Of a DNA stretch of 64,000 nt, positions 1-64,000 are shown piece by piece. The notes under the pieces were generated by a model that saw only the letters and a list, made by a program, of their open reading frames with translations, made no database searches and had not been told where the DNA came from. The DNA comes from an uncultured Candidatus Bathyarchaeia archaeon (GTDB taxonomy: Archaea > Thermoproteota > Bathyarchaeia > TCS64), in NCBI GenBank assembly GCA_964589605.1, contig CAZPRN010000003.1, positions 135,733 to 199,732 of the forward strand, read 5' to 3'. How positions within the stretch are numbered: position 1 is the stretch's first letter; the number at the start of each line of letters is the position of its first letter. Both the position numbers and the translations under genes were made by a program.

Positions 1-123
1 TTGTGTAAAAAACTAATGATTTCTCGTAATCAGTTATCGCTAATTCGGGAACCAAGCTATTTGATTTCATGGAGATTCGATTCCCATTACGGACACTTTG
101 ATATTAAGGATATTGGAGGATAA

Positions 124-210
124 TGGCGCAGGGAATGGGATTCGAACCCATGCTCCCGGTTGGGAACCAGTTTTCAAGACTGGCGCCGTAGTCCACTTGG
201 CTACCCCTGC
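124..210 (-). tRNA. tRNA-Ser (anticodon UGA) with long variable arm and encoded CCA
   Basis: The reverse complement reads GCAGGGG..CCAGT-CTTGAAA-ACTGG..long variable arm..ATGGG-TTCGAAT-CCCAT-TCCCTGC-G-CCA. It folds as a cloverleaf and the anticodon loop gives TGA. Confidence 0.9.
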
Positions 211-254
211 ACTAGGCAACAATGAAAGCGCTGCCCATGTAAAACCTTATCGAT

Positions 255-695
255 TTACTCCTTGAGGAATGAATCAATGCTTACTTGGTTGCGCAAAGCA
301 GCCACGACAACCTCGACTCGGGGCTCACCCGTGATAATATACTTTTTTACTGCATTCTTGACCACAACTTGTTTGTCATCCCCGTACGCGATCTCGTTCA
401 ACCCGTCAAGAAAAGCTTTCTCAAGGTTATCAAGATCCGGGGTGGTCATAACGTAGTTGTCCTTCTTCCTGCTCTTAGGCCGCTTCATGAAGAACGCAAG
501 GCTCAGCGCCACAGGTCCATTGAAGGGCTCATCGAAATGCTTTGACGCCTCCTCCTTGACCACCTTCTCCCACGCGGCAACCTTCTTTGGTGTAAAACTC
601 CATGTCCGACCACCCTTCCGGACTGTACGCGCCCTTGCCTTCGGGACTGGGTTACCGAAAACCGTGAAGCTAACCCTCATACCGGGAAGATACAC
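255..695 (-). CDS. RusA-family Holliday junction resolvase-like endonuclease (start may be the MRVSF Met at 680)
   Basis: N-terminal FTVFGNPVPKARAR and central TPDLDNLEKAFLDGLN..YGDDKQV match the RusA pattern (..PDxDNL.K...D.L....DD.QV). Confidence 0.7.
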   Translation of the reverse strand: MYLPGMRVSFTVFGNPVPKARARTVRKGGRTWSFTPKKVAAWEKVVKEEASKHFDEPFNGPVALSLAFFMKRPKSRKKDNYVMTTPDLDNLEKAFLDGLNEIAYGDDKQVVVKNAVKKYIITGEPRVEVVVAALRNQVSIDSFLKE

Positions 696-727
696 AGCCA
701 GATGCTAAGAGTCTTGTCCCGTGGAGG

Positions 728-1351
728 TTAACGTTTCCACGTGACAAAGTAGCGCCAGGAACAGTTTTCCGGGAGTAGCGCTTTGAAGCCACTGAATCCA
801 GCCTTCTCAATCTGTTTCCGGTTGTTCTTGGGTGTGCCATAGTATGTGACGACGTTTCCGAAATCGGTTCTCTCAGTGTGATATGGTCCATCAAAGTATC
901 TGATACCATTCATCTTTCTGAGCGCCGGGAGGAACAGACTGTTCCTGTCGTGGCTACTGTACACGAACACGCCATTTGACTTTAATACACGGTGTATTTC
1001 CTCGAAAGCCTCAAGACGCTTGGTAAGCGGGTAGAGATAGTCAAGCTTGTTGTTACTATAGAAGACATAGTCGAATGAACAGTCATCAAACTCAAGCTCC
1101 GTGGGGGTCCCCACCCTAAACTCTATATCAGGGTGTGAGAGCCGGGCCTGCTCCACGTCCTCAGGGGCATCGTCCACGCAAATCACAAGGTGACCAAAGT
1201 CACTCAGTGGACGGGAGGAGTCACCGGTTCCGCACCCAAGGTTAAGGAGGCGTCCGGGTGCGGACAGGTAGTCCCTAAATATGCCTTTCTCGGGGAGGAG
1301 CAGGCCCTTTTTCTCAGAGTACACCTCTACTGGTTGTGTGGATTGGATCAT
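728..1351 (-). CDS. Class I SAM-dependent methyltransferase (ORF extends to 1423; the MIQST Met at 1351 is the more likely start)
   Basis: Motif I LLNLGCGTGDSS followed by an acidic VICVDD strand. Size and layout are typical of Methyltransf_11/25-type enzymes. Confidence 0.75.
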   Translation of the reverse strand: MIQSTQPVEVYSEKKGLLLPEKGIFRDYLSAPGRLLNLGCGTGDSSRPLSDFGHLVICVDDAPEDVEQARLSHPDIEFRVGTPTELEFDDCSFDYVFYSNNKLDYLYPLTKRLEAFEEIHRVLKSNGVFVYSSHDRNSLFLPALRKMNGIRYFDGPYHTERTDFGNVVTYYGTPKNNRKQIEKAGFSGFKALLPENCSWRYFVTWKR

Positions 1352-1362
1352 CACATTATTCC

Positions 1363-1698
1363 TCAGTGTAAGGGTTGGGTGATGTTTCGCGACTCTTCCA
1401 GCGTGTACCCTGTGGCGTGCCACAAGATGTTGTGGAAAATGTGACCCCCATCACCTGGCAGATCTGCGGATATGGGTGGAAGCTCTTCACCGACTATTTT
1501 GGCGAAGTCCCTCTGGCGGTGTTGGAGGTCAAAAGGAAGGAGGGAGAAGGGTCTCCGAAGGCAACGCAATTCATCGGAGGCGTTCTCCCTAGAAATTAAC
1601 CCTCGGGCCGCCGATCGGAGGCTCATCTGAGCGGCAATGGGCATGGGGTCAGTTATTTTACCTCCGCGCCCACCCGAGCTAATATTTGGTGCTTCCAT
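1363..1698 (-). CDS. Hypothetical protein (weak)
   Basis: The only long ORF filling the gap between the methyltransferase and the membrane protein, on the same strand. No recognisable motif. Confidence 0.3.
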   Translation of the reverse strand: MEAPNISSGGRGGKITDPMPIAAQMSLRSAARGLISRENASDELRCLRRPFSLLPFDLQHRQRDFAKIVGEELPPISADLPGDGGHIFHNILWHATGYTLEESRNITQPLH

Positions 1699-1790
1699 TT
1701 TTTCCGATCAATACACACCTCAGATTTGACATAAACCTCTGGATGTGTCAAGGGAAAATCATCCGGGTATGTGTTCTATGGACACACACG

Positions 1791-2531
1791 CTAGACGAGG
1801 AGGAGAACCAGCACGACGCTGATTATACCAGTCAGGTATATCCCATCGAAGGTACCTGCCCCGCCGATGCTAACAACAGGTGCACCCAGGTCGGGTAATT
1901 TATCCAAGTTCATGAGGTCGGCGCCAGTGAGTGCCCCCAATACACCACCGATGTACGCTATCTGGGTAGGGCAGGTTACAGGGCTTAAGAGGGATACGGC
2001 AAGCACGGCGAAAACCGTCGTCAATGGGGGCCCGAACATTGGGGTAGCGATGCCCAGTCCCTTGATTATTCGAGAGTTCCTGTATGTTCCATAAGTCACA
2101 ATGAGGAAGACGACGAGAACGTTGACGTATGATCCAATCAGGTTGAGGCTACATTTGGGGATCGAGTAGACGAGAAGGTACATGGAGATTAGAATAGGGA
2201 CCACTGCTCCTCCCACGTTGAGCATTACATGGGTCTCCCGTACCCCAAGCTCCATCTGGGGAATCCTCCAGTTAACACCAAAGAAGCGTATCACACGATA
2301 GGTCCTTATGGGTTCCCGGGTTTCGATAGTTGTCAACGGGATGTTAACGTTGCTTCCGAATAGGCTCAGGAAGAGCACCGCACCGAACATAGAGGGGGGT
2401 AGCCCTAACGCAGTTACCATGACGCTTCGGTAGAACCTCATGAGAAATGGGAACACGATGAACAGCAGGAACAGTAGCACCGAGAAATACATGGCGCTGA
2501 AGGGCCTGAACACGATCCTGCGTCCCGACAT
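1791..2531 (-). CDS. Polytopic integral membrane protein (possibly DUF1614-like)
   Basis: 246 aa, almost entirely hydrophobic helices. The NVGGAVVPILISMYLL segment is reminiscent of DUF1614 proteins, a family call made from memory only. Confidence 0.6.
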   Translation of the reverse strand: MSGRRIVFRPFSAMYFSVLLFLLFIVFPFLMRFYRSVMVTALGLPPSMFGAVLFLSLFGSNVNIPLTTIETREPIRTYRVIRFFGVNWRIPQMELGVRETHVMLNVGGAVVPILISMYLLVYSIPKCSLNLIGSYVNVLVVFLIVTYGTYRNSRIIKGLGIATPMFGPPLTTVFAVLAVSLLSPVTCPTQIAYIGGVLGALTGADLMNLDKLPDLGAPVVSIGGAGTFDGIYLTGIISVVLVLLLV

Positions 2532-2543
2532 AAACAGAGTGGT

Positions 2544-3308
2544 CTAGGCAAGGTTGAATAGCTTTTCGGTGTTCCGGGTCGTTATGGATGCCACCTCAAG
2601 GGAATCCATCTCTTTGAGATCAGCAAGGGCTTCGATCACAAGCTTCACATCAACTGGTGTGCTCTTTCGGTCATACTTGCGCATGTATACTGGGCTATCC
2701 GTCTCAACGATGATTCGATCCATTGGAGCCTTCCTCATAACAGCCCTCGCTCCTTTACTGTACTCGACACTGGGAGTAGCAGATATGTAGAACCCAGCGT
2801 CAATGATGTCCCGTAAAGTGTGAAGTGGCCCATCATACCAGTGAAATACTCCCTTTACACCCGCTTCAACAGCGAGGCTCAGAGAGTCCTTGTACGCGGA
2901 CCTGCTGTGAATGGCGGCGGGGAGATTGAACTCAGCTGCTAGCTCTAGGAATCTCATGTAAATCGCCCTCATCTTTTCACGGATATCTTTAGGTTTTGCG
3001 AATGAGTACGCATAGTCCAAACCAATCTCACCAACAGCTACGCAACTGTCAAGGTTACAACGGAGATATTCAATCGCAGCATCGATATCCTCGGTTATGA
3101 CATCAGCGGGATGCACACCGAGTGCAGGATAAACATACCTTGGATACTTTTCAGCCAAGGTTTTCGTGAACCTGCTGGACTCAAGGTTGCCACCGACGCA
3201 AATTATCGCATCGATGCCTGATTCCTTTGATAATTGAATTATAGAATCAGGGTCCTCAAAGCTCTCCATATGGACATGGGAGTCAATGATGCCCCGCATC
3301 TTAACCAT
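2544..3308 (-). CDS. TatD-family metal-dependent hydrolase
   Basis: IIDSHVHM at the N-terminus, GEIGLDY, AAIHSR and ETDSP motifs typical of TatD/amidohydrolase-fold DNases. The ORF is trimmed to the internal Met to avoid a long overlap with the upstream gene. Confidence 0.8.
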   Translation of the reverse strand: MVKMRGIIDSHVHMESFEDPDSIIQLSKESGIDAIICVGGNLESSRFTKTLAEKYPRYVYPALGVHPADVITEDIDAAIEYLRCNLDSCVAVGEIGLDYAYSFAKPKDIREKMRAIYMRFLELAAEFNLPAAIHSRSAYKDSLSLAVEAGVKGVFHWYDGPLHTLRDIIDAGFYISATPSVEYSKGARAVMRKAPMDRIIVETDSPVYMRKYDRKSTPVDVKLVIEALADLKEMDSLEVASITTRNTEKLFNLA

Positions 3309-3609
3309 CGATCTTCTCAATGCTGTGAATGATGCTGGCAGTGTTCCGGCTTCTGCTCTGATAAGTGATCCTGTACGTTGTGTCCAGCTCAAAATCATGG
3401 CTTCCGGGTAGCTTGAGCTTGCCCTCCCCGTAGCTCAGGATGTAAGTGTTACCGCCACCACTCTCCCAGGTATCGAATACCTTGCCCTCCCAAACCTGGA
3501 CGGGCGGGTTGAGGTACACGTAAGCCGAGGAGGCGAATACTATAAACACGAGAGTGAGGCCACCGATGAGGGCCATCCGTTCTTTTCCATCCATCTCGCT
3601 GAGATTCAT
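3301..3609 (-). CDS. Small membrane-anchored hypothetical protein
   Basis: N-terminal TM helix (LIGGLTLVFIVFASSAYVYL) followed by a soluble beta-rich part. Co-directional and abutting tatD. Confidence 0.45.
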   Translation of the reverse strand: MNLSEMDGKERMALIGGLTLVFIVFASSAYVYLNPPVQVWEGKVFDTWESGGGNTYILSYGEGKLKLPGSHDFELDTTYRITYQSRSRNTASIIHSIEKIDG

Positions 3610-3654
3610 ATAACAGAGTTGCCCCGAAGCGCACTATTAAACTCACCGATGATG

Positions 3655-4686
3655 TTAGATGTAGTTAATTACCACGAAACTCAGCACGGAGACCATCACT
3701 TGGGCACCGATTAGGATTTTGGTTACCTTTGTCTCGGTGAAATCCCCCATCTTCATGACGAGGTGGGTCAGTCCCCGGACCTTGTCCTCTCTTGGCTTGA
3801 CGGTTCCATCAGGTTGAAGAATACCATAGCTCTCTGCCTCGAACCTTGAAGCAGCCTTCAGGAACGCCTCGATTACGTACAGGGTGAAACATATGACACC
3901 GAATTTCTCCATGTTGCCAATCACAACGACGCTAGCGTAGACAGCACCAATAGTATAATTCAGGTCACCGGGAAAAACCACCGCTGGATACCAGTTGTAT
4001 CTGAGAAACCCGAGGAGCGCAAACGCGAAACATATAGCAATCATAGACGCGTTGAATTGACCTTGCCTGTAGGCGTAGAGCCCGATAGTCAGATGAAGAA
4101 CGAAACCCAGTCCTGCTTCAAGCCCGTTGAAACCGGCGAGGAAATTGGTCGCGTTGCTACAGGCAAGAACGGCAACCGGTACAAGAAGTAGAGGGTAGAT
4201 TATCCCCAATTCCACTCGTCCGAGTAAGGGAATGGTTAGTTTGCTGACACCCGCGTTCACGGCAGCAAGGGGAACCGCCGCGGGTAGCGGGATGAAAAAG
4301 TAGAGCCAACGGGGGATGCCCACTTTCTTGTACTGCTCAAACTCACCCGCACCCTCACGTTCCTTGGACAGGGCGGTTAAAGTATCAAAGACACCAATCA
4401 AAGTGATTATCAATACGGTGGTCAAGGTTGCCAATATGTAGACTAAACCGTTGAGCCTGGGGGGAATAAAAATCTCAACCGCGATAAAAAAGAAAACTCC
4501 CAAAAGGAAACCGGTGATAACTCCGGGTCCACCCATATCAGCTACGGGTTTCTTTTCACTTTTCATTATATCGTACCCAACTACACCGATCCCCTTCATG
4601 TACTGGTTGTAAAGGGGAACCACTATGAAGGTCACAGCGAAGCTCAACGAGGCTGCGCCCACTATCGTGTATGGGATGCTGAACAT
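3655..4686 (-). CDS. MraY/WecA/AglH-family polyprenyl-phosphate N-acetylhexosamine-1-phosphate transferase
   Basis: About 10 TM helices. The NATNFLAGFNGLEAGLG motif is characteristic of the GT4 (MraY/WecA/AglH) family. Confidence 0.75.
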   Translation of the reverse strand: MFSIPYTIVGAASLSFAVTFIVVPLYNQYMKGIGVVGYDIMKSEKKPVADMGGPGVITGFLLGVFFFIAVEIFIPPRLNGLVYILATLTTVLIITLIGVFDTLTALSKEREGAGEFEQYKKVGIPRWLYFFIPLPAAVPLAAVNAGVSKLTIPLLGRVELGIIYPLLLVPVAVLACSNATNFLAGFNGLEAGLGFVLHLTIGLYAYRQGQFNASMIAICFAFALLGFLRYNWYPAVVFPGDLNYTIGAVYASVVVIGNMEKFGVICFTLYVIEAFLKAASRFEAESYGILQPDGTVKPREDKVRGLTHLVMKMGDFTETKVTKILIGAQVMVSVLSFVVINYI

Positions 4687-4761
4687 TGATAGAAGGAATT
4701 CCGCCCAGCGGCATATGAAACTACCCCCAAGGTTTATCCAAGGTGACTCACTTCAACCTCC

Positions 4762-6351
4762 GTGAAACCCCTCATCGTTGACACCCTAGCATCTGGCAAG
4801 GGAACAAGGCTTACAACGCGGGACGTTATAGGGGCTGGTCCACGAACAGTTGCAGGGGTACTTGAGAAACACGGTTTCATGCCAGAGATCATGCCAGTTG
4901 AGAGGTATCTGGGGAAAGGCTTCAAAATCAAAGGTTATGATTCGTTGCTGGTCAGTGGAATGACCTCGGATATCCCAGCCATGCAGCGGGTTATCAGAAA
5001 GTGGAGAAAAGCCTCAAAAGCACCCGTGATCATAGGCGGTCCATCCTGCTCAGAACCGGAAAGAGTTCTACGAAAAACAGGGGCAGATATCGCGATTACG
5101 GGTGAGGGAGAGGAGACGACAGCGGATCTGGTGAAGGTGAACGCCTTCACCGGCGACATGGATGGGCTTGATGATATGCTCGGCATCGGTTATAGGATCA
5201 AGAAAAGCATAAACGTCAACCCCATGCGCCCAATCCAGTCAAGGGAAATATTCAGCAAGTACCCCCCATCGGTCTCGACGATCACGGGATACGACCTCTA
5301 CAAATCAGCGAGAGTTTACGTAGAAGTGGTTAGGGGTTGCAGTAACTATCATAGGGCAAGGATTGGCCCCATCGGGGAGAGTTGTACGTTCTGCGAGCAA
5401 TGCACAGAGGGAGAACTCACCGATAGGTACGACTGCCCGGTGGGGATACCTCCCGGATGCGGATACTGCAGCGTCCCAAGCCTCTATGGTCCACCTAGGA
5501 GCAGGCCGAAGGAACTAGTAATAGAGGAAGCAAAAGGGCTTCTGGACCTTGGTGTCCACAGGCTGGTGCTCAGCGCCCCCGGGTTCCTCGACTATGGCAG
5601 GGACTTTCTAGTTGACCCTGAGCCACTCACAGACCCAAGGAATCCCTTGCCCAACTATAAGGAGCTTGAAGGTCTTCTCGCTGGACTGTCTGAGCTACCC
5701 GAGATGAGAGCGGGAAATGCCTCGTTGATGATTGAGAACATCAAGGCAGCCCTGGTGACTGAGAAGGCAGCTGGTATTCTAGGCAAGTATCTCGGGGATA
5801 CTCCGGTTAGCGTTGGGTTTGAGACAGGATCCGATTCTCACAGTGTTCAGCTTGGGAGACCAGACACACCATCAGAGACCATAGTCGCATTGAGGAGGCT
5901 CAAAGAGGCGGGTTTGAAGCCCTACGTCTACTTCATCCATGGGTTACCAGGGCAGACACATGAAACCGCGTTAGAGTCTGTCAGGAGGATCAATCAGAGC
6001 ATGAGATTGGGCGCGGATAGGGTGATACTGTACAGGTTCATGAGCCTTCCGGCTTCTACGTTCCGCGGATGCCCCTCGGGTCCACCGGCTGTACATGACC
6101 CTGACAGCAAGCTCATCTACGATACAGCCCAGAAGGCAAACGAGGGAAGCAAGAAGGAATTGGTCGGGCAACGATTGAAAGTTGTAATCGCCAACAGGTA
6201 TGAACGGGATCGCCGATATTCAGTGGCTTACCCCATGCTCCACGGACCCGTTGTGCTGGTCGAGAACGGTGGTCTTGAGCCTGGAAGCGTACACACGGTA
6301 AGGATAACCGGTGTTGCCAGCGAAAGGATGGTCGTTGGAAGGGTAACCTGA
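4762..6351 (+). CDS. Radical SAM-type protein with flavodoxin/B12-like N-terminal domain and C-terminal TRAM-like barrel
   Basis: GCSNY...CTFCEQC...CGYCSV cysteine cluster, GFETGS and a TIM-barrel-like core. C-terminal GQRLKVVI..VHTVRITGV..VGRV resembles a TRAM domain. GTG start. Confidence 0.65.
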   Translation: MKPLIVDTLASGKGTRLTTRDVIGAGPRTVAGVLEKHGFMPEIMPVERYLGKGFKIKGYDSLLVSGMTSDIPAMQRVIRKWRKASKAPVIIGGPSCSEPERVLRKTGADIAITGEGEETTADLVKVNAFTGDMDGLDDMLGIGYRIKKSINVNPMRPIQSREIFSKYPPSVSTITGYDLYKSARVYVEVVRGCSNYHRARIGPIGESCTFCEQCTEGELTDRYDCPVGIPPGCGYCSVPSLYGPPRSRPKELVIEEAKGLLDLGVHRLVLSAPGFLDYGRDFLVDPEPLTDPRNPLPNYKELEGLLAGLSELPEMRAGNASLMIENIKAALVTEKAAGILGKYLGDTPVSVGFETGSDSHSVQLGRPDTPSETIVALRRLKEAGLKPYVYFIHGLPGQTHETALESVRRINQSMRLGADRVILYRFMSLPASTFRGCPSGPPAVHDPDSKLIYDTAQKANEGSKKELVGQRLKVVIANRYERDRRYSVAYPMLHGPVVLVENGGLEPGSVHTVRITGVASERMVVGRVT

Positions 6352-6418
6352 TACGAATCTCAGCTCGGTAATATTATCCTGTTATGCTTTTATCCGGGAG
6401 ACTGGATGCAACAAACAA

Positions 6419-7182
6419 ATGGATGTTGATCATAGTTGTCGCAACGCAATTATGAGATCAATTCGCCTATTTTTATTCCTGGGTTTGACGCTCCTTCCCC
6501 CGGTTGAGGGATTCAACGGGGGACTAAATACACTTGAGACACTGGGTGGAAAGGGTGTCGACAAGGTTCACGATTATGCGGTTATCCCTGACGGATACTT
6601 GATAGTAGGCAGCACTACATCCTTTGAGACTGATAAGGAGGACGTCTACGTAATCAGGGTGAACCAGCGTGGTGAGATGATATGGAACAAGACGTATTGT
6701 GGCTGGGAGTCAGATCGAGGTTACGCTGTCACGAGGACAAGGGACAACAACTACGTCATAACAGGGGCATCAAGCCACTAGGAAGGCATAGGAAATGACG
6801 TTCTCTTCCTGCGTATCAACGGCGATGGAGGTGTAATAGCTGAGAAGAGTTACGGAGGGAACGCGTGGGACTGGGGAGAAGATGTCATTGAACTCAGCGA
6901 CGGTAACATCCTGCTATGCAAGAGCAAGATATCAGCAGAGAAAGGGTTTGACACGAGTCTGCTGAATATCAATTACGATGGGGGATACAAGTGGAGCAAG
7001 AGTATAGGAGGAATCAAGGATGATGGGTGTAATCGGATAGTTTCTACAGGCGAGGACGAGTACACTCTGATAGGAACTCATACAACACTGAGGCCAATGG
7101 TGCAAATGTTCTTTTAATGAAGGTGGACTACGTGATAGGTTGTCATCATTCGGGAATAGACTCATGGGCCCCATCAATATAG
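6419..7182 (+). pseudogene. Disrupted gene for a secreted repeat (beta-propeller-like) protein, with an in-frame TAG at 6779-6781 and a frameshift near 7084-7095
   Basis: Signal-peptide-like start (MRSIRLFLFLGLTLL). The repeat unit (Y/D)xx(T/L)xDGxYxxxGxTxSxxxxxxDxxxxxxxxxGxxxW continues in frame past the TAG (GIGNDVLFLRINGDGG...). It then continues only in the next frame (TEANGANVLLMKVDYV). Confidence 0.6.
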
Positions 7183-7382
7183 GGGCGAAACCAAAAGAGA
7201 TCATCAAAGGATTACGTGGAACGATGAACGGTTTGAAGGATAAAATAAGCTCCCGGTTCAAGAAGAGTGAAGAAGTCGAGGAAGATGAACCTGAAGAGTG
7301 ATTGATCAGGTTAATACGGTGGGAACTGACAGAAAACGATGCGTTTTAAAGAGAGCGTATTGAGTAATCTTAGGCGTCAAGT

Positions 7383-7571
7383 ATGTCCACTGAAGATAAC
7401 GGCGTAGAACAAATGAACCAGGAGGGGCCAGTGTACGAGTGCGTCAAGTGCGCGCGCAGGGTCCCCCACAAGGACCTCCAGCGATACATCAGCTTCAGGT
7501 GCCCATACTGTGGTTACAGGATTTTCCGCAAGGTACGCGCCCCCATCGTGAAAAGGGTGAAGGCGAGGTAA
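7383..7571 (+). CDS. rpoP: DNA-directed RNA polymerase subunit P (Rpo12/RpoP); start may be the MNQEG Met at 7413
   Basis: YECVKC..(x15)..RCPYCGYRIFRKVR is a 4-Cys zinc ribbon with a basic tail, as in archaeal RpoP / eukaryotic Rpb12. Confidence 0.8.
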   Translation: MSTEDNGVEQMNQEGPVYECVKCARRVPHKDLQRYISFRCPYCGYRIFRKVRAPIVKRVKAR

Positions 7572-7573
7572 AC

Positions 7574-8122
7574 ATGACATCGTTAGAGAAGGCACACACG
7601 CTTGAAGAAAAGAGAGCAGCCCTCATCATCCAGTACCGCAAGTTCAACCTAGACGCCATTGAGAAAGAGGAAGAGAAGCTCACATACAGGCTGAGCAGGG
7701 GCGAGGAAAAATACCTCATGCACGTTCTGCTCAACAAGAAGACCATCGGCATCGCGTTCATCAGAAACCTCAGGGACCAGATCGAGGAAGAAGAGGTCAC
7801 CGGAGGCATCATAGTCGCAGACGGCAAGTACACCTACAGCGCCAGGAGCAACGCCCCCGAGATGAGGATAGAGCTAATCCCATCCAGCCTACCCACCTTT
7901 GATGTGTTCGAGCACTCATACGTGCCACTGCACGAGGTTGTGACCGAGGAGGAGCGGAAGGAGATCAGCGAGAGATACCACGCGGAGCCATACCAGTTCC
8001 CGTGGATCAGGGCATCAGACCCAGTCTCGATTATCCTAGGTGCTACACCCGGCGATGTGTTGAAGATAACTCAGAAGAGCGAGACGGCGGGAGAGTACTT
8101 CAGCTACCGTTACGTAGTATAA
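7574..8122 (+). CDS. rpoH: RNA polymerase subunit H (Rpo5) with an Rpb5-like N-terminal extension
   Basis: C-terminal HSYVPLHEVVTEEE..PWIRASDPV..GDVLKITQKSETAGEYFSYRYVV matches the RpoH/Rpb5 C-domain. The ATG at 7574 follows the rpoP stop; the earlier ORF start at 7439 overlaps rpoP in another frame. Confidence 0.85.
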   Translation: MTSLEKAHTLEEKRAALIIQYRKFNLDAIEKEEEKLTYRLSRGEEKYLMHVLLNKKTIGIAFIRNLRDQIEEEEVTGGIIVADGKYTYSARSNAPEMRIELIPSSLPTFDVFEHSYVPLHEVVTEEERKEISERYHAEPYQFPWIRASDPVSIILGATPGDVLKITQKSETAGEYFSYRYVV

Positions 8123-8325
8123 TCTTTTCTTAACTCTACTAGAATTACTATTGCCTCACCGAGGGGCATGTCAAGTCTCTGGCTTAACTGCTCAGGGGTG
8201 ATGTCCGGATTGACAGGTAGAATGTTGTCCCGTGTGTATGTCATATGGGAGATATACATGGGCAGTTTCTGTGCGGTCTCGACGAGTATATGCCAGATAG
8301 GGTTACTCGTGTACTCGTCGCTCAT
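8110..8325 (-). CDS. Small hypothetical protein, possible HTH
   Basis: 71-aa ORF. The C-terminal ITPEQLSQRLDMPLGEAIVILVEL looks helix-turn-helix-like. It overlaps the rpoH end by 13 nt, convergently. Confidence 0.4.
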   Translation of the reverse strand: MSDEYTSNPIWHILVETAQKLPMYISHMTYTRDNILPVNPDITPEQLSQRLDMPLGEAIVILVELRKDYTT

Positions 8326-8357
8326 GGAAAAGGTTTGGGTTTTTCATGGATTAAAGG

Positions 8358-8975
8358 TTAGCCTTCCCGAAGCTTGTCATACATCTTGTCCAGTGTCCAA
8401 CGGAGACTGCTGTTAAGCTCGCGAAGCCGTCTCTCTCCACCATAGTTGGTGATGGTTAGGCTAGTTATCCTCTCTCCATCGGTGTCCACGGTGTACTCTA
8501 GGATGTCCTGTGGCTCAAGCTCGCCGTTGGATGCACGTTCCTGATCAGTCCTCCTCATATTATCGAGGACACGCTCGACAAGAAAGCTCTGGAACGGGGG
8601 GATATCAGTTGTGAACTGGAACACATCAGAGGGTGTGAAAACTAGGCTGTTCCCCTCAACGTTCAAAGCGCCAAGCACTGTGCCGTCCTTTCCTGTGATG
8701 CTCATCTCCTCATCTCCCCCGACAAGTTCGGGGTCTGCTTCTGGCTCGTGTTGAGGTTCAACAGGTTCCTCCACGGGGGCTGGCTTTGGTGGAGTAGTCG
8801 CCTTGGGTACTTGAGATGGTGCTAAGGTTCTGAACCCGGTGTTCACGATGATGTCATTTATCTGCTCAAGGGCTTTCCTGATATCCGCCATCTCTACCTC
8901 GATCTCCCTTAGCCTCGCCTCTAGGGACGCCTTGAACTCTAGCAGCTTCTTTGTCTCGTTCTCCTGAGCCACCAC
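8358..8975 (-). CDS. Hypothetical protein (N-terminal coiled coil, Pro/Glu-rich linker, C-terminal globular domain)
   Basis: 205-aa ORF with coding-like composition. No family motif recognised. Confidence 0.55.
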   Translation of the reverse strand: MVAQENETKKLLEFKASLEARLREIEVEMADIRKALEQINDIIVNTGFRTLAPSQVPKATTPPKPAPVEEPVEPQHEPEADPELVGGDEEMSITGKDGTVLGALNVEGNSLVFTPSDVFQFTTDIPPFQSFLVERVLDNMRRTDQERASNGELEPQDILEYTVDTDGERITSLTITNYGGERRLRELNSSLRWTLDKMYDKLREG

Positions 8976-9047
8976 ATCATCCTCCGGGTACTAGACTATT
9001 CATGGAGAGAGAATTTAAAGGCATAACGTGCACCCCCTTGTAGGAAG

Positions 9048-9914
9048 ATGTTAGGAAGAAAATTTGTGGAGAAGTACCTAGAGCTCAGCAGGATGAAGGA
9101 TAGCTTCCTCTGTGTCGGAGTGGACCCGGCGACGGAGGCTATGAGGGACAGGTACACGGTCCCCCAGAAACTCGTAGAGACGAAAGGAGAGTCAGAGGGA
9201 TTAAAGGAGTTCTGCCTAAACGTCATAGAGGCAGTTACACCCTACGCCCCGGTCATCAAGCCCAACGCCCAGTTCCTGGTCTACGCCCTAGGCTACGATG
9301 GGTTGAAGGAGATAGCTGACAAGATTCATGAGGGAAATAGCCTTGCCCTGCTTGATATCAAGCTCAGCGATATCGGAAGCACGATTGATGCAGGTCTCTA
9401 CTGGATCGACAGGCTTGGCTTCGACGCGGTTACTTTCAGCCCGTTCCCCGGGTACGAGAACGGCGTGGATGCCATCTATAAGTGGAGCGAGGAGAAGCAG
9501 AAAGGAATCTTCGCTTTGTGCAGGATGAGTAACCCAGGTACACATGACTACCAGAGCAGAAAGATGGACGGCGAGATGTTCTACAAGCGATTAGCTAGGG
9601 ACGCCTTCAACCATGGAAGCAATGGATACGTTGTGGGTTGCACGGCTAGCGAGGAGCTGAAGGACATCAGGGAGATCATCGGAGAGGAGACACTGATCCT
9701 TTCACCCGGATTAGGTGCTCAGGGCGGAGACCCCGAGACCGCTTTGAAGTATGGAACCAACAGCAATGGAGAGGGTTTGATAGTCTCATCGTCAAGGGGA
9801 ATCAACTTCGCCTATGAGGCAATGGGGGTTAGCTGGGAGAAGTACGCTGAGGCAAGCGGAAAGACGGCTAAGAAGAAACGTGATGACCTGAACGCCATCC
9901 GAGCAAACCTCTAA
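9048..9914 (+). CDS. pyrF: Orotidine 5'-phosphate decarboxylase
   Basis: LCVGVDP, LLDIKLSDIGST and SPGLGAQGG motifs of OMP decarboxylase. Confidence 0.8.
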   Translation: MLGRKFVEKYLELSRMKDSFLCVGVDPATEAMRDRYTVPQKLVETKGESEGLKEFCLNVIEAVTPYAPVIKPNAQFLVYALGYDGLKEIADKIHEGNSLALLDIKLSDIGSTIDAGLYWIDRLGFDAVTFSPFPGYENGVDAIYKWSEEKQKGIFALCRMSNPGTHDYQSRKMDGEMFYKRLARDAFNHGSNGYVVGCTASEELKDIREIIGEETLILSPGLGAQGGDPETALKYGTNSNGEGLIVSSSRGINFAYEAMGVSWEKYAEASGKTAKKKRDDLNAIRANL

Positions 9915-10194
9915 TTTCTTTTTCTCTGTTTGAGCAGGGTAATTGTTTCTCCAAGTGTATTCATGTATACTTTACCCAGCAGGATAGCATGTTTTACGAT
10001 AAGGGTGCAATGGTTTTGTGCACTTGAACAAAGATATCCAGCATTTTACTGTTCAAACCCATAATAAGAAAAACGTTTACTCAAACGGCGAATAAGTAGA
10101 GGAAATAAGGAATAGAATTCGGAAATATCTATGATTTTTCTTAACCGTAGAGGTTTTAAACACCCTTCTAATAGTTACTTAGAGGTTCAAACGG

Positions 10195-10755
10195 TTGACC
10201 ACTAAGATTTACGAGGTTCGGTTCCACGGCCGAGGCGGCCAAGGAGCATGGACGGCCTCACTTCTTCTCGCACAGGCAGGTTTGAACGAGGAGAAGAACA
10301 TTCAGAGTTTCCCTGCGTTCGGACCTGAGCGTGCAGGCGCGCCTATTACGGCGTTCACACGCATCAGCGAGGAGCAGATTCAGATTCACTCTAGTATCTA
10401 CGAACCCGACGTTGTAGTAGTTCTGGACCCCACCCTTCTCGGCCCAGCCGTGGCGGATGGAATTCAGAAGGACACAAAGCTCATTGTGAACACGGACAAG
10501 GCCGCGAAAGAGGTGCTTGACGTACTCGGACTGGAAGGAATAGAGACATGGACGGTGGACGCCACAACATTGGCGATCGATGTGCTGGGCAGGCCCATCA
10601 CAAACACCGCCATGCTAGGCTCAGTCGTAAAAGCGACTGGAGTTGTCAAGCTTGACAGTCTCACCGAGGTAGTCAAGGCTAGGTTCGACGGTAAGATCAG
10701 TGAGCTCAACGCGGAACTCGTCGAGAAGGCGTACCAGGAGGTAAAGCAAGGATGA
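10195..10755 (+). CDS. porG: 2-oxoacid (pyruvate-type):ferredoxin oxidoreductase gamma subunit, TTG start
   Basis: RFHGRGGQGAWTASLLLA and FPAFGPERAGAP are typical of POR/VOR gamma subunits. First gene of a gamma-delta-alpha-beta operon. Confidence 0.85.
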   Translation: MTTKIYEVRFHGRGGQGAWTASLLLAQAGLNEEKNIQSFPAFGPERAGAPITAFTRISEEQIQIHSSIYEPDVVVVLDPTLLGPAVADGIQKDTKLIVNTDKAAKEVLDVLGLEGIETWTVDATTLAIDVLGRPITNTAMLGSVVKATGVVKLDSLTEVVKARFDGKISELNAELVEKAYQEVKQG

Positions 10756-11021
10756 GTAAACGAGCATGGCAGGATCTCCCCAAGGGAGCCGTGAGCTACA
10801 AGTCCAGCATGGACTACAAGACCGGTGACTGGGGAGTAGACGCACCAAAGATCGACCACAGCAGGTGCACGAAATGCACATTATGCCACTTCTTCTGCCC
10901 AGAGGGAGCCATCCTCATGAGAGAGGACGGATACACGGAGCCAGACCTTGACTACTGCAAGGGATGTGGTATCTGCGCAGTGGAGTGTCCGGTAAAGTGC
11001 ATCGAGATGGTGAGGAAATAA
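10752..11021 (+). CDS. porD: 2-oxoacid:ferredoxin oxidoreductase delta subunit (2x[4Fe-4S] ferredoxin)
   Basis: CTKCTLCHFFCP and CKGCGICAVECP cluster motifs. 4-nt overlap with the porG stop. Confidence 0.85.
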   Translation: MSKRAWQDLPKGAVSYKSSMDYKTGDWGVDAPKIDHSRCTKCTLCHFFCPEGAILMREDGYTEPDLDYCKGCGICAVECPVKCIEMVRK

Positions 11022-12238
11022 TGGTTAAACAGACACTACAGGGACTAAACGGGGACGAGGCGGTAGCATACGCCACAAAACAGGTCAACCCTGACGTTGT
11101 AGCCGCGTACCCCATCACCCCACAGACAATCATCGTAGAGAGATACAGCGAGTACGTCGCCGATGGAGAGGTAGACACCGAGTTCGTAGCCGTAGAGTCG
11201 GAGCACAGCGCGATGAGCTGCAGCGTCGGAGCATCAGCTGCAGGCGCTAGGGCTTTCACGGCAACCGCATCAGCCGGTCTGGCTTTGATGTGGGAGATCG
11301 TGTACATCGCTTCAAGCCTTAGGCTGCCCATCGTTATGGCTCTAGCCAACAGAGCGCTGAGCGGTCCAATCAACATCCACAACGACCACAGCGACGGAAT
11401 GGGTGCCAGGGACACGGGCTGGATTCAGATCTACTGTGAGAACTCACAGGAAGTATACGACGCATCAATCCAGGCATGGAGGATCGCGGAGCACCTGAAG
11501 GTACAGCTACCAGTCATGGTCTGTCTGGACGGCTTCACCCTCAGCCACACCATGGAGAACGTGTACACCCTTGAGGACAAGGACGTGAAAGCTTTCGTAG
11601 GAGAGCGTCCATTCATCGAGGTAGAGGGACATATGGGCAAGGGCGAGCTACGGCTCAACCCAGATATGCCACTCACAATGGGCCCACTGGACCTGCAGGA
11701 TTTCTACTTTGAGCACAAGATGCACCAAGTGGAGGCGCTCAACGATGCCCTTGATTATATCAAGGAGATTGACGACGAGTACGAGAAGCTAAGCGGACGT
11801 AGGTACGATTACGCCGAGCCTTACATGATGGAGGACGCAGAGGTAGCCCTAATTGGAATGGGCAGCATGGTTGGAACCATCAGGTACACCGTTGACGAGC
11901 TGCGAGCCGAGGGAATCAAGGCAGGCATGGTTAAACTCAGGCTTTTCAGGCCATTCCCAGCTGAGTACATCAAGAAGGCAGTCGGCAATGTCCCAGTGTT
12001 GGGCGTCATGGAGAAGTGTATCAGCTTTGGTGCACCAGCAAGTCCATTGATGGAGGAGATAATGACCGCTTACTACCACGACAAGGAGAAGCCATTGATG
12101 GCAAACTACGTCGTCGGTCTAGGAGGCAGGGATGTATCCCCAGCCATGATCAGGGAAGCCTACATGGCGATGCTGAAGGCAAAAGAGGCCGGCAAGGTGG
12201 AGAAATTCATGAGCTACATAGGAGTCAGAGGTGAGTAA
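11021..12238 (+). CDS. porA: 2-oxoacid:ferredoxin oxidoreductase alpha subunit
   Basis: GDEAVAYA..AAYPITPQT..ESEHSAMS..GARAFTATASAGL are hallmarks of POR alpha. The ATG at 11021 overlaps the porD TAA stop. Confidence 0.9.
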   Translation: MVKQTLQGLNGDEAVAYATKQVNPDVVAAYPITPQTIIVERYSEYVADGEVDTEFVAVESEHSAMSCSVGASAAGARAFTATASAGLALMWEIVYIASSLRLPIVMALANRALSGPINIHNDHSDGMGARDTGWIQIYCENSQEVYDASIQAWRIAEHLKVQLPVMVCLDGFTLSHTMENVYTLEDKDVKAFVGERPFIEVEGHMGKGELRLNPDMPLTMGPLDLQDFYFEHKMHQVEALNDALDYIKEIDDEYEKLSGRRYDYAEPYMMEDAEVALIGMGSMVGTIRYTVDELRAEGIKAGMVKLRLFRPFPAEYIKKAVGNVPVLGVMEKCISFGAPASPLMEEIMTAYYHDKEKPLMANYVVGLGGRDVSPAMIREAYMAMLKAKEAGKVEKFMSYIGVRGE

Positions 12239-12239
12239 G

Positions 12240-13220
12240 ATGGCGGACAGACTAACACTGAAAGACGCGGCATACATCAAGGACACCTTGATGAGCGGCC
12301 ACAGGCTATGCGCCGGATGCGCACACCCAATCGTTGGCAGGATGATTATGAAGGCAGCAGCCGACATCCCGACAATAGTCACCAACGCCACGGGTTGCCT
12401 TGAGGTAGCAACAACCATCTTCCCGTTCACAAGCTGGAACGTGCCATGGCTCCACAACGCATTCGAAAACGCGGCGGCAAACGCAAGCGGAATCGAGGCA
12501 ACATGGAAGGCACAGAGAAGAAGCGGAAAGGGTCCACTCGCCAAGTACGAGAAGCTCAACGTCATCGCCTTCGCTGGTGACGGAGGAACCTATGATATCG
12601 GCTTCCAGGCACTCTCAGGTGCACTTGAGCGTGGACACAACTTCACCTACGTGCTCATGGACAACGAGGCCTATATGAACACGGGTATCCAGCGTAGCGG
12701 TGGAACACCACTCGCGGCGAGCACGACAACCAGCCCAGCTGGTAGCGTGATCCCGGGCAAGGCGGAGTGGAAGAAGCCCATCGACGACATCATGGTTGCA
12801 CACGACATCCCATACGTCGCCACGATGAGCCCAGCCTACCCACAGGATGTACTGGACAAGAGTAGGAAGGCTTTCAACACATGGGGACCCAAGTTCCTGC
12901 ACGCGTTCATCCCCTGTACAAGAGGCTGGAGGTATCCAACTAAGGACTCTGTGACACTAGCGAGGCTGGCAACACAGACATGCATCTTCCCGCTCTACGA
13001 GGTGGAAAGGGTTGACGGCAGGCCAGCGTACAAGCTAAGCGGACCAAGCGCAGCAATCGCACGGCGCCCGGAGTCCAAGAAGCCAGTCGAGGAGTACCTA
13101 AAGACGCAGGGAAGATTCAGGCACATATTCAGGCCAGAGGAGAACACTGAGCTCCTGCAGGCTATCCAGGAGGGTGTTGACCATAGGTGGCAGCTCCTCT
13201 TGGAGAAGTGCAACCTCTAA
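12240..13220 (+). CDS. porB: 2-oxoacid:ferredoxin oxidoreductase beta subunit (TPP-binding)
   Basis: CAGCAHP, GDGGTYDIGFQALSGA and DNEAYMNTGIQRS TPP/FeS motifs. Confidence 0.9.
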   Translation: MADRLTLKDAAYIKDTLMSGHRLCAGCAHPIVGRMIMKAAADIPTIVTNATGCLEVATTIFPFTSWNVPWLHNAFENAAANASGIEATWKAQRRSGKGPLAKYEKLNVIAFAGDGGTYDIGFQALSGALERGHNFTYVLMDNEAYMNTGIQRSGGTPLAASTTTSPAGSVIPGKAEWKKPIDDIMVAHDIPYVATMSPAYPQDVLDKSRKAFNTWGPKFLHAFIPCTRGWRYPTKDSVTLARLATQTCIFPLYEVERVDGRPAYKLSGPSAAIARRPESKKPVEEYLKTQGRFRHIFRPEENTELLQAIQEGVDHRWQLLLEKCNL

Positions 13221-13669
13221 TCCTCTTTTTCTCTCCAATACGATTTTTCCCATTTCTCAGGCAAACCAGGAATGATGTTAAACAACGGGTGAGCCTCAAG
13301 TTCAGTTACCTCTAGGTTTTCATAGTATTTCATTGGAGAACGGGTCTTGAGCCTGTCCTGTAGTATCTGGAACTCGTACTCGATCTGACCTAGGGTGATG
13401 TCAATTGGTTCGACAATTGCGTCTGGGAAGAGTATTTTGGAGTAATTGTACTTGTATCCTCTTCTCAGGCTCTCGTTGTGTATCACCCTGAGATAATAGC
13501 TCACAGCCTCCAATGGCTTTGAATGGGCTTTGAATCGGTCAAGTTGGGGGTGGTTCTTCCAGCCCTTGGTCTTGCCCTCGGTGACATTCTGGGCGAGAAG
13601 TCCTTCCCTCCACTGGGCTCCTAGCCCCTTCCAGTCAAGGTACGAGGGGTGGATTGACCAGATGCGCAT
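13217..13669 (-). CDS. Pyrimidine dimer DNA glycosylase / endonuclease V-family protein
   Basis: MRIWSIHPSYLDWKGLGAQWREGLLAQ..NHPQLDRF matches the conserved N-terminus of this family, recognised from memory. Confidence 0.6.
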   Translation of the reverse strand: MRIWSIHPSYLDWKGLGAQWREGLLAQNVTEGKTKGWKNHPQLDRFKAHSKPLEAVSYYLRVIHNESLRRGYKYNYSKILFPDAIVEPIDITLGQIEYEFQILQDRLKTRSPMKYYENLEVTELEAHPLFNIIPGLPEKWEKSYWREKED

Positions 13670-13745
13670 ACATGTTCTGTTACACTACCACTCTTAATGG
13701 TAATGAACAGGGTATTTACCACGCCGTTTCCCAGCAAATCATGTT

Positions 13746-14273
13746 ATGGAATATTCAACCCTAGGAGGAGGATGTTTCTGGTGCACCGAGGCTGTTTTCC
13801 TTGAGATAGAGGGAGTGGAAAAGGTTGTGCCCGGGTATTCCGGGGGACACGTTGAGAATCCCACCTACAAGCAGGTAGTGACGGGCTCAACGGGTCACGC
13901 AGAGGTGATACAGGTAACATTTGACCCCGAGATCATCCCTTACAAGGAGATACTTGAGATATTCTTCACAATGCACGACCCCACTAGCCTGAACAGGCAG
14001 GGGGCGGATGTCGGCACCCATTACAGGTCAGTCATCTTCTACCACTCGGAGGAGCAGAGGAAGGTCGCTGAGGAGTTCATCAAAGAGATGAACGAGACTA
14101 ACGTGTTCAACCTACCAATCGTAACCCAGCTGATTCCCTTTGAGAAGTTCTACGAGGCGGAGGACTACCACCTAAACTACTACAACCGTAACAAGAACCA
14201 GGGATACAGCCAGTACGTGATAGCCCCCAAGCTCAAGAAAGTTGAGAAGGAGTTCAAGCACCGCATCAAATGA
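13746..14273 (+). CDS. msrA: Peptide-methionine (S)-S-oxide reductase
   Basis: [21 protein letters not shown] and GHAEV motifs. Confidence 0.9.
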
Positions 14274-14315
14274 TTCATTAAGTTTTTCAGCCTCCAAATA
14301 TGGGAGGCATTACAT

Positions 14316-15287
14316 TTGATTGATAGATACACGGCCGCGATAATCCAGTTCCGGCGCATCGACCCCGAAGACATCCCAAACGTCGATGACCGACGGAAGG
14401 CAAACCTTGAGAAGCTACTCAAATCATTCGAGAGTCTGGACACGTGGAACGTGATTGACCCAGTTAAGCTGGTTGTCTGCCCTGAGAACATTTTTAGGCA
14501 CGAGTTCAACGCAAAGGAATCAAACCAGGCGGCTAGAGTCGCGTCGGCTGTAACAATCCCCGGACCCGAGACAGATGAGATCGCTGAGATGGCGAAGAAA
14601 TACAACGCCTACATTAGCATGAGTATGCACGAGAGGGACCCGCAGTACCCGGAATACTTTATGAACGCTGCATTCATCATGAACCCAAAAGGGAGGATTA
14701 TCCTGAAGTTCAGGAAGATCAACCCATGGATACCTTTGGAGGTATCGACATCACCCCATGATATCCCAAACTACAAGGAGGACATGTTCCCGGTAGTAGA
14801 GACTGAGTTGGGCAACCTTGCCTGCATGGTGTGCTATGACCAGTTCTTCCCCGAGGTAGCCAGGCAGCTAACATTCAACGGCGCAGAGGTCATATTGAAG
14901 CCAACTATTTTCCCGCCCTACCCGCAGCACATGAACTATGAGCCTTACGACTGGTACACAGTGGTGAACAAGATGCGCAGCATCGAGAACATGGTCTATG
15001 GTGTCAACTGCAACAGCGGCAAATACGGACACAGTATGATAGTTGACTACTTGGGACGAGTAATAGCTCAGGGAGCCAAGGGAAGGCAGATGACAATCGG
15101 GGCAACGATTGATGTACAAGCCCTCAGAGACTACAGAAACAAGACCCAGCTACACAACATGGTTCAGCAGGTCAGGACCGAGTGCTATACATACCTCCAG
15201 AAACCCATGTGGCCCAAACACAAGCCACTCCTAGAGGAGGATGACTACCCCAAGTGGGCACCAAAGCCGGAGTTCTATAAGGAGTAA
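14316..15287 (+). CDS. Carbon-nitrogen hydrolase (nitrilase superfamily) paralog 1, TTG start
   Basis: Candidate Glu-Lys-Cys triad in VVCPENIF, RKINPW and CMVCYDQFFPE. Confidence 0.8.
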   Translation: MIDRYTAAIIQFRRIDPEDIPNVDDRRKANLEKLLKSFESLDTWNVIDPVKLVVCPENIFRHEFNAKESNQAARVASAVTIPGPETDEIAEMAKKYNAYISMSMHERDPQYPEYFMNAAFIMNPKGRIILKFRKINPWIPLEVSTSPHDIPNYKEDMFPVVETELGNLACMVCYDQFFPEVARQLTFNGAEVILKPTIFPPYPQHMNYEPYDWYTVVNKMRSIENMVYGVNCNSGKYGHSMIVDYLGRVIAQGAKGRQMTIGATIDVQALRDYRNKTQLHNMVQQVRTECYTYLQKPMWPKHKPLLEEDDYPKWAPKPEFYKE

Positions 15288-15409
15288 CCCACATCCTCTG
15301 GGACACTTTTCTGCTCAAATGTCCCATATCAATCAACTCATTTAATAGCTATGCGCGATCTCAGGCATCTCCGTAACCAATATTTGCGCATATAAGCAGG
15401 TGAAATTGA

Positions 15410-16387
15410 TTGATTGACAGATATACCGCCGTCATTATACAGTTCAGAAGAATCGACCCAGAGGAAATCCCGGACGTAGACAAGCGCAGGGAAGCTAACC
15501 TCAGGAACGTTTTGAAGAGCTTCAACAGCATCGAGACATGGGATGTTATAGACCCCGTGAAGCTCGTTGTGCTGCCCGAGAACATACTGAGGCACGAGTT
15601 CGACACCAAGGACCCAACCCAGACCCAAGCCGACAGGGTTGCTACCGCTGTAACTATCCCCGGGGAAGAGACCGAGGCACTCGCCGAGAAGGCGAGGCAG
15701 TACAACACCTACATCTGCACATCAATCCACGAGAAGGACCCCAAGTACCCGGAATACTTCGTGAACACGGCGTTCATCATGAACCCCAAGGGCAAGATCA
15801 TCCTCAAGTACAGAAAAATCAACCCATGGATACCACTGGAGCTCTCGACAAGCCCCCATGACATCGAGAACTATGAGGAACCCATGTTCCCAGTAGTTGA
15901 AACAGAGCTTGGTAACCTCGGTTGTTACGTCTGCTACGACCAGTTCTTCCCCGAGGTTGCCAGACAGCTAGCGTTCAACGGCGCCGAGGTTTTGTTGAAG
16001 CCAACCATTTTCCCTCCGTATCCGCAGCATATGGCGAACGAGCCCTATGATTGGTACACCATTGTCAACAAGATGAGGAGCATCGAGAACCTGGTGTACG
16101 GTATCAACGCGAATGGAGCAAAGTACGGCAACAGCATGATCGTTGACTACCTGGGCAGGACCATCGCAAAAGCGTCCCAGCACTTCCAGATGACCATCGG
16201 AGCAACCATTGATGTGCAGGAGCTAAGGGATTACCGAAAGAAGGCACAGCTCCACAACATGCTCCAGCAAGTCAGAACCGAGTGCTACACATACCTCAAC
16301 AAGCCCATTTGGCCGAAAAACAGGCCACTGCTCAAAGAGGAAGACTACCCCGATTGGGCTCCAGAGCCCAAATCCTACGATTTCTGA
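15410..16387 (+). CDS. Carbon-nitrogen hydrolase (nitrilase superfamily) paralog 2, TTG start
   Basis: Collinear with the upstream paralog over its full length, with the same triad contexts (VVLPENIL, RKINPW, CYVCYDQFFPE). Confidence 0.8.
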   Translation: MIDRYTAVIIQFRRIDPEEIPDVDKRREANLRNVLKSFNSIETWDVIDPVKLVVLPENILRHEFDTKDPTQTQADRVATAVTIPGEETEALAEKARQYNTYICTSIHEKDPKYPEYFVNTAFIMNPKGKIILKYRKINPWIPLELSTSPHDIENYEEPMFPVVETELGNLGCYVCYDQFFPEVARQLAFNGAEVLLKPTIFPPYPQHMANEPYDWYTIVNKMRSIENLVYGINANGAKYGNSMIVDYLGRTIAKASQHFQMTIGATIDVQELRDYRKKAQLHNMLQQVRTECYTYLNKPIWPKNRPLLKEEDYPDWAPEPKSYDF

Positions 16388-16463
16388 CATATTGTTGTTT
16401 CTCAATAACACACTCTAAGGGATATATACAATACACTGGGTTCTCTGTGCAGGAGAATACAGT

Positions 16464-17312
16464 ATGGAGCACCCATTCGTAGTTGCGCTTATCCCAGCGT
16501 TCAACGAAGAGAAACGAATAGGTGCCGTTCTAGAGAAAACGGTTGGGTTAGTTGATGAGGTTCTTGTCTGCGACGACGGGTCAACGGATAAAACCGTTGA
16601 GGTAGCCGAGTCGTATGGTGCGAAAGTCATCAGACACGAGGAAAACAAGGGCTACGGTGGAGCGATAAAGACTCTATTTAACGAAGCTAGATCACGGAAG
16701 GCTGACATAGCCATCACACTTGACTCCGATGGTCAACACAAACCCGAGGACATCACCCGACTAGTCACCCATATGGTCATGAACCAAGTGGACATAGTCA
16801 TAGGTTCCAGGTTCATCGAATCCATGACAAAGTTCCCGCTATATAGAAAGATCGGGATAGCAGTGATCAACAAGCTGACGTCGAAGGACTCCAAGATATC
16901 GGACACCCAGTCAGGTTTCAGGGCATACTCCGGCGACGCATTACAGTCTCTGAACCTAGAGGAGGAGGGAATGGGTGTAAGCACCGAGATTCTCCTCAAA
17001 GCCGAAAAGCAGGGATTATCCGTTGGGGAGGTTCCTATCGAGGTCTTCTATTTCGAGGATTCGTCAACCCATAACCCGGTGACACATGGATTATCCGTGG
17101 TTTACTCCAGCCTCAAGCACATTACAGTCAAGCAGCCGTTTGTGTTCATCGGCGTGCCGTATATTGCCTCGATGCTCTTATTCTGCCTTATTATTCTGGG
17201 GAGGGTTTACGGCGTAGCAGCGGTATCGGCAGTAATCGAGGATAACATGTTGTTGCTGGTAACCTCATTGGTATCCGCAGTGGCCTCGATAGTTGCACGA
17301 TTCAGGATATAG
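16464..17312 (+). CDS. GT2-family glycosyltransferase (dolichyl-phosphate sugar synthase-like) with C-terminal TM helices
   Basis: VALIPAFNEE..VCDDGSTDKT..LDSDGQH..SGFRAY motifs of GT-A family 2. Confidence 0.8.
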   Translation: MEHPFVVALIPAFNEEKRIGAVLEKTVGLVDEVLVCDDGSTDKTVEVAESYGAKVIRHEENKGYGGAIKTLFNEARSRKADIAITLDSDGQHKPEDITRLVTHMVMNQVDIVIGSRFIESMTKFPLYRKIGIAVINKLTSKDSKISDTQSGFRAYSGDALQSLNLEEEGMGVSTEILLKAEKQGLSVGEVPIEVFYFEDSSTHNPVTHGLSVVYSSLKHITVKQPFVFIGVPYIASMLLFCLIILGRVYGVAAVSAVIEDNMLLLVTSLVSAVASIVARFRI

Positions 17313-17381
17313 ATTGTAGTTCCATCTGACCACACTCACAGACATATATGTCAACATCAATAGATTTTCAGCCATCGAAAG

Positions 17382-18644
17382 GTGGCACTGATGGTAATCA
17401 CGCAGCAAGAGATACCAAACATCGAGTTATACAGGGAGATGCAGGAGAGCAAGTCAAGGATCGAGCAGGTTAGAAACCCCGAAACGAGGCTCGCAAAGAA
17501 GATACTCACTATATCAGCCGCGATTGACCTTGAGCTACCGTATGGACTGACACCTGCGACATGGCAGACATTGAAAGCGTTCTACGAGCTGGGCTGCGAG
17601 AACATAGTGGTCCCTTACAGGGGCAGAGCACAGCAGAGCCTCTGGTGGAGAACCTACGATAACCCATGCTATCTTGAAGGCGAGATAGCCTACAAGCTCA
17701 CACAGCTTATGCCCAAGCCCAAGAAAGCCAAGAATCAAAACGGTGAGGGATTTATGCCCAAGATCGCAAGAGCTTTCACCACCCCCAAGTGGAAAAAGCA
17801 TATCACCAAGATAATGGACGATGAGCCCGACATTGAAGTCGTTTACTTCGTCCAGATACCGTTAAACCAGATACGGGGACTCGCAAAATACATCAGAGAC
17901 AATTATGACATTCCATGCGTCTACTTTGAGGCAGACGTACCAACATCTCTACCAGAGAACGGGGGCTTCAGCTTCAGCCACTTCATCGGTTCAGACATCA
18001 CCGAGTTCGACTCATTCATCGTTGGATCCGAGGGCTCAGCTCCAAGGCTCTACGAGATGGGTGCTAACGAGGTTTTCATCTCACACTTTGCGGTAGACCC
18101 AGACGTGTTCAAACCAGTTAACGCGGTGAAGACCAACGATGTCTTCTTCTCGGGAAAAGGCGGCAAGGGCAGAGAGAAAGCGATCACAGACCTGATGGTC
18201 GAGCCATCGAAGAAGATGGACGCCAAGTTCATGGTCAGCGGCGGCGGATACGATTTCCCGCTGGGAAACGTCAAGAGCATCCCCCACATGCCGTTCAGCT
18301 CGTGGAGATACTACGTTGCATCGAGTAAGATCAACCTCAACATCGCTAGGGGAAAACACGCAACAGTCTACGCTACATCAACCTCAAGGCCATTCGAGCT
18401 TGCAGCCATGAAGAGCTGCATCGTCTCATGCGAGTACAACGGGCTTGAGAACTGGTTCGACCTAAAGAACGAGATACTGGTTGCACGTGACTCAGATGAG
18501 GCAACGGAGCTGTATAACTGGCTTCTCCACGACGAGGAGGAGCGGAACAGGCTTACCATCAACGCCTATAACCGGGTGATCCGGGAGCACACCTTCAAGC
18601 ACAGGTGCACAAAGATCCTGGAGCACATTGACAGGTTGTCATAG
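17382..18644 (+). CDS. CgeB-like glycosyltransferase (GT-B-fold C-terminal domain)
   Basis: C-terminal RPFELAAMKSCIVS..GLENWF..EILVA..EATELYNWLLHDEEER..NAYNRVIREHTFKHR resembles the CgeB/DUF3880-type family. Confidence 0.5.
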   Translation: MALMVITQQEIPNIELYREMQESKSRIEQVRNPETRLAKKILTISAAIDLELPYGLTPATWQTLKAFYELGCENIVVPYRGRAQQSLWWRTYDNPCYLEGEIAYKLTQLMPKPKKAKNQNGEGFMPKIARAFTTPKWKKHITKIMDDEPDIEVVYFVQIPLNQIRGLAKYIRDNYDIPCVYFEADVPTSLPENGGFSFSHFIGSDITEFDSFIVGSEGSAPRLYEMGANEVFISHFAVDPDVFKPVNAVKTNDVFFSGKGGKGREKAITDLMVEPSKKMDAKFMVSGGGYDFPLGNVKSIPHMPFSSWRYYVASSKINLNIARGKHATVYATSTSRPFELAAMKSCIVSCEYNGLENWFDLKNEILVARDSDEATELYNWLLHDEEERNRLTINAYNRVIREHTFKHRCTKILEHIDRLS

Positions 18645-18697
18645 ATTGACACATACAAATACATTATATTCAAAAAACTGAGAAAAGGTTGAAAACA

Positions 18698-19804
18698 ATG
18701 TGGAAAAACAAGAACGTCTTAGTAACAGGTGGAGCATCCTTCATCGGTAGCCACCTAACTGACTCACTTCTATCACAGGGAGCATACGTTAGAGTAGCCG
18801 ACGATTTCAGCAGCGGCGAGCTCAAGAACCTAGAGTACCCGCTAGTCCAGAAAAAGACAGGGGTATGGAAGGCAGAGAACCTGGACGTACACCAGGGAGA
18901 CCTCAAGGAGAGGCCGTTCACGGTCAAGATGATGGAGGACATAGACGTTGTTTTCCACCTAGCAGCACTACACGGCGGAAGAGGGTATATTGACGCTCAT
19001 CCAGCTGACTGCTGCACAAACATGATCCTAGACCAGCTGGTATTCGAGGAAGCAAACAGGAACGACATCGACAGGGTATGCTTTGCCAGCAGTGCATGCG
19101 TGTACCCAGAGTACCTTCAGGACGCTCAGGGATCAGATTACCTGCTCAAGGAATCAGATGCACACCCATTCGAGAGAGACAAGGCACAGGCGGACCTGGA
19201 GTACGGTTGGGCGAAGTTCATGGGTGAGATGGCGTTATCGGCTTACAACCGGCAGTACGGGATGAAGACATCATCCGTCAGGATATTCACGGCGTATGGT
19301 CCAAGGGAGAACGAGACCCATGCAATCATCGCGTTAATCGCGAAAGCATTCGTACACATGGACCCCTACGAGATATGGGGCTCAGGCAAACAGGACAGGA
19401 ACTTCACCTACGTCTCAGACATCGTCTCGGCGATGATGCTCTCGGCGGAGAAAGTCACAGACGGTTCACCAACAAACGCCGGACGAGCGGACAGGATCAC
19501 GATCAATGACACAGTTGAGGTAATCTTCGACATCCTAGGATGGAGACCCAAGAAAATATTCAGGGACCTATCAAAGCCAGAGGGGGTCGCCTCAAGGGCA
19601 GCGGATATCACCATAGCCAAAAATCGCCTTGGATGGGAGCCAAAGGTATCCTACAAGGAAGGATTCACAAAGACAATTGACTGGTACGTCAAGACCCATG
19701 ACGTTAACACGCTGAAGAGGGACTTGGAGCGGCTGCTCATTGAGCGGAAGACCGTCCCGGAGCCAGCAAATGCACCGGTCGACCAGATAGAAGTCACAGG
19801 GTAG
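18698..19804 (+). CDS. SDR-family NAD-dependent sugar-nucleotide epimerase/dehydratase
   Basis: VLVTGGASFIGSHL Rossmann motif. SSACVYPEY and YGWAK (YxxxK) resemble GDP-mannose 3,5-epimerase-like enzymes. Confidence 0.8.
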   Translation: MWKNKNVLVTGGASFIGSHLTDSLLSQGAYVRVADDFSSGELKNLEYPLVQKKTGVWKAENLDVHQGDLKERPFTVKMMEDIDVVFHLAALHGGRGYIDAHPADCCTNMILDQLVFEEANRNDIDRVCFASSACVYPEYLQDAQGSDYLLKESDAHPFERDKAQADLEYGWAKFMGEMALSAYNRQYGMKTSSVRIFTAYGPRENETHAIIALIAKAFVHMDPYEIWGSGKQDRNFTYVSDIVSAMMLSAEKVTDGSPTNAGRADRITINDTVEVIFDILGWRPKKIFRDLSKPEGVASRAADITIAKNRLGWEPKVSYKEGFTKTIDWYVKTHDVNTLKRDLERLLIERKTVPEPANAPVDQIEVTG

Positions 19805-19813
19805 GTTCAACCC

Positions 19814-20842
19814 TTGACCACCTCTCACCCTCCAAGGGTATCCATCATCCTCAACTCATTTATGAACAAGGAGAAACTCGGTTCATGCCTTGAGGCAGTT
19901 TTGAAGGATGATTACCCGAACAAGGAACTGATCGTTATATCATACGGGATAGATGATCAAGCGTTCATGAATGAGGTGAGGGAGAAGGTTGACAAACTTG
20001 TTGTGCTTGAGGACGATCTGGGAGCCGCTTCTCAGAGAAACATAGGTTTCAGTAGCAAGGATAACGATTCAAAATACGTCCTATTCGTTGACGACGATGT
20101 CAAGGTAGCGCCGGACACACTAACCACCCTCGTCGAGGTTGTAGAGCTAAACCCAGATATCTCGATTGCACAGCCATTACTGGTTGGCAGCGACGGGTTG
20201 ATTGATTGTTGTGGCATGATGATCGACCAGCTCGGATACAGTTACTACAACCTCAACGGGGTGAAGGAAGAAGATGCGAATTTTAAGGAGGACGTGATTC
20301 CCGTCTCATACGCGGTTACGGCATGTGTGCTTGTGAACACGACCCAGATAACGGACGAATTCACTAGACCGTTCGATGACTCATATTACTTCAACTACGA
20401 GGACGTTGATTTCTGCCTCAGAAACTGGATCAAGGACCAGACCATAGCCTGCATACCATCAGCGAAAGCTATCCATGACAGGAGCAGGACCGCCAACCTG
20501 AGCAGATCACCCGAGCACTTGGTTTACCTGAACACATTGAACAAGTTTAGGACACTATTCAGCGTCTACGATGGCATTGATGTGCTCCGCTACGTACCGT
20601 TGTTCATCCTGATGGAGTTAGGGAAATCAGTCAAGCTGATGAGCACTAATATTGAGCACAGCAGAGCCACTTTCAGAGCAGTTACAACCATATTCAGTGA
20701 ACTGGGGGAAAACATCACCCGAAGGAGACGGGTGCAAGCCCAGAAAAAGGTCTCATTGACTGAAAAAGCTGTGATTAAAAACTTCAACATACGGGAGCTG
20801 AGTGCCGCCTACGTCCAGCACTATGAGGGGGAAGCAAGATGA
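19814..20842 (+). CDS. GT2-family glycosyltransferase
   Basis: VSIILNSFMN.., LFVDDDV (DxD) and NYEDVDFCLR motifs. Confidence 0.7.
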   Translation: MTTSHPPRVSIILNSFMNKEKLGSCLEAVLKDDYPNKELIVISYGIDDQAFMNEVREKVDKLVVLEDDLGAASQRNIGFSSKDNDSKYVLFVDDDVKVAPDTLTTLVEVVELNPDISIAQPLLVGSDGLIDCCGMMIDQLGYSYYNLNGVKEEDANFKEDVIPVSYAVTACVLVNTTQITDEFTRPFDDSYYFNYEDVDFCLRNWIKDQTIACIPSAKAIHDRSRTANLSRSPEHLVYLNTLNKFRTLFSVYDGIDVLRYVPLFILMELGKSVKLMSTNIEHSRATFRAVTTIFSELGENITRRRRVQAQKKVSLTEKAVIKNFNIRELSAAYVQHYEGEAR

Positions 20843-22269
20843 AAATTATACTTGTTGACCCAGCGAGCTTTGGGGACTTACCAGGTGCTATGCAGCCTAG
20901 CCTTGGGTTCGGATACCTTGCAGCAACACTGATGCAAGAGGGAATTGAGGTTGAGGTCTTCGATATGAGGCTCAACTACTCGATTAAGGACCTCAAGGAC
21001 AAGCTTTCCCAGTCAAACCCGGATGTCGTTGGGGTGACAGCGTATAGTGTCAAGTTTGAGAATACCAGAAATGTCATTGACACTATCATAGACGAGGGAT
21101 ACACAGTCGTAGTCGGTGGCCCACATGTTTCAGCGTGTAAGACCGATGTTCTTGAGAAGACCAAGGCAGATTTCGCAGTAATGGGCGAAGGAGAGCACAC
21201 GTTAATCGAGTTGCTTGAGTTCTTTGAGAAGGGAAGGACAGATTACGGGAACATTAATGGTCTGATCTGGAGGAAAGACGTCCAGATTATAGAGAACAAG
21301 GAAAGAGAGTATATTCATGATTTTGACTCGATTCCCTTCCCAGCTTACGAGATATTCGAGCTGGACAAGTACACGTTCACCGAGGAGAGAAGGCTCCCGA
21401 TTATCACATCAAGGGGATGCCCGTACAGGTGCGTTTTCTGCTCAGTCAAACTCTGCATGGGCAACGGTTTCAGGGCCAGGAGCCCAGAGAATGTCATAGA
21501 GGAAATCGACCACTGGTACAGCCAGGGTTGGAGACAGTTCGACATTCAGGACGACTGCTTCAACTTTGATATGGACAGGGCGAAGAAGATACTGGACCTC
21601 ATCATTGGTAGAGACTACGACATCAAGATACTCTTGGGCAACGGCATCAGGGTTGACAAAACTGACGAGGAGCTTGTCTCCAAGCTCAAACAAGCTGGAT
21701 GCACATACCTCCAATATGGTGTCGAGACCGGGGACAAGGACACGCTAAGAAAAATCAGGAAGGGAAGTACTCTCGAACAGGCATTGACAACCCTCAAGAT
21801 AACGAGGGAAGCGGGTATCGAGACATCAGTTAACTTCATCATCGGGCTACCCGACGAAACCCCGGAGAGAGCGATGAACACTATCAAATTCGCCGAGGAG
21901 CTTGAAAAGAAGGGTGAACTCATCAACGTTTACAACTTGGTTCCATACCCAGGAACAGAGGCTTTCACCTACGCTCAGGAACACGGCACATTCACCATGC
22001 CCATCGATGAGTACCTGAGCAACATCACCTACGGAACGGATAATCCGATATTCTATACGCCCGAGTTCTCAATTGAGGACAGGGAGCGTATTCTTAAGAA
22101 GGGGCTATCGATTGCCCGGAGAAGCTGGATGAAGAAAAAATTCGGTAACACCTTCGGGTACATCGTGTGGATGGTCACGGGGTGGCAGTCGCTTTACAAG
22201 TTTGCGACCAGAATAGTCCTGAGTACCAATTTGGGTCGTGGAGTATACAACCTATTGAAGAGGGATTGA
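20839..22269 (+). CDS. B12-binding-domain radical SAM protein
   Basis: N-terminal cobalamin-binding-like fold (VVGVTAYS..VVVGGPHVS), then ITSRGCPYRCVFCSV (Cx3Cx2C) and YLQYGVETG. Confidence 0.85.
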   Translation: MKIILVDPASFGDLPGAMQPSLGFGYLAATLMQEGIEVEVFDMRLNYSIKDLKDKLSQSNPDVVGVTAYSVKFENTRNVIDTIIDEGYTVVVGGPHVSACKTDVLEKTKADFAVMGEGEHTLIELLEFFEKGRTDYGNINGLIWRKDVQIIENKEREYIHDFDSIPFPAYEIFELDKYTFTEERRLPIITSRGCPYRCVFCSVKLCMGNGFRARSPENVIEEIDHWYSQGWRQFDIQDDCFNFDMDRAKKILDLIIGRDYDIKILLGNGIRVDKTDEELVSKLKQAGCTYLQYGVETGDKDTLRKIRKGSTLEQALTTLKITREAGIETSVNFIIGLPDETPERAMNTIKFAEELEKKGELINVYNLVPYPGTEAFTYAQEHGTFTMPIDEYLSNITYGTDNPIFYTPEFSIEDRERILKKGLSIARRSWMKKKFGNTFGYIVWMVTGWQSLYKFATRIVLSTNLGRGVYNLLKRD

Positions 22270-22282
22270 GGAGAGAAATGGC

Positions 22283-23359
22283 TTGAGAATTCTACACATA
22301 TCCAATCCCGTCCCGGTGCCCCCAATTGGATTGGGTGGATCGGAGAAGGTTGTGTATAATCTAGCGAAGACTCAGGCAGAGAAAGGACACGAGGTCTCGG
22401 TGATGGCGGGTCTGCCAACCGATGTGCCTATGGTTCGTAGCCTATCATTCACGGATGGTCGTACCTATACTGAGAACGATTTCATACCGAAACGGTTCAT
22501 GTCAGGATACACGTTGAGGTCGTTTCTCAAAGCAAATAGGATGGACGAGTTTGATATCGTACATAACCATATCTCTGAGGAGGCGTTGCCCCTCTCATGT
22601 TTTAGCAAGTATCCCATGGTTACAACACTTCACTGTCCAATGACCCTTGAAAGGTTCTGGCCGAGGATGACCAACACGATAGCCAAGTACCTTCCAAAGA
22701 AGACCTTCTTTATTCCCATTAGTAGTCGGAGCTACAAGAGCTACGAGCCCTATTTCAAAGATAAAATGCTGGACTATGTGCACCACGGGATGGACCTGTC
22801 CCAAGTCCCCTTCAACTCGTCACCTGAAACAGAGCACGAGATCGAGATATGTTACCTTAATCGCTTCATCCCTGAGAAAAAACCGTTCACGGCAATGGAG
22901 GTTGCTGATAATTTATCCGAGAAAGGTTACGATACACACCTATCGATGATGGGAAGCATGGATGATTCTAACCCTCAGTTCAACCACGAGGTGATAAGCT
23001 GGGTCAAGGACCGTGATTATGTCGATATAATTCCAAATATCCCGACAGATGAAATGTTCAGAGTCCTCGGTGACAGTCACGTGATGGTAAATCCATCCAT
23101 CGAGATTGGACTAAACCTGGCTCAACTGGAAGCCCTCTCAACGGGGACCCCCGTGGTCGGAGTTAGAGATGGAATTGCGGCGGAAGTTGTATTGCACGGT
23201 GAAAGTGGATTCATCGGTGCGTCAGTCGAGGAGATGGCTGAGTACTGTATCAAGGCAAAAGATCTAGATCGAAAAGGTTGTAGGGAATACGTTCAGTCAA
23301 AGTTCAGCCTTGACAGGATGTACGAGGGCTACATGGATGCTTATGGCAAGGTAATGTGA
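22283..23359 (+). CDS. GT4/GT1-type (GT-B) glycosyltransferase, TTG start
   Basis: MRILHISNP..GGSEKVV N-terminus and E..G....EALS.G.PVV C-terminal motif. Confidence 0.75.
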   Translation: MRILHISNPVPVPPIGLGGSEKVVYNLAKTQAEKGHEVSVMAGLPTDVPMVRSLSFTDGRTYTENDFIPKRFMSGYTLRSFLKANRMDEFDIVHNHISEEALPLSCFSKYPMVTTLHCPMTLERFWPRMTNTIAKYLPKKTFFIPISSRSYKSYEPYFKDKMLDYVHHGMDLSQVPFNSSPETEHEIEICYLNRFIPEKKPFTAMEVADNLSEKGYDTHLSMMGSMDDSNPQFNHEVISWVKDRDYVDIIPNIPTDEMFRVLGDSHVMVNPSIEIGLNLAQLEALSTGTPVVGVRDGIAAEVVLHGESGFIGASVEEMAEYCIKAKDLDRKGCREYVQSKFSLDRMYEGYMDAYGKVM

Positions 23360-23360
23360 G

Positions 23361-26327
23361 ATGTTCGGGCAGGTTTTCAAGAGAATTCAAAGCGACAAGT
23401 TTGAGTCTCTTGTAGGCCGCCTGTTTCCAGCTACCGTTCTAATCATTTTCACTGCATTGACGCTTGGCAGAGAAGGGGGATGGCTGTTCACGTTATCCGC
23501 ATACCTGCTCACTACCACACTTCCGTCTATTCACCTCACCCGTGCTCTAAAGAGAATGCTGGACATGGAGGCGGACGAGGTGATGGTTGTCAACTTTATA
23601 ATCGGTAACGGGTTGATGAACCTGGTCTACATACTTCTGACCACGTTACTGGCTGAAGTTTCGAGGCTAATTTTGATGGGTTCACTGATTGGATTTTCAT
23701 TGGTCACGGGATTGCTGACATACTTGTTGATTGATGAAGCTCCAAGTAGGGCGATGAGGCCCCTACTCTCCAAGTACCTTGGTGTAGTGATCGGGGTGTC
23801 TCCTGGGGTTTACACGATCCTGAAATCTCTACCAAACGAGTACTGGAGGGGTGACGACCCATGGGGTCTGGCTGTGGTCGCCAAGGGAATATTCCTAAAC
23901 GGGTTTTCCCCCGCAGAGGCTTTCGAGTACTACAAGGGGTATTTCCCCCTGTTCACATCGGGATTCTATTACCATGTGGCTGCGATTATGGCAGTTACGG
24001 GGGCTCAAGTGGAGACCCTGGTGCGCTATGGAGGCGCAGTAATCGCTGGGACCCTGACTGTCCTGACATACATCATCGTCAAACGAACTGTGAATAAACA
24101 GGGGGGAATCGTTGCAGCGTTCTTCATGTTCCTTAGCCCAAGGATGATTCTCAGGTTCTCATCCCCCCTCCGCGAGTACTACGGGTACGTTGTGCTGATT
24201 CTGGTGCTGTATCTTTCATACCTGAGGGCGAGGAAGGACAACGGGTTTGAGCCAATCTATGTCCTCGTGCAAGCCGGACTGTTAAGCGCAACAATAGTAA
24301 ACCACACACTGACACCGATACTGGTTCTAGGTATCCTCGGGATTGACATGTTGAACAGTATCGTCAAGGGCAAACTGTTCCATGTCTACGAGGTAGTTTT
24401 ATCGTTTATCCTCGCATTTGTCATGGCTGGACCATATTATCCGTTCATCTACGAGCCGATTCTGATGTTCTTCGGGATCGGTGAATCAATGATGATACTG
24501 CTAGGAGCTGCTGGGCTGGGAGTGTTCTTCGGTTTACTCTACCTGGTGAAAGATAGAATCAAAGAGGAATCATTCAGGGTCTCGGTACCAATTAAAACAG
24601 TCTTCCTGTTCCTGTTAGCAACCGTATTCATCGTCAATGTTTACTATCCTCCAGACCTGGGAGCGGGTTATGCATTAGGTTACATGAGCGAACATCATTT
24701 CTCGAAAATCTTTGCCCTGATCTCAATCATTGGGTATTTCCTGATGGGAGTCTTTGAGACCCCGATACAGGTTTACTCACTCGCATTTCAGGTGGCTTTC
24801 TTTGTCGGGTTGAGCTATCTAGGAGTCGGTGTGCCTCTTGGAAGGCTAGAAATGTACGGAGTCTGGGTGATGTGCTATGCTTCGGCCCAGATGATAGGAA
24901 TCGCGTCCAGACAGTTCGGGTTTGAGCCATTCAAATCAGAAGGAAAACCAAGGATAATAGATGTCAAGAATTACATCTACAAGCACAGGTACACTGTTCT
25001 GCTTCTGATCATCATAATGATCCCCTACATGAATGATATAAGCCACGTTAGGCAGGCACCTTACACGTACAATTCCAATGACGTAAAATCTGCTAAAGAG
25101 TTCGCAGAAATCGTTGAGGATGGTGATCTCGTGGTACACGAGCTTCTTCATGTGCACTTGATGTATTATGCGGAGATACCTCACGAGAGCCAAATCAATG
25201 TGGATGATGTATGGGGATGGAAAACCCGGTTCTACGTCAGCGATACTGTCTATAACATGAGTGATTGGGTGCAAGAGACAATCCCCGAGGTGGAACGGGT
25301 GCACTTCTATGCGACGAACGAAAACTACCTCAAGGATAGCCCCAACTCCCTATCAAAGGACATCCTTGAAGACTACGGGTACGAGCTAGCATGGGATGAG
25401 GCAAGGAGTTTCACTTTCGATATCCCGTTCTCGTTAGATTCACTGCCCTTAGAGAACGTTAGGTACATCGGAAACAATGGATCGAAGCTGATTGATGACC
25501 ACATAATTGACTTGAGTAACGTAGTCTATGAGCCCGAGGTAGGAGTCTATCGAGTATATTACGCTGGTGAGACCTCAAGTGAAACTAGTTTCATTGGATA
25601 TCTCCACTCGGAAAACGGAGTGGATTGGGTCGACGGAGGTGAGATACTCACAGGTTTGAATGATCCGTACATTGTCAAGGATGATTCGTACCACATGTTT
25701 GCGTTGGATGAGACTGGTTCAATTGTAGCACTTGAAAGCTGGGATGGGGTAGACTGGTTTAACGAGAAAATCGTGGTTCCCGTTGTGACTGGAAACGGTT
25801 TCTGGGAGATCGAGGCGCCCATTGCATGGATAAACGGCTCAGAGTGGAACCTGGTATACTCCCTAACACAGGCTAACTCCATGAACCTATCAACCGGTCT
25901 TGTTCACCACACATCATGGAACGGAGCTCAATGGAGAGAAGGAAGAGAGGTCACACCTATCTTAACCGATAAACTAGAACGGCACCACGTATACGAGAAA
26001 ATCCTACTCACGGACAGGATAGAGTTCGAGAGAGGCGTCATGTTCCTCGGCAGATTCAAAGCAAAAAGACTGTACGGAGAAAGGGAGTGGAAAACCGGCA
26101 GCCTATGGTTCCCTGATGGCATAAGAGAGGACAACGCATACATCAGGAGCTTCACCTACACTGATTACCCCGAGCTATCCAGAGATGTACACTCAGTGCA
26201 GTACTCTGAGAGCCTGGATGGAAGAAAGCTTTACCTCTATACTGGTGAAGGTGAGGCAGACGGCATCAACCTAGGGTTCGTTGATGATGAAATCGGCTTA
26301 GAAATAGACTGGATAGTTGAGCCTTAA
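23361..26327 (+). CDS. Large polytopic membrane protein (about 560 aa of TM helices) with an extracytoplasmic beta-propeller-like domain of about 420 aa
   Basis: Many hydrophobic helices. An acidic loop YWRGDDPWG lies after the early helices (GT-C-like feature). The C-terminus has DPYIVKDD.YHMFA and WEIEAPIAW..WNLVYS, reminiscent of 5-bladed propeller glycosidase folds. No WWDYG motif. Confidence 0.6.
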   Translation: MFGQVFKRIQSDKFESLVGRLFPATVLIIFTALTLGREGGWLFTLSAYLLTTTLPSIHLTRALKRMLDMEADEVMVVNFIIGNGLMNLVYILLTTLLAEVSRLILMGSLIGFSLVTGLLTYLLIDEAPSRAMRPLLSKYLGVVIGVSPGVYTILKSLPNEYWRGDDPWGLAVVAKGIFLNGFSPAEAFEYYKGYFPLFTSGFYYHVAAIMAVTGAQVETLVRYGGAVIAGTLTVLTYIIVKRTVNKQGGIVAAFFMFLSPRMILRFSSPLREYYGYVVLILVLYLSYLRARKDNGFEPIYVLVQAGLLSATIVNHTLTPILVLGILGIDMLNSIVKGKLFHVYEVVLSFILAFVMAGPYYPFIYEPILMFFGIGESMMILLGAAGLGVFFGLLYLVKDRIKEESFRVSVPIKTVFLFLLATVFIVNVYYPPDLGAGYALGYMSEHHFSKIFALISIIGYFLMGVFETPIQVYSLAFQVAFFVGLSYLGVGVPLGRLEMYGVWVMCYASAQMIGIASRQFGFEPFKSEGKPRIIDVKNYIYKHRYTVLLLIIIMIPYMNDISHVRQAPYTYNSNDVKSAKEFAEIVEDGDLVVHELLHVHLMYYAEIPHESQINVDDVWGWKTRFYVSDTVYNMSDWVQETIPEVERVHFYATNENYLKDSPNSLSKDILEDYGYELAWDEARSFTFDIPFSLDSLPLENVRYIGNNGSKLIDDHIIDLSNVVYEPEVGVYRVYYAGETSSETSFIGYLHSENGVDWVDGGEILTGLNDPYIVKDDSYHMFALDETGSIVALESWDGVDWFNEKIVVPVVTGNGFWEIEAPIAWINGSEWNLVYSLTQANSMNLSTGLVHHTSWNGAQWREGREVTPILTDKLERHHVYEKILLTDRIEFERGVMFLGRFKAKRLYGEREWKTGSLWFPDGIREDNAYIRSFTYTDYPELSRDVHSVQYSESLDGRKLYLYTGEGEADGINLGFVDDEIGLEIDWIVEP

Positions 26328-27958
26328 GACTCGTAAACTAGTTTTCCGCCTACCCAAGTTTTCTCGACGAGAATATCCTTGATATCATCCTCGGGGCACT
26401 CAAGGTAATCCCTGTCAATGACAATCATATCAGCGAGCTTTCCTGGCTCAAGAGACCCTTTTCTGTTTTCCTCGAAGCTCATGTATGCACAGTTGATGGT
26501 GTACATCCGCAGGGATTCTTCGCGAGTTACCGCCTGGTCAATCCCGAGCACAGTGTCGTTTATCTGAGTCCGCCTAGCCACCCCTGCCCAGATAGCGGGG
26601 AATGGTGGATACGGCACTACTGGTGCATCTGTGCTCGCTCCTACACAGATTCCCTCATCGAGGAAACGCCGGTGGGGCTTTGTCCATGATGCCCGCTCCC
26701 TTCCAAGATTCTGGTCAAAGCTGTCACCCAGATAGTAGACATGGCTAGGCTGCGTGTTTATCGTTAAGCCCATCTGTTTGATCTGCTCAATGTTCTCATC
26801 GTTTGGCTGGTAGACGTGGATGATCTGGAACCTTCTGCCCTTTATGGGCTTTACCTTGTCGGTTTTCTCGTATGCAGCTAGAACCTGATCTATTGCGGCT
26901 CCTCCTGCACAGTGGATGGCTGATAGCATGCCACGCTTGTTCGCCTCATCGACAAGCGCCTGAAGTTTCTCATCAGTGTAGATGCTCACTCCTCTATCTT
27001 CCGGGTCTCCCTCATAGTGCTCTCGTAGATACGCCGTTCTACCTCCTACTCCTCCATCGACGAGAAGCTTCAAACCGAGGAACCTGAGTGTATCGTTGCC
27101 GTACCCTGTGATCATTGGGAACTCCCGTATGCGTTTGATGCTCTCCTCAAGTGGCTCGTTCCGTTGGCTGCCGTGGAGCATTAGGTTCACCCTGACGGAC
27201 AACTTTCCCTCGTCCATGACGTTCTGGTACGCGACGAAATCATCGGCGTCCAGACCTGGCTCCTGAACACTGGTGATACCTACAGAGTTCAGCGCCTTGC
27301 ACGCTGTCTTGATGCAGTCCATCTTCTCATTGATATCCTCGACTGGCATCAGGTTCCGTACGAGGTTCATAGCTGGTCCCTCTTCTAGTAACCCGTTTGG
27401 CTCACCGTTCTCATTCCTATCGATCACTCCGCCCGCTGGGTTCTCCGTGTCCTTGCTTATCCCTGCCAGCTCAAGCGCCTTTGAGTTCACCAGAAGAACG
27501 TGTCCACATGTACGAGTTAACGCGACGGGGTTCTCGGGTGCAATCTCGTCCAAGTCCCACCTAGTCGGGTTACGGTGATCAGCAAGCTTGACTTGGTCCC
27601 ATCCCCTGCCCAGTATCCATTCACCGGGCTTAGATTCCTTGATCTTCTCGGCTACGGCTTGCTTCATCTCCTCGATGCTGTAGACCGGTGGAGTCATCAC
27701 GTTGATAATCTTGAGTGCTACACCCACGCCTTTTAGGTGGACGTGGCTGTCGTAGAGCCCTGGGAGTACGGTTTTTCCCTCAAGGTCAACTATTTCTGTT
27801 TTTTCTCCGACAAACTGTTTCACTGTCTCGGATGAGCCTGTGACCTGTATCTCACCATCCTTGACAGATAATGCCTCGACGATGCCGAAATCATCATCAA
27901 CTGTTAGAATCTTACCGTTTAATAGAACCAAATCCGCCTCGCAGGCTGGGTGTACCAT
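26324..27958 (-). CDS. Amidohydrolase-3 (YtcJ-like) metal-dependent hydrolase, paralog A
   Basis: LPGLYDSHVHL, GWD..K, IHCAGG and STDAPV motifs. Confidence 0.8.
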   Translation of the reverse strand: MVHPACEADLVLLNGKILTVDDDFGIVEALSVKDGEIQVTGSSETVKQFVGEKTEIVDLEGKTVLPGLYDSHVHLKGVGVALKIINVMTPPVYSIEEMKQAVAEKIKESKPGEWILGRGWDQVKLADHRNPTRWDLDEIAPENPVALTRTCGHVLLVNSKALELAGISKDTENPAGGVIDRNENGEPNGLLEEGPAMNLVRNLMPVEDINEKMDCIKTACKALNSVGITSVQEPGLDADDFVAYQNVMDEGKLSVRVNLMLHGSQRNEPLEESIKRIREFPMITGYGNDTLRFLGLKLLVDGGVGGRTAYLREHYEGDPEDRGVSIYTDEKLQALVDEANKRGMLSAIHCAGGAAIDQVLAAYEKTDKVKPIKGRRFQIIHVYQPNDENIEQIKQMGLTINTQPSHVYYLGDSFDQNLGRERASWTKPHRRFLDEGICVGASTDAPVVPYPPFPAIWAGVARRTQINDTVLGIDQAVTREESLRMYTINCAYMSFEENRKGSLEPGKLADMIVIDRDYLECPEDDIKDILVEKTWVGGKLVYES

Positions 27959-28003
27959 AAACTATCCCCCTTGAATGGGGGAGAGTAATAATAAAATGGG
28001 TGG

Positions 28004-29662
28004 TTAGGCCTCGTAGACGGCTTTGCCGCCCAAGTAGGTGGTTAATACCTTGGTGTCCTTGATGTCATCCTCTGGGCATGTCATGATGTCCCTATCGATG
28101 ATTATCATATCGGCTAGTTTCCCAGGCTCGATGCTTCCCTTCAGGTCCTCCTCGAAGGTCAGGAAGCAGCCGTTGATTGTGTACATCCTTACTGCTTCCT
28201 CACGTGTAACCTTCTGCTCGGTTCCCATCTGGGTGTCGTTCATCTCGGTTCGTCTGGCGATGCTTGTCCAGAGGCTCACGAACGGTGGGAAGGGTGTCAC
28301 TGGGCTGTCTGTACCAGCGGCGCACAGGATTCCCTCGTCGATCCATGCCCTGTGGGGTTTGAGCCACTTGCTCCTCTCCGGTCCCACGTTGCCGTAGTAG
28401 CTGTCCCCAAGGTAGTACAGGAAGCTGGGCTGGCTGGCAACCATGATCTCCATGTCCCTACAGTCCTTGAAGTTCTGCTCGCTGGGCTGGTAGGCGTGGA
28501 TTAGATAGAACCTCCTGCCCTTGATTGACTTGAGCTCATTTGTCTTCTTGAACGCGTCAATTACTATGTCCATCGCTTTGCCGCCTGCGCAGTGGATTCC
28601 ACACAGCATGCCCCTGAGGTTGGCTGCGTCAACCAGCTGCTGAAGCTCATCAACTGGAACAGTTAAGACTCCAAAGTCCTCCGGATCATCCTCGTAGCAC
28701 TCCCTTAGCAGCGCTGTTCGTCCACCAATACCTCCATCGATCAATATTTTCAGTCCCTGCAGCTTAAGCAGGTCATCCCCGTATCCTGTTAGCATCGGGA
28801 ACTCGTTGATCCTCTTCACGCTATCCTCGATGGGCTCGCTTTTCTGGATCGCCGCAAGCATCATGTTGGTCCTGACGGTGAGATCACCCTTGTCCTTGAG
28901 CAACTGGTACGCGACCATGTGGTCTGAGCTGTTGCCCGCATCGATGACGCTTGTGATGCCAACCTTGTTGAACGCCTTGCAAGCGGTCTTGATCTGGCTC
29001 ATATAGTCCTCGATGCCCTCCGCCGGGATCTCGTTGCGGACCATGTTCATGGCTGGTCCCTCCTCCAGCATGCCAGTTGGCTCGCCGTTCTCGTCTCTGA
29101 CAATCACACCACCGACCGGTTGGGGTGTATCCTTTGAGATTCCACCGATCTCCAACGCCTTACTGTTAGCGACCAGTAGGTGACCGCATGTTCGTGTTAG
29201 TACGACTGGGTTATCCGGCGAGACCTCGTCGAAATCGTACCTTGACGGGTTTCTTCCATCGGAGAGTTTAGCTTGATCCCAGCCCCTGCCGAGAATCCAC
29301 TCGCCTGGCTTTGCGGTTTTGACTTTCTCGGCTACCGCTTTCTTCATGTCCTCGATGCTGTACATGGGTGGAGTCCTGCAGTTGATTATCTGGAGGGCTG
29401 AACCGGTTCCAACGACGTGGATGTGGCTGTCGTAGAGACCGGGCATCACTGTCTTGCCATCAAGGTCAACAACCTTGGTATCCGGACCGGTGAGTTTCTT
29501 TACCTCCTCGGTTGAGCCGACTAGCTGTATCCTTCCATCCTTGACGGATACTGCCTCGGCGTAGCTGAATTTCGCGTCTACTGTGATGATCTTGCCGTTA
29601 ATCAATGCAAGATCAGCCATACATGGCTTTGGTGCAGACATAATTATCCCGAAAGAATCCAC
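28004..29662 (-). CDS. Amidohydrolase-3 (YtcJ-like) metal-dependent hydrolase, paralog B
   Basis: Collinear with paralog A (MPGLYDSHIHV, IHCAGG, GTDSPV). Confidence 0.8.
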   Translation of the reverse strand: MDSFGIIMSAPKPCMADLALINGKIITVDAKFSYAEAVSVKDGRIQLVGSTEEVKKLTGPDTKVVDLDGKTVMPGLYDSHIHVVGTGSALQIINCRTPPMYSIEDMKKAVAEKVKTAKPGEWILGRGWDQAKLSDGRNPSRYDFDEVSPDNPVVLTRTCGHLLVANSKALEIGGISKDTPQPVGGVIVRDENGEPTGMLEEGPAMNMVRNEIPAEGIEDYMSQIKTACKAFNKVGITSVIDAGNSSDHMVAYQLLKDKGDLTVRTNMMLAAIQKSEPIEDSVKRINEFPMLTGYGDDLLKLQGLKILIDGGIGGRTALLRECYEDDPEDFGVLTVPVDELQQLVDAANLRGMLCGIHCAGGKAMDIVIDAFKKTNELKSIKGRRFYLIHAYQPSEQNFKDCRDMEIMVASQPSFLYYLGDSYYGNVGPERSKWLKPHRAWIDEGILCAAGTDSPVTPFPPFVSLWTSIARRTEMNDTQMGTEQKVTREEAVRMYTINGCFLTFEEDLKGSIEPGKLADMIIIDRDIMTCPEDDIKDTKVLTTYLGGKAVYEA

Positions 29663-29686
29663 TCCAAGGAATATAATATTATAGAA

Positions 29687-30151
29687 TCAGCCGAGGAGGA
29701 TGTTTATCTCGTACACGATGAGCTCTGGGACGAGGCTCCTTCCCTCTTTCACTAGGTCAACGAAGCCTAGGCTGGTTAGTATCTGTAGGTCACTGTGTAT
29801 GTTCTTCACGTCCCTGCCAATTCGTTCAGCCAACTCGTTGATGCTGGAGTACTGACCCATCGCAAGAAAGTTCAGTAGCTCCAATCGCTTCGGGGTTAGC
29901 TTCTCGTACTGCTTAGAGTCCAGTGACAACGCCTCCTCGGCAAGATACTCAAAGTCCTCGCCCTCCTGGTACGCCCTCAAAGCGTGGTCCATGTTTGTCC
30001 ACTCGATGTACTCGTCGAAGACCCCGGGTGGCATCCTGCCCTTGGTGAATTCCTCATGTAGAAGGCTGAGGCTGCCGTATTTCTCTCGTAGAATATTGAT
30101 GCGAGTCTGGACATCCCGTAGCGGGATGCTCTTTACAACCCTCCACTCCAT
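29687..30151 (-). CDS. Winged-helix DNA-binding protein
   Basis: C-terminal RLELLNFLAMGQYSSINELAERIGRDVKNIHSDLQILTSLGFVDL is a typical wHTH. Confidence 0.6.
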   Translation of the reverse strand: MEWRVVKSIPLRDVQTRINILREKYGSLSLLHEEFTKGRMPPGVFDEYIEWTNMDHALRAYQEGEDFEYLAEEALSLDSKQYEKLTPKRLELLNFLAMGQYSSINELAERIGRDVKNIHSDLQILTSLGFVDLVKEGRSLVPELIVYEINILLG

Positions 30152-30210
30152 ATTGGTGTAGACACCAATAAACCCTTATTAGTTTACCTCCTAAAAAACA
30201 TGGGAGAACG

Positions 30211-31659
30211 ATGCAATTTCCATTGGACAAGCTATCGGATAATGTCTGGGAAGTTCCCGTACAATATAACAAGTACATGCGGGTCCCAGCGAGAATTTAC
30301 GCGGACAGCCACCTGCTCGAAGCCATGAAACGCGACGAGACACTGACACAGGCGGTAAACATAGCACAGATGCCTGGACTGCTAAAGTACAGCATCACGT
30401 TACCTGACGGACATCAGGGCTACGGTTTCCCAATCGGAGGCGTTGGAGCCTTCAACATGGAGGAGGGAATCATCACACCGGGTGGAGTAGGCTACGACAT
30501 CAACTGTGGAGTCAGGCTCATGCGTACAGACCTCACATTCAAGGAAGTAGACGCCAAAAAGCAGGAGCTTATCAACGAGATATTCAAGCTAGTCCCATGT
30601 GGGGTTGGAGTCGGCAGCAAGCTAAGGCTGAGCACTAACGAGCTTGAGCGGGCGGTATCCGAGGGAATCCAGTGGGCCGTGGACAAGGGCTTCGGCTGGG
30701 ACAGGGACGCCAGTCACAGCGAAGAGGGCGGCTGTATGGAAGAGGCAAACCCAGACAAGGTAAGCCACAGGGCCCTCAAACGAGGATCATCCCAGCTGGG
30801 TACTCTTGGAGCGGGCAATCACTTCCTTGAGATCGCAAAAGTCGATGAAATATTCGACGAGAAAGCAGCAAAGATCTACGGGATAACCGACCCAAAACAA
30901 GTCGTCATATGGGTCCACACAGGGAGCAGAGGATTCGGCCACCAGGTCGCCACAGACTACATCCGGATAATGGAGGAGGCCACCCGCAAGTACAGGATCA
31001 GGTTACCCGCGAGGGAGCTGGCATGTGCACCCATCAAGAGCCGTGAGGCACAGGATTACTACGAGGCAATGAGCTGCGCCGTCAACTGGGCGTTCATCAA
31101 TAGACACATAATCATGCACCAGGTCAGGAAAGCGTTCGAGCACATCTTCAAGCGAAGCGCAGAGGATATGGGCATGGAGCTCGTGTACGGTATGACCCAC
31201 AACACGGCGAAGAAGGAGGAGCACATGGTTGATGGCAAGCGAGTCGAGGCGGTTGTCCACAGGAAGGGAGCCGCCAGGGCTTTCGGCCCAGGTAGGGCTG
31301 ACCTGCCACAGGATTACCGTGCAATCGGTCAGCCGGTGCTACTCGTCGGAACTATGGGTACAGCAAGCTACCTGCTGAAGGGAACCGAGAGGGGTGAGGA
31401 AGCAAGCTTCGCGAGCACGGCACATGGTGCTGGAAGGGTTATGAGCAGGGCTGGTGCGCGTCGCCAGTTCGATGCACGCCACATCATTAGCGACCTGAAG
31501 AAGAAGGGCATCGTTGTGAAGGCTGCGAGCGGCAGGATCGTCGAGGAGGAGAGCCCGGACAGTTACAAGGATGTGCACAGGGTTGCCCGGGTTAGCCACG
31601 AGGTTGGTCTCGCCGAGAGGGTGATGATGAGCTCACCAATCGCGGTTGCCAAAGGCTAA
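30211..31659 (+). CDS. rtcB: RNA-splicing ligase RtcB
   Basis: GYDINCGVRL, GAGNHFLE, HTGSRGFGHQ and TAHGAGR motifs. Confidence 0.95.
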   Translation: MQFPLDKLSDNVWEVPVQYNKYMRVPARIYADSHLLEAMKRDETLTQAVNIAQMPGLLKYSITLPDGHQGYGFPIGGVGAFNMEEGIITPGGVGYDINCGVRLMRTDLTFKEVDAKKQELINEIFKLVPCGVGVGSKLRLSTNELERAVSEGIQWAVDKGFGWDRDASHSEEGGCMEEANPDKVSHRALKRGSSQLGTLGAGNHFLEIAKVDEIFDEKAAKIYGITDPKQVVIWVHTGSRGFGHQVATDYIRIMEEATRKYRIRLPARELACAPIKSREAQDYYEAMSCAVNWAFINRHIIMHQVRKAFEHIFKRSAEDMGMELVYGMTHNTAKKEEHMVDGKRVEAVVHRKGAARAFGPGRADLPQDYRAIGQPVLLVGTMGTASYLLKGTERGEEASFASTAHGAGRVMSRAGARRQFDARHIISDLKKKGIVVKAASGRIVEEESPDSYKDVHRVARVSHEVGLAERVMMSSPIAVAKG

Positions 31660-31863
31660 CCCTACCCATTTTTCCTGTTAATTTTGTACAGACATCACAA
31701 TTTTGTACCATACCTGCTATTGGTTACAAAAAACGGATTTTCATTCACATTTGTGCACGGATTTTACGTTTTATTACCCAGAAAGGACGATAACTCGCCG
31801 ATTCTTGAATAATTTATACTGGGTTACTCATAAACTGTTAAATACTACTTTTTTATCCCTACT

Positions 31864-32571
31864 TTGACCGCTTTGACTGAAAGAATAAAGCCCCATTTAT
31901 GGTTCACACTGTACACGCTGATGAAGCTAGGAGCCTCCAAGACACCTATCAGGATCAGCACCACCCAGCTCAGCCAGGAGATCGGCGGCAGCCAGCAGAG
32001 CGCGAGCAGGCACTTGCAGGTACTTGAGAAGGAGGGCCTGCTTGAGAGGACAATTAGCTCAGGCGGGAGCAGGGTACGAGTCACCAGTGAGGGCATCGTT
32101 GAACTTGACCATATCCTGCAGGAGCTCAAGTGGCACCTGGAGGGAAAGGAAGCAGAGACAATCGTGTTCGAGGGAGAGGTGGTCAGTGGTCTCTTCGAGG
32201 GAGCCTACTATATCAGTAAGGAGGGCTACCAGAGGCAGATCAAGGAGAAGCTGGGTTTCGAGGCTTTCCCGGGGACTCTCAACGTCAAGATCAAAGAGGA
32301 GGATTATGATAAACGTCAGCGGCTTGAACGTGGTACATCCATCAGGCTCAAGGGCTTCAAGGACGGGGAGAGGGCTTTTGGTGCAGCGCGTTGTTACCCG
32401 TGTATTATCAACGATGAGGAGGAAGGCGCGTTGATCGTGGCGGAGAGAAGCATCCACGATTACGGGGTAATGGAGATAATAAGCCCTCAATACTTGAGGC
32501 GTAAAATGGAGCTAGCCGACGGGGATAAGATCAAGATAGCGTTCTTGCCTCTTCGACGATCCGACGCTTGA
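31864..32571 (+). CDS. ribK: Archaeal CTP-dependent riboflavin kinase fused to an N-terminal wHTH (RbkR-type); the TTG start is uncertain
   Basis: N-terminal ISTTQLSQEIGGSQQSASRHLQVLEKEGLLER wHTH. C-terminal GEVVSGLFEGAYY..GFEAFPGTLNV is the riboflavin kinase barrel. Confidence 0.85.
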   Translation: MTALTERIKPHLWFTLYTLMKLGASKTPIRISTTQLSQEIGGSQQSASRHLQVLEKEGLLERTISSGGSRVRVTSEGIVELDHILQELKWHLEGKEAETIVFEGEVVSGLFEGAYYISKEGYQRQIKEKLGFEAFPGTLNVKIKEEDYDKRQRLERGTSIRLKGFKDGERAFGAARCYPCIINDEEEGALIVAERSIHDYGVMEIISPQYLRRKMELADGDKIKIAFLPLRRSDA

Positions 32572-32986
32572 TCTTGCTGCTGCTGTTTAGGTCGTCCACC
32601 CCGAACTGGGTTATCTGGTGTATCTGGATGTCTGCGCCTAAAACTTGGTTGACTTTTTCCACCTGAGCCTTGATGCTCTGCTGGTCGTGACCCATGGCAA
32701 CAATATCAGGCTTGATTTGCTCTATTACACGGATGAGGTCCATCTCCTCGTAGCCGAGAAGTGCCTCGTCAACCACCTTTAACGCCTCGATTACAGCTCT
32801 ACGTTGATCCTCGGGTATGGTGGGGTCGTGTCCTTTGAGCCTGCGAACGGTCTCGTCTCGTGCGACGATGACCACGAGCTTTGCAACGTCGCCTCCAGCG
32901 CTCTTGGCTTCCTCCAGGTACCTGATGTGCCCGTAGTGGAGTAGGTCGAACACGCCGGCGGCTAGGACAGTCTTCATCGTTACCAC
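32531..32986 (-). CDS. ribL: FAD synthase (FMN adenylyltransferase), cytidylyltransferase fold
   Basis: AAGVFDLLHYGHIRYLEEAK (HxGH) with size and layout of archaeal RibL. Convergent 41-nt overlap with ribK. Confidence 0.8.
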   Translation of the reverse strand: MVTMKTVLAAGVFDLLHYGHIRYLEEAKSAGGDVAKLVVIVARDETVRRLKGHDPTIPEDQRRAVIEALKVVDEALLGYEEMDLIRVIEQIKPDIVAMGHDQQSIKAQVEKVNQVLGADIQIHQITQFGVDDLNSSSKIKRRIVEEARTLS

Positions 32987-34008
32987 TCGAAATCGACTAA
33001 GCCTAAAAGCTTTAGGGCGTCGAGTATGCCCTCCGCGTAGGCTACGCTTGTTAGGGCGACTGGTTTCTGCTCGCCCCAGTAGTACTCCGCATCGTCAAGG
33101 TATCGTTCTGTGTGCTCAAGCATCTCCTGGACCATCTGGTCGGTGACCTCGACGGGGTACTCTTTCTTCTTGAGCTCATCCAGCACCTTCCTGCAGCCTT
33201 TGGTGTACTTCTCGATGAGCCTGTCCACCTCTCCTTGAACCTTGTGATTGGATAATACATCTCGTGAACAGTCTGCTAGCTCGACCAGTGCGTCCTCCTC
33301 AAGGAAATGGAGCTTCCCCGGCGCTATCAACGCGTGTGGTGAGTCACCGAAATCGTAGAGGGACATTTCCTCGGCTGAGCCAGCCTTGATTGTGGGAAAC
33401 ATGCTTCCAAGGCGTGCTACTCCAACGAGAAGGGATTCGGGAGAGAACTTGCCGGTCTCTATGAGCCGGTTGATGGCTTCGCCGATGCTGAGATACTTGT
33501 CCTCGGCCATGTTGAGGTCTAGGAGCATCAGTGTGTGGAACCCGTACTCGTGGTTCTCCTTGAGTGTGCGGAGTACGGTGTCAACTGGTCCTTTCTCTGG
33601 GTATGGTATGGTGACGGTTTTACCGAACTTGTAGATGCTGAGCCCTGTGTCTGTGATCGAGGTGAAGATGCTGCTGCCGTGCACGACATCGGTCTCGATG
33701 CCCTCCTGACGTGCGTCTAGGAGTAGGCTGATGTGGGTTGTTGCGCTTAACGCGTCGCCACCGACGAGTACCACCACCTTGTGGTGTTTCGCCTCCTTGA
33801 TGAGCTCGTCTCCATGCTCCTCCATGCCACCCCTTGGTAGTGGAATCACCTTTCTTCCGACTAACTCGCTTAGCTCCTCGATGGTGGTGTCCATCTTCAT
33901 GGTGTACATCTCTGCGTATACCGACTGGGCTTCCCTTGCCTTTTCGAGCCCCTTGAGGCTCATGTCCATGTGGCTATTGATTCCAAGGCTAACAAGTGTG
34001 AGCATCAT
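32980..34008 (-). CDS. dph5: Diphthine synthase with an extra C-terminal domain of about 85 aa
   Basis: MLTLVSLGI..LKGLEKAREA..VYAEMYT..VVVLVGGDALSATTH..is a tetrapyrrole-methylase-fold Dph5. The total of 342 aa is about 80 aa longer than usual. Confidence 0.85.
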   Translation of the reverse strand: MMLTLVSLGINSHMDMSLKGLEKAREAQSVYAEMYTMKMDTTIEELSELVGRKVIPLPRGGMEEHGDELIKEAKHHKVVVLVGGDALSATTHISLLLDARQEGIETDVVHGSSIFTSITDTGLSIYKFGKTVTIPYPEKGPVDTVLRTLKENHEYGFHTLMLLDLNMAEDKYLSIGEAINRLIETGKFSPESLLVGVARLGSMFPTIKAGSAEEMSLYDFGDSPHALIAPGKLHFLEEDALVELADCSRDVLSNHKVQGEVDRLIEKYTKGCRKVLDELKKKEYPVEVTDQMVQEMLEHTERYLDDAEYYWGEQKPVALTSVAYAEGILDALKLLGLVDFEW

Positions 34009-34313
34009 CGTTCCCTCGTAGGATAGCGGGTGATATTACCGCATGATTGGCAAGTGACTGCTATGTGTGTCTCCCTTCGCTGCTTGAGCCGGGTGTGGCT
34101 ATTGAAGCCCTGGACTAGCACGATGTCGCATTTCCGGCAGATACCTCTCCTGATCTCAGCTGGTAGGTGGGTTCTGGTCCGTTGGGCGATGCGGCGCAGT
34201 AGCTGGATGTACCGTTTTGCCCTCTCTGGGTCTACTTGCACGGTCTCTTGAGCTACCCTGTAGAGGGTTTCTATCCTCTGCAACGCGATTTTCCGGGTAT
34301 TGTGCCTCGACAT
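34005..34313 (-). CDS. rnp4: RNase P protein component 4 (Rpp21/Rnp4)
   Basis: IALQRIETLYRVA, then ICRKCDIVL..VTCQSCGNITRYP zinc ribbon. The MSRHN start was chosen. Confidence 0.8.
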   Translation of the reverse strand: MSRHNTRKIALQRIETLYRVAQETVQVDPERAKRYIQLLRRIAQRTRTHLPAEIRRGICRKCDIVLVQGFNSHTRLKQRRETHIAVTCQSCGNITRYPTRER

Positions 34314-34384
34314 GCGGTCCCTGCCTTTGGTTTGATGGATAGTGGAATGTTTATAAGAGTATAGCAAGTAATTGTGAAAGGCGT

Positions 34385-34462
34385 AGCGGGGTAGGGCAGC
34401 CAGGTTAGCCCGTGGGGCTCATAACCCCAAGGTCGGTAGTTCAAATCTACCCCCCGCTACCA
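34385..34462 (+). tRNA. tRNA-Met (CAU), initiator type, with encoded CCA
   Basis: AGCGGGG acceptor stem (A1:U72), GGG/CCC at the base of the anticodon stem, CTCATAA loop and GGTAG-TTCAAAT-CTACC T-arm. Confidence 0.9.
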
Positions 34463-34463
34463 T
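34447..34463 (+). repeat. attL-like direct repeat (tRNA 3' end)
   Basis: CTACCCCCCGCTACCAT, identical to 49250-49266. Confidence 0.85.
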
Positions 34464-34540
34464 CTTAAACACTTGAATTAAGCCGTTTTTAGGCTTGTTT
34501 TCGCTATTAATTCGATATTATTCCGCTATAGAAAGAGCGT

Positions 34541-36193
34541 TTGGAAGAGGTTTTAATTCTACGTTTGAACTCGCAAGCTTCTTTAGAAGCTGTTGTTTTT
34601 GATTATTTAATGGCTCCATGGCATCCAACTCAGAATAAGATATTAGCGGTACTTGGCGATGGTATCCCCAAAACCTCTAGCGAAATTGGACAATTAGCTG
34701 GACTTAGTAGACCATCTGTTTGGAATGCTTTGAAGAGATGTTGGGAAAACGGCTCAGTTTTGCGCTCTGAAAAGCCGTTTTTTGAGAGTGCGAAGAAGTT
34801 TAGGGGAAGGAAAGGTTATCGGAAGAACACCAGGGGTTATTACAAGTATGTACGCAACTTGAAAATGGTAAATAGTATTACACTCGATGGTGCGAGATAT
34901 GTTGCCTACTCTGAAAATCATGTTGATCCTAGGAGTGCTAGAGAGGAGAGCAAAGCCCAACAGATCTTGAAATTCTTAAAAGAGCATCCGGACCAGGCAT
35001 ATTTCTCGAAAGACATTCATGAGTCTTTGAAGGAAAATGGAGTCAAAATGACTGACATTATGCCCACTATTCGCAGATATGACAGTTTAATCTATGTCCG
35101 GGGTTATCGTTCTGAGGACAGGCAAACTCCATTCAGAGAAGGCTATCTACTAACTTGGCTTAATCAAGACTTGCCAAGAGAGAACGCAATACAGGAAGCG
35201 ATAGAGAGAACGGAAAAAGAATTACTGAATAGAAGCACGACCAATCCGGTTATTGAAAGAGTGCATGCGATTAGGGACAGGGTAATTGAGTCGTCAAAGC
35301 TCAGGGAGCTTATCGGTATTTCTTTCTTACAAGGTGAATTGGGACTCACGAAATATGAAATCGAGAACGCGGTTGATAGGGCGATTCAACTCTATCCTGA
35401 TATCAGACAGACGAAGTTGTTTGGCGCTTACAGGTATTTCTACCATAATTCATTGAGCGAAGAGGATTATAATGCAGCTATTGTTATGAAGGAGAATTAC
35501 ATTCGCAAAGTCAAAGGTAGAGCAAATCGTATTGGGCATAATTGGGAGGCTGTTCCTGAGTGGTTTATTGACACTTTTACTACTGGTGCCAGGTTCTGGA
35601 CTCAGGAACATAGAGGAAACAGGATGGACCCAAGAAGGATTACGATTCATCTGATTAAACCAGTTGGAAATCGTAGACGAAATGCTGAGGTTGACAGGGT
35701 TTGGGAAGTAACGCCTGGTGTTTTTGCTCAGCCTATTACATATGTGCTTGAATGTAAATGGGGTTTGGTTAGAAAACGTGATGTAGACGATTTCTTTGAA
35801 GTTTTACGGTGGAGTAAGGATTTTGGAGTAGATACACCCAAGGGAAGACAAGTTAGACAGGGAATAATTGGTGTATTTGCTGGCCAGTCTTTTGATACAA
35901 GGGAAAATGTTAGGCTTGAGGATGGTAGTTCAATAAATTTGCCATCTTATGCTCAGAGAATGAACATCCAATTACTCAAAGCAGTGGACTTTAACCAGAG
36001 ACTACGAGATAAAGGCGTACCTCAATATGTTACAGTTCAGAAAATATGTCGGGCCTCAAAAGACGAAGCAGATGTTAGAGATGCACTGGAGAAGATTTGG
36101 GAGAAGCCAGAAGAAGGTCGAGAGATTCTAGCAGATACAATCAGTCGAAATCAAGAAGTATATGAATTTGAACAGATGTTGGAAACGAAATAG
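34541..36193 (+). CDS. Multi-wHTH protein with C-terminal PD-(D/E)xK (restriction-endonuclease-like) domain
   Basis: wHTH-like KTSSEIGQLAGLSRPSVWNALKR and ILKFLKEHPDQAYFSKDIHESL. The C-terminus has EVDRVWEV...YVLECKWG (D..ExK). Confidence 0.65.
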   Translation: MEEVLILRLNSQASLEAVVFDYLMAPWHPTQNKILAVLGDGIPKTSSEIGQLAGLSRPSVWNALKRCWENGSVLRSEKPFFESAKKFRGRKGYRKNTRGYYKYVRNLKMVNSITLDGARYVAYSENHVDPRSAREESKAQQILKFLKEHPDQAYFSKDIHESLKENGVKMTDIMPTIRRYDSLIYVRGYRSEDRQTPFREGYLLTWLNQDLPRENAIQEAIERTEKELLNRSTTNPVIERVHAIRDRVIESSKLRELIGISFLQGELGLTKYEIENAVDRAIQLYPDIRQTKLFGAYRYFYHNSLSEEDYNAAIVMKENYIRKVKGRANRIGHNWEAVPEWFIDTFTTGARFWTQEHRGNRMDPRRITIHLIKPVGNRRRNAEVDRVWEVTPGVFAQPITYVLECKWGLVRKRDVDDFFEVLRWSKDFGVDTPKGRQVRQGIIGVFAGQSFDTRENVRLEDGSSINLPSYAQRMNIQLLKAVDFNQRLRDKGVPQYVTVQKICRASKDEADVRDALEKIWEKPEEGREILADTISRNQEVYEFEQMLETK

Positions 36194-36222
36194 TGAATCA
36201 ATTTGAGAAAAATGAAATGTGT

Positions 36223-38037
36223 TTATGTTATTTTAACACTATTTTCTAAAATACTCAGGACATCACTAATATCATTTAATACATAGTCTGGCTCCACGTT
36301 AGATTCTTCTTTCCAAACATGCCCATACTTAGCATGTGCTGTAGTAAATCCAGATTTTTTAGCAGGTTCAACATCTCTAGTAAGTGAATCTCCAATTACA
36401 AGAATCTGTTTTTCTGTTAAATCTGGAATATCTTTTTTGAGTTTTCTAAATGCAAATCTGATAGGTAAACCACCAGATTTGGGGCAACCTGTTGTGTTAA
36501 ACCCTATTAAAAATTTGAAATATTTCTCGATCCCCATCGCCATAAGGCGTTGATATGCCTTTGTGTTCGGTGCGTCTGTAACAATTGCTAAGAATATTCC
36601 TATTTTTTCTAACTCTTGTAATGTATTTTCAACATTTGGGTATGGTACAAGATTTTTCGCTTTCAATAACCGGGTTTCATCTAGTACAACAAGCCTCTTT
36701 AGTTGATTCGTTTCGGGCCAATCAGATACTTCATCAAATATCTTCTGCAAACGATCTGTTATATCGGCACGACCATGTGTGTGAACTATACTCAGGTTTC
36801 TATGATCTCTTAACCGGTCAGAAAGAGTCCCATGAGGATCGAAAATAACAACCTCAACATCTTTCTCAAGTGCTTCTTTAACGAGTATTAAGGAAAAAAA
36901 CGATTTTCCTGTTCGTGTTTTCCCAAATATAATGGCGTGACTCGTAAGTATGTCCAAAGGAAAATAGATACGAGATTTAGTAACTTTCTTTTTCACAACA
37001 GAACGAATGACATATCCCAAGAATGCGCTTTTAGGACCATCAATGGATACCTCCTTGGTTGGAATATGGATTCTTTCTTCGATAGTTTCCTCAGTTGGGA
37101 GGTTTAGCGCGGTGGTGAACATTTTCCTTAGGCCGATTCCGATGTCTTTATCGGATTTGAATCCCGCTGCATCTGTAGCTAAAGCTAGACCAAAATACTT
37201 CTTATGTTCTGGAAAAAATGGATACAACTCAGGATTAAAAACAATAACTGGGTCTTTGACATCCGAACAACTCACAAAATAAGTCTTTGAGATCTCCATT
37301 TTCGCGCTGTATTTTCTTCTCTTGATCTCATCAACACAATCGCGGAGATTATCTTTTGGAGTTGTGTAAACATAGAAGAAAAGAGCAGCTGCAAACAATT
37401 TTTCCTTAATAATAAAATACGGTTTCAAATAATCCTGCATCTGGGATTCCAAGGTTTTTACTGAGTTCATGAATTTTCGTGCATAATCTTCCTCTTCTTT
37501 CATTTGTTTTGGGAGAAACTTTGGAAATGGACCACCAAATGTCCCTTGTTGGCCCTTCAAATCTCGTTTAACTTTTTCAGCTTTGTTTTTATGAAACTCG
37601 AAGTTTCGATTAGCCCAATTTCTGCGCCCTTCTAACTTTTCTGGAATATCAGATTCTAAGGTAAATGGTAGATCACTTGTAGTAACTAACACCGCTTTAA
37701 ACAAAGGAGTCCTTGAAAGATGATCTAGGATTCCAGATACTGCACGCCATTGAATGTCTTTTTCAAAACTAAGTCCAAATCTTCTAATGTAGCTCTCTCT
37801 ATTCGTGACCTCTTTCGCGGCCAAGCAAGCTATACCTACATACTTTCCGTCTCTGTGAAGCACACCAATACCGTTTTTCTCGTCCCAATATTGAATGAGA
37901 TTAGAAGAATATTTCACAAGACCTGGAATTACCTCTGCGCCCCTCTGTGTGTGCCCGCCCCAGCTCCCTTCTCCGTACCTCTGTTCAAAGGCCCATCTTT
38001 TCCACTTATTATAGTCATCATAATGGTCCTCAGCCAT
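36223..38037 (-). CDS. 604-aa protein: unknown N-terminal region + P-loop segment + HAD-like C-terminal domain
   Basis: FGKTRTGKSFFSL (Walker A) and VVIFDPHGT (HerA/DUF87-like). Then VVLDETR followed by LAIVTDAP, ..PKSG.. and VIGDSLTRDV (HAD motifs II-IV). Confidence 0.65.
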   Translation of the reverse strand: MAEDHYDDYNKWKRWAFEQRYGEGSWGGHTQRGAEVIPGLVKYSSNLIQYWDEKNGIGVLHRDGKYVGIACLAAKEVTNRESYIRRFGLSFEKDIQWRAVSGILDHLSRTPLFKAVLVTTSDLPFTLESDIPEKLEGRRNWANRNFEFHKNKAEKVKRDLKGQQGTFGGPFPKFLPKQMKEEEDYARKFMNSVKTLESQMQDYLKPYFIIKEKLFAAALFFYVYTTPKDNLRDCVDEIKRRKYSAKMEISKTYFVSCSDVKDPVIVFNPELYPFFPEHKKYFGLALATDAAGFKSDKDIGIGLRKMFTTALNLPTEETIEERIHIPTKEVSIDGPKSAFLGYVIRSVVKKKVTKSRIYFPLDILTSHAIIFGKTRTGKSFFSLILVKEALEKDVEVVIFDPHGTLSDRLRDHRNLSIVHTHGRADITDRLQKIFDEVSDWPETNQLKRLVVLDETRLLKAKNLVPYPNVENTLQELEKIGIFLAIVTDAPNTKAYQRLMAMGIEKYFKFLIGFNTTGCPKSGGLPIRFAFRKLKKDIPDLTEKQILVIGDSLTRDVEPAKKSGFTTAHAKYGHVWKEESNVEPDYVLNDISDVLSILENSVKIT

Positions 38038-38232
38038 AAAATCACGATCTTGAGGTCCTATTGTACAAAAAAGCCTGCGTTTCGAGTGAGAGACAGGAAA
38101 GTGAGATGAACTATATTACGGAATATCATCATTCATTCTCTTTTTTCCTGAACCTTTTTCCCAATACCCCCTTTTCCTTTTCATTCATAGAAAAAGGTTC
38201 TAAAATGGAAACAGATCATCGTCTTCATCTTC

Positions 38233-38388
38233 CTAGTGGTCTTGGGTTCCGTCACCGGTGTTCTCCCAGACATCTACAACATGGCCACATTTCTCACAGA
38301 GGCCTAATCCATTATTCCAAAGTATTTTCCAGGCATCAAAACCTTTGTCGCTTCTATATTCTTTGCATTTTATACAAAATCCTCTCAT
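38233..38388 (-). CDS. Small 4-Cys zinc-ribbon protein (51 aa, below the ORF-track cutoff)
   Basis: Manual translation gives MRGFCIKCKEYRSDKGFDAWKILWNNGLGLCEKCGHVVDVWENTGDGTQDH with CxxC..CxxC. It is divergent from orc1/cdc6. Confidence 0.4.
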   Translation of the reverse strand: MRGFCIKCKEYRSDKGFDAWKILWNNGLGLCEKCGHVVDVWENTGDGTQDH

Positions 38389-38436
38389 GATACTGATTCT
38401 ACCTTCTCTAACGGAATAAGGTCACGAACAGACAGG

Positions 38437-38460
38437 ATTCCGTTATATATTCCGTTATAT
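38437..38460 (+). repeat. Perfect tandem 2 x 12 bp ATTCCGTTATAT upstream of orc1/cdc6
   Basis: Read directly. An inverted related copy TAACGGAATA lies at 38409-38418 and ATATTACGGAATAT at 38113-38126. Confidence 0.85.
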
Positions 38461-38515
38461 ATCGGAGAACTGCGCTTCAATAACATTCTTTTTAATATAA
38501 AGTCTAAAGTAAAAT

Positions 38516-39481
38516 ATGTGTGCAGACACAACGATAATCGTAGACTCGGACGCTTTTGTTAAAGCAACGTCTCCAAGAAAATTACGTCATAGAGACAAGG
38601 AGAGATCCGAATTATTATCGGGAATGAGAAATTTCGCAAATACTATTCTGGTTGGGGAGTATGGTTCTGGAAAAACGGTTCTGATAAAAACAGTTATGAA
38701 AGAATACAATGATCTCCGAGAAGGCCGGGCAGTCTACATAAACTGCGCAATCTACAGGACCACATACAGTATATTAAAAGAAGTCTTGCCAAAAGGGGAC
38801 CTCATAGTTTATCGAAGTAACTATGAGTTAATTCGAGAACTAAGGAAATACATCAAGGGAAATAAGACCGTCATTGTCCTTGATAATTTCGATCAACTCA
38901 AAGACATGAATCTAATTTCCAGGTTTATGAGTCTAGGAGTCTGTGTTTTCCTACTAACAGACAGTGAGGAGGGTCTTGCTGGGTTGGATACGAATATTCG
39001 TTCCAATATTTCGACGACCTTGGTATTACCAAAATATACTGTAGATCAGACTTTAGATATTCTCAAAACAGTAGCCAGCAAAGCCCTATCAAAGGTTAGT
39101 TTTACTAACGAAATACTCGAAGAGATAGCGAAGAAGACAGAGGGTAATGTAACCTTGGCTCTCAACGTTTTGAAAGCTGCTGCAATGAAGGCTGAGAGTG
39201 AGAAACAGGGGAAAATTGAGAAAAATGACATCAAAGTCGAAGAAGATATTCCTGTAAATGTGTTGAATATTGATCAAAAAATAATAATCGATCTAATGAG
39301 AGAGTGGAAACATCTTCCAGCGAGTCGATTATATCAACTGTATTTGGAAAGAATCACTCATCCTAAAGGGGAAAGGGCGTTCCGAAACTATGTCCATGAG
39401 CTATGTATCAAAGGGGTATTGAAAGCAATTGGAGATAAGAAAGGAAGATTCTACGAGTATATTGAAGATGAAGTAGAGTAA
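38516..39481 (+). CDS. Orc1/Cdc6-family AAA+ initiator-like protein
   Basis: LVGEYGSGKT (Walker A), VIVLDNFDQL (Walker B), YINCAIYRTTYSIL and a C-terminal wHTH (HELCIKGVLKAIGDKKGRFYEY). Confidence 0.8.
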   Translation: MCADTTIIVDSDAFVKATSPRKLRHRDKERSELLSGMRNFANTILVGEYGSGKTVLIKTVMKEYNDLREGRAVYINCAIYRTTYSILKEVLPKGDLIVYRSNYELIRELRKYIKGNKTVIVLDNFDQLKDMNLISRFMSLGVCVFLLTDSEEGLAGLDTNIRSNISTTLVLPKYTVDQTLDILKTVASKALSKVSFTNEILEEIAKKTEGNVTLALNVLKAAAMKAESEKQGKIEKNDIKVEEDIPVNVLNIDQKIIIDLMREWKHLPASRLYQLYLERITHPKGERAFRNYVHELCIKGVLKAIGDKKGRFYEYIEDEVE

Positions 39482-39540
39482 TTTTTACTAATTCGATTAA
39501 CATGAAATTCAGAAAAAGTTAGACTGATTTATCTCTAAAT

Positions 39541-40680
39541 TTATACTTGTTGAACAGTTTCGGTTACAAATGTGTTTGTGGTGTTACAGTTTTGTCCTAC
39601 CCTTTTTTCTAACTTCAAATCAATACGTAAACCACACTGATAACAAAATCTTGATCCAGGTACATTTTCAGAATCACATTTTGGACAAATAATAGGTATT
39701 AACATGTTTTTACGAGTCTTTTCAACAGGTTTTTTTCCAGTTAATATACTATGAGCCTCATCAACGTCAGCTTCCTCCATATGAAAGTAGAATTTTGGCA
39801 TATCAGAATCTTCTGTCCATCCAGCAGTCTTTAATAACAACGGATAGGGCAATTGATTTTTCAGCGGATCAATTCGAGAATGCCGGATTAGATATGGCCA
39901 TACATTTTTCTTTATCCCCGCTCGCTTAGCACTTTCCTTAATTATTCCCCTTGCCGATGAATATGCCAATCGTTTTACCTTTTTTTTATTTAATACTGTC
40001 CAAAGTGGTGCATCAGGGTTGTCGGGATCTGGATGATATTCAAGCCAAGAGGTTAACAAAGGTGTAGATATCACAATTCTTGCTGGTGCTCTACCCACCT
40101 TTCCATCAACGTTTAATCGTACTCCCATTTCATCAAACTCTAAATCACCGATGTTCAAGTTTAGAATTTCACCAAATCGTCTCACAGACTCATAATAAAC
40201 CCAAATAAAGGCTCTATCTCTTGGATGTCTAGTGTGCTTGGCCATTTGTTCTATGTCTTCAACAGTTAGAAGGTCTTTTTTACGGATTCTACTTTTGACG
40301 GAACGCTTTACTTTTATCCATTTTACTTGCGCGGGATAGCCGTCCTCACATTCATGAAACCACTTGAAAAAACGTTTTATAACAAGCCTAAAATCTCGTT
40401 TTGTCCATTCCGAATAGGTACTGTTCTCAATGGATGCAATAAAATCAATAACATCTTCCTTTGTAACGTTAGAGAAATCTTTTCCTAATTTCCTTGAAAT
40501 GATCCTGAGGGTTGTTAGATATTTAATTTGTCTAGCAATCCCTACACCCTGTGCAATTATTTCTCGGTGGAATCTAAGAACAGTAACTCGATTCGCTTCA
40601 ACTGTTATTTTTGTATTTACATTTTTAATTTCATTTTCCAATCTTCTTGGATAATTATATACTTCGATGGCATTGTTCAT
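39541..40680 (-). CDS. Tyrosine recombinase/integrase with C-terminal zinc ribbon
   Basis: RDRAFIWVYYESVRRFGEILNL (Arg I), YLIRHSRI (HxxR), PKFYFH (Tyr). C-terminal CPKCDSEN..FCYQCG. The gene is uninterrupted. Confidence 0.8.
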   Translation of the reverse strand: MNNAIEVYNYPRRLENEIKNVNTKITVEANRVTVLRFHREIIAQGVGIARQIKYLTTLRIISRKLGKDFSNVTKEDVIDFIASIENSTYSEWTKRDFRLVIKRFFKWFHECEDGYPAQVKWIKVKRSVKSRIRKKDLLTVEDIEQMAKHTRHPRDRAFIWVYYESVRRFGEILNLNIGDLEFDEMGVRLNVDGKVGRAPARIVISTPLLTSWLEYHPDPDNPDAPLWTVLNKKKVKRLAYSSARGIIKESAKRAGIKKNVWPYLIRHSRIDPLKNQLPYPLLLKTAGWTEDSDMPKFYFHMEEADVDEAHSILTGKKPVEKTRKNMLIPIICPKCDSENVPGSRFCYQCGLRIDLKLEKRVGQNCNTTNTFVTETVQQV

Positions 40681-40735
40681 TTAAACACTTTAATTAATTT
40701 AAAGTTCAGAGGAAAATTCGTCACGGAGAGATGGA

Positions 40736-40780
40736 ATTCCATTATTCCATAAGCTGCCTCTTTTTTCGGAATAATGGAAT
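40736..40780. repeat. 13-bp perfect inverted repeat ATTCCATTATTCC / GGAATAATGGAAT with a 19-bp spacer, upstream of the integrase
   Basis: Read directly. It overlaps a 12-bp palindrome ATGGAATTCCAT at 40731-40742. More TTCCATT copies lie at about 40880, 40911 and 40933 (the last inverted). Confidence 0.85.
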
Positions 40781-41018
40781 TAACGGCAAAATTGCCCCTC
40801 GCTAAAATTTATCTTAACTGGCTGTGGGCTTTACGACGCGGTACTAATGCTCCCGGCGAGAGCTTAGTTTCAAAATAAGTTCCATTGGATGCGCACACAC
40901 GCACGTACCGTTCCATTATTTCTTCCAAACTTAATGGAAATATCGGAATCTAGTATTTTATTGATTTAGATAGTAGAATAGATCCATTCCAGTAGATCAA
41001 TTTCTATATTTTTGTACA

Positions 41019-41360
41019 TCAAATGAGTTTGACTTCGTTATTAACGATGAATATTGAAACGTCCATTTTTTCAAGGGGGAATGTAATTTGTTCAACGTAT
41101 CGTTCATATGATTTTGTGACTGCTAAAGCATACTTCTTATTATCACTTCCATCCATCGTTCGCATTAATTGGAAAATGGCGGTACCTAAATCAACGGAAA
41201 GAGCCTTTGTATCACCTTTCATTTCGATTATTAGTTGAATCCCATTTCGTTCCGCAATTATATCCGGCCCTCTCTGATGCCCGATACTTTTCGAAATAAT
41301 TCGATAACCATTAGAATTTAGATATTTTATCATTGGATCAAACATTTCATTTTCTTTCAA
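41019..41360 (-). CDS. Small PD-(D/E)xK nuclease, Hjc-like (Holliday junction resolvase-like)
   Basis: ..NGYRIISKS..GPDIIAERNGIQLIIEMKG closely parallels the Hjc core (..PDIIA..NG....IEMKS). Confidence 0.5.
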   Translation of the reverse strand: MKENEMFDPMIKYLNSNGYRIISKSIGHQRGPDIIAERNGIQLIIEMKGDTKALSVDLGTAIFQLMRTMDGSDNKKYALAVTKSYERYVEQITFPLEKMDVSIFIVNNEVKLI

Positions 41361-41436
41361 ATGAATTACCTTGTGCTAAGAATATAGATTCGAAGCTGAA
41401 AAATATAATATCTACCGCATTATTTTCTTAATAATC

Positions 41437-43464
41437 TCAGGCTTTCACCACTGAAATCCCGTTGTTTTTCTCAACTCGATAGATATGGTCTGCAAAGCTC
41501 TCTAATTCCCTTTCATGAGAAACTAGAATCACTTGTGGGCATTTGAGTTCGTTTAGTATATCTCTAACTTTGTAAAGTTGTTCCTTGCTAAATCCGTCAG
41601 TAGGTTCGTCCAAAATTAACAAGTTTGACTTCATTCCAGAGGATACTTTCTGGACAAGACTGTTCAAAGATAACCTATATGCCAGAGCGACGCTTGTTTT
41701 CTCTCCACCACTGAGATACTGAAGGTCCTGTTCGTACCCATCTTGTTCAACAATTGGTGTAAAGTCCTCATCAATCCTAGCATCTTTGGTTGTGTCCTCT
41801 ACTAATATTCCAAACCATTCTCTGAATTTTTCGTTGAACTCTTCATTAATACTGGCAAGAACACTGGTTTCAATTAAGGATATAGTGGGAATGAAATACT
41901 CTCGAATCCAAACAACATACTCATAAAGTTTTTCCGATTGCAGTTTCTTCTTTTTCTTTGTTTCAATTGTCTTAACTAACTCTACTAAAAATTGTTCAGA
42001 CTTGTTTATACTTTCTCTGAGTGCAGAGAGGTCACCTGATATCTTTTTAATAGATGCTTCTTTCTTTTTGTCCTGACCCATTAAATTCTTTATTTCCAGT
42101 TCTAATTCCTTAAGCTGTTCGTGCTTTTTCTTGGCTCCTTTCACGAAGCTTTTATCATCTTTTACTTGCACACCTAGTTCCTTAATCCGTTTTTTTGACT
42201 CAGTGATGCTATCTTGATGACCTCCAAATTGTTTTTCAAGTTTCTCCAAGTCTTCCTGAGCTTTCTCGTAATCTTTAAGTTTCTTCAGGAGCTCGTTTGC
42301 GTTCTTCTTGCTTTCTTCGAGGGCTTTTAATTCGGTCTCAAGCTTCTTTTTTTCTGATTCCTTACTTTTAACCTTGTCTTTGAATTCCTTTGGATCGGCG
42401 GGTCTATCACATGTAGGACAGGTTCCTTTCTCTTCAACGGTTTTATATTCCTCAATTTTACCATCCAAAGCGCCCTCTCGTCTTCGAAGTTTTCTATCCT
42501 CTTTGTCTATTTCTTTTATTTCAGAATCAATATCATGAGTGGTCTTTTCTGTTGGCTTTGTAATTTTCTTTAAATTATCTATCTCTATTTTGGCTTTATC
42601 AGCTTCTTTCTCAGTCTCCTCCACAACCTTATCAAGTCGGTCAATCTCTTTTTCATTAACTGTGATTTGCTTCTCGATAACAGGTATCTTCCCAGCCACT
42701 TCAGTTAGTTGTAATCTTTTTTGTCTCTTTTTCTCTATATCTGCCTGAATTTTCTCACGCTCTTTTGATTCGTCTTTTTCCTTTTTTTCAAGGGGTAAAA
42801 TTCTTTTCTTATCTTTTGTTATTTCCTTCGCTGAATCAATTTTCTTTGTTTCGTCTTCTTTTAATCCACCAGAAGCTCCCTTGAACTCTATAGCCTTCTT
42901 TTCAATCTCTTTGTAAAGTAAGGAGGCATTATCTGCTGTGATTTTGTAATCCTCAATTCTGAACGCTTTTCTAAGAGTCTGAAGTCGCTTTTCTGCATTT
43001 TCAGATATGATTGATTTCATTTCTTCTTGGGGAGTGAATATTGCATAAGTGAAAATCACACTTTTAGCACGAGGTGCTGTTGGTTCGTTAAAATTTAAAA
43101 TGTCCAAGATTTTTGGCTTCAACTCAGAAGGTGATAGTGGAAGTTTACCTTGAGAATCAGTAATATAACAACCATTGCTTGATTGAGAAACTCTGGTCCT
43201 TGCTCTTTTCAGTCTTCTTTGAACTTCATATTTTTCTCCGTCAACTGAAAAACCAAGCCTCACAATTCCATCTTTTTCACCTGTCCTCATTAGAGAATTG
43301 CCTTTAATCCCCCCAAGACCAAATAGCGCAAACTCAATGGCCATTAGTATAGTTGACTTGCCTGAACCGATATCACCTTCAAATAATGAGGTACCAGTCT
43401 GAAAATCTAATTCTAGTTCTTGGTAGCTTCTAATATTTTTCAGATATAGTGAGTTTAAGATCAT
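41437..43464 (-). CDS. rad50: Rad50/SbcC-type SMC ATPase (675 aa)
   Basis: GDIGSGKSTIL Walker A, long Lys/Glu-rich coiled coil, central CPTCDRP zinc hook, LSGGEKTSVALAYRL signature, LLILDEPTDG Walker B and VSHE. Confidence 0.9.
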   Translation of the reverse strand: MILNSLYLKNIRSYQELELDFQTGTSLFEGDIGSGKSTILMAIEFALFGLGGIKGNSLMRTGEKDGIVRLGFSVDGEKYEVQRRLKRARTRVSQSSNGCYITDSQGKLPLSPSELKPKILDILNFNEPTAPRAKSVIFTYAIFTPQEEMKSIISENAEKRLQTLRKAFRIEDYKITADNASLLYKEIEKKAIEFKGASGGLKEDETKKIDSAKEITKDKKRILPLEKKEKDESKEREKIQADIEKKRQKRLQLTEVAGKIPVIEKQITVNEKEIDRLDKVVEETEKEADKAKIEIDNLKKITKPTEKTTHDIDSEIKEIDKEDRKLRRREGALDGKIEEYKTVEEKGTCPTCDRPADPKEFKDKVKSKESEKKKLETELKALEESKKNANELLKKLKDYEKAQEDLEKLEKQFGGHQDSITESKKRIKELGVQVKDDKSFVKGAKKKHEQLKELELEIKNLMGQDKKKEASIKKISGDLSALRESINKSEQFLVELVKTIETKKKKKLQSEKLYEYVVWIREYFIPTISLIETSVLASINEEFNEKFREWFGILVEDTTKDARIDEDFTPIVEQDGYEQDLQYLSGGEKTSVALAYRLSLNSLVQKVSSGMKSNLLILDEPTDGFSKEQLYKVRDILNELKCPQVILVSHERELESFADHIYRVEKNNGISVVKA

Positions 43465-44723
43465 GAGAACACCTCATTCAATCCGAGTGATTCAAGTGCC
43501 TCTTCTAATAATCGAGTTGTGTAATCACCTTTTTTCTCATCAATCTTTATGTTTTGTCTAAGTGTTCCAAGTAATTTTTCGGCAACTTTTGCTCCTTTAT
43601 CTCCCTTAAGGTCCTTGACGGATACCGTAATATTTCCAATGTTTTCTCGTAAAAGTTTCTTCTCAATTGAAGGCACATCTTCACCCGAAACTTTCACGGC
43701 CTCAAATTCCTTCGAAGACAAACCATATTTATTAACATCAACAAACTGTGCGCCGTTTGTAAGGAGCATGTTCTTAAAGTTCCAAGTTTTTATTTCAGAG
43801 GTTTTACCACCTGAAAGTTCTCCTTTAATTTTAAGTAGAACAATTTTATCTTGAACGTCCAACTCACCGAGCTTTTTCTCAATTTCACCATTAGCTTTGA
43901 TAGAGTTTTTCCCTAATACATCGAATTCAATATACTTTAGCTTCTCCGGTCCGAATAGCTCAATGAATTTTGTGTTTTTCACCTTATCATCAAAATCAAC
44001 AATGTAAAATCCCCGTTTTTCACCTTTGGCTGTTTGTTCAAGGTCTCTTGCATAACCACTGAAAATGGGTCCAGGGAATACTATTTTGTCATATCCAGGT
44101 AATTTCTCTTCAACTCGTTGATGGATGTGCCCACCTGCATAATAATCAAATCCTTTAGGTAAGAATGAAACAGGAATTGAGTCCATAGCTGCCAAGTGAG
44201 GTGGTTTGAATTCAGTCAGACCCGCGTGAAAACAAAAGATTTTGAACCCATCCTCATTCTCTAAAGTCTCCCTGTCAAGTATCTCAAAATACGCTTTTTC
44301 TACTCCACCTTTCCTGGCGTTGATCCCAACTAATTTTGCCTTAGTTTTTTGGTCAACTACAAAATCAAGGGCGATTTTTCCTCCTTCTGCGTCTCTCCCC
44401 TGTACAACATTTTTGATTAGACCTGCGCTCTCTAGAATATTGATTATCGAGTCCGAGTTCGGATTATAATCATGACTGCCAAATATTACATAAATAGGAA
44501 TCCCGTTATCATGAACTTCTTTGAACTTCTTCACACAGTTATTCACTACACCCATGTCTGGGATTCCAATATGGAATATGTCTCCAGAAATCAGGATAAA
44601 ATCGACCTTTTCTTCAATACATCGTCCCAGAGCATCGTTAAATTTCTCACGTTCTATTATCTCAAGTGAAGGGTGTCGATTTGCCCCAAGGTGTAGGTCT
44701 GCCAAATGAGCGAATTTGAACAT
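43461..44723 (-). CDS. mre11: Mre11/SbcD-type nuclease
   Basis: FAHLADLHLG, SGDIFH, FGSHD, FCFHAG and GGHIHQ phosphoesterase motifs. ATGA overlap with rad50. Confidence 0.85.
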   Translation of the reverse strand: MFKFAHLADLHLGANRHPSLEIIEREKFNDALGRCIEEKVDFILISGDIFHIGIPDMGVVNNCVKKFKEVHDNGIPIYVIFGSHDYNPNSDSIINILESAGLIKNVVQGRDAEGGKIALDFVVDQKTKAKLVGINARKGGVEKAYFEILDRETLENEDGFKIFCFHAGLTEFKPPHLAAMDSIPVSFLPKGFDYYAGGHIHQRVEEKLPGYDKIVFPGPIFSGYARDLEQTAKGEKRGFYIVDFDDKVKNTKFIELFGPEKLKYIEFDVLGKNSIKANGEIEKKLGELDVQDKIVLLKIKGELSGGKTSEIKTWNFKNMLLTNGAQFVDVNKYGLSSKEFEAVKVSGEDVPSIEKKLLRENIGNITVSVKDLKGDKGAKVAEKLLGTLRQNIKIDEKKGDYTTRLLEEALESLGLNEVFS

Positions 44724-44728
44724 TTATT

Positions 44729-46255
44729 TTACCTCATTATCACTTTTTCAGCTTTTTTTTCTGTGCCTATAGACTCTCCAATATAATCCTCAAACTTGGG
44801 AATATGCACGGGAACAGCAAATTTGGTGAAGGTGCTACTTACAATGGCCTCACCTTTGTCTAAGCTAGCAATTGCCCGATCATCACTTGATAGGTCTTGA
44901 CATGCGCTATCAATAACTGCTTTTCGTTCTGCAGCCATTTCGTTTCCAAGGATTATTTTTGTATTTAGGTTTGCTAGTACTTCTCTTGGTATTAGACTTG
45001 TCAATTGAGTAATTGCTATTATGCCAACTTTGAACTTTCTACCCTCTCTAGCAATTGTATTATAGATGTTGTCACCAGCTACCAGAGATTCTGAGCCAAG
45101 TACTCTTGGTGCTTCTTCGATTACGACTGATACAATTGGCTTATCTTGAAGAGTTCCTTCCGATTTATAATTCTGATATCTCCAAAAAATGTTACCCGCT
45201 ATCATGCTACCGATTAGTAGTTCAGCTTGATCCATTAACCGTGAAGTATCAATGATTACAGTTTTACCAGATTCAAGTGCTCGAACGATATCTGCAATTG
45301 TTGTGGAACCCGCAGTTGCACTAAATACTAGATTTCTGCAAATTAGCTCACCGTCTTTGATGTAAATACCCAGTACACTATTGAATTTTCTCTGAAGAAC
45401 CTGTAAAGTAATCGGTCTTACCGAATCTATCACAGCTCCGCGAACAATATTCTCAATCCATTCATTGCCAAATTCAGAATAGTAAACGGACAACGCATCT
45501 TTTTGTGCAGGAGTGAACTGGATTAGATCGGTCAGATTACCAGGTAAAATTGAGTTAAGATTTATAACAAGTGTATTCCCGCCTTGTGGAGGTGAAGGAG
45601 AATAATATATTACATTCTCTTTTGCCTCTGGGTGGTCTTTTAGACCTATACTATGTCTGCCATAATATTCATCATGGGGGTCTAAAACTAGAATACCAAA
45701 TTTGCTACTTGGGAGTGAGCTCCAAAGCATTACCTTGACAAGGTTGCTCTTTCCTCTCCCTGTTGTTGCTGGAATGAGGACATGATGTCTAAGCATATCT
45801 TCACCGTTAAGATAAACAGGAACTTCGAGAGTCTTTGAGCCGCTACGTACATCTCCTAAATAAATGGGGTCAGATGGTTTAGTTAAAAATGCAAGATCAT
45901 CTTTGCTTATTGTTTGAACAGAGCTAAAGAAAGGTGGGAGTATTTTTGGCATTTTTGGTTTATTATTTTGAATGGTTAAGACGGCTTTAACAGATGCAAT
46001 GATGTAATTTCTTAAAGCGGGGTCCATGAAATCTAAATCCCCGGTAAATCCTTCGAGTTTCATTCCCGATATCATTTCAAGCTGTTTAGATCCAATTTGA
46101 CTCCCAAACTTTAGGTCATAGACCTGTAGAATAGAATAACTAGTTTCATCATGATCAACCCTTAGAAGGTCTCCCATTTCGATACTTGATCCACTTTTCT
46201 GTCTGATTATAATCTGACCATGAGAGCCAGCTATTACGGTTCCAATTACATCCAT
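44729..46255 (-). CDS. herA: HerA-type hexameric helicase/translocase
   Basis: N-terminal barrel ([15 protein letters not shown]), [13 protein letters not shown] Walker [13 protein letters not shown] Walker B and IAITQLTS. Confidence 0.85.
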
Positions 46256-46257
46256 TT

Positions 46258-47412
46258 TTAATCACCCATTAATTTGTTTAAGAAATCGTGTGCATCTGTC
46301 GTTTTCAGGCATTTTTTAAGACGATCAAGAACACCTGAACTACTAGCACATGAAAGGAATTGTAGATTTTGGCCCATTTTTTCAGAGCCAGTCACTCTAG
46401 CGAACTTGTCTGCATCTATCAAACCATATGGATAACCTGGAAAAGCAGGGTCACTTGCGTTTTTAGAAAGCGAACAAATATACTTTTCAATTTCAGGATT
46501 ACCCTTTTTCAATGCTTGTTCCTTTAGGAACTCCAAACGGAATACATAGTCTGAACTTGGATGAAGTCTTACTGCGTACATTTCAGCACGATGATCTGGT
46601 TGTTCTATGTTTACTATAGGATGATAATACCATGCATCTTTTTCAAGACCAGTCTCCGTGACTAATTCTGCGATTGCAGCAAGAAGCGGATATCCAGTTG
46701 TAGTAAACAACGTTGATGTTTTTGATAACCCAACAAGTAATACGTCTTTTTCCATGGCCTTAGCCATTACTTCATTTGAATAGATTCTTTCATTAGTAAC
46801 GGTTGTCTGAAGAGTGCCATCACGGATTACTGCATCTCCTTCATCCATTTCATAATCTATCATCAAACCAGCTACCTTCCATTCAGCAAACTTTCTTGAT
46901 GTCTCAGCAATTCTACCAATAGGAATTCTAAAAGACCCGCTCATCAGGGTTGGGTCAAATGAGTAGAATTTTAAATCTTTTACATCGGGTAGATAACCGG
47001 CCCATTCCGGTTTTATTGGCACTAATTCAGTCTCATAAAATATTTGACCATTTTCTGCTGTTGCATAGCATATCGTGTAAAATTCAATTCTTTGTGGAAG
47101 ATGACGGGGGTTCAACCTAACACCATCTCTAAAAATGTTAAAGAAGACTCTTGTAAGATGAACAGAGATATTTGATGATTCGTAAATAGGGGCATTTCCA
47201 CCATCCACATAGCCAAATTTGTTTCTAGATTCCATCTTTTTGATTAATTGAAAATGATCCTTTGAGAACTCATGCGGAGTATACCTATCGTCAGCGAAAC
47301 TCGGTTGACCAATTGGCATCTGAGTTATTTTTTCACTTAATCTGTCAATGACTCTTTGGATAGGTAGCATCCTAGGAACCTCCATCTCTATTTCTTTTTT
47401 AACTTTCAACAT
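46258..47412 (-). CDS. nurA: NurA-type 5'-3' nuclease
   Basis: GYVDGGN, VIRDGTL and LVGLSKTS motifs typical of NurA. 2-nt gap to herA. Confidence 0.7.
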
Positions 47413-47642
47413 TCAAAAACTTATCCGATGACTGGAACATTACCTTTAGTGCCATTACTCCTGCTGTAAGATTCTCTACCAAATTCTGAGATACAACTAG
47501 ATGTAACGATAATTTATGTTTTGGTATATCAGAGTCTAATGGTTGAATATGTTAATTTAATAGTATCAGATACTTCCAGACATATTCCTTTTAGACTATA
47601 AACTTACAAATTATTATCATAGCTTTTGATGGGTGAGTAAAA

Positions 47643-49190
47643 GTGGCGTTGAAAAATATATCGAGTAAATCTCAGCTTACACCAATTGGGAAATTGGACC
47701 AATGCCCGCACTGTGATACTAATTTAGATAAAATTCCAAAACGTAAGAAAAAATGCCCTCATTGTGGAGATTATATTTTTGTCAGGACAAGACCTCTTGA
47801 TAGAAAAAAAGTGCTAGTTACAGAAAAACAGAAAAGCGATGTAGAACGGGAATGGAACAGGTATTACGAAGAAAAGGAATATTCTCAATTATTACAAGAC
47901 GAGGAATATCAAAAAGAGAAAAAAAGCCTTTTTTCAGAATTGGGAAGAGACCCTACGCTAGCTGAATTGAAAACTAGTGTTCTGGAAAATCAAATGTTAG
48001 AATACACCTCAAAAAGACAATGGGGATTGTATAGAAATTGTATTTTAGAGATTTCTGAGACTTTAAAAAAGGAAGGAAAACTAGAAGAAGCGCTAAATTC
48101 ATTCTTTCAGGTCTGTTATCTTGATGTTAATGGCGCTAACAATGTAATGACAACAAACGGAAAAGCAATGTCATATACAAAGTCTGAAAAAATGGGAATC
48201 TTGGATTTTGATACAAAGTTTGCTTTCTTTGCACCTGCGATTATAACTTACATTAGAAATTTGATTTCTGAAATAAATCTGTCTGAGGATGAGGCTAGAA
48301 CATTATTTATCAAAACGAATGAAAAGTCAAAACCTATTGAAAAAATGCCTGTAAGTCCTGATGATGCATGGGTTCAATTAAAATCAAAAATTGAGGACGA
48401 TAAAAAAATTGACGCTTTTGACGTTTCAAACCAGACTCAAGTAATCAAGGAAATTGATACATTAATTAAACAAAATAAAATGAATGATCTAAAAAAACTA
48501 TTACTGAAAGTTAGATCCCTTTACAAATCAAAAAAATACAAGATTGAAAATGTTGACGAGGTAAAATCATTCATCATTAATTTAATGGATTCAAAAAACA
48601 GAAACATATCCCATCAGGGAGAAACCCTAATGTTAACAGTGCTTAAGAAAGATGAAATAAAATTCAAAAGCTTAGCGAGTCATTATGTAACGAAATTCAA
48701 AAATGACTTTTCCGAACAAATCGAATCACACACAATTGGCCAATTAGGAGCCATAAATGTTGAATTAATTAAACCACTAATACCACTCTTAAAAGAAACC
48801 ATTAGAAATTCTAAAGAATGGAATACAAGACGATTTGCCGCGTTTAACCTAGGTCGAATTGCAGAAAAACAACCTGATCTAGTAGGCGATATAATTCCCG
48901 TGATGATTGACTACATAAAGAATCCATTTGAAGTAACTATCCGGGATCCAGTAAAGATCGAGACATCAATTGGAACAATAAGTTGGGATATGTCGGTTGA
49001 AAAAATGATGGGGGTAGACCAAAAACAATGGTTGAAAGATGCATACATAGACACTCTTGGAATGTTTGCGAAGGGGGATAAACAATTGATATTTTCATAT
49101 CGCTCTTTGATTGAGATAATTGCCAAAAGTGATAAAAGTGAATATTCTCGAAAAAAAGCACAAAAAGTACTTGATCTCTTAGATAAATAA
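47643..49190 (+). CDS. Zinc-ribbon + alpha-helical (HEAT-like) repeat protein, unknown function
   Basis: CPHCDT..(x12)..CPHCGDY at the N-terminus. The C-terminus EWNTRRFAAFNLGRIAEKQPDLVGDIIPVMIDYIKNP is HEAT-like. Confidence 0.6.
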   Translation: MALKNISSKSQLTPIGKLDQCPHCDTNLDKIPKRKKKCPHCGDYIFVRTRPLDRKKVLVTEKQKSDVEREWNRYYEEKEYSQLLQDEEYQKEKKSLFSELGRDPTLAELKTSVLENQMLEYTSKRQWGLYRNCILEISETLKKEGKLEEALNSFFQVCYLDVNGANNVMTTNGKAMSYTKSEKMGILDFDTKFAFFAPAIITYIRNLISEINLSEDEARTLFIKTNEKSKPIEKMPVSPDDAWVQLKSKIEDDKKIDAFDVSNQTQVIKEIDTLIKQNKMNDLKKLLLKVRSLYKSKKYKIENVDEVKSFIINLMDSKNRNISHQGETLMLTVLKKDEIKFKSLASHYVTKFKNDFSEQIESHTIGQLGAINVELIKPLIPLLKETIRNSKEWNTRRFAAFNLGRIAEKQPDLVGDIIPVMIDYIKNPFEVTIRDPVKIETSIGTISWDMSVEKMMGVDQKQWLKDAYIDTLGMFAKGDKQLIFSYRSLIEIIAKSDKSEYSRKKAQKVLDLLDK

Positions 49191-49249
49191 TAAGTTGTTA
49201 TCGCAAACATGTTAATTTTGAACTTGAGAGTCTAAACGAGAGTATAGAC

Positions 49250-49266
49250 CTACCCCCCGCTACCAT
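49250..49266 (+). repeat. attR-like direct repeat
   Basis: CTACCCCCCGCTACCAT, identical to the tRNA-iMet 3' end at 34447-34463. Confidence 0.85.
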
Positions 49267-49704
49267 TTCTATAAAAACAAGCGAGGGTTCAATTTCGATC
49301 CCCAGTATATCGATAGCTTAATTGAGTTATTAACACCGTCTTTTTGAAATTAATTTGAACAGCGGTCTGTACAATAGAAGTTGCCATAGATTTCATGAGA
49401 GCAGTGTCCATTTTGTCCAGCATGTCCAGTATTGGTATTCTATATACAAATTTACTTATTTTCATATTGGGTATATGGACCCTGGACATCTGGGACATAA
49501 AGGACACTCCTTGGTTTCTAACTCCATTTGTTAACAAGTCACTGGTTTTGATACTCAAATCTCATTCTACGTCTATTATACTTCTTCTTATGATTCACAT
49601 CTGATGTTCCAAATCGCGCTCGCGTTGTCAGATATTTAGTTCTATGGAATTAGGACATACAGACTTATGTTGACCTTTACGTGACCTTTAATCGTGGATA
49701 AAAG

Positions 49705-50289
49705 ATGAAAATCTCCTTGAAGGGTATCATACTCTTCCTCATCCTCACAGGATTTATACTACGAATAATGAGTTTAGCCTGGACCTCCCCTTTCCACCTA
49801 ATACGAGAATATGAGACACCATTCATCATTCAAGGTTTCATCATCGTGCTGATTCTCCTAGGATCTATACTCCTCGTTCGTCTCCTTCCTAGGGAATTTT
49901 TTGAGAAAACACGGAAAAAATACTCTATTACCCGTATTTTCACAGTTGGAGAGAAGACACTCGCAGTTATCTGGGTATTTACATTGGTATTATCACTATT
50001 CTCACCCATGATTGCTGGAATCTACAGATTTCTCATCATAGTTTTCCTCGCGATGGTAGGAGTTCCCTTCATGTGGTACGTCCTACGAGAGGAGAAAAGT
50101 GGGGACCAAGGTGAAATCGGTATTTACCCAGATACTGTTACGCGGATTCACCCGGACGACTTGGACGACTACTACAGGTATCAATCAGTTTTCACACCGG
50201 ATTATGATGATTACCTAATGAGACTCAAAGAAAAACATGACAAAAGAAAAAAACAACTATCGAAAGAAGACGACGAAAACGAACTATAA
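49705..50289 (+). CDS. Membrane protein (4-5 TM helices) with acidic/basic C-terminal tail
   Basis: Hydrophobic helices, then DDLDDYYRY..KEKHDKRKKQLSKEDDENEL. It lies in still-AT-rich DNA beyond attR. Confidence 0.5.
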   Translation: MKISLKGIILFLILTGFILRIMSLAWTSPFHLIREYETPFIIQGFIIVLILLGSILLVRLLPREFFEKTRKKYSITRIFTVGEKTLAVIWVFTLVLSLFSPMIAGIYRFLIIVFLAMVGVPFMWYVLREEKSGDQGEIGIYPDTVTRIHPDDLDDYYRYQSVFTPDYDDYLMRLKEKHDKRKKQLSKEDDENEL

Positions 50290-50600
50290 CGTTCAATATC
50301 ACATCATTTAGGGATCTCCATGAAGCAGGAGCGTATAGTCGGCAATACTATATGGAGTAGAAGGAGGGAATCATCGCTAATATGCAGATTATCGGTTCCA
50401 ACGAAATGATTGAACAGCACTAATTAGTGTCAGAGAACAACAAAACCAAATCATAGCTGCTACCGTGCAGTTTCTCGAGTCGATTGGGTGACATAATTCT
50501 TCCAAAAAATGTATTTAGGTATTCATAAGTATTGGACCAGGTCTGCCTTTAATTTAATATTAACCCCCCATTGAACACCATCCACCCAAGTTTACTCTAC

Positions 50601-52151
50601 CTATCCGTGTTTCAGGTTCTTCAAACTCAATGCGGATGGCGCTAAGGCAATACCTCCAAGGGCTGTACATCTGAGCTCTCTAGGAAGCATTTTTCCCACT
50701 GACATTACTGCATCGATAGTCTCGTCTAGAGGAATAGGGTTAATGTACCCCCCCATAACAAGATCAGCGCAGACGAAAGCTGACGAAGCCGCAAGAGCAT
50801 TCCTAGTATGACAAGGAATCTCCACCATGCCTTGGACAAGGTCACACACAGACCCCATTGTATTTTGGAAGGCAATAGCCGCTGCATTACTAGCTTCCTC
50901 TGCTGTTCCTCCGGCCGCCTCTACAACCGCTGCTGCACCCATTGCGCCGGCCGCTCCTATCTCAACCTGACACCCAGCAACTTCAGCTGCAAAAGTACCC
51001 TTAGTAGATAGAATCAAGCCAATTGCAGAGGCAGCGAACATTGCATGAGCTATCCTCTCCTTACCAAGTCCTTTCTCCTCCACAAGTGTGGTGAATACAC
51101 CTGGGAGTGTACCAGCAGCCCCACCTGTTGGGGCAGCACAGACCACACCCATGCTACTATTGACATGCATGACAGCCAAAGCTCTAGTCGCGGCTCTGGT
51201 ATGCAGTCCGCCAGTGAACAATCTACCATTTTTTTCACTTTCCATTATCTCACCTGCTGTTGGAGTAAGTAGCTGCATGCCTTCCTGTAGCTTCAATCCA
51301 TTCTCGACCCCGGATTTCATCAATAAATACCTCTTGTACATCTCGTCAATGGCTTGTTGCCTCGATATACCAAGCAAGGTGGATTCGTAAATTAGTGATA
51401 CCTCGCCTAAAGATTTAGTGTGCCTTGATGCATATGCCACCATTTCCTCGGAACTCGTGAATAATGCCTTGCCAATGAGAGAATGGAAGAAAGGAGTGAT
51501 AATCCAAACTCGTGACACTCCATCAGTCTCTCTAAGCTTATTTTGAATATCAATGCTAGAGGATTCGCTACTTTTCTGGACTATTAAGGAAATTTCCCCC
51601 TTGGTGACATCAGTTAATGAGATTATTCCCTTGACTCTGCTTAGCTCTTGTTTAATGATGTTGATTTTACTCGTTTCAGCCTCCACAAGAATCTCATGGG
51701 AGTCGCCAGTGATGTGGACGGGCCAACTGTTAAACTCGTCAACCTGTACAGCTCCACCACCAATAGATTTTGCAAAAAGGTCTATCGTAGAACCGTGTTT
51801 TGAAGAGCCAGTAATGTGGATGGTGTTGGGATGGACCTCACGTTCGAACTCTTCTATTTTGAACTGGATATCTACACCATTGTTGGCTGCGAAATCTAGA
51901 GCATTTTCGAACCCGCTGGTGATAATCTCATTACCCATTATGCCCGTGGCGAACCCTAAGTCACTACCTTGCTGTTGATACACTTCTGCATAGGACCCTT
52001 TTTTAACAAAACCGATAACTACGTGCTCTGGATGCCCGTTCAATAAGTCTCGAATTATTTTCCCAAGATGAAACGAAGCAGCTGTATGTGAACTTGATGG
52101 TCCCCTCATGATAGGCCCAAGAACCTCATTGAAGATACTCACCTTCTTCAT
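50601..52151 (-). CDS. sdaA: Iron-sulfur L-serine ammonia-lyase (serine dehydratase, fused chain)
   Basis: IFNEVLGPIMRGPSSSHTAAS near the N-terminus and a Gly/Ala-rich C-terminal alpha domain with conserved Cys. The internal MKKVS start avoids overlap with the upstream gene. Confidence 0.75.
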   Translation of the reverse strand: MKKVSIFNEVLGPIMRGPSSSHTAASFHLGKIIRDLLNGHPEHVVIGFVKKGSYAEVYQQQGSDLGFATGIMGNEIITSGFENALDFAANNGVDIQFKIEEFEREVHPNTIHITGSSKHGSTIDLFAKSIGGGAVQVDEFNSWPVHITGDSHEILVEAETSKINIIKQELSRVKGIISLTDVTKGEISLIVQKSSESSSIDIQNKLRETDGVSRVWIITPFFHSLIGKALFTSSEEMVAYASRHTKSLGEVSLIYESTLLGISRQQAIDEMYKRYLLMKSGVENGLKLQEGMQLLTPTAGEIMESEKNGRLFTGGLHTRAATRALAVMHVNSSMGVVCAAPTGGAAGTLPGVFTTLVEEKGLGKERIAHAMFAASAIGLILSTKGTFAAEVAGCQVEIGAAGAMGAAAVVEAAGGTAEEASNAAAIAFQNTMGSVCDLVQGMVEIPCHTRNALAASSAFVCADLVMGGYINPIPLDETIDAVMSVGKMLPRELRCTALGGIALAPSALSLKNLKHG

Positions 52152-52216
52152 TGTCCAAACCCTACTGTATTTTGGAGGGATTATATATTTCAAGTAGTGG
52201 GGGCCATCTGAATGAG

Positions 52217-53182
52217 CTAATGAGTCCTCCACACTTTATCTGTCCCAGCCAATTCCTCCTCAATTATTTTCTCTAAATCACCAGTACCATAGATCTGAAC
52301 AAGCTCCTCCTCACTGAGTGCCTCAATCTCCATTTTTCTCCACTTGTTGATACCCACAAGATCATTGAACTCAGCCCAAGAGACACCCATCTCAGATATC
52401 GTCCGTATATTTCTCCCATGTCTAAGCTCATCAAGTGCATCAACCATTGCCTTTGCTGCCGGGTACAAACAGATCATCGGGACAGAAACATATCTAACAC
52501 CTCGATTCTCTAACTCCTCGAAAGTAAACGGAGGAGTCTTACCACCAGGAATAACATTGAACGCCAACGGTGCCGGAACCTGATCCACAAGCTTCCCTAC
52601 TTCATCCAGACTCTGAGGAGCCTCTACATATACATAATCAGCACCAGCCTCAGCATAGGAAACAGCCCGATCCAACGCTTCATCAAATCCAAGAACCGAC
52701 CTCGCATCGGTACGAGCCCCAATCGCCATATCAGGAGCCTCAGCATCCCTCGTCTTCACCGCAGTCTTGACTTTCTGCAACATCTCAGAAACAGGAATCA
52801 CCTGTTTCCCAGCAAGATGACCACAACGCTTCGGCCAAACTTGGTCCTCAAACCTTATGCTCGCTGCCCCAACCCGGGCAAAGTTTAACGTTGTCCAGTG
52901 AGCATTTAGCGCGTTCCCATACCCTGTATCCACATCAACATCAACGGGTAAATCAACCGCGTTAACAATAGTTCGCGTGCGTTCAACCATCTCATGGTAG
53001 CCTATAAGACCCATATCAGGCTGTCCAATGAGTGACGAAGAAATACCATACCCAGTTGTTCCAACAATATCAAACCCAGCCCTCTGGATTAAGAGGGCGG
53101 ATAACGCGTCATAGGCGCATGGGCGGAGGTGAAGCCCCTTGCTGTTGATAATCTCCTTGAACCGCTTGCCTTTAGATGCCAT
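52217..53182 (-). CDS. Isocitrate lyase/PEP mutase-family enzyme (methylisocitrate lyase / carboxy-PEP mutase-like)
   Basis: AYDALSA..AGF..TG, DVDTGYG and IRFEDQVWPKRCGHLAGK motifs. The MASKGK start was chosen to leave a divergent promoter region. Confidence 0.75.
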   Translation of the reverse strand: MASKGKRFKEIINSKGLHLRPCAYDALSALLIQRAGFDIVGTTGYGISSSLIGQPDMGLIGYHEMVERTRTIVNAVDLPVDVDVDTGYGNALNAHWTTLNFARVGAASIRFEDQVWPKRCGHLAGKQVIPVSEMLQKVKTAVKTRDAEAPDMAIGARTDARSVLGFDEALDRAVSYAEAGADYVYVEAPQSLDEVGKLVDQVPAPLAFNVIPGGKTPPFTFEELENRGVRYVSVPMICLYPAAKAMVDALDELRHGRNIRTISEMGVSWAEFNDLVGINKWRKMEIEALSEEELVQIYGTGDLEKIIEEELAGTDKVWRTH

Positions 53183-53260
53183 GAGTAGAACTCTAGTCAA
53201 CGGTATTAGTAAATTGGCTCCCGGGTAGCTGTTTAATACCTCACTGAACGAGTTTAGCAT

Positions 53261-54598
53261 ATGTTAAACGCTGTCGAGAAACAGGTCTTCGATTACATAG
53301 AGTCCAACCGGGACCCAATGATAAGTTTCCTACGAGAAATGGTGAGCATCGACACCCAGACTCCACCAGGCCTCAATTATGACGTGATCTGTGAACTTAT
53401 CGCTGACAAGTACAGCTCCCTCGGATACACCACCAGCATCCACGAGGCTACCGAGAAGTACCTCAACCTCTCCGGGAAGACCCACATGGGACTGGAAGGA
53501 CCAAGGAGCAACTTGGTAGCACGGCTGGATGGCTCAGGGAACGCCCCCACTATGCACATTAGCGCCCACACAGACACAGCAGCCATCCAAGAGGAGGGAT
53601 GGACCGTTGACCCGCTGGGTGGAAAGTTGACCGATACCACCCCTTACACTAAATCGATCCACGACAAGGGTGGAGGCTACATCTGGGGCAGAGGAGTCGC
53701 AGACGATAAGGGAGAGCTCGCGGCACTCACCCTCGCCGTGGAGGCGCTAAAGAAGCACGACTTGAAACTCGGAGGAGACTTGATTATAACGGCTAACTGC
53801 GATGAGGAGATAGGCGGAGTAGCTGGTCTCGGGTATCTCATAAAGGAGGGAATAGTTAAGGCGGACATCGGTGTGCAGCTGGACGGCGGCTTGGAGGGAA
53901 TTGGGCTAGCTGCGATGGGCAGGACAAGGTTTCAGTTAACAACCCATGGGGAGAGTTACCACGGGCAGGTGCCTATCCTCGGCATAAACGCCATCGAGAA
54001 GATGAGTAAACTCAACGTCGCGTTAACAGACTACTGGAACAACACGCTACTCAAACGAAAGGTACCCGTCCCCGGGATTGACTTGGGGGACGCTCTCAGG
54101 GAGAGGGGCGTCGAGGACCTGACGGCTATGATGAACATAGGTACAATCAAGGGGGGAGTCCAAGGTGCAACGGTGCCCGACCACTGCGTAGAGGAGGTGC
54201 TGCGGGGTATGGTGCCCGGCGAGACCTTCCAGCAGACCTACGACGAATTCAAAGGAGTGTTGGACGCCGAGAAAGCCAAGGACCCCAAGCTTGAGTACTC
54301 GCTTGACGTGATCAACTATCGTGAAGGATACGTGGTACCAGCCACCGACCCGTACGCATTGGACTGTCAGAGTATCATCAACGAGGCTGTTGGGGTAGAA
54401 CTACCATTCACAGGTACCCTCGCCAGCACGGATATGAACTATCAGGTTGTGGATGGAGGCATGAAGTGCATCGCCTTCGGAGTCGGAGGAAGGTACCACC
54501 GCGGACACAAGCAGGACGAGAACGCATCCATCGATGAGATAATTCAGTGCAGCAAGGCAGTCGCCCTAATAATATTGAGGAAACTAGGCTTTGCCTAG
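53261..54598 (+). CDS. M20-family metallopeptidase/deacylase (ArgE/DapE-like)
   Basis: ISAHTDT, GRGVADDKG and CDEEIGG metal-ligand motifs. Confidence 0.8.
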   Translation: MLNAVEKQVFDYIESNRDPMISFLREMVSIDTQTPPGLNYDVICELIADKYSSLGYTTSIHEATEKYLNLSGKTHMGLEGPRSNLVARLDGSGNAPTMHISAHTDTAAIQEEGWTVDPLGGKLTDTTPYTKSIHDKGGGYIWGRGVADDKGELAALTLAVEALKKHDLKLGGDLIITANCDEEIGGVAGLGYLIKEGIVKADIGVQLDGGLEGIGLAAMGRTRFQLTTHGESYHGQVPILGINAIEKMSKLNVALTDYWNNTLLKRKVPVPGIDLGDALRERGVEDLTAMMNIGTIKGGVQGATVPDHCVEEVLRGMVPGETFQQTYDEFKGVLDAEKAKDPKLEYSLDVINYREGYVVPATDPYALDCQSIINEAVGVELPFTGTLASTDMNYQVVDGGMKCIAFGVGGRYHRGHKQDENASIDEIIQCSKAVALIILRKLGFA

Positions 54599-54605
54599 CC
54601 CCTTT

Positions 54606-55964
54606 TTACCAAGGCTGCCTGTTTTTCGCGTATTCTGCCGAGTATAGGATTGATTCTAGGCTCATTCCGACGTTGTTCTTAATCGGGTTGAGGGTGACAT
54701 CAAAGTTCTCGTTGAGGTGCTTGTCGTAGTAGAGTAGCTTCGAGTACACTTTCTCCCTAAGCGCTTCAACCTCGCCTGTCCCTTTCTCAAGCTCCTGGTC
54801 CAGCACCATAGCCATGCCTCCCAGGTGCGTCATCCTGAACGAGACCTCCCTACCCTCGACGGCAACCTTCTCAGCCATTGTAGCTTTCCGGTTGTGGACC
54901 TCCTCGTTGAACCTCAGCACCGGGTTGCTGACGTTGGTTGCCTTGCTGATGAGTGGTTCCATCATCCCCGTGTACATCTCCTTCTGGGGAGTATCAGCGG
55001 AAAGAATAGGCAAAGCCTCCTGCCAGACATCAAGCAGTAAACCCTGAACATCCTCAACAAGCTCACTCTGGAACTCAAGGGAGTCACCTAGAGGACTATC
55101 GGTTGGTGTATCGTCCCACATCCTCGGATCGTACCAGAACGTGCATTCCGGAATCATCATGAACATGTGGGGGTTCCTCATCTGACCGTACTCGTAGATG
55201 TAGCACCCCGTGATGGGCTCGATGTTCCTGTTGCCGCTTGACCACTGACGAAGGTAGCCTCGTGCAGGTGTAATGTAATATGCCTGGCTGACACCGGGTG
55301 CAATGGTTGTACCGGGTCGTTTACGGGGGAAGATGCTGTATCTCCTCGCTGACTCCCAGAGATAGTGGTATAACTCGGGGCAGGGATGGGGGACCTGGTA
55401 TGTTATTCCGCCCCACTTCATCTGGTGGAGGCTGCTCACGAAATGGAAGTCCATCCGGTCCATTAGGCTCATCAAGGCACGGGTCTCAGCCGTTGGGTTG
55501 TTCAGGTCTAGTGGTCCGAACCGGAACGGGAAACACCATTCAGGGGTCTTGTATACCGGCGTTCTGTAATAGTTGAGGCTGAAATTCAGGACAGTCTGCT
55601 CTCCCTTCTGGAAGCCCTCGCATAGGCGGGCACCATCTGGGTCACTGCATGGGATCAGGTACCATGTATAATCTAACGCCTCCCGGGTGTCCTCATCTTC
55701 TGCGAGTCTTTGCGCCATATAATCAAGCATCGGTCCACCGATGGGCTCCTCGCAGTTGGGGAACCCGTGGATAAGGGCATTGTACTTGCCATCGCCTACC
55801 TTCATGCAGTCGATGGTCTCACCGTTGGTGGACTTGCCGAGGTCGATGTACTCGACTTCCTTGTACTCTTCAACGACCTTGGCTACCTTTTCATGTATCT
55901 CGTCAACCGTGTAGTATACCTTCCAGTCAGGGATGTCCCCTAGAAAACCCGAGTAGTCAACCAT
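54606..55964 (-). CDS. Zinc carboxypeptidase-like (M14 / AstE-AspA-like) protein
   Basis: LIHGFPNCEEPIGG resembles the H..E zinc site of M14/succinylglutamate desuccinylase-type hydrolases. The rest is unassigned. Confidence 0.4.
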   Translation of the reverse strand: MVDYSGFLGDIPDWKVYYTVDEIHEKVAKVVEEYKEVEYIDLGKSTNGETIDCMKVGDGKYNALIHGFPNCEEPIGGPMLDYMAQRLAEDEDTREALDYTWYLIPCSDPDGARLCEGFQKGEQTVLNFSLNYYRTPVYKTPEWCFPFRFGPLDLNNPTAETRALMSLMDRMDFHFVSSLHQMKWGGITYQVPHPCPELYHYLWESARRYSIFPRKRPGTTIAPGVSQAYYITPARGYLRQWSSGNRNIEPITGCYIYEYGQMRNPHMFMMIPECTFWYDPRMWDDTPTDSPLGDSLEFQSELVEDVQGLLLDVWQEALPILSADTPQKEMYTGMMEPLISKATNVSNPVLRFNEEVHNRKATMAEKVAVEGREVSFRMTHLGGMAMVLDQELEKGTGEVEALREKVYSKLLYYDKHLNENFDVTLNPIKNNVGMSLESILYSAEYAKNRQPW

Positions 55965-56006
55965 GGGTAAACACCCACCTTATCGTATATGAGATTACAG
56001 GAGCGG

Positions 56007-56846
56007 TCAGCCTGTGCCTTTTCCTAGGCTCTCCGTGAACTCTAATGATGGCTGCTCTGCGTCCGGGCAGAACTCCTGGTCCCAGTAGAACTCATCGCAG
56101 AAAGGTGCATGGTGTAACGTCTGGGTCCTACGCATGTACCGTTTCCTTCCAAGGTTCCACTCCGGTGAGTCCCCGGTGTAGCAAGATGAAAGATACGCGA
56201 TTTCCGGGTCGTTGAAATCCTTGAGAGCCTCGGGTACTAGGCACTTGTCAAACCTGTATATGACCCTGTGATCATCCAGAACAGCAAGGGTGAAATCACC
56301 TAATCCCGAGTTTGTCCAGTTACTCACGGCGTTGGGCTTCATCTCAACCGCCAATATCTCATCGTTGAGGTTGTGCTTTTGAGCCCTGACCTGCATGGTC
56401 ACGATTTCCTTGTAGAGGTGTACACCCTTCTCCTCTCCAAGTAGCTCCACAAGTGCCTTGACTCGATGGTAACCCAGTCTACGGAAGGACTTAGTGTACT
56501 TCATGCTTGTTACCATGATCTTATCTTCGGGTGATGTGTCGGAGGTAACTCCGAGGTGCATATTCGTGAAATGTAAAATTGATTTCACCAGTTTGGGGTA
56601 GTCTTTGATATGCGGTAGATCAAACTTCTCTTCCTTATCAAAGGATGGATCGTCGCTGTACCCCTTTAGGGCGTCCTGCAATCGACCATAAAGTGTTCTC
56701 ACATAATCATCCACGGTTTCTGGTTTGATCTCCAGTAAGAACCCTAGAAAGGAATCAGTGCTTTCGAGATTGTACTCGACCTCGCCCCGGATGGTCACCT
56801 CTGTTGGTTTCTCGGGATCATAGACATTATGGACCTCGATATTCAT
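56007..56846 (-). CDS. Hypothetical protein (possibly ATC-hydrolase-like, Cys-containing C-terminus)
   Basis: 279-aa ORF. The C-terminal SSCYTGD...RRTQTLHHAPFCDEF faintly resembles the L-2-amino-thiazoline-4-carboxylate hydrolase family. Confidence 0.5.
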   Translation of the reverse strand: MNIEVHNVYDPEKPTEVTIRGEVEYNLESTDSFLGFLLEIKPETVDDYVRTLYGRLQDALKGYSDDPSFDKEEKFDLPHIKDYPKLVKSILHFTNMHLGVTSDTSPEDKIMVTSMKYTKSFRRLGYHRVKALVELLGEEKGVHLYKEIVTMQVRAQKHNLNDEILAVEMKPNAVSNWTNSGLGDFTLAVLDDHRVIYRFDKCLVPEALKDFNDPEIAYLSSCYTGDSPEWNLGRKRYMRRTQTLHHAPFCDEFYWDQEFCPDAEQPSLEFTESLGKGTG

Positions 56847-56975
56847 GCGTAACCCTCTACGAGATGACCTAGGCTAGGTTTTGCATATGAATATTATCAA
56901 GAATCAGTTTTGAAGTTCAGCCCACGTTTTTGATTTTATATAATTTCAGGGATATACATACTCAGGCTGCGTTAT

Positions 56976-58712
56976 ATGAGAGGAAAATGGCATCTAGCGT
57001 TCATTTTCATTGTACTTGTTTGTATCTCCCTTCATCATGAGGAGATTTGTGTATGTTCCGATGAATTAGTCATAACAAGTACAGTTACCGTTCGATCAGG
57101 TAAGTCGAAGACATACGAGAACCTGACGATATACTATGACTCCTCGATGGGTCCAGTCTTCGACGCCAGTGGGTCTTTGAGGATGATTAACTGCAAGGTT
57201 GTGCCCCTTAATGGCCCAGTGGACTTCATCGAATCGTATGAAGGGGAAGTTTACCTGGAAAACGTGACAGTGATCAATCCTGTATTCAACAACACGGCCA
57301 AGTTATTCCACATAGAATCGTCGGATGTAACTCTAATCGACTCGGATTTTGAGGGCTTCAGGGGATCCGAGACATGGTGGATTGATGACATGGTTATCTC
57401 CAACTGTAGTTTTAATATGACGGGGCAGATTCGTTTCGAGGCCAACAATAAACTGACCGTAACCGGTAGCAGGTTTGACCTATACACGAACCGGAGCGCA
57501 ACGTTTCTTAATATCAGGGGTTCAAGTCGTAGTCGATTCTATAACAACAATATTACTTTACCATTAGAAACAGCGATAAGGCTTGGTGCATGGCTAACCG
57601 CGGTTGATTTCTTCCGTACCAATGATACCGTGTTCGCTGGCAATGAGGTTAGGAACGCGGGGAAGGTGTTCGTAGCGAATGGAGCTATAGACGTCGTGTG
57701 TAGGGACAACATCCTAGCGAACGACGAGTACGTCAACTCGGAGCTACAGGTAACTGGTGGAAGCAGGAACGTCCTGATTGCAGACAACGTGATCTGGAAC
57801 CTACATGACAGCATTGAGATTTACGATCACGATAACATCACCCTGGTTGGCAACCATATAACCACGAACGTCCTCGGGTTCTACATAAAACCATCAAACA
57901 CCTCAGCCCCGACAGAAGTCTATATCCTCAATAACACCCAGATCGGAGGATCGGTTTCAACGCAGGTCACAAACGGGCTGGTCATAGATGGCAACAAGTT
58001 CATAGACACCACTCCAATCCACCTCAGAAACAACACAAACACAGTCTTCACGAATAACATCCTAGAAAACAGCACACTTCTAAACGATGATAGCGCCAAC
58101 ACAACGATCGATGGAAACGTGGTTCTGACAGAGCCTGACATCTTATGGTTCCGAAGCCGGGGGGACTCATCTGAAACCCTAGGCACGAATCAGGTGCATA
58201 TTCTTGAGGACTACCCGCCAGAGATCACTAACATTGTGTTCCACCCGTCGAACCCCCTTGACAATGAAACAATCACAGTCAGAGCGGATGTGTGGGACGG
58301 CACAGGAATACAGTATGTCATGTTCCACAGCAGTGTAGACGATCGCTCGTGGGACTCTAGAGAAATGACACAGATTTCAGATGATGCTTACGAGATCGAG
58401 ATTGGACCATACGTGAATGACACCGTTGTCGAGTTCTACCTATCCGCACAGGATAAATCGTACAACGAAAACATCGGGACCGAGGACAAAGATGGTGAGT
58501 ATTACAGGTTACACGTGAAGGTTAACAAACCAACTGTTGCCTCAGAACCCGCACAAGAGCCCATCTCAGAACCGGAACCAACTTCCCAAAGGAGAATCCC
58601 GGGTTTTCCCTTATGGTCAATCATCGTAGCGATAGGACTAGTATCTTTGATACAGGGGCATAGAGAGCGCACCCACAATCAGACCAACTACTCCCCATAC
58701 ATATCCGGGTAA
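56976..58712 (+). CDS. Secreted right-handed parallel beta-helix repeat protein with PGF-CTERM-like anchor
   Basis: Signal peptide, many N-x-(I/V)-x-x-N-type beta-helix repeats (NosD/pectate-lyase-like), and C-terminal RRIPGFPLWSIIVAIGLVSLIQG. Confidence 0.75.
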   Translation: MRGKWHLAFIFIVLVCISLHHEEICVCSDELVITSTVTVRSGKSKTYENLTIYYDSSMGPVFDASGSLRMINCKVVPLNGPVDFIESYEGEVYLENVTVINPVFNNTAKLFHIESSDVTLIDSDFEGFRGSETWWIDDMVISNCSFNMTGQIRFEANNKLTVTGSRFDLYTNRSATFLNIRGSSRSRFYNNNITLPLETAIRLGAWLTAVDFFRTNDTVFAGNEVRNAGKVFVANGAIDVVCRDNILANDEYVNSELQVTGGSRNVLIADNVIWNLHDSIEIYDHDNITLVGNHITTNVLGFYIKPSNTSAPTEVYILNNTQIGGSVSTQVTNGLVIDGNKFIDTTPIHLRNNTNTVFTNNILENSTLLNDDSANTTIDGNVVLTEPDILWFRSRGDSSETLGTNQVHILEDYPPEITNIVFHPSNPLDNETITVRADVWDGTGIQYVMFHSSVDDRSWDSREMTQISDDAYEIEIGPYVNDTVVEFYLSAQDKSYNENIGTEDKDGEYYRLHVKVNKPTVASEPAQEPISEPEPTSQRRIPGFPLWSIIVAIGLVSLIQGHRERTHNQTNYSPYISG

Positions 58713-59189
58713 CTCAGGTATGTTTAACCCTGACAATGAGGGAAGTGAGAAATCACCTAGACCACCCATTGGACCAGGCTCCTGTCCACCGGATACCTCG
58801 ATCTGAAAATCCACTGACCCGGGATCAGCTGTGACCCACTCTTCCCCGTCCTTGTATAGTACCTCAACCCTATACTCGTAGACACCATTTGTATCCGGTA
58901 CCCTAAAGGGAAGCTGATAGTTCTTATCACCCACCCCACTGACGACGCTAGGCACTTGCTCAATATAGTAACCATCATCAACACTCCACACAGTAGCGGC
59001 AATCTCATTGTCGTAGTCGAACTCTCACAGCACCCGTATCCCTACCTCTGTGAAGGTATCTGCGTCAGCTGAGTCGGGGGAGCTATACGAATCGATCCAA
59101 ACCTCGTTCCTGTTAGCTGTGACGTGTACAACTTGGGACGCAATGGACAAGATCAATGCGCTTAGAATGATTAATCTGAGATTCTTCAT
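58638..59189 (-). pseudogene. Secreted protein gene with signal peptide and PGY-TM C-terminal tail, interrupted by an in-frame TGA at 59025-59027
   Basis: MKNLRLIILSALILSIASQ...GIRVL-TGA-EFDYDNEIAATVWSVDDG... continues in the same frame and ends ELPGYVWGVVGLIVGALSMPLYQRY. Confidence 0.55.
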
Positions 59190-59253
59190 GAACAGCGGTT
59201 CAGAAGAATGTGTAAAAGGATGTGGGATTGTCCACGGGACACACACCAAGGGG

Positions 59254-60708
59254 CTAGGAAAGCTCTGCGTATCGGTAGAGGACTGATGCAAAGCTCTTCT
59301 CGCATCCCGCCAGCCCATGTACCTTGTCGTTACCCTCGATGACGAAGTACTCGTTGGGGCTGTGCGCCCTCGTGCCATGCCCCAACATGCCCCAAGCGAA
59401 GCCGTCTTTCAGGTAAAGTGGACCATGTACGAAGAGGCTGAAAGGTCCATACCCGATGTTCCTGAGCACCTTCTTGGGGGTAATACCGAAGCTCTCGTAT
59501 GTCTCAGAGAGTGACACCCAGAGTGATGACTTGAGGCTGGTTCTGGCCCACTCGCCCTTAGCTAGTTGGGTGACCTTGATGTCGCTGTACCCATGCTTGT
59601 CAAGGTGTGCCCGGACCAATGGAAGGAACTCCTCTGCCTTCTGGTCAGGCACGAACCTGACGTCCATCTTTACATTTGCCTTGTGCGGGAGAAGGGTCTT
59701 GCTTCCGGGACCAGTATACCCGCTGTACAGTCCATCGATGTTGAGGCCGCTTGGCTCACAATAGTATCTCCGCAGAAGCTCCCTGTTGTCATCCTCGCTG
59801 TATGCGAACTCGTCTATATGGAGAGCCTTCTTTATGAGTGAGAAATCGAACTGGTCTGCCAGTTCGTCGAGTAACTCGTTCTCCTCCTCTGTCGGAGGGG
59901 CGGCGTTGTCGTACCAGCCATCAATTAGGCATGTGTTACCATCATCTGATGTCATGGATTTCAATGCGTGAATCAGCCTCCACGCCGGGTTGTCCACGAT
60001 CACCTTGTTGCTCCCGTGGATACCAAACTTTGTCGGCCCCTTTCCCCATAGCTCGCCACTGCATTCAAGCTCGAAATACGAGATACCCTTCGTTCCGGGA
60101 CACACAGTAACGGAGCCATCAATCTTCTGTCCTCCCAGCGGGAAGAACATGCCATCAGCCTTCTGCAGCCTCTCCTTGTGCTGCTCAAGGAACCAAGGTA
60201 AGTGTCTGCTCGCCTGCTCCTCCTCGCCCTCTGCAAGAAGGATGAGGTTGACTGGAAGCTTGTCGGCCTCGTTGATGCTTTCAACCGTGTTGAGGAACGC
60301 CATCATCGGTCCCTTGCTGTTGATTGCACCCCTCGCCACCATGGTGGTCTTGAATGGCGGAAGGTCACCGATCTGGTAGTCGGGAACAAGCTCCGCCTCG
60401 AAGGGCTCAACAATCCAGTCCGGTTCATCCGCGGGCATGCAGTCATACATCATGTAGATGATCAGGGTCTTCTCGGCTCCCGCATCGATCTCACCGTACA
60501 CCACGGGCCAGCCTGGGGTCTCCCTTATCTCAGCGATATTGCAGCCTAACCCCTCGTACACCTTTCTGAGGTACTCGGCTCCCTCCTCCATTCCCTCACC
60601 TGTGTTACTGACAGTGGGCTGCCTGATGAAGCCCTGAACCTGTTTGACGTGTTTCTCGAAACTGTGGTCTATGTTAGTGTATACGCGTTCCAAAGCATCG
60701 TTGACCAT
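59254..60708 (-). CDS. M20-family dipeptidase-like metallopeptidase
   Basis: YMMYDCMP, ARGAINSKGP and LAEGEEEQAS motifs (H/D-D-E-E/D-H type M20 sites), about 480 aa. Confidence 0.7.
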   Translation of the reverse strand: MVNDALERVYTNIDHSFEKHVKQVQGFIRQPTVSNTGEGMEEGAEYLRKVYEGLGCNIAEIRETPGWPVVYGEIDAGAEKTLIIYMMYDCMPADEPDWIVEPFEAELVPDYQIGDLPPFKTTMVARGAINSKGPMMAFLNTVESINEADKLPVNLILLAEGEEEQASRHLPWFLEQHKERLQKADGMFFPLGGQKIDGSVTVCPGTKGISYFELECSGELWGKGPTKFGIHGSNKVIVDNPAWRLIHALKSMTSDDGNTCLIDGWYDNAAPPTEEENELLDELADQFDFSLIKKALHIDEFAYSEDDNRELLRRYYCEPSGLNIDGLYSGYTGPGSKTLLPHKANVKMDVRFVPDQKAEEFLPLVRAHLDKHGYSDIKVTQLAKGEWARTSLKSSLWVSLSETYESFGITPKKVLRNIGYGPFSLFVHGPLYLKDGFAWGMLGHGTRAHSPNEYFVIEGNDKVHGLAGCEKSFASVLYRYAELS

Positions 60709-60745
60709 GGGGGAATAGGAGCAGAGCGGGTTGAAATATTTTCAG

Positions 60746-61933
60746 TTAGAGGGATCCGAGGATTTGGAGTGTCCTGTCAACCTCGTCCATGCTGTTGTAG
60801 ATGTGGGTGCTGAAACGTATTCCCCTGCCCTGGGATAACGCCCTTGGCTGGATTTTTCCCTGCGCCCAGAGAGTGTCCTGAACCATCTTATCATCCACGC
60901 CTCTTACTTTGAACGTGGTCAGGCCAGCGCACATGGAGTCAACGGGTGTCACAACCTCTACCCCGTCAATCTTTCTTAGCCCAGCTCGTAACCTATCACC
61001 AAGCTCTTTGATCCTTGCATAAACCCTATCAGGCCCTATCTCAAAGTGGAAATCAAGGGCAGCTTCAAACCCTACTAGCAGGGATGGGTTCCCAGTGCCC
61101 CTCTGCCCTAACCTGTACCCATTGTCCTCATGGTTGTCCCACTGGCTGCTTGCAAGGGTTGTCCAAACCTCGTCGATGAGTTCATCCTTGACATAAAGGA
61201 ATCCATTCCCCGCGGGAGCCATCAACCACTTGTGGGGGCTCCCATAGTATGCATCACAACCCAGCTTCTCTACATCAATCTTGATGTGCCCAGGAGTCTG
61301 AGCCCCATCCACCACGGAGATTGCTCCATTCTCCTCCGCCAGCTTACATAGCTGCTCCACCGGGAACTCGATCCCCTGCTCTGAGGAGATGTGGGGGAAC
61401 GAGACAAGGAACGTGTCAGGGGTGATGGTTTTCTCAAAAGCGGCTACGATCTCCGCCGGTCCATCGATGCTCCGAGGAATGTCGATCATACTGTACCTTG
61501 ATCCATGTCTTTTCGCGTGGAGCTCCCATGCACACCTGCCACCAGGGTGCTCGATGTCTGTGGTCAAAACCACCGCCCCCTCCGGTATCTCCAGTCCACC
61601 TGCGAGTAGGTTCATACCCACTGTGGCGTTCTGAGTCAAGGCAACGGTACGATAATCAGCGTTGATGAGCCTGCCCACCTTCTCCCTGAGCTCAACGTAA
61701 GGCCCATACCCGGATAGGAGGCTCTGCCCCCCACCAGCCCAGTCAACGTGAGCTGCTTTGATGTTGGATTGCAGCGTATGGTCAAACATAGCCCTTAGCA
61801 CACGTAGGGGGGAAGCGCCGATAGTACCGGTGTTGCAGTAAGCCTCGTCAGGGGGCATCGGCCACTGCCCCCGCAGCTCATCCCAGTAACCCGGATCATC
61901 AACCCCCGGCAAGGGTGGAACATCAACAGACAT
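60746..61933 (-). CDS. Class V aminotransferase-fold PLP enzyme (cysteine desulfurase / epimerase-like)
   Basis: VDGAQTPGH and YYGSPHKWLMAPAGNGFLYV (PLP lysine in SPHKW). Confidence 0.75.
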   Translation of the reverse strand: MSVDVPPLPGVDDPGYWDELRGQWPMPPDEAYCNTGTIGASPLRVLRAMFDHTLQSNIKAAHVDWAGGGQSLLSGYGPYVELREKVGRLINADYRTVALTQNATVGMNLLAGGLEIPEGAVVLTTDIEHPGGRCAWELHAKRHGSRYSMIDIPRSIDGPAEIVAAFEKTITPDTFLVSFPHISSEQGIEFPVEQLCKLAEENGAISVVDGAQTPGHIKIDVEKLGCDAYYGSPHKWLMAPAGNGFLYVKDELIDEVWTTLASSQWDNHEDNGYRLGQRGTGNPSLLVGFEAALDFHFEIGPDRVYARIKELGDRLRAGLRKIDGVEVVTPVDSMCAGLTTFKVRGVDDKMVQDTLWAQGKIQPRALSQGRGIRFSTHIYNSMDEVDRTLQILGSL

Positions 61934-62050
61934 GGGTAAAACCTCCGCTCACACGATATTTAATACGTGTCAAGAATTTTTTTTCGCCTTATCCCTAGTG
62001 GCTGGTTCGGAGCACCAACGTATTATACGCGAAGCACCCAGAAAAAGCCC

Positions 62051-62731
62051 ATGAAGGCAGTCTGCTTCGACCTCGACGGCACCATATGCGACCTCTGGGA
62101 AGGAGAACACAAGGCACGGGACATCCTAATAGACAGACTCGTGGAGGAAACCGGGCATGAAAGAGGTTCACTGGCATCAACCTACGACGCTGAATGGGCA
62201 AAGATCAAGGCCGAGTACATGGCCCTCGTCGCCCAGGGCCTGGAAGAAGTGGACATAAGGGAGAAGCACATGAACACGCTAAAGACAGCCCTCAAAACAG
62301 GGATAGATGCACAGGGCTACGCCGAGTTACACTGCCAAGAGACCATGAATGGCATATACATCTACCCTGACGCACGAGACGTCCTGAAATCAGTTGGAGA
62401 GAAATACAGACTATGCATGATCACCAACGGGGCATCCAAGTGGCAGCGAGAGAAAATCGAGAAACTGGACCTAGCCGAGTACTTTGAGGAGATCATCGTA
62501 TCCGGTGAGCTGGGACACCACAAACCAAGCCCACGGATATTCAACGAGATGACCACAAGGATGGATGTCCAGCCTGATGAGATCATGTACGTGGGCAACG
62601 ATTACAGGAAGGACATTATGGGGGCCGACGCAGCTGGCTGGGAGACTGCATGGGTAAACAGGGTTCACGAAGACATTGGAACGGTGAAACCCACACAGCA
62701 CATCAAAGAGCTCTCGGAGCTAAACCTGTAG
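62051..62731 (+). CDS. HAD-superfamily hydrolase (subfamily IA-like)
   Basis: MKAVCFDLDGTICD (motif I), MITNGAS (II), HKPSP (III) and VGNDYRKDI (IV). The internal ATG at 62051 was chosen. Confidence 0.8.
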   Translation: MKAVCFDLDGTICDLWEGEHKARDILIDRLVEETGHERGSLASTYDAEWAKIKAEYMALVAQGLEEVDIREKHMNTLKTALKTGIDAQGYAELHCQETMNGIYIYPDARDVLKSVGEKYRLCMITNGASKWQREKIEKLDLAEYFEEIIVSGELGHHKPSPRIFNEMTTRMDVQPDEIMYVGNDYRKDIMGADAAGWETAWVNRVHEDIGTVKPTQHIKELSELNL

Positions 62732-62803
62732 GAACATTTCTTCCATCAATGAAATAACTCACCTCTATGACCCGCCGAGATCAAAATAAAATTCGTGGAG
62801 CCC

Positions 62804-63874
62804 CTAGACTAGGGATTCCTCGTCCTCGACAGGTACAAGCCTCCCTGACCTGTACCACCTGAACAGTCGGACACCACTGTACCCGAGCGCAATAAAGGGT
62901 CCAAGAACTATCACCATGGTCAGCATACCCTGAGCCATCGTGAACAACACTGAGAGCCCGTTTCTCACAGGCACTCCCCAGTCCACGGCTGGGAACCAGG
63001 CCTGAATGACCTCCACCTCCTTGATTTCCTCGCGAAGCGACACGGTGATTGTTGAAAGCTCCACCCTGTTGTCAAGGAACTTTATCCTGCCCTGGATGCT
63101 CTCAATCCTCCCTCTCACACGTTCAAGCTCACGCTCCACCTTGAGAACCGAGTCAACCGTCGTACCCATCTCCATGATCTCGAACAGCCTCGACTCCTGG
63201 TGTTGTAGCGTTACCAGTTGTGCCTCAAGATCAACATATTCCTCCGTGACGTCCTCTCCCATCATGTCCCGTGTGGTCACCTCCCCTACCTCCTCCAGAT
63301 CGGTGAGAGCGCCATGGAACTTGCTCTGAGGTATCCTTAGAGAGACTGAGCCACGCTCATCCCTCGTGTTCACCTCGGAGATATAGCCGCTGTGCATCAC
63401 CGAGATGAGTTTGATCTGGTCTAGGGAAGCATCGATATCATCGACCTTGAGACCCAGGTAGGCGCTGTAAACCACCATCCTGCCCGTCAGGTCCTCTATG
63501 TCAACGACCTCAAATGCGAGGTCGTCGACCTCCGCTTCTACATTAAACAGGTTTGGTAGAGAGAAACCTGAACTGGCTGATCTTGCCGAGGTAGCAACGG
63601 CCGCTACAGCTGCATCAGCAGCAGCCATTGAGGGGGCGTTAGCACTAGTTGTGACTGATAAACCAACTGTATCATAGTGGACATTTGTCTCCCCTCCCTC
63701 ATCATTTGATTCAGGCCTCATTGCATCCCCAACTATGAATGCGCTGTATGAGAGCGCAAGTACAAGAACTATGGATATGATCGCCCTTCTTCCGGGCACT
63801 CTTACTTTGAACAGTTTTAACATTGTTTTTCCTTCCACTTGTTTAAATAAACGTGAATCTAACGTGTATTTCAT
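62804..63874 (-). CDS. DUF4349-like membrane-anchored protein
   Basis: N-terminal TM helix, central coiled coil (VDLEAQLVTLQHQESRL..ERELERVRGRIESIQGRIKFLDNRVELSTITVSL) and C-terminal TM helices, the layout typical of DUF4349. Confidence 0.6.
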   Translation of the reverse strand: MKYTLDSRLFKQVEGKTMLKLFKVRVPGRRAIISIVLVLALSYSAFIVGDAMRPESNDEGGETNVHYDTVGLSVTTSANAPSMAAADAAVAAVATSARSASSGFSLPNLFNVEAEVDDLAFEVVDIEDLTGRMVVYSAYLGLKVDDIDASLDQIKLISVMHSGYISEVNTRDERGSVSLRIPQSKFHGALTDLEEVGEVTTRDMMGEDVTEEYVDLEAQLVTLQHQESRLFEIMEMGTTVDSVLKVERELERVRGRIESIQGRIKFLDNRVELSTITVSLREEIKEVEVIQAWFPAVDWGVPVRNGLSVLFTMAQGMLTMVIVLGPFIALGYSGVRLFRWYRSGRLVPVEDEESLV

Positions 63875-64000
63875 CTTACGTTTTAGAACAAGTGTCCTAG
63901 AACGTAGAACGACGGGCGTGTTTTGATCAGTATTTAGGTCACCTTTCCGTTTTGATCAACGTGAAAAGAAGCATCAACGCGTCCTTAGCTGTAATCTCGG

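Follow-up and report, generated by a model that had tools for sequence, protein, structure and literature searches.

Eukaryotic Rpb5 shares its C-terminal half with archaea, and its N-terminal jaw has been called eukaryote-specific (PMC3906176, PMC1802627, PMC2847245). A survey of PD-(D/E)XK proteins listed Rpb5-N under "Eukaryota" only (PMC3424549), and RpoH has been described as being without an N-terminal extension, or Rpb5-N as eukaryotic (PMC3906176, PMC3424549). More recently, a 2026 survey of the small subunits of archaeal polymerases discussed long Rpo6 and Rpo8 but not long Rpo5 (PMC13257274), and two 2026 fold surveys mentioned Rpb5 only as a fold shared by archaea and eukaryotes (PMC13607799, PMC13539645). 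An archaeal Rpb5-type N-domain is thus undescribed in the open-access literature that we searched; subscription journals were outside the search, and a prior description is not excluded. The window analysed here, a stretch of 64,000 nucleotides from an uncultured Candidatus Bathyarchaeia archaeon, contains an rpoH gene with a product of 182 aa, and the question raised by this locus is whether the N-terminal part of that product is an archaeal form of the Rpb5 jaw domain. The explanation that we consider likely is that the organism's sole Rpo5 is a two-domain, Rpb5-like protein, the N-domain of which is a dead Mrr-type fold homologous to the Rpb5 jaw.

The rpoH locus, its copy number and its start codon

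The features of the locus, numbered from the first nucleotide of the window, are these:

7344..7351, plus strand: TATA-like element (TTTTAAAG), ~32-39 nt before the rpoP start codon; putative promoter of an rpoP-rpoH bicistron
7383..7571, plus strand: rpoP (Rpo12/Rpb12 homologue), encoding a 62-aa zinc ribbon, CxxC...CxxCG
7574..8122, plus strand: long-form rpoH (Rpo5), 182 aa plus stop; ATG at 7574
7574..7888, plus strand: N-terminal domain of RpoH, aa 1-105; inactivated PD-(D/E)XK (Mrr-like) fold, homologous to the eukaryotic Rpb5 "jaw" domain
7898..8119, plus strand: C-terminal domain of RpoH, aa 109-182; canonical RpoH/Rpb5_C, predicted by homology to dock on the largest subunit
8110..8325, minus strand: convergent 71-aa ORF with a 13-nt overlap with the rpoH 3' end; part of the conserved neighbourhood, outside the RpoH feature

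The initial annotation, made from the sequence alone, had described a 182-aa RpoH encoded 2 nt after rpoP, with the next gene on the opposite strand, and had assigned the C-terminal half of the protein to Rpb5-C by eye. Both claims held. The ORF coordinates place a 2-nt gap between the rpoP stop codon and the rpoH ATG at 7574, and the Pfam Rpb5_C model (PF01191) matched residues 109-181 with E=1.3e-25 and 89.4 bits, against a cut-off of 23.5. The protein also passed the NCBIfam RpoH model NF007129, with 89.6 bits against a cut-off of 83. The same annotation had noted that no rpoB follows the gene, which is therefore not the head of an rpoH-rpoB-rpoA operon, and this held as well: rpoB of the window genome is on another contig, where it is preceded by LSm and ribosomal protein L37e genes on the opposite strand, and no rpoH, short or long, lies upstream of it.

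The possibility had been raised that the long gene is a divergent paralog, present beside a canonical rpoH. When the assembly (2.7 Mb, 94% complete) was searched in all six frames, the window rpoH was the sole Rpb5_C gene, the runner-up scoring E=0.36, and no second, canonical rpoH was found. With one Rpb5_C in the 94%-complete genome and no rpoH at rpoB, the paralog alternative is rejected. We consider it likely that the organism's one subunit H (Rpo5) of RNA polymerase is the two-domain protein encoded by the window gene. The two-domain architecture and the sole-copy status are shown; the incorporation of the long RpoH into polymerase is inferred, there being no expression, proteomic or complex data.

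The upstream gene was identified as rpoP with less margin. The top matches of its product were five NCBIfam RpoP equivalog models (E=2.4e-10 to 4.7e-8), all under their curated cut-offs, and the match to Pfam PF03604 had E=0.013; the gene is kept at the same position in relatives. The TATA-like sequence GTTTTAAAG, ~32-39 nt 5' of rpoP, is invariant while its flanks vary, and the core "GTTTTAA.G.GA" is identical in four relatives among which the surrounding intergenic sequence diverges. That the element acts as a promoter is inferred from archaeal promoter architecture, and it is likely that rpoP and rpoH are co-transcribed from it, an inference for which there is no RNA-level evidence. An SD-like GGCGAGG before the ATG at 7574 is conserved too; its position inside the rpoP coding sequence means that this conservation lends the start no independent support.

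In the window clade the gene order is a radical-SAM gene, rpoP, rpoH, two convergent small ORFs, OMP decarboxylase and a pyruvate-ferredoxin-oxidoreductase-family (POR) gene, and this neighbourhood is kept down to 57% protein identity. The convergent ORF at 8110..8325 matched no Pfam or NCBIfam family; relatives have a gene call of 67-81 aa at its position. No defence genes adjoin the window rpoH or the loci of its relatives. The pairing with rpoP is a property of this clade. A zinc-ribbon scan of ~100 loci, which took in the long rpoH genes of the other clades, found rpoP upstream solely at the window's own locus; the rpoP-rpoH pairing is specific to the window-type clade and absent at other long-form loci.

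A referee might object that the start codon of rpoH is mis-called, the true product being a short RpoH that begins at Met97, with the upstream 96 codons not in the subunit. An in-frame ATG at codon 97 allows this, and some NCBI records do annotate proteins of 72-81 aa that cluster at 90% with 182-aa forms, e.g., OGD57471.1. Against this objection, the N-region shows purifying selection at the protein level: in comparisons with two relatives without indels, the N-domain had a dN/dS of 0.11-0.15 and the C-domain one of 0.06-0.09. Synonymous sites are near saturation in these comparisons, and L141 was excluded from the N-domain calculation because indels disrupt the ungapped codon register. Further, the reading frame of the N-region is open across hundreds of diverged genomes; Met97 is not conserved, being K in the main Bathyarchaeia type; the N-region folds confidently in AlphaFold2; and gene calls in other assemblies start rpoH 2-5 nt past the rpoP stop, where the window's own ATG is at 2 nt. 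The mis-called start is all but excluded. Translation of the N-terminal 105 codons is shown by the dN/dS values, the open frame, the unconserved Met97 and the independent gene calls, and the 72-81-aa NCBI records are a start-calling artefact. Such truncated public records (~81 aa) hide the long-form feature.

An N-terminal PD-(D/E)XK fold without its catalytic motif

The Pfam Mrr_cat model (PF04471) matched aa 43-102 of the window protein, scoring 22.0 bits when the whole protein was searched and 24.2 bits with the N-domain alone, against a gathering cut-off of 21. The match is marginal for this protein; Asgard long forms scored 31-34 bits with nearly the whole model covered, and all 13 of the 13 N-domains tested matched Mrr_cat, the best with E=7e-9. 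The NA-iREase1 model (PF22722) also matched the region of residues 43-102 in the window protein. An AlphaFold2 model of the full-length protein, built from a 31-sequence alignment, had a pLDDT of 90.1 and a pTM of 0.81. In it the N-domain, with a pLDDT of ~90, has the topology alpha-beta-beta-beta-alpha-beta, which is the core of PD-(D/E)XK nucleases, and the same fold was obtained when the N-domain was modelled alone.

Across 298 aligned long forms, the conserved acidic-x-Lys of the PD-(D/E)XK site is absent. The beta3 (D/E)xK is replaced by H-V-L in the window type, by W-C-I in the main Bathyarchaeia type and by R-I-I in the Asgard forms, and the Asp of strand 2 is retained only in the Asgard long forms. 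The N-domain is therefore a dead nuclease fold. Other positions are held tightly: R22, G59, Y86, T87 and E100 are invariant or nearly so, at >=96% in each of the three clades of the same alignment. In sum, the N-domain is a conserved PD-(D/E)XK (Mrr-like) fold that is without the catalytic motif and is under purifying selection. Its charge varies among the clades. The median net charge is +9 in the main Bathyarchaeia type and +5 in Asgard, i.e., strongly basic, and in the window clade it is 0, with a pI of 6.6 (-1 in the window protein itself). Given this neutral N-domain, direct DNA contact is less likely in the window clade than protein docking.

A nuclease-like domain could have a job that is unrelated to the polymerase jaw, either as a residual nuclease or defence function or as a regulatory module acting off the polymerase. 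Mrr_cat and NA-iREase1 are families of restriction and defence contexts, related unfused ORFs exist, and there are variants with several tandem N-domains (P0144, 481 aa), all of which speak for such a role. Against it, the catalytic (D/E)xK is missing in 298 of 298 long forms, the domain is fused to the genome's only RpoH, the fusion is stable through the whole class, and no defence genes are adjacent. We regard an off-jaw role as very unlikely.

The likeness of the long RpoH to Rpb5 was then evident in sequence searches. In phmmer/HMMER comparisons, residues 31-182 of the window protein aligned with residues 49-205 of Arabidopsis NRPB5A in one unbroken alignment, residues 55-181 aligned with 79-209 of human RPB5, and yeast Rpb5 also aligned from residue ~55. 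The initial annotation had matched the segment "KTIGIAFIRNL...GGIIVADGKYTYSAR" by eye to the distal part of the Rpb5 N-domain, and this match held, being reproduced by HMMER. A full-length profile of 12 sequences gave eukaryotic Rpb5 chains 121-123 bits versus at most 112.6 bits for archaeal subunit H, and its positions 22-184 aligned with residues 38-205 of the Arabidopsis protein. When a profile of the N-domain only was run against the PDB, the eight best matches were all Rpb5 (E=2.2e-5 to 0.19, six of them at E<=2.1e-4), and there were no nuclease matches in the list. The Pfam Rpb5 N-domain model, RNA_pol_Rpb5_N (PF03871), did not match the window protein at E<=10, nor did it match anything in the whole genome or in 21 other long forms (13 N-domains, and 8 long forms of Asgard and Bathyarchaeia). 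The similarity to Rpb5-N is therefore one of remote homology, and not of family membership by that model.

Structural searches with Foldseek gave a similar picture. The first 34 matches to the full-length AF2 model were full-length Rpb5 chains of eukaryotes and of ASFV, with TM scores of 0.66-0.82 over ~190-210 aligned columns; archaeal H chains were matched by the C half only, with a TM of 0.39. With the N-domain model alone, Rpb5 ranked first (E=7.7e-4, 81 columns, rmsd 2.2 A), and the Mrr-type proteins MspJI and AF1548 were close behind (E=3-5e-3), with a TM of 0.62 versus 0.54 for Rpb5. As MspJI and AF1548 are about as close as Rpb5, the fold alone does not single out Rpb5. A further caution is that the interdomain orientation in the AF2 model was possibly learned from Rpb5 structures. 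On the combined evidence of profiles and predicted structure, the N-domain is a remote homologue of the N-terminal jaw domain of Rpb5. Our own reading is that the archaeal N-domain is intermediate, with ordinary Mrr domains on one side and eukaryotic Rpb5-N, which is more derived, on the other.

Two interpretations offered at the outset can now be judged. The profiles, the full-length superposition, the sole rpoH and the class-wide conservation all support the proposal that this lineage has a fuller, Rpb5-like subunit. The alternative of a fusion to a restriction-endonuclease-fold domain turned out to be true, yet it is no rival: Rpb5-N too has its place in the PD-(D/E)XK superfamily (PMC3424549), and Pfam scores the archaeal domain as Mrr_cat.

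How might such a subunit work? Solved polymerases of archaea and eukaryotes suggest, by homology, that the C-domain fixes the subunit to the largest subunit in the lower jaw. Most likely the N-domain, like Rpb5-N, lengthens this jaw alongside the channel for downstream DNA, where its role would be structural or one of protein docking, without enzymatic activity. Where the N-domain sits and what it binds, including any protein partner, are inferred.

Distribution, gene order and phylogeny of the long form

The N-domain profile was run on 401 genomes from the phylum of the window, and it matched strongly (E<=1e-15) in 49 of the 60 Bathyarchaeia genomes; six Bathyarchaeia families were without a strong match. 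Of the 11 Bathyarchaeia genomes lacking the long form, ten have a short RpoH in an open frame of 85-123 aa and one gave no RpoH match. The rest of the phylum yielded weak nuclease-like matches, with the sole exception of an unfused ORF in G081, whose own RpoH is short. Unfused N-domain-like ORFs also occur in Bathyarchaeia. The long form was found at >=243 further Bathyarchaeia species loci. Proteins of the window type number 447, all of 182 aa, and the full-length tree nests this type inside the main Bathyarchaeia type, which comprises >2,233 long-form proteins with N-domains ~30% identical to that of the window protein and was assigned to Bathyarchaeia from record titles.

A third clade of long forms, the P0143 type, is Asgard, its NCBI names being Candidatus Hodarchaeota, Promethearchaeota and Candidatus Hermodarchaeia. 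The full-length profile matched in 281 of 301 genomes of one Asgard phylum, and the best E-values were trimodal. One class of 139 genomes had matches at E<=1e-40 over positions ~14-184 (almost every match at E<=4e-43 covers ~14-184); an intermediate class held 47 genomes, of which four of six spot-checked were long; and in 95 genomes the match was to the C-domain only, with four of four spot-checked being short. From the trimodal E-values and the spot checks, the long form is present in roughly half of the 301-genome phylum. The mapping of the long form thus covers both Bathyarchaeia and Asgard, and this taxonomic spread is shown. Variants with tandem N-domains also occur, e.g., P0144, of 481 aa.

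The short and long forms differ in where their genes lie. In 17 of 17 cases located (10 Bathyarchaeia, 6 Asgard and 1 G081), a short rpoH was directly upstream of rpoB. Near the long rpoH, rpoB was found at none of ~100 genes, the flank examined being mostly 1.3-4 kb downstream. Within the loci checked, in both phyla a long RpoH is encoded away from the rpoB operon and a short one at its head. This link is a new comparative observation, and it constrains how the replacement happened.

To what extent can the trees tell us whether the long forms and eukaryotic Rpb5 had one fused ancestor? A tree of the C-domain (78 columns) had an unresolved backbone (40/86) and did not group eukaryotes with the long forms; 78 columns are too few for backbone resolution. 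In AU tests, uniting all archaeal long forms in one clade had no cost, the lnL being 0.49 higher than that of the free tree, and uniting the long forms and eukaryotes in one clade was not rejected (delta lnL 1.0, p-AU 0.49). A clade of all Asgard RpoH, long and short, was rejected (delta lnL 75, p-AU 1e-20), and a clade of all Bathyarchaeia RpoH, long and short, was borderline (p-AU 0.076). These tests were chosen after the tree was seen, and are weakened by that. In a full-length tree of the two-domain forms (182 columns), eukaryotes were placed beside the Hod-type (Hodarchaeota-labelled) Asgard long clade with support of 84/86. Only two partial eukaryotic sequences were in this tree, which carries an explicit long-branch warning; it fits a single archaeal fusion inherited by eukaryotes, and is no proof of it.

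The main rival to homology of the whole two-domain protein is convergent fusion, in which an archaeal Mrr-like domain and RpoH were joined independently of eukaryotes, so that the likeness reflects the shared PD-(D/E)XK superfamily and not one fused ancestor. In its favor, Pfam gives Mrr_cat and not Rpb5_N for the N-domain, MspJI and AF1548 are as close as Rpb5 in the N-domain Foldseek search, eukaryotes are apart from the long forms in the C-domain tree (on that unsupported backbone), and the unfused N-domain-like ORFs of Bathyarchaeia and G081 mean that donor domains were available. Against it, the PDB search with the N-domain profile returns Rpb5 but not a single nuclease; the two domains come in the order seen in Rpb5, and an aligned linker, "ELIP..FD.FEH", continues into the C-domain; the whole protein superposes on Rpb5 with a TM of up to 0.82; a single clade of all two-domain forms including eukaryotes is not rejected; and the full-length tree, its long-branch warning notwithstanding, joins eukaryotes to the Hod-type Asgard clade. 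We judge convergent fusion to be unlikely.

Returning to homology with the Rpb5 jaw, a bolder reading can be put forward. In this reading the two-domain Rpb5 is not a eukaryotic invention: an inactivated Mrr-type nuclease domain would have been fused to RpoH once in Archaea, in a gene copy outside the rpoH-rpoB operon; in most Bathyarchaeia and about half the Asgard genomes sampled, the long gene would have taken the place of the operon copy, through either differential retention or transfer between the two groups; and eukaryotes would have inherited it via an Asgard-related ancestor. Support comes from the costless clade of archaeal long forms, the unrejected clade of long forms with eukaryotes, the rejection of a clade of all Asgard RpoH, and the full-length tree with its long-branch warning. 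Taken whole, this reading is one that we would neither back nor dismiss. The long RpoH does bear on the origin of the eukaryotic polymerase jaw, with inheritance by eukaryotes being an inference. The presence of a homologous N-domain on the sole RpoH moves the origin of the jaw module back into Archaea. With the long form standard in Bathyarchaeia and common in Asgard, there is a way to learn what role the jaw had in the absence of TFIIF, TFIIB-type contacts or Bud27/URI, before these existed.

Comparison with known systems

Canonical archaeal RpoH/Rpo5 proteins (~75-90 aa; PDB 4qiw_H, 7ok0_H, 8cro_H and 2waq_H) have C-domains that are 46-51% identical to that of the window protein and superpose on it with an rmsd of 1.1-1.5 A (Foldseek). 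They have no N-domain and, unlike the long form, are encoded directly upstream of rpoB. The nuclease side of the comparison is provided by Mrr_cat/NA-iREase1, MspJI (4f0q) and AF1548 (1y88), which have the fold and detectable sequence similarity in common with the long-RpoH N-domain. The N-domain differs from Mrr_cat/NA-iREase1 proteins in being without the (D/E)xK, in being fused to a polymerase subunit and in having no restriction-modification or defence neighbourhood. Rpo13 of the Sulfolobales is a lineage-specific subunit that lies near Rpo5 and contacts downstream DNA (PMC2675907, PMC3479171). It is possible that Rpo13 is a functional analogue of the N-domain, each being an extra element of the lower jaw and downstream DNA, an idea that rests on inference; Rpo13 differs in having an unrelated fold and in being a separate polypeptide.

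The closest comparison is with eukaryotic Rpb5/RPABC1, shared by Pol I, II and III (PDB 1dzf, 5xog_E, 8uhd_E and 7eu0_E), and its ASFV homologue (8q3b_E). There are differences. The eukaryotic N-domain is ~140 aa long versus ~105 aa for the archaeal one, i.e., ~35 aa longer, and the archaeal N-domain is without part of the eukaryotic N-terminal helical region. The archaeal N-domain goes unrecognised by Rpb5_N and still scores as Mrr_cat, and the window rpoH is in a putative bicistron with rpoP. Known partners of the eukaryotic jaw are TFIIB, TFIIF RAP30 and HBx (PMC13257274), and these are mostly without an archaeal counterpart. The likeness is one of overall plan and of detail: the long RpoH has the domain order of Rpb5, with an N-terminal PD-(D/E)XK fold lacking nuclease residues followed by Rpb5_C, and the two proteins share the G of "(K/T)(V/I)G(I/V)" and the "..A(K/R)" after the fourth strand.

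Genes beside rpoH and upstream of rpoB

The initial annotation had placed the next gene after the long-form rpoH on the opposite strand, and this held. Two convergent genes lie there:
8110-8325 (-), 71 aa
8358-8975 (-), 205 aa, with a coiled-coil-like N-terminus
Pfam and NCBIfam searches assigned neither gene to a family. Relatives whose RpoH is as little as 57% identical still have both genes in these places. The initial annotation had also left open a canonical rpoH in the rpoB operon. Upstream of rpoB in the window's genome (L005:5738-6208, G000:C23) are the L37e and LSm genes, divergently oriented, and no rpoH lies directly before rpoB at this locus.

Public records of RpoH

RpoH proteins of 72-81 aa in NCBI records, among them OGD57471.1, MGD0805021.1 and MCX6655802.1, share the 90%-identity cluster of protein P0125 with 182-aa forms. 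In these short records the N-domain is hidden because the start was called internally. A Bathyarchaeia-type long rpoH was also found on contig L088 (DASPTR010000162.1), whose record is titled 'Candidatus Acidoferrum sp.' Candidatus Acidoferrum is a bacterial name, and the contig is probably mis-binned or mislabelled.

Unfused, repeated and duplicated forms

N-domain-like ORFs without Rpb5_C were found in Bathyarchaeia genomes alongside the same genome's single long rpoH, as stand-alone frames of ~112-130 aa and as frames of ~190-218 aa. They might be donors or offshoots of the RpoH-fused domain. In some RpoH variants several Mrr-like N-domain copies stand in tandem before one Rpb5_C domain. 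Further, long-form rpoH occurs twice in many Asgard genomes, as two full-length tandem copies with ~130-150 nt between them.

RpoH-related loci, by genome and contig
Unfused N-domain-like ORFs, examples
G324:C2:114993-115301, 218-aa frame
G141:C13:48971-49264
G162:C1:1322676-1322903, 112-aa frame
G081:C139:908-1207, genome outside the window's class
Tandem N-domains
L006:3410-4855, P0144, 481 aa, metagenome contig
G416:C63:11528-12394, 465-aa open frame, member of the sampled Asgard phylum
Tandem long-form rpoH pairs, Asgard examples
G537:C410:5243-5761 and 5896-6414
G609:C111:1729-2247 and 2379-2897
G663:C207
G534:C31

From sequence alone, we infer that the tandem Asgard copies are paralogous Rpb5-like subunits inside one archaeon.

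Follow-up and report, generated by a model that had tools for sequence, protein, structure and literature searches.

What entered this genome at its initiator-type tRNA-Met gene, and in what state does it now stand? In the window (the whole 64-kb stretch of DNA analysed), the 14.8-kb AT-rich segment made up of 34464-49249 and the att cores flanking it is very probably a cryptic plasmid-like element integrated by site-specific recombination at tRNA-Met in a Bathyarchaeia-like host. Such elements are themselves ordinary and known; what is new here is the content, a full NurA-HerA-Mre11-Rad50 operon and a conserved gene, orf527.

Boundaries of the insertion

The integration target, the two repeat copies and the DNA beyond them are located as follows.

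34385-34462, + strand: initiator-type tRNA-Met(CAT), the integration target (ARAGORN; Rfam RF00005, 66 bits)
34447-34463, + strand: attL core, first copy of the 17-nt direct repeat (repeat search; GC break at 34460)
49250-49266, + strand: attR core, second copy of the 17-nt direct repeat (repeat search)
49267-53260, no strand: context outside the element, with two small ORFs, a serine dehydratase and a PEP-mutase-like gene

The archaeal initiator signature (A1:U72 and G29-31:C39-41) can be read directly in the tRNA sequence. The last 16 nt of the tRNA lie inside the att core, and the repeat spans the T-stem 3' strand, the acceptor 3' strand, A73, CCA and one further base, exactly the coverage given in the initial annotation. 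The 17-mer CTACCCCCCGCTACCAT has exactly two copies in the 64 kb, both on the + strand; the same two sites alone are returned when two mismatches are allowed, with none expected from 100 shuffles, and a 12-nt sub-core with one mismatch allowed finds no sites besides the copies at 34447 and 49250. No third att copy above chance level was found in the window; the direct duplication at tRNA-iMet is unique there rather than a frequent motif.

Composition changes at the repeat as well. GC is 0.509 leftward and 0.370 between the copies, a drop that had been proposed from sampled lines and that GC3 parallels, going from about 0.67 to about 0.30 (0.66-0.69 for dph5, ribL and RtcB; 0.27-0.38 inside the element). 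Maximum-likelihood two-break GC segmentation confirms a real break whose left edge, at 34460, falls on attL, but it places the right edge at 50560, 1.3 kb past attR. We ascribe the right break at about 50560 to older foreign DNA following attR; since low-GC DNA runs on past attR, the right composition boundary is not the end of the element. The block at 49267-53260 is of intermediate composition (GC 0.39-0.47, GC3 0.43-0.46), shows no synteny with relatives, and was probably acquired earlier at this hotspot.

The genes flanking the element on the left are those named initially: Rpr2/rnp4, diphthine synthase (dph5) and ribL. Six related contigs (dph5 75-82% identical) keep the rnp4-dph5-ribL-RtcB synteny up to the same tRNA, and beyond it all six carry unrelated DNA; the element genes occur in none, so that relatives lack the whole block rather than sharing it without the repeat. 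At the same tRNA, contig L018 has a 1.9-kb insert closed by a second, degenerate copy of the 3' end of the tRNA, which points to repeated use of the site. Rightward, only one gene (58635-59132) is collinear with a relative. Two proposed checks gave nothing: a clean empty site, with the tRNA directly joined to sequence from 49267 onward, was not found in the relatives, and a search for a circular attP junction found none. Logan contigs breaking inside the tRNA are uninformative, because the tRNAs of other organisms would give the same break. Nothing beyond the missing empty site favours a chance match of the repeat in native low-GC DNA, a reading we consider scarcely credible: zero matches are expected and one copy coincides precisely with the tRNA 3' end, and the shuffles, the GC break on the repeat and the absence of the block from relatives already contradict it.

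We propose that the attP core of the element recombined with the identical 3'-terminal 16 nt of the initiator tRNA-Met gene and the base after them, and that the element's own tyrosine integrase catalysed the integration. Judging from the anatomy of the locus, this recombination would restore an intact tRNA at attL and leave the displaced tRNA 3' end as attR.

Integrase, Orc-like protein and backbone ATPase

The features next to the integrase are listed below.

39541-40680, - strand: intact tyrosine integrase, 379 aa (PF00589, E=5e-11, and zinc-ribbon families)
38516-39481, + strand: compact Orc1/Cdc6-like AAA+ protein, 321 aa, with a C-terminal winged helix (TIGR02928, PDB 1fnn)
36223-38037, - strand: chimeric ORF, 604 aa (family alignment and HAD_2 profile)
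38397-38469, no strand: short repeats ahead of the Orc-like gene, namely a 22-nt inverted repeat and ATTCCGTTATAT in 2.2 tandem copies
40681-41018, no strand: intergenic region upstream of int (four copies of TTCCATTA[TA] in two inverted pairs)

The integrase has the residues R168, K194, Y263-x-x-R266, W288 and Y298, and a C-terminal CxxC...CxxC zinc ribbon that is invariant in the family alignment. Y263 occupies the His-II position in an alignment to XerA (4a8e), giving an R..YxxR..Y tetrad; farther members of the family show His there. The ORF is uninterrupted, as initially reported, and distant from both att copies, so in its behaviour the enzyme is of the non-split (type II, classical) kind. 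The initial comparison with pNOB8 holds for this behaviour and for the tetrad, which characterizes pNOB8-type (type II, classical, non-suicidal) archaeal integrases (She et al.; PMC8371274, PMC5861418), but not for the att core, whose 17 nt fall well under the 40-50 bp of pNOB8. Further differences from pNOB8 are that attP and int are not adjacent, that the host lies outside the Sulfolobales, that the element is no conjugative plasmid, and that the zinc ribbon is present.

The Orc-like protein matches TIGR02928 at E=1e-18, under the curated cutoff, and the Cdc6 structure 1fnn at E=4e-11. Its Walker A is intact, while in the family alignment its Walker B (LDNFD) lacks the Glu and its sensor 2 (GNVT) the Arg. 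The gene is a conserved convergent neighbour of the integrase, with int-adjacent orthologs in contigs L013 (45%) and L016 (39%), and by these alignments its product belongs to an integrase-linked clade with a predicted degenerate ATPase site. An integrated plasmid with its own origin had been suggested at first; the Orc1/Cdc6-like gene is indeed there, but with its ATPase site degenerate an own origin is plausible yet weaker than it sounds.

The chimeric ORF joins two parts. Residues 1 to about 475 (36613-38037) form a HerA/DUF87-type P-loop ATPase that ends just past Walker B, and residues about 476-604 (36223-36612) are a HAD phosphatase fragment without motif I, the HAD_2 match beginning at profile position 45 of 178. 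Residues 6-488 are 56% identical to a 546-aa gene of L016/L017 and 32% to an L014 gene, and in the alignment homology to the ATPase family stops at ...VVLDETRLLKAKNLV. The integrase, the adjacent Orc1/Cdc6-like gene and the HerA/DUF87-type ATPase recur together on contigs L013, L014 and L016/17; gene context thus shows an element family present in several archaeal phyla, with a backbone of zinc-ribbon integrase, convergent Orc1/Cdc6-like gene and HerA/DUF87-type ATPase.

The repeats at 38397-38469 belong to a TTCC[AG]TTA[TA] motif set with six copies in the element against 1.0 expected, all six in the two intergenic regions on either side of the orc-int pair, and a similar repeat, CCGTTTATTCCG(T/A)TA, lies upstream of the Orc-like gene of L016. 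The inverted pairs in 40681-41018 surround a GC-richer stretch, and we regard this region as a candidate operator or origin-like site.

Could the insertion be an integrated virus, for example a pleolipovirus-like one? The nearest viral integrases (about 30% identity) are those of Geoglobus and Archaeoglobus pleomorphic viruses, and the Orc-like protein matches that of SNJ2, a temperate Natrinema pleolipovirus that integrates at the tRNA-Met 3' end with a 14-bp core (Wang et al. 2018, PMC5861418). The element resembles SNJ2 in its tRNA-Met 3'-end site, short core, intact classical integrase and Orc1/Cdc6 gene near int. However, the SNJ2 integrase has R..HxxR..Y and is not among the detectable homologs of the element's integrase, the Orc proteins share only 24% identity, and SNJ2 carries virion genes. 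Domain and PHROGs searches between the att sites found no virion or conjugation genes: capsid, spike, membrane and packaging genes are absent there, and the PHROGs matches (integrase, Orc-like protein, HAD and P-loop parts of the chimera and, weakly, a 113-aa ORF) include none that is structural. No relatives of orf527 were found in IMG/VR. A viral origin is accordingly very improbable.

The cryptic integrated elements (CIE) of Thaumarchaeota, which carry Cdc6/Orc1 genes and have att repeats down to 8 bp (Krupovic et al. 2019, PMC6563490), share with the element tRNA integration by a tyrosine integrase, short att repeats, a lack of virion and conjugation genes, a Cdc6/Orc1-type putative replication protein, and variable cargo. 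The present element differs in its Bathyarchaeia-like host, its C-terminal zinc-ribbon integrase clade and ATPase-degenerate Orc-like protein, its tRNA-proximal orf527, and its nurA-herA-mre11-rad50 cargo; Rad50 is unmentioned in PMC6563490.

The nurA-herA-mre11-rad50 operon and the state of the element

What had been annotated broadly as nuclease and ATPase genes proves to be a complete nurA-herA-mre11-rad50 operon, all four genes of which are uninterrupted.

46258-47412, - strand: NurA nuclease, 384 aa, the first gene of the operon (PF09376, E=2e-8)
44729-46255, - strand: HerA helicase, 508 aa (PF01935, E=8e-28; S. solfataricus HerA 4d2i, E=2e-20)
43461-44723, - strand: Mre11-type phosphoesterase, 420 aa (P. 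furiosus Mre11, PDB 4hd0/1ii7, E=2e-25; NF041029, E=2e-28)
41437-43464, - strand: Rad50-like ABC ATPase, 675 aa (PRK03918, E=4e-52; AAA_23, SMC_N, SbcC_Walker_B)
41019-41360, - strand: 113-aa ORF (PF01870 Hjc, E=0.005; YraN, E=2e-4; PDB Hjc, E about 0.8)

NurA has 578 homologs, among them NCBI-named NurA of Bathyarchaeota and Nitrososphaeria at 48-50% identity. Mre11 motifs I-V are present (motif III is GSHD), and for both Mre11 and HerA the catalytic motifs can be aligned with those of solved archaeal structures. The translation of the Rad50-like protein, whose PRK03918 score is below the equivalog cutoff, shows a short coiled coil, a CPTC zinc hook, an LSGGE signature, Walker A and B, and an H-loop. 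The 113-aa ORF is tentatively a Hjc/YraN-type PD-(D/E)xK nuclease, given its weak similarity.

As in the archaeal herA-mre11-rad50-nurA operon for double-strand-break end resection, in the account of Constantinesco et al. (2004) cited in PMC9905601, the same four families are adjacent on one strand with catalytic motifs present. Against that account, nurA comes first here, followed by herA, mre11 and rad50; the Rad50, at 675 aa, is short; every score falls far short of its NCBIfam equivalog cutoff; and the genes lie in a mobile element of foreign composition rather than a chromosomal housekeeping locus.

A different function has to be considered, in which the Rad50-like ATPase, the phosphoesterase, HerA, NurA and the PD-(D/E)xK protein make up a Lamassu-like or HerA-type system in a tRNA-linked anti-virus defence island. 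In PADLOC, the Rad50-like protein is matched over its full length by the LmuB model PDLC03859 (E=5e-35), the mad3, mad8 and HerA models also match, and relatives of orf527 adjoin restriction genes (GmrSD in L031, Eco57I/MmeI-like in L035). Yet there is no LmuA-type effector, NurA has no PADLOC match, the partner gene aligns to P. furiosus Mre11 (E=2e-25, motifs I-V), the ATPase has a CxxC zinc hook and its top scores against Rad50 models, and the archaeal repair operon is made up of the same four genes (PMC9905601). We therefore judge a defence role unlikely.

Most likely, the operon would provide DNA-end processing for the recombination-dependent replication or transfer of the element itself, and it may as a side benefit offer the host extra double-strand-break repair. 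Phage Mre11/Rad50 homologs (T4 gp47/gp46 and T5 D13/D12) serve recombination-dependent replication, and T4 and T5 are likewise mobile genomes with their own end-processing nuclease and ATPase. Unlike the element described here, T4 and T5 are not known to encode HerA or NurA or to act as integrative elements.

The operon genes find their closest relatives, 62-82% identical and in the same order, on contigs of 34-36% GC. In addition, contig L030 holds a second, diverged element at tRNA-His, consisting of the tRNA, orf527, an integrase fragment of the same family, rad50, mre11, herA and nurA; it is clearly decayed, with its int fragmentary and its herA split. The operon is a stable module of the element lineage, not a one-off passenger; it is of low-GC origin and apparently functional.

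The present copy shows signs of partial decay. Its shortened ATPase and degenerate Orc-like protein speak against a current autonomous replicon; with the ATPase truncated and HAD-fused, and no second, canonical Orc1 in the element, it may not replicate or transfer alone. Excision should still be possible, given the perfect att copies and the intact integrase. Should the insertion then be seen as a fixed composite island, assembled through successive insertions and deletions at a tRNA hotspot, immobile, and with the 17-nt repeat as a fossil of the last event? We hold this to be a serious possibility, though somewhat less probable than its opposite. The ATPase-HAD chimera and the degenerate Orc-like protein indicate decay, foreign-looking DNA extends to about 53260, other inserts and incomplete copies of the core occur at this tRNA in relatives, and the related element in L030 is decayed; but the two cores agree at all 17 positions, no catalytic residue is missing from the intact integrase ORF, and all four operon genes are unbroken. 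The fixed-island reading refines the explanation as an integrated element and does not replace it.

orf527 and the ends of the element

Next to the att cores lie the following features.

34464-34609, + strand: element arm between the att core and orf527 (junction alignment)
34610-36193, + strand: orf527, 527 aa, next to attL (three tandem winged helices and a PD-(D/E)xK nuclease-like domain)
47643-49190, + strand: orf515 (N-terminal zinc ribbon, a domain of about 230 aa, C-terminal HEAT-like repeats)

No Pfam family accounts for orf527 beyond a weak HTH_24 match. Its PD-(D/E)xK domain has an invariant D362...E381-x-K383 in the family alignment, and there are 721 homologs at E<=1e-3, the best 120 of the 721 being 54-85% identical; by these searches the family is large, highly conserved and archaeal. 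An AF2 model (pLDDT 77.5) gives Foldseek matches to TFIIIC tauB, RPC62, FokI and MspJI, at domain level only. In all five contexts examined, orf527 begins 139-156 nt downstream of a co-oriented tRNA, with at least four different tRNAs represented, and the four other tRNA-orf527 junctions preserve the arm in part, both in sequence and in length (139-156 nt). The gene and its arm of about 150 nt are thus shown (5/5 contexts) to be the conserved tRNA-proximal end of such elements. Our best guess is that orf527 encodes a sequence-specific DNA-binding nuclease acting at or near the att site or an origin.

This arrangement raises the possibility that orf527, instead of or together with the integrase, sets insertion beside tRNAs by recognising the site and cutting or anchoring there. 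Its similar distance (139-156 nt) from at least four different tRNAs (five of five contexts, with a partly conserved spacer) places it where an integrase gene usually sits; contigs L029, L031 and L035 have no tyrosine integrase within the 10-12 kb fetched downstream; and its FokI-like architecture combines several DNA-reading domains with a PD-(D/E)xK domain. Nevertheless, the footprint classically left by tyrosine recombinases is a short, perfect direct repeat of a tRNA 3' end, and an intact integrase is present here, as is a same-family fragment in L030. The structural matches are at very low TM-scores (0.1-0.2), the sample is five contexts, and the L031 contig does encode an integrase homolog somewhere. 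We consider such a role for orf527 doubtful, and continue to favour integration by the element's own integrase.

The arm at 34464-34609 is a candidate attP arm and/or orf527 promoter. A 17-mer within it, TTAAACACTTGAATTAA, recurs at 40681-40697, immediately 5' of the int ATG (two or more matches arose in 4 of 100 shuffles). At the other end of the element, orf515 has no informative Pfam family; its domain of about 230 aa is common as stand-alone proteins, and the homolog searches gave 1443 representatives at E<=1e-3.

Boundaries of the element and its target tRNA

The initial annotation interpreted this region as a tRNA-integrated element with an intact integrase, and that interpretation holds. 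The 17-mer CTACCCCCCGCTACCAT occurs exactly twice in the window, at 34447-34463 (attL) and 49250-49266 (attR), both times on the plus strand. The count is unchanged when up to two mismatches are tolerated, searching with a 12-nt sub-core (one mismatch allowed) returns the same two att sites and no more, and no match is expected by chance; the 17-nt att duplication in tRNA-Met is thus borne out. The first copy forms the 3' end of the tRNA gene, comprising the 3' strand of the T-stem, the 3' strand of the acceptor stem, A73, CCA and one further base, such that the tRNA is left intact and the two cores make the direct repeat of a tRNA-integrating mobile element. The tRNA sequence shows the archaeal initiator pattern, with A1:U72 and an anticodon stem closed by three G:C pairs. 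Rfam models found nothing besides this tRNA in 33000-51000.

Features of the element and its surroundings (window positions)
34385-34462, plus strand: tRNA-Met(CAT), found by ARAGORN and scoring 66 bits in Rfam
34610-36193, plus strand: orf527, the gene next to attL, with a weak HTH Pfam match at most
36223-38037, minus strand: chimeric ORF, a DUF87/HerA-type ATPase fused in frame to a HAD phosphatase fragment
38438 and 38450, intergenic: tandem copies of TTCC[AG]TTA[TA]
38516-39481, plus strand: Orc1/Cdc6-like gene, with AAA+ domain, lid (Cdc6_lid) and C-terminal winged helix
39541-40680, minus strand: tyrosine integrase, intact, 379 aa
40737/40771 and 40911/40931, upstream of the integrase gene: inverted pairs of TTCC[AG]TTA[TA]
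41019-41360, minus strand: ORF with weak similarity to Hjc/YraN
41437-47412, minus strand: nurA, herA, mre11 and rad50, in this order, assigned by Pfam and NCBIfam, Mre11 and HerA also by alignment to archaeal counterparts
47643-49190, plus strand: orf515, the gene next to attR, with a zinc ribbon, a widespread domain of about 230 aa and HEAT-like repeats
49267-53260: two small ORFs without assigned role (one a membrane protein), a serine dehydratase and a PEP-mutase-like gene

The composition of the DNA between the repeats is foreign, as expected of a tRNA-integrating mobile element: GC is 0.370 there versus 0.509 to the left, and GC3 is 0.27-0.38 for all genes inside (about 0.30) versus 0.66-0.69 (about 0.67) for dph5, ribL and RtcB. 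Likelihood segmentation of GC confirmed one edge of the composition break that had been described, placing it at 34460, on attL, but put the right edge at 50560 rather than 49266, as foreign-looking DNA runs past attR; the right break is blurred by this DNA, which is probably older foreign material. The block at 49267-53260 is intermediate in composition (GC3 0.43-0.46), with host-like values returning at an M20 peptidase gene (GC3 0.67), and has no synteny to relatives; it was probably acquired earlier, at the same tRNA hotspot. A search for a third, decayed att copy marking this older block gave as best candidate 50745-50760, whose 4/16 mismatches are at chance level.

Relatives were sought by a dph5 protein scan of genome and metagenome contigs, which found eight related loci: a Bathyarchaeota MAG, the sole relative in the species-level genome set (dph5 75% identical), and seven metagenome contigs (75-82%). 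All eight match the window in gene order on the rnp4-dph5-ribL-riboflavin kinase-RtcB-amidohydrolase side as far as the same tRNA, where synteny ends; the sequence from 49267 onward adjoins the tRNA in none, and nothing from the element or from 49267-58000 lies behind the tRNA in these dph5 loci. The sole gene on the right side that is collinear with a relative (contig L018) is that at 58635-59132. The proposed check for an empty site did not turn up a clean one: the element block is absent from six relatives, but each carries other DNA after the tRNA. In L012 and L022 this DNA encodes a sensor histidine kinase, and L018 has a 1.9-kb low-GC insert (locus 7630-9547) with one gene, encoding a 538-aa protein with a spermidine-synthase-like domain; the last stretch of the insert is a second, degenerate tRNA 3' end (TCAAATCTACCCCC-GCTACCA, one C missing), and the insert is followed by TFB, peptidase and histidine kinase genes. 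In L012, L020, L021 and L022 a partial, degenerate core copy (CTACCCCCCG, CTACCGCCC or CTACCGACCCC) stands 4-5 nt after the CCA, and such copies may be scars of past integration and loss. Because relatives carry differing inserts or partial core copies at this place, the initiator tRNA is a recurrent insertion point in the lineage.

The circular attP junction, the other check that had been proposed, was not found. Logan contigs retrieved by exact-protein look-ups end at 34414-34462 or start at 34430-34434; in several samples (L002, L003, L005, L009-L011) assemblies of the same organism break inside the tRNA, on both sides, while SRR24302423 reads through. Heterogeneity of the population at this site could explain the breaks, as could shared tRNA k-mers alone; since the latter would be expected to give such breaks, we rejected them as evidence of excision.

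Integrase and replication-associated backbone

The tyrosine integrase is, as had been noted, an uninterrupted ORF in the middle of the element, and alignment to P. abyssi XerA (4a8e) and 12 homologs gives it the full catalytic set (R168, K194, Y263-x-x-R266, W288, Y298), with an invariant CxxC...CxxC zinc ribbon behind the catalytic tyrosine. With the att copies 5.1 kb and 8.6 kb away from the unbroken gene, the integrase belongs to the type II, or classical (non-suicidal), kind. Y263 occupies the His-II position, at which more distant family members have His, and R168, Y263, R266 and Y298 form the R..YxxR..Y tetrad of pNOB8-type integrases (PMC5861418, PMC8371274). The likeness to pNOB8 suggested in the initial annotation therefore extends to the intact gene, the att sites outside it and the tetrad, but not to att length, attP position or host: the pNOB8 type has an att of 40-50 bp upstream of int and is found on conjugative plasmids of Sulfolobales, whereas here the core is 17 nt, the host is Bathyarchaeia-like, and the reconstructed attP lies between orf515 and orf527, not beside int.

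Among 70 homologs of the integrase, the closest named one comes from a Hodarchaeales MAG (72% identity) and many are at about 50%; those in Methanosarcinaceae and Heimdallarchaeota are at 31-36%, and the nearest integrases outside the family, from archaeal pleomorphic viruses and haloarchaeal plasmids, are at about 30%. This zinc-ribbon clade, spanning elements of Bathyarchaeia, Asgard archaea and Methanosarcinales, points to exchange between phyla.

A further 17-mer, TTAAACACTT(G/T)AATTAA, lies just past attL (34465-34481), with a second occurrence immediately before the integrase start codon (40681-40697). Two or more matches were also obtained in 4/100 shuffles, and the sequence could be a shared binding site or merely TATA-like.

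The Orc-like protein has the domain architecture of Orc1/Cdc6 (TIGR02928 covers residues 9-311, and PDB entries 1fnn and 2v1u match), with scores under the curated cutoffs, and is 24% identical to its SNJ2 counterpart. At the positions where a competent ATPase has the D-E of Walker B and the sensor-2 Arg, it reads LDNFD and GNVT. In other archaeal contigs with a related integrase (L013, L014 and L016/L017; 34-40% GC), an Orc-like gene accompanies the integrase gene, convergently in L013 and L016, and a DUF87 ATPase is near the integrase in L014 and L016/L017. The integrase-linked orthologs in L013 (12224-13183) and L016 (11514-12488) are likewise degenerate (LDN/LDH and GNVT/GNIA), and a second Orc paralog in L013, L014 and L016 keeps the canonical LDEVD and GDAR; the window contains no such second paralog.

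The chimeric ORF represents the ATPase of this backbone. Its residues 6-488 are 56% identical to the 546-aa DUF87 ATPase of L016/L017, and the homology stops directly after Walker B, at ...VVLDETRLLKAKNLV (about residue 475); its HAD part starts at profile position 45 and hence has no nucleophile motif (motif I). The gene is thus rearranged, and probably inactive. Phage and plasmid collections gave no relative of the ATPase, the HAD part excepted.

The motif TTCC[AG]TTA[TA] has six copies in the element versus 1.0 expected, all of them in the intergenic DNA on either side of the orc-int pair, and a related repeat precedes the Orc-like gene of L016. The earlier description of this intergenic DNA as repeat-rich is partly supported by these counts, and the motif copies may mark an origin or an operator. 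Origins typically have an AT-rich unwinding element, and the stretch between the inverted motif pairs, which on reading is relatively GC-rich, is unlike one.

The mobile end-resection operon

The genes nurA, herA, mre11 and rad50, members of four end-resection families, are adjacent and co-oriented in the element, in the same order as in four contigs with related operons (L025-L028) and in L030, a second, diverged element at a tRNA-His. Catalytic motifs are in place: Mre11 matches P. furiosus Mre11 (E=2e-25) with motifs I-V, motif III being GSHD, not GNHD; HerA, with Walker A and B, matches S. solfataricus HerA (E=2e-20); and the Rad50-like protein of 675 aa has Walker A and B, the LSGGE signature, an H-loop and a CPTC zinc hook. 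All are diverged family members, because none of the four attains an NCBIfam equivalog cutoff (Rad50 177 bits versus 700, Mre11 100 versus 600, HerA 92 versus 800), and no NCBIfam model matched NurA. The Rad50-like protein is short compared with about 880 aa in reference models, as are, to the same degree, its homologs in L026 and L030.

For all four proteins the closest relatives are arranged as nurA-herA-mre11-rad50, on contigs whose composition (34-36% GC) fits the element, not the host. Identities are 82% (HerA), 74% (NurA) and 68% (Mre11) for L025, and 62-71% for the four proteins of L026 and L027. In L030 the tRNA-His is followed after 153 nt by an orf527 homolog (56%), two small ORFs, an int fragment of 176 aa matching the N-terminus of the window integrase family (38%), and the operon, consisting of rad50 (56%), mre11 (65%), a split herA (65-74%) and nurA (53%), with order and strands as in the window. 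As two diverged elements at different tRNAs share this combination, the operon is a stable module of the element lineage rather than a one-off capture.

In model hyperthermophilic archaea the end-resection operon counts as an essential repair system encoded on the chromosome. Our literature search found no description of a nurA-herA-mre11-rad50 operon on an archaeal mobile element, and this complete, apparently intact copy provides a concrete means by which the operon could spread horizontally. Beltran et al. proposed a role for HerA-NurA in making single-stranded DNA ready for DNA transfer in archaea, and noted that genes for Rad50 and HerA occur next to Ted loci (PMC9905601). The mobile operon is a test case for HerA-NurA preparing archaeal mobile DNA for replication or transfer. 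PADLOC matches to the operon region had raised a Lamassu/MADS reading, which we rejected: a Lamassu system would pair an LmuB SMC-like ATPase with an LmuA effector (and LmuC), whereas of these only the LmuB model matched, there is no LmuA effector, and the neighbours are of the Mre11, HerA and NurA types.

The surroundings of related operons differ. A co-oriented protein of 765-777 aa without a Pfam family precedes the nurA operon in L025 (1494-4970) and L030 (10068-12768), together with a divergent 358-aa HTH_5/TrmB protein, where the window has orf515. Upstream of the operon in L026 (1600-8100) is a 265-aa integrase of the Phage_integr_3 type, beside an array of 45-55-nt repeats, each placed before a small ORF of about 140-190 aa; the array looks like a cassette or shufflon arrangement.

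orf527, orf515 and the place of the element among known kinds

Searches with orf527 gave 721 homologs at E<=1e-3, the best 120 of which are 54-85% identical and about 530 aa long, with the best homologs coming from Bathyarchaeota, other Thermoproteota, Freyarchaeota and Hadarchaeales. The alignment has an invariant D...E-x-K motif, and AlphaFold (pLDDT 77.5) models the protein as an alpha/beta domain together with three winged-helix domains, from which orf527 is predicted to combine three winged helices with a nuclease-like PD-(D/E)xK domain. Foldseek returned likeness at the level of domains alone, to tandem winged-helix proteins (among them TFIIIC tauB and RPC62) and to FokI and MspJI, with very low TM-scores, and neither single-protein nor profile searches of IMG/VR gave a relative.

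Genes of the orf527 family outside the window (positions within each contig)
L029, 187-1797: contig starting inside the T-arm/acceptor end of a tRNA, 156 nt ahead of the gene
L030, 1161-2768: the element at tRNA-His
L031, 187-1788: contig starting as in L029, also at 156 nt
L035, 10001-11593: gene 139 nt after the end of an intron-containing tRNA

With the window gene (147 nt), a co-oriented tRNA thus lies 139-156 nt upstream in 5/5 contexts; the tRNAs are of at least four kinds, and the spacer is conserved in part. So close a co-oriented tRNA is to be found, on a rough estimate, for about 1-2% of genes, and the adjacency is accordingly far from chance. Since relatives of the host lack orf527 after the initiator tRNA, the gene arrived with the inserted DNA. 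A family that is large, conserved across phyla, unannotated and tied to tRNAs in all five contexts examined suggests a core function in element biology. Neighbours in L029, L031 and L035 include GmrSD and Eco57I/MmeI-like restriction genes, and no tyrosine integrase was found in the 10-12 kb examined downstream. Nor were att pairs found within the 10-21 kb examined in L013, L014, L016, L029-L031 and L035.

Because archaea are well known to carry cryptic elements integrated at tRNAs, there is nothing unusual in the element as such. Pfam and PHROGs found no virion or conjugation genes between the att sites; with no capsid, spike or packaging genes it does not classify as a provirus, and with a truncated HerA/DUF87-type ATPase alone and no membrane proteins between the att sites it does not classify as an integrative conjugative element, which would have a VirB4/TraG-type ATPase plus membrane or pilus genes. 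The fitting category is that of the cryptic integrated elements with a Cdc6/Orc1 gene in a catalogue from Thaumarchaeota (PMC6563490). As a cryptic element that is integrated at a tRNA and has a classical integrase, it is of a known kind, and what is new is its content: the mobile end-resection operon, the cross-phylum zinc-ribbon integrase clade and the conserved tRNA-linked family of winged-helix, nuclease-like proteins.

Both the integrase/Orc-like/ATPase backbone and the operon module recur, and in this copy the ATPase is truncated and the Orc-like protein degenerate. We propose that the integrase joined attP to the tRNA end by recombination, which restored the tRNA, and that the element, presumably plasmid-like, may now depend on helpers. 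The operon would serve the processing of element DNA, whether in recombination-dependent replication or in transfer, and the host may gain extra repair capacity from it. A wider reading, which we consider rather improbable, is that the element represents a widespread, undescribed archaeal family of tRNA-associated elements, defined by orf527 at the tRNA-proximal end and by a NurA-HerA-Mre11-Rad50 machine of its own. Such a family would span Bathyarchaeia, other Thermoproteota, Asgard archaea and Hadarchaeales; orf527 would act in site choice, integration/excision or origin function, and the operon would make DNA ends or single strands for replication or cell-to-cell transfer, as an archaeal stand-in for the relaxosome, an idea that agrees with the hypothesis of Beltran et al. 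(PMC9905601). If this were true, such elements would spread a double-strand-break repair operon horizontally between archaeal phyla.

At the other end of the element, a Pfam scan of 36 homologs of orf515 gave no informative family. Its N-terminal zinc-ribbon domain (47643-48400, about 250 aa) has 1443 representative relatives, mostly stand-alone proteins of about 250 aa.

Follow-up and report, generated by a model that had tools for sequence, protein, structure and literature searches.

The initiator tRNA gene of an uncultured Bathyarchaeon is the integration site of a mobile element that carries, as accessory cargo, a cassette of four large genes encoding NurA, HerA, Mre11 and Rad50. The window analysed here, i.e., the whole stretch of 64,000 nucleotides, contains the element in its entirety. 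As judged from the relatedness of the four proteins to characterised ones, the cassette is an intact and co-inherited DNA-end-resection operon, and it probably represents a horizontally mobile module that acts for the cell rather than for its carrier, in repair and/or in a RecBCD-like attack on linear DNA. An archaeal operon for DNA-break processing generally regarded as "housekeeping" also travels between genomes on mobile DNA.

The end-resection operon and its family

The genes of the cassette and the small gene beside rad50 are all encoded by the same strand:

46258..47412, minus strand: NurA, 384 aa, with motifs VDGGN, IRDGT and DADKFAR (Pfam NurA)
44729..46255, minus strand: HerA, 508 aa, with Walker A TGRGKSN, Walker B VVIEEA and arginine finger REGRKF
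43461..44723, minus strand: Mre11, 420 aa, with phosphoesterase motifs I-V, motif III being GSHD
41437..43464, minus strand: Rad50, 675 aa, with a short coiled coil, Walker A GSGKST, CPTC zinc hook, LSGGE, ILDEPT and VSHE
41019..41360, minus strand: minimal PD-(D/E)xK nuclease, 113 aa, with E3, D33, E46 and K48 (best fold match XisH)

All five co-directional open reading frames lie exactly where the first-pass annotation had placed them and are coupled as it had described, with gaps of 2 nt and 5 nt, a 4-nt ATGA overlap and then 76 nt. Its nurA, herA, mre11 and rad50 labels are backed by profile searches (Pfam, NCBIfam), with scores of 34.4 bits for NurA against PF09376 (gathering cut-off 21), 98.5 bits for HerA against DUF87, 53.6 bits for Mre11 against Metallophos and 65.6 bits for Rad50 against AAA_23. 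The top NCBIfam matches are the archaeal HerA, Mre11 and Rad50 equivalogs, every cut-off of which is missed by a wide margin (92 vs 800, 100 vs 600 and 177 vs 700 bits). The closest PDB sequences are P. furiosus Mre11 and Rad50 and S. solfataricus HerA, whereas NurA has no direct match by sequence in the PDB; function is assigned via homology, at 25–35% identity to characterised proteins.

The catalytic motifs named earlier are all present and conserved family-wide, those of NurA across 88 relatives, the sole deviation being motif III of Mre11, which reads GSHD instead of GNHD. Because it is invariant in 115/115 relatives, GSHD is a signature of the family; the serine replaces an asparagine that is a metal-binding residue in P. 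furiosus Mre11, so that the activity could differ from that of the model enzymes. Furthermore, all four cassette proteins rank their relatives in identical order.

The gene order had been thought unusual, but nurA-herA-mre11-rad50 turned out to be the norm, 66 of the 69 related loci sharing this compact arrangement and a Rad50 of similar size (median length 675 aa). The cassette is one of a large archaeal family set apart by a ~675-aa Rad50, the CPTC hook and the GSHD motif, with the same operon type being found in Bathyarchaeia, Nitrososphaeria, Asgard archaea and Methanobacteriaceae. Across genomes this operon is mostly chromosomal and free of an adjacent Argonaute (pAgo) gene, and at most chromosomal loci the GC content of the cassette is within about 0.03 of that of its flanks, a native composition. 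With the herA-mre11-rad50-nurA operon of Sulfolobus and Pyrococcus the cassette shares the four protein families, the catalytic motifs, the tight coupling and the Rad50 zinc hook; it differs in the order of the genes, in a Rad50 that is ~200 aa shorter, in the GSHD motif of Mre11 and in that the window copy rides on a mobile element.

The integrated element and its cargo

Apart from the genes listed above, the element and its borders comprise the following features:

34385..34462, plus strand: tRNA-Met(CAT) with initiator features, the integration target (ARAGORN)
34447..34463, plus strand: attL, 17-nt exact core CTACCCCCCGCTACCAT, at the tRNA 3' end
34541..36193, plus strand: element protein, 550 aa, with a weak N-terminal winged-helix match
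36223..38037, minus strand: chimera, 604 aa, of the backbone DUF87 ATPase and a partial HAD hydrolase (Pfam, alignment)
38516..39481, plus strand: Orc1/Cdc6-like AAA+ ATPase, 321 aa, backbone, putative replication initiator (TIGR02928, Cdc6_lid)
39541..40680, minus strand: intact tyrosine integrase, 379 aa, with a C-terminal zinc ribbon (Pfam Phage_integrase, Zn_Ribbon_1)
47643..49190, plus strand: element protein, 515 aa, divergent from nurA, with weak Zn-ribbon and HEAT-like matches
49250..49266, plus strand: attR, second copy of the core, within a 26-nt repeat 85% identical overall

The first-pass annotation had described a cassette of foreign composition, flanked by tRNA-iMet direct repeats and neighboured by an integrase and an Orc1/Cdc6 initiator, and had placed it on an integrated mobile element; each of these points stands. 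The initiator features of the tRNA, as read from the sequence, are an A1:U72 pair and three G:C pairs (GGG/CCC) closing the anticodon stem. Chance exact 17-mer matches expected in 30 kb amount to about 2e-6, and a 16-mer of the att core has exactly two copies in the window, with nothing else at up to 3 mismatches. The island so delimited spans 14.8 kb, of which the cassette makes up 43%, and has a GC content of 0.37 vs 0.51 for the host. GC3 is 0.27–0.38 in the island, 0.28–0.33 in the cassette and 0.62–0.69 in host genes, the tetranucleotide correlation of the cassette is 0.94 with the backbone and 0.11 with the host, and the cassette-to-flank GC contrast (−0.134) is the most extreme among 54 loci. 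A related Bathyarchaeon (L183) is syntenic up to the same tRNA and lacks the island, its homologous tRNA having its own second att copy nearby, and several independent assemblies contain the same element. A precise empty site was not recovered, and the island carries no viral hallmark genes. The cassette is thus borne by a genuinely integrated mobile element, which is cryptic and plasmid-like and occupies the 3' end of the tRNA-iMet gene.

The backbone of the element recurs elsewhere. The integrase is 72% identical to a protein of a Hodarchaeales MAG, 66% to that of locus L097 and 51–53% to those of L184–L186; with these last three loci the Orc1-like ATPase (67 bits against TIGR02928, below cut-off, with Cdc6_lid also matched) shares 37–39% identity, and the DUF87 chimera 53–56% with their DUF87 proteins of 546–548 aa. 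The 550-aa protein has no homologue in any fetched locus. The DUF87 part of the chimera, its junction placed by alignment, is intact through Walker B and lacks the arginine-finger region; in view of this truncation the element may be decaying, in which case the cassette could be carried along as a passenger that is not under selection at present, although its motifs are all intact.

Cryptic integrated elements of Thaumarchaeota are likewise tRNA-targeting and capsid-less; they encode a tyrosine integrase and an initiator of the Cdc6/Orc1 type, by which the replisome of the host is presumably recruited (Krupovic et al. 2019, PMC6563490). The window element differs from them in its Bathyarchaeon host and in a backbone that adds a DUF87 ATPase, truncated in this copy, and the survey of those elements makes no mention of Rad50, Mre11 or NurA cargo (PMC6563490).

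Loci L184–L186 have the integrase, the Orc1-like ATPase and the DUF87 ATPase and are devoid of NurA, Mre11 and Rad50. Because related backbones exist without it, the cassette is not part of the replication or integration machinery of the element but accessory cargo; were it the sole set of its host, "accessory" would be the wrong term, "mobile" still being valid. A neighbour-joining HerA tree, which carries no support values, groups the window with L097, L095, L178, L182, L180 and L096 in a seven-member clade, and the neighbourhood survey that the first-pass annotation had proposed revealed integrase linkage in this clade, an integrase lying within 10 kb in 5/7 members vs 8/142 other loci (Fisher p = 4e-5). 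Indeed, L097 retains the window's order of cassette, small gene and integrase, and in L095 the cassette and a PolB gene are bracketed by 58-nt direct repeats. Furthermore, one complete chromosome holds two cassettes whose 87% nucleotide identity is restricted to the cassette, and the nearest relatives of the window cassette are found in unrelated genomic contexts.

Role of the cassette

By the precedent of characterised homologues, Mre11-Rad50 would bind and trim DNA ends and the HerA hexamer would drive the duplex into the nuclease NurA; the linear DNA would end up either with 3' tails on which RadA can promote recombination or completely degraded. Acting at the level of the cell, the cassette would supplement or replace the double-strand-break repair of the host and would also destroy linear foreign DNA, as RecBCD does in bacteria, the element gaining via host fitness. 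RecBCD is a dual machine for repair and anti-phage activity that also feeds pAgo and CRISPR. The analogy is purely functional, the cassette proteins being unrelated to RecBCD: in either case a helicase-nuclease that starts from DNA ends would mend breaks and also degrade the linear DNA of invaders.

A less probable explanation is that the cassette is a dedicated anti-virus and anti-plasmid module, in which invading linear DNA is broken down by the resection machine and pAgo, where present, generates or uses its DNA guides, the window copy being a pAgo-less derivative still working as an innate nuclease barrier. A pAgo of ~760–790 aa is encoded immediately upstream of nurA, in the same direction and with small gaps, in ten loci (L096, L180, L097, L036 and six others) and is enriched in the clade (3/7 members vs 7/142 other loci, p = 0.007). 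Its five full-length copies all match PADLOC PDLC02436 (best E = 1.6e-49; 7.6e-44 for L096) and a profile built from them matches VbAgo in the PDB; cooperation between pAgo and RecBCD has been reported in bacteria, and the adjacency in the sister loci may parallel it. In addition, L096 and L180 have AIPR, N6/N4 methyltransferase and Imm5/MazE-like (toxin-antitoxin) neighbours, the cargo of the sister backbone L184 includes TIR_2 and PDDEXK_1, and Rad50 matches one PADLOC LmuB model over its full length (119.8 bits). On the other hand, the PADLOC matches reflect generic similarity among ABC/SMC and HerA ATPases, the window contains neither a pAgo nor a partner of a known HerA- or SMC-based defence system, and searches of IMG/VR, PLSDB and INPHARED recovered no relatives that might reveal a conflict context. 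Likewise, the chromosomal, compositionally native and pAgo-free state of the operon in most genomes fits a repair role. The defence or exclusion function suggested by the first-pass annotation receives circumstantial support from the neighbours in relatives; no complete known defence system is present in the window. In close relatives the slot of the 515-aa gene is held by pAgo.

That the cassette serves the element itself, in recombination-dependent replication, processing of the excised form or end protection, in the manner of T4 gp46/gp47, is very unlikely. Its share of the element, the composition common to both and the cassette-integrase linkage kept in L097 are compatible with such a role, as are the matches of Rad50 and Mre11 to SbcC-like (E = 2.6e-43) and SbcD-like (E = 1.6e-13) phage families in PHROG. 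In T4 gp47/gp46 and the SbcCD-like PHROGs a Mre11-Rad50-type nuclease is indeed encoded by a mobile genetic element, but the phage systems have no HerA-NurA and act in replicating linear genomes, whereas the carrier here is an integrative element of the circular type. The Orc1/Cdc6-type initiator that it encodes implies that replication depends on an origin and that the replicating form is a circle, which has no free ends; moreover, in dozens of lineages the identical operon works from the chromosome, and the replication role previously considered is weakened by the backbone relatives that manage without the cassette.

As to an ordinary housekeeping operon in low-GC DNA with an att repeat arisen by coincidence, the operon type does fit the host phylum (Bathyarchaeia chromosomal HerA is 60–65% identical) and the precise empty site is missing, but the exact repeat of the tRNA 3' end, the intact adjoining integrase, the extreme GC contrast, the absence of the island from L183 and the unrelated contexts of the nearest relatives make this barely credible and already largely refute it.

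The 113-aa gene

The small nuclease gene had been counted as the fifth member of the cassette and labelled Hjc-like. Neither claim could be sustained, as no relative includes it in its cassette and its score against Pfam Hjc is 17.1 bits (cut-off 21.1). In fold comparisons Hjc structures reached a TM of only 0.33–0.46, with the XisH structures 2okf and 2inb on top (TM 0.65–0.66); Pfam XisH is not matched. XisH, the fdxN element excision-controlling factor, and Hjc have the PD-(D/E)xK fold in common with the 113-aa protein, whose catalytic E...D...ExK residues are conserved within a rare family of 76 representatives. The gene is best viewed as a variable add-on, more likely at home in the recombination module of the element than in the repair machine.

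The operon and its subfamily

The nurA-herA-mre11-rad50 cassette is an intact operon of a distinct and widespread subfamily and constitutes the variable cargo of an integrated Orc1/integrase element; the subfamily is marked by a short Rad50 and by the sequence GSHD in Mre11, and contains no characterised member. The ORF listing agrees to the base with the five co-directional genes proposed in the first-pass annotation, and the junctions between them, namely gaps of 2 and 5 nt, a 4-nt ATGA overlap and a gap of 76 nt, are likewise reproduced, the four large genes being translationally coupled.

Genes of the cassette and the adjoining small gene (window coordinates)
46258-47412, minus strand, NurA, 384 aa
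44729-46255, minus strand, HerA, 508 aa
43461-44723, minus strand, Mre11, 420 aa
44474-44485, GSHD of Mre11 (residues 82-85), found in the window and in 114 related loci
41437-43464, minus strand, Rad50, 675 aa
41019-41360, minus strand, small ORF, 113 aa

Pfam profile searches support the identities assigned to the four large genes, with NurA matching PF09376 (34.4 bits vs a cut-off of 21), HerA matching DUF87 (98.5 bits), Mre11 Metallophos (53.6 bits) and Rad50 AAA_23 (65.6 bits). Sequence comparison with the PDB matched Mre11 and Rad50 to their P. furiosus counterparts (E = 1.8e-25 and 3.6e-28, respectively) and HerA to that of S. solfataricus (E = 2.4e-20), and gave no match for NurA. The catalytic motifs listed at the outset are all present and are kept family-wide. 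HerA displays a Walker A (TGRGKSN), a Walker B (VVIEEA) and an arginine finger (REGRKF), which align to S. solfataricus HerA 4d2i; Rad50 displays GSGKST, FTPQEE, the CPTC zinc hook, LSGGE, ILDEPT and VSHE, its coiled coil being short and its total length equal to the family median (675 aa in the loci with all four genes), and the acidic motifs of NurA are kept across 88 relatives. Mre11 motifs I-V, aligned to P. furiosus Mre11, read DLHLG, GDIFH, GSHD, FHAG and GGHIH, and the sole deviation concerns motif III, where GSHD takes the place of the canonical GNHD in each of the 115 family members examined; the Ser replaces an Asn that binds a metal in P. furiosus Mre11. Since GSHD is invariant in 115 relatives, it represents a signature of the subfamily and not damage. 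Furthermore, the top NCBIfam matches are the archaeal HerA, Mre11 and Rad50 equivalogs, each scoring under its cut-off (92 vs 800, 100 vs 600 and 177 vs 700 bits, respectively), so that the cassette proteins are divergent relatives belonging to a distinct subfamily, not characterised orthologues.

HerA has 3,139 relatives at E < 1e-5, hundreds of them at 60-65% identity; 80 genome and 80 metagenome loci were compared among the matches listed, the closest relatives being added by exact look-up. The order nurA-herA-mre11-rad50, on the same strand and within a span of < 7.5 kb, is found in 66 of the 69 loci having all four genes, among which are chromosomes of megabase size from Bathyarchaeia, Nitrososphaeria and Freyarchaeota, and also loci of Methanobacteriaceae. 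The premise that the gene order is unusual must thus be abandoned, for the order departs only from the Sulfolobus/Pyrococcus textbook arrangement and is no evidence of foreignness. The GC content of the cassette is within about 0.03 of that of its flanks in most loci, and the contrast in the window (-0.134) is the most extreme among 54 comparable loci.

The island and its target site

GC, GC3 and tetranucleotide usage all separate the island from the host, in full agreement with the foreign composition originally attributed to it. The GC content drops from ~0.51 to 0.37 across 34.5-49.3 kb; GC3 is 0.28-0.33 in the cassette genes and 0.27-0.38 in the other island genes, as opposed to 0.62-0.69 in the flanking host genes, and the tetranucleotide correlation amounts to 0.94 between the cassette and the backbone (the integrase, Orc1/Cdc6-like and DUF87 ATPase genes of the element), to 0.11 between the cassette and the host and to 0.04-0.11 between the island and the host. 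The identical element was recovered in several independent assemblies. A scan of genome contigs gave no match at 100% identity, so that either the matching GTDB representatives do not include the host genome or its representative is devoid of the element. The host is a Bathyarchaeon, since the flanking diphthine synthase (Dph5) has only Bathyarchaeota or Bathyarchaeia among its named relatives.

Boundaries of the island (window coordinates)
34385-34462, tRNA-Met(CAT), with initiator features read from the sequence (A1:U72 pair, GGG/CCC anticodon stem)
34447-34463, attL, 17-nt core CTACCCCCCGCTACCAT, the end of the tRNA region
49250-49266, attR, exact second copy of the core

The repeats postulated at tRNA-iMet do exist as two exact copies only, of a core for which chance alone would yield about 2e-6 exact matches, and the window holds no further copy of the att 16-mer with up to 3 mismatches allowed. 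A locus of a related Bathyarchaeon (L183; Dph5 85%, about 79% nucleotide identity) is syntenic through the same tRNA without the island, its right flank being rearranged. This locus has, ~800 nt beyond the tRNA, an extra 39-nt copy of the tRNA-iMet 3′ end (copy and tRNA at L183:8724-8762 and L183:9548-9625) enclosing one 174-aa ORF; the second copy was probably left behind by a separate integration into this tRNA, which would make tRNA-iMet a recurrent integration site in this lineage. Searching with the host genes on either side recovered no precise empty site, all the contigs found being either occupied or incomplete. Host-only contigs of two other samples (L006 and L008) both end at 34444, a position within the tRNA that precedes the att core by 3 nt; this suggests an assembly-graph branch, i.e., population variation at the site, even if this stop position does not match a simple attL/attB branch. 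Scans for tRNAs in the related loci yielded no tRNA-linked att sites.

The segment 49267-53260, to the right of attR and perhaps an older acquisition, is atypical too, with a GC content of 0.39 up to 50600 and a GC3 of 0.43-0.46 in its 194-aa, serine-dehydratase and PEP-mutase genes vs 0.67-0.68 in the genes beyond it.

Mobile relatives, Argonaute linkage and possible function

The window cassette belongs to a clade with mobile contexts. In a neighbour-joining tree of 149 HerA sequences it groups with six related loci (L097, L095, L178, L182, L180 and L096; identity 67-84%), and NurA, Mre11 and Rad50 rank these relatives identically, indicating that the cassette evolves as a unit. The surroundings differ from locus to locus and look mobile or defence-like.

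Contexts of the cassette in related loci of the clade
L097, cassette, small RNase-H-fold gene, then an integrase 66% identical to that of the window and in the same position
L096, cassette, Orc1-like gene, Zn-ribbon integrase, AIPR, methyltransferase
L178, integrase directly upstream of nurA, preceded by many small ORFs without Pfam match
L095, 9.1-kb unit (cassette, 118-aa ORF, 635-aa family-B DNA polymerase) within 58-nt direct repeats, 39 nt of them exact
L095:8667-8724 and L095:17773-17830, the direct repeats
L182:8765-10973, after the cassette, D12-class adenine methyltransferase and second, shorter NurA paralogue (334 aa; Pfam NurA 31 bits)

The repeat-bracketed unit of L095 may be a mobile unit of yet another type that carries the cassette. 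The clade is enriched in integrases, with one at <= 10 kb in 5 of its 7 members vs 8 of 142 other loci (Fisher p = 4e-5). Two cases reveal movement of the cassette as one block: a complete 2.31-Mb Euryarchaeota chromosome (OY970393.1) contains two full cassettes (L067 and L072) whose similarity, at 87% nucleotide identity, coincides exactly with the four genes (6.0 kb) and does not extend beyond them, and in another locus (L036) an Argonaute (pAgo) gene and the cassette form a discrete block of GC 0.54 within DNA of GC 0.36-0.43 bearing Orc1 and integrase.

In archaea, NurA-HerA-Mre11-Rad50 is usually regarded as essential housekeeping machinery that is passed on vertically. Its presence, intact, in the cargo of an integrative element supplies a concrete vehicle for the horizontal spread of the operon, a view that relies on the relatives in shifting integrase/PolB/pAgo contexts and on the cassette-only duplication in one chromosome; such element-borne spread would explain the patchy, taxonomically intermixed phylogeny of the operon. 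A caution for annotation also follows: a MAG in which these genes are found cannot on that basis be credited with native repair capacity.

As for function, the cassette would, judging from characterised homologues, most likely act as an end-resection machine for the cell, serving repair and possibly, by analogy with RecBCD, the degradation of linear invaders. A dedicated role in defence is a serious if rather improbable rival, prompted by the presence of pAgo in sister loci. Indeed, in ten related loci nurA is immediately preceded, on its own strand, by a pAgo gene of ~760-790 aa.

pAgo genes upstream of nurA in related loci
L096:4150-6447, full-length
L180:2713-4989, full-length
L036:5461-7839, full-length
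L031:6573-8858, full-length
L059:6653-8872, full-length
L097, L156, L029, L099 and L089, partial copies

All five full-length copies match the PADLOC pAgo model PDLC02436 (best E = 1.6e-49; L096 7.6e-44), and a profile built from them matches VbAgo in the PDB. Residues D520, E555, D599 and H701 are invariant in the pAgo copies and, being spaced like a DEDH slicer tetrad, putatively constitute one. The arrangement pAgo-NurA-HerA-Mre11-Rad50 looks like one operon; it is found in 3 of the 7 members of the window's clade vs 7 of 142 other loci (p = 0.007), and a limited literature search, which is no proof of novelty, found no description of pAgo linked with NurA/HerA/Mre11/Rad50. In the window, tblastn with three pAgo queries detected no pAgo, and a divergently oriented 515-aa gene holds its position. 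It can be proposed, as a conjecture more doubtful than not, that the mobile clade is an undescribed archaeal defence system, in which an operon of a catalytically competent long pAgo and NurA-HerA-Mre11-Rad50 is spread on Orc1/integrase elements, the element in the window being a pAgo-less derivative of that lineage. In such a system the resection machine would, in RecBCD-like fashion, turn the ends of invader DNA into guides or finish the targets cut by pAgo. As with RecBCD in bacteria, end resection in archaea may combine linked “repair” and “conflict” roles, and the recurrent pAgo-nurA adjacency makes this link directly testable; the more exciting lead is the pAgo-resection operon, found in related loci and not in the window.

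Identity with a known defence system was considered separately. PADLOC found no complete known system (Lamassu, Sir2/DUF4297-HerA, pAgo, MADS) in the window, where LmuA/LmuC, Sir2 and DUF4297 were not found either; the matches obtained were at the generic ATPase level only (LmuB PDLC03859, 119.8 bits, HerA, mad3 and mad8), and this identity was rejected.

The element backbone, its cargo slot and the fifth gene

The tyrosine integrase of the element has an intact ORF, matches Pfam Phage_integrase (43 bits vs a cut-off of 27.1) and belongs to a small family of 67 proteins, whereas its Orc1/Cdc6-like protein matches TIGR02928 at 67 bits, below the cut-off, as well as Cdc6_lid. The closest homologue of the integrase (P0321, 72% identity) is a database protein from a 2.9-kb contig annotated as part of a Candidatus Hodarchaeales (Asgard) MAG, so that the element family extends across phyla unless the contig was assigned to the wrong bin.

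The same backbone exists without the cassette. Three related loci (L184-L186) have integrases 51-53% identical to that of the window, an Orc1-like ATPase (37-39%) and a DUF87 ATPase of 546-548 aa that matches residues 6-502 of the window's 604-aa protein at 53-56% identity, and NurA, Mre11 and Rad50 are absent from all three. This finding runs counter to the suggestion, made in the first-pass annotation, that the cassette serves the element's own replication, which is consequently unlikely. The location on an integrated mobile element is, on the other hand, upheld by the att repeats, the intact integrase, the Orc1-like gene and the shared composition, and a coincidental location of a housekeeping operon is essentially excluded.

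One of these loci, L184, carries TIR and PD-(D/E)xK genes in place of the cassette: its segment L184:2899-9634, beside the same-family integrase, encodes TIR_2 and HTH proteins, one of each, together with a PDDEXK_1 nuclease and a 790-aa protein without Pfam match, and looks like defence-type cargo in the slot that holds the cassette in the window.

Cryptic integrated elements with Cdc6/Orc1 have been described in Thaumarchaeota, with no such cargo reported there (PMC6563490); the window element fits this class, from which it differs by its end-resection cargo. We are dealing with a known type of operon on a known class of element; no report of their combination, in which an integrated archaeal element carries the operon, was found in a limited literature search, which does not prove novelty. 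Candidate viral and plasmid origins were rejected: HerA, integrase and DUF87 have no relatives in IMG/VR, HerA has no match among INPHARED phages, the element has no capsid, portal or terminase match nor any other virion gene in PHROGs, and PLSDB gave only distant bacterial HerA-like matches (24-30% identity).

Other genes of the island (window coordinates)
36223-38037, minus strand, 604-aa ORF, DUF87/HAD chimera (from alignment)
34541-36193, plus strand, 550-aa winged-helix protein

In the chimera, the DUF87 homology extends as far as Walker B LVVLDETRLLKAKNLV; beyond it, part of a HAD hydrolase without motif I, lower in GC than the DUF87 part (0.33 vs 0.39), stands in for the arginine-finger region, and the element may thus be partly decayed. 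The 550-aa protein bears a C-terminal D...ECK-type motif (…VLECKWG…) and on this basis its C-terminus looks like another PD-(D/E)xK nuclease domain, an assignment supported by no profile.

The 113-aa protein had been described as an Hjc-like PD-(D/E)xK nuclease, a description of which the second half stands and the first does not. The PD-(D/E)xK signature is complete, D33 and E46 being invariant and E3 and K48 conserved in at least 90% of 38 sequences. Hjc as its identity was rejected, the Pfam Hjc match (17.1 bits) falling below the cut-off of 21.1; its relatives give weak, scattered matches to Mrr, UPF0102, Hjc (in 4 of 38) and NucS. Of two AlphaFold models, a single-sequence one (pLDDT 60) and an alignment-based one (pLDDT 96.5), the latter was used, and its top fold matches are XisH “element excision controlling factor” structures (TM 0.65-0.66), better than Hjc structures, which reach only TM 0.33-0.46. 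The family is rare (76 representatives among 1.84 billion) and no homologue was found beside any other cassette among the compared loci. Given its location just upstream of the integrase, the 113-aa protein more likely belongs to the recombination module of the element.
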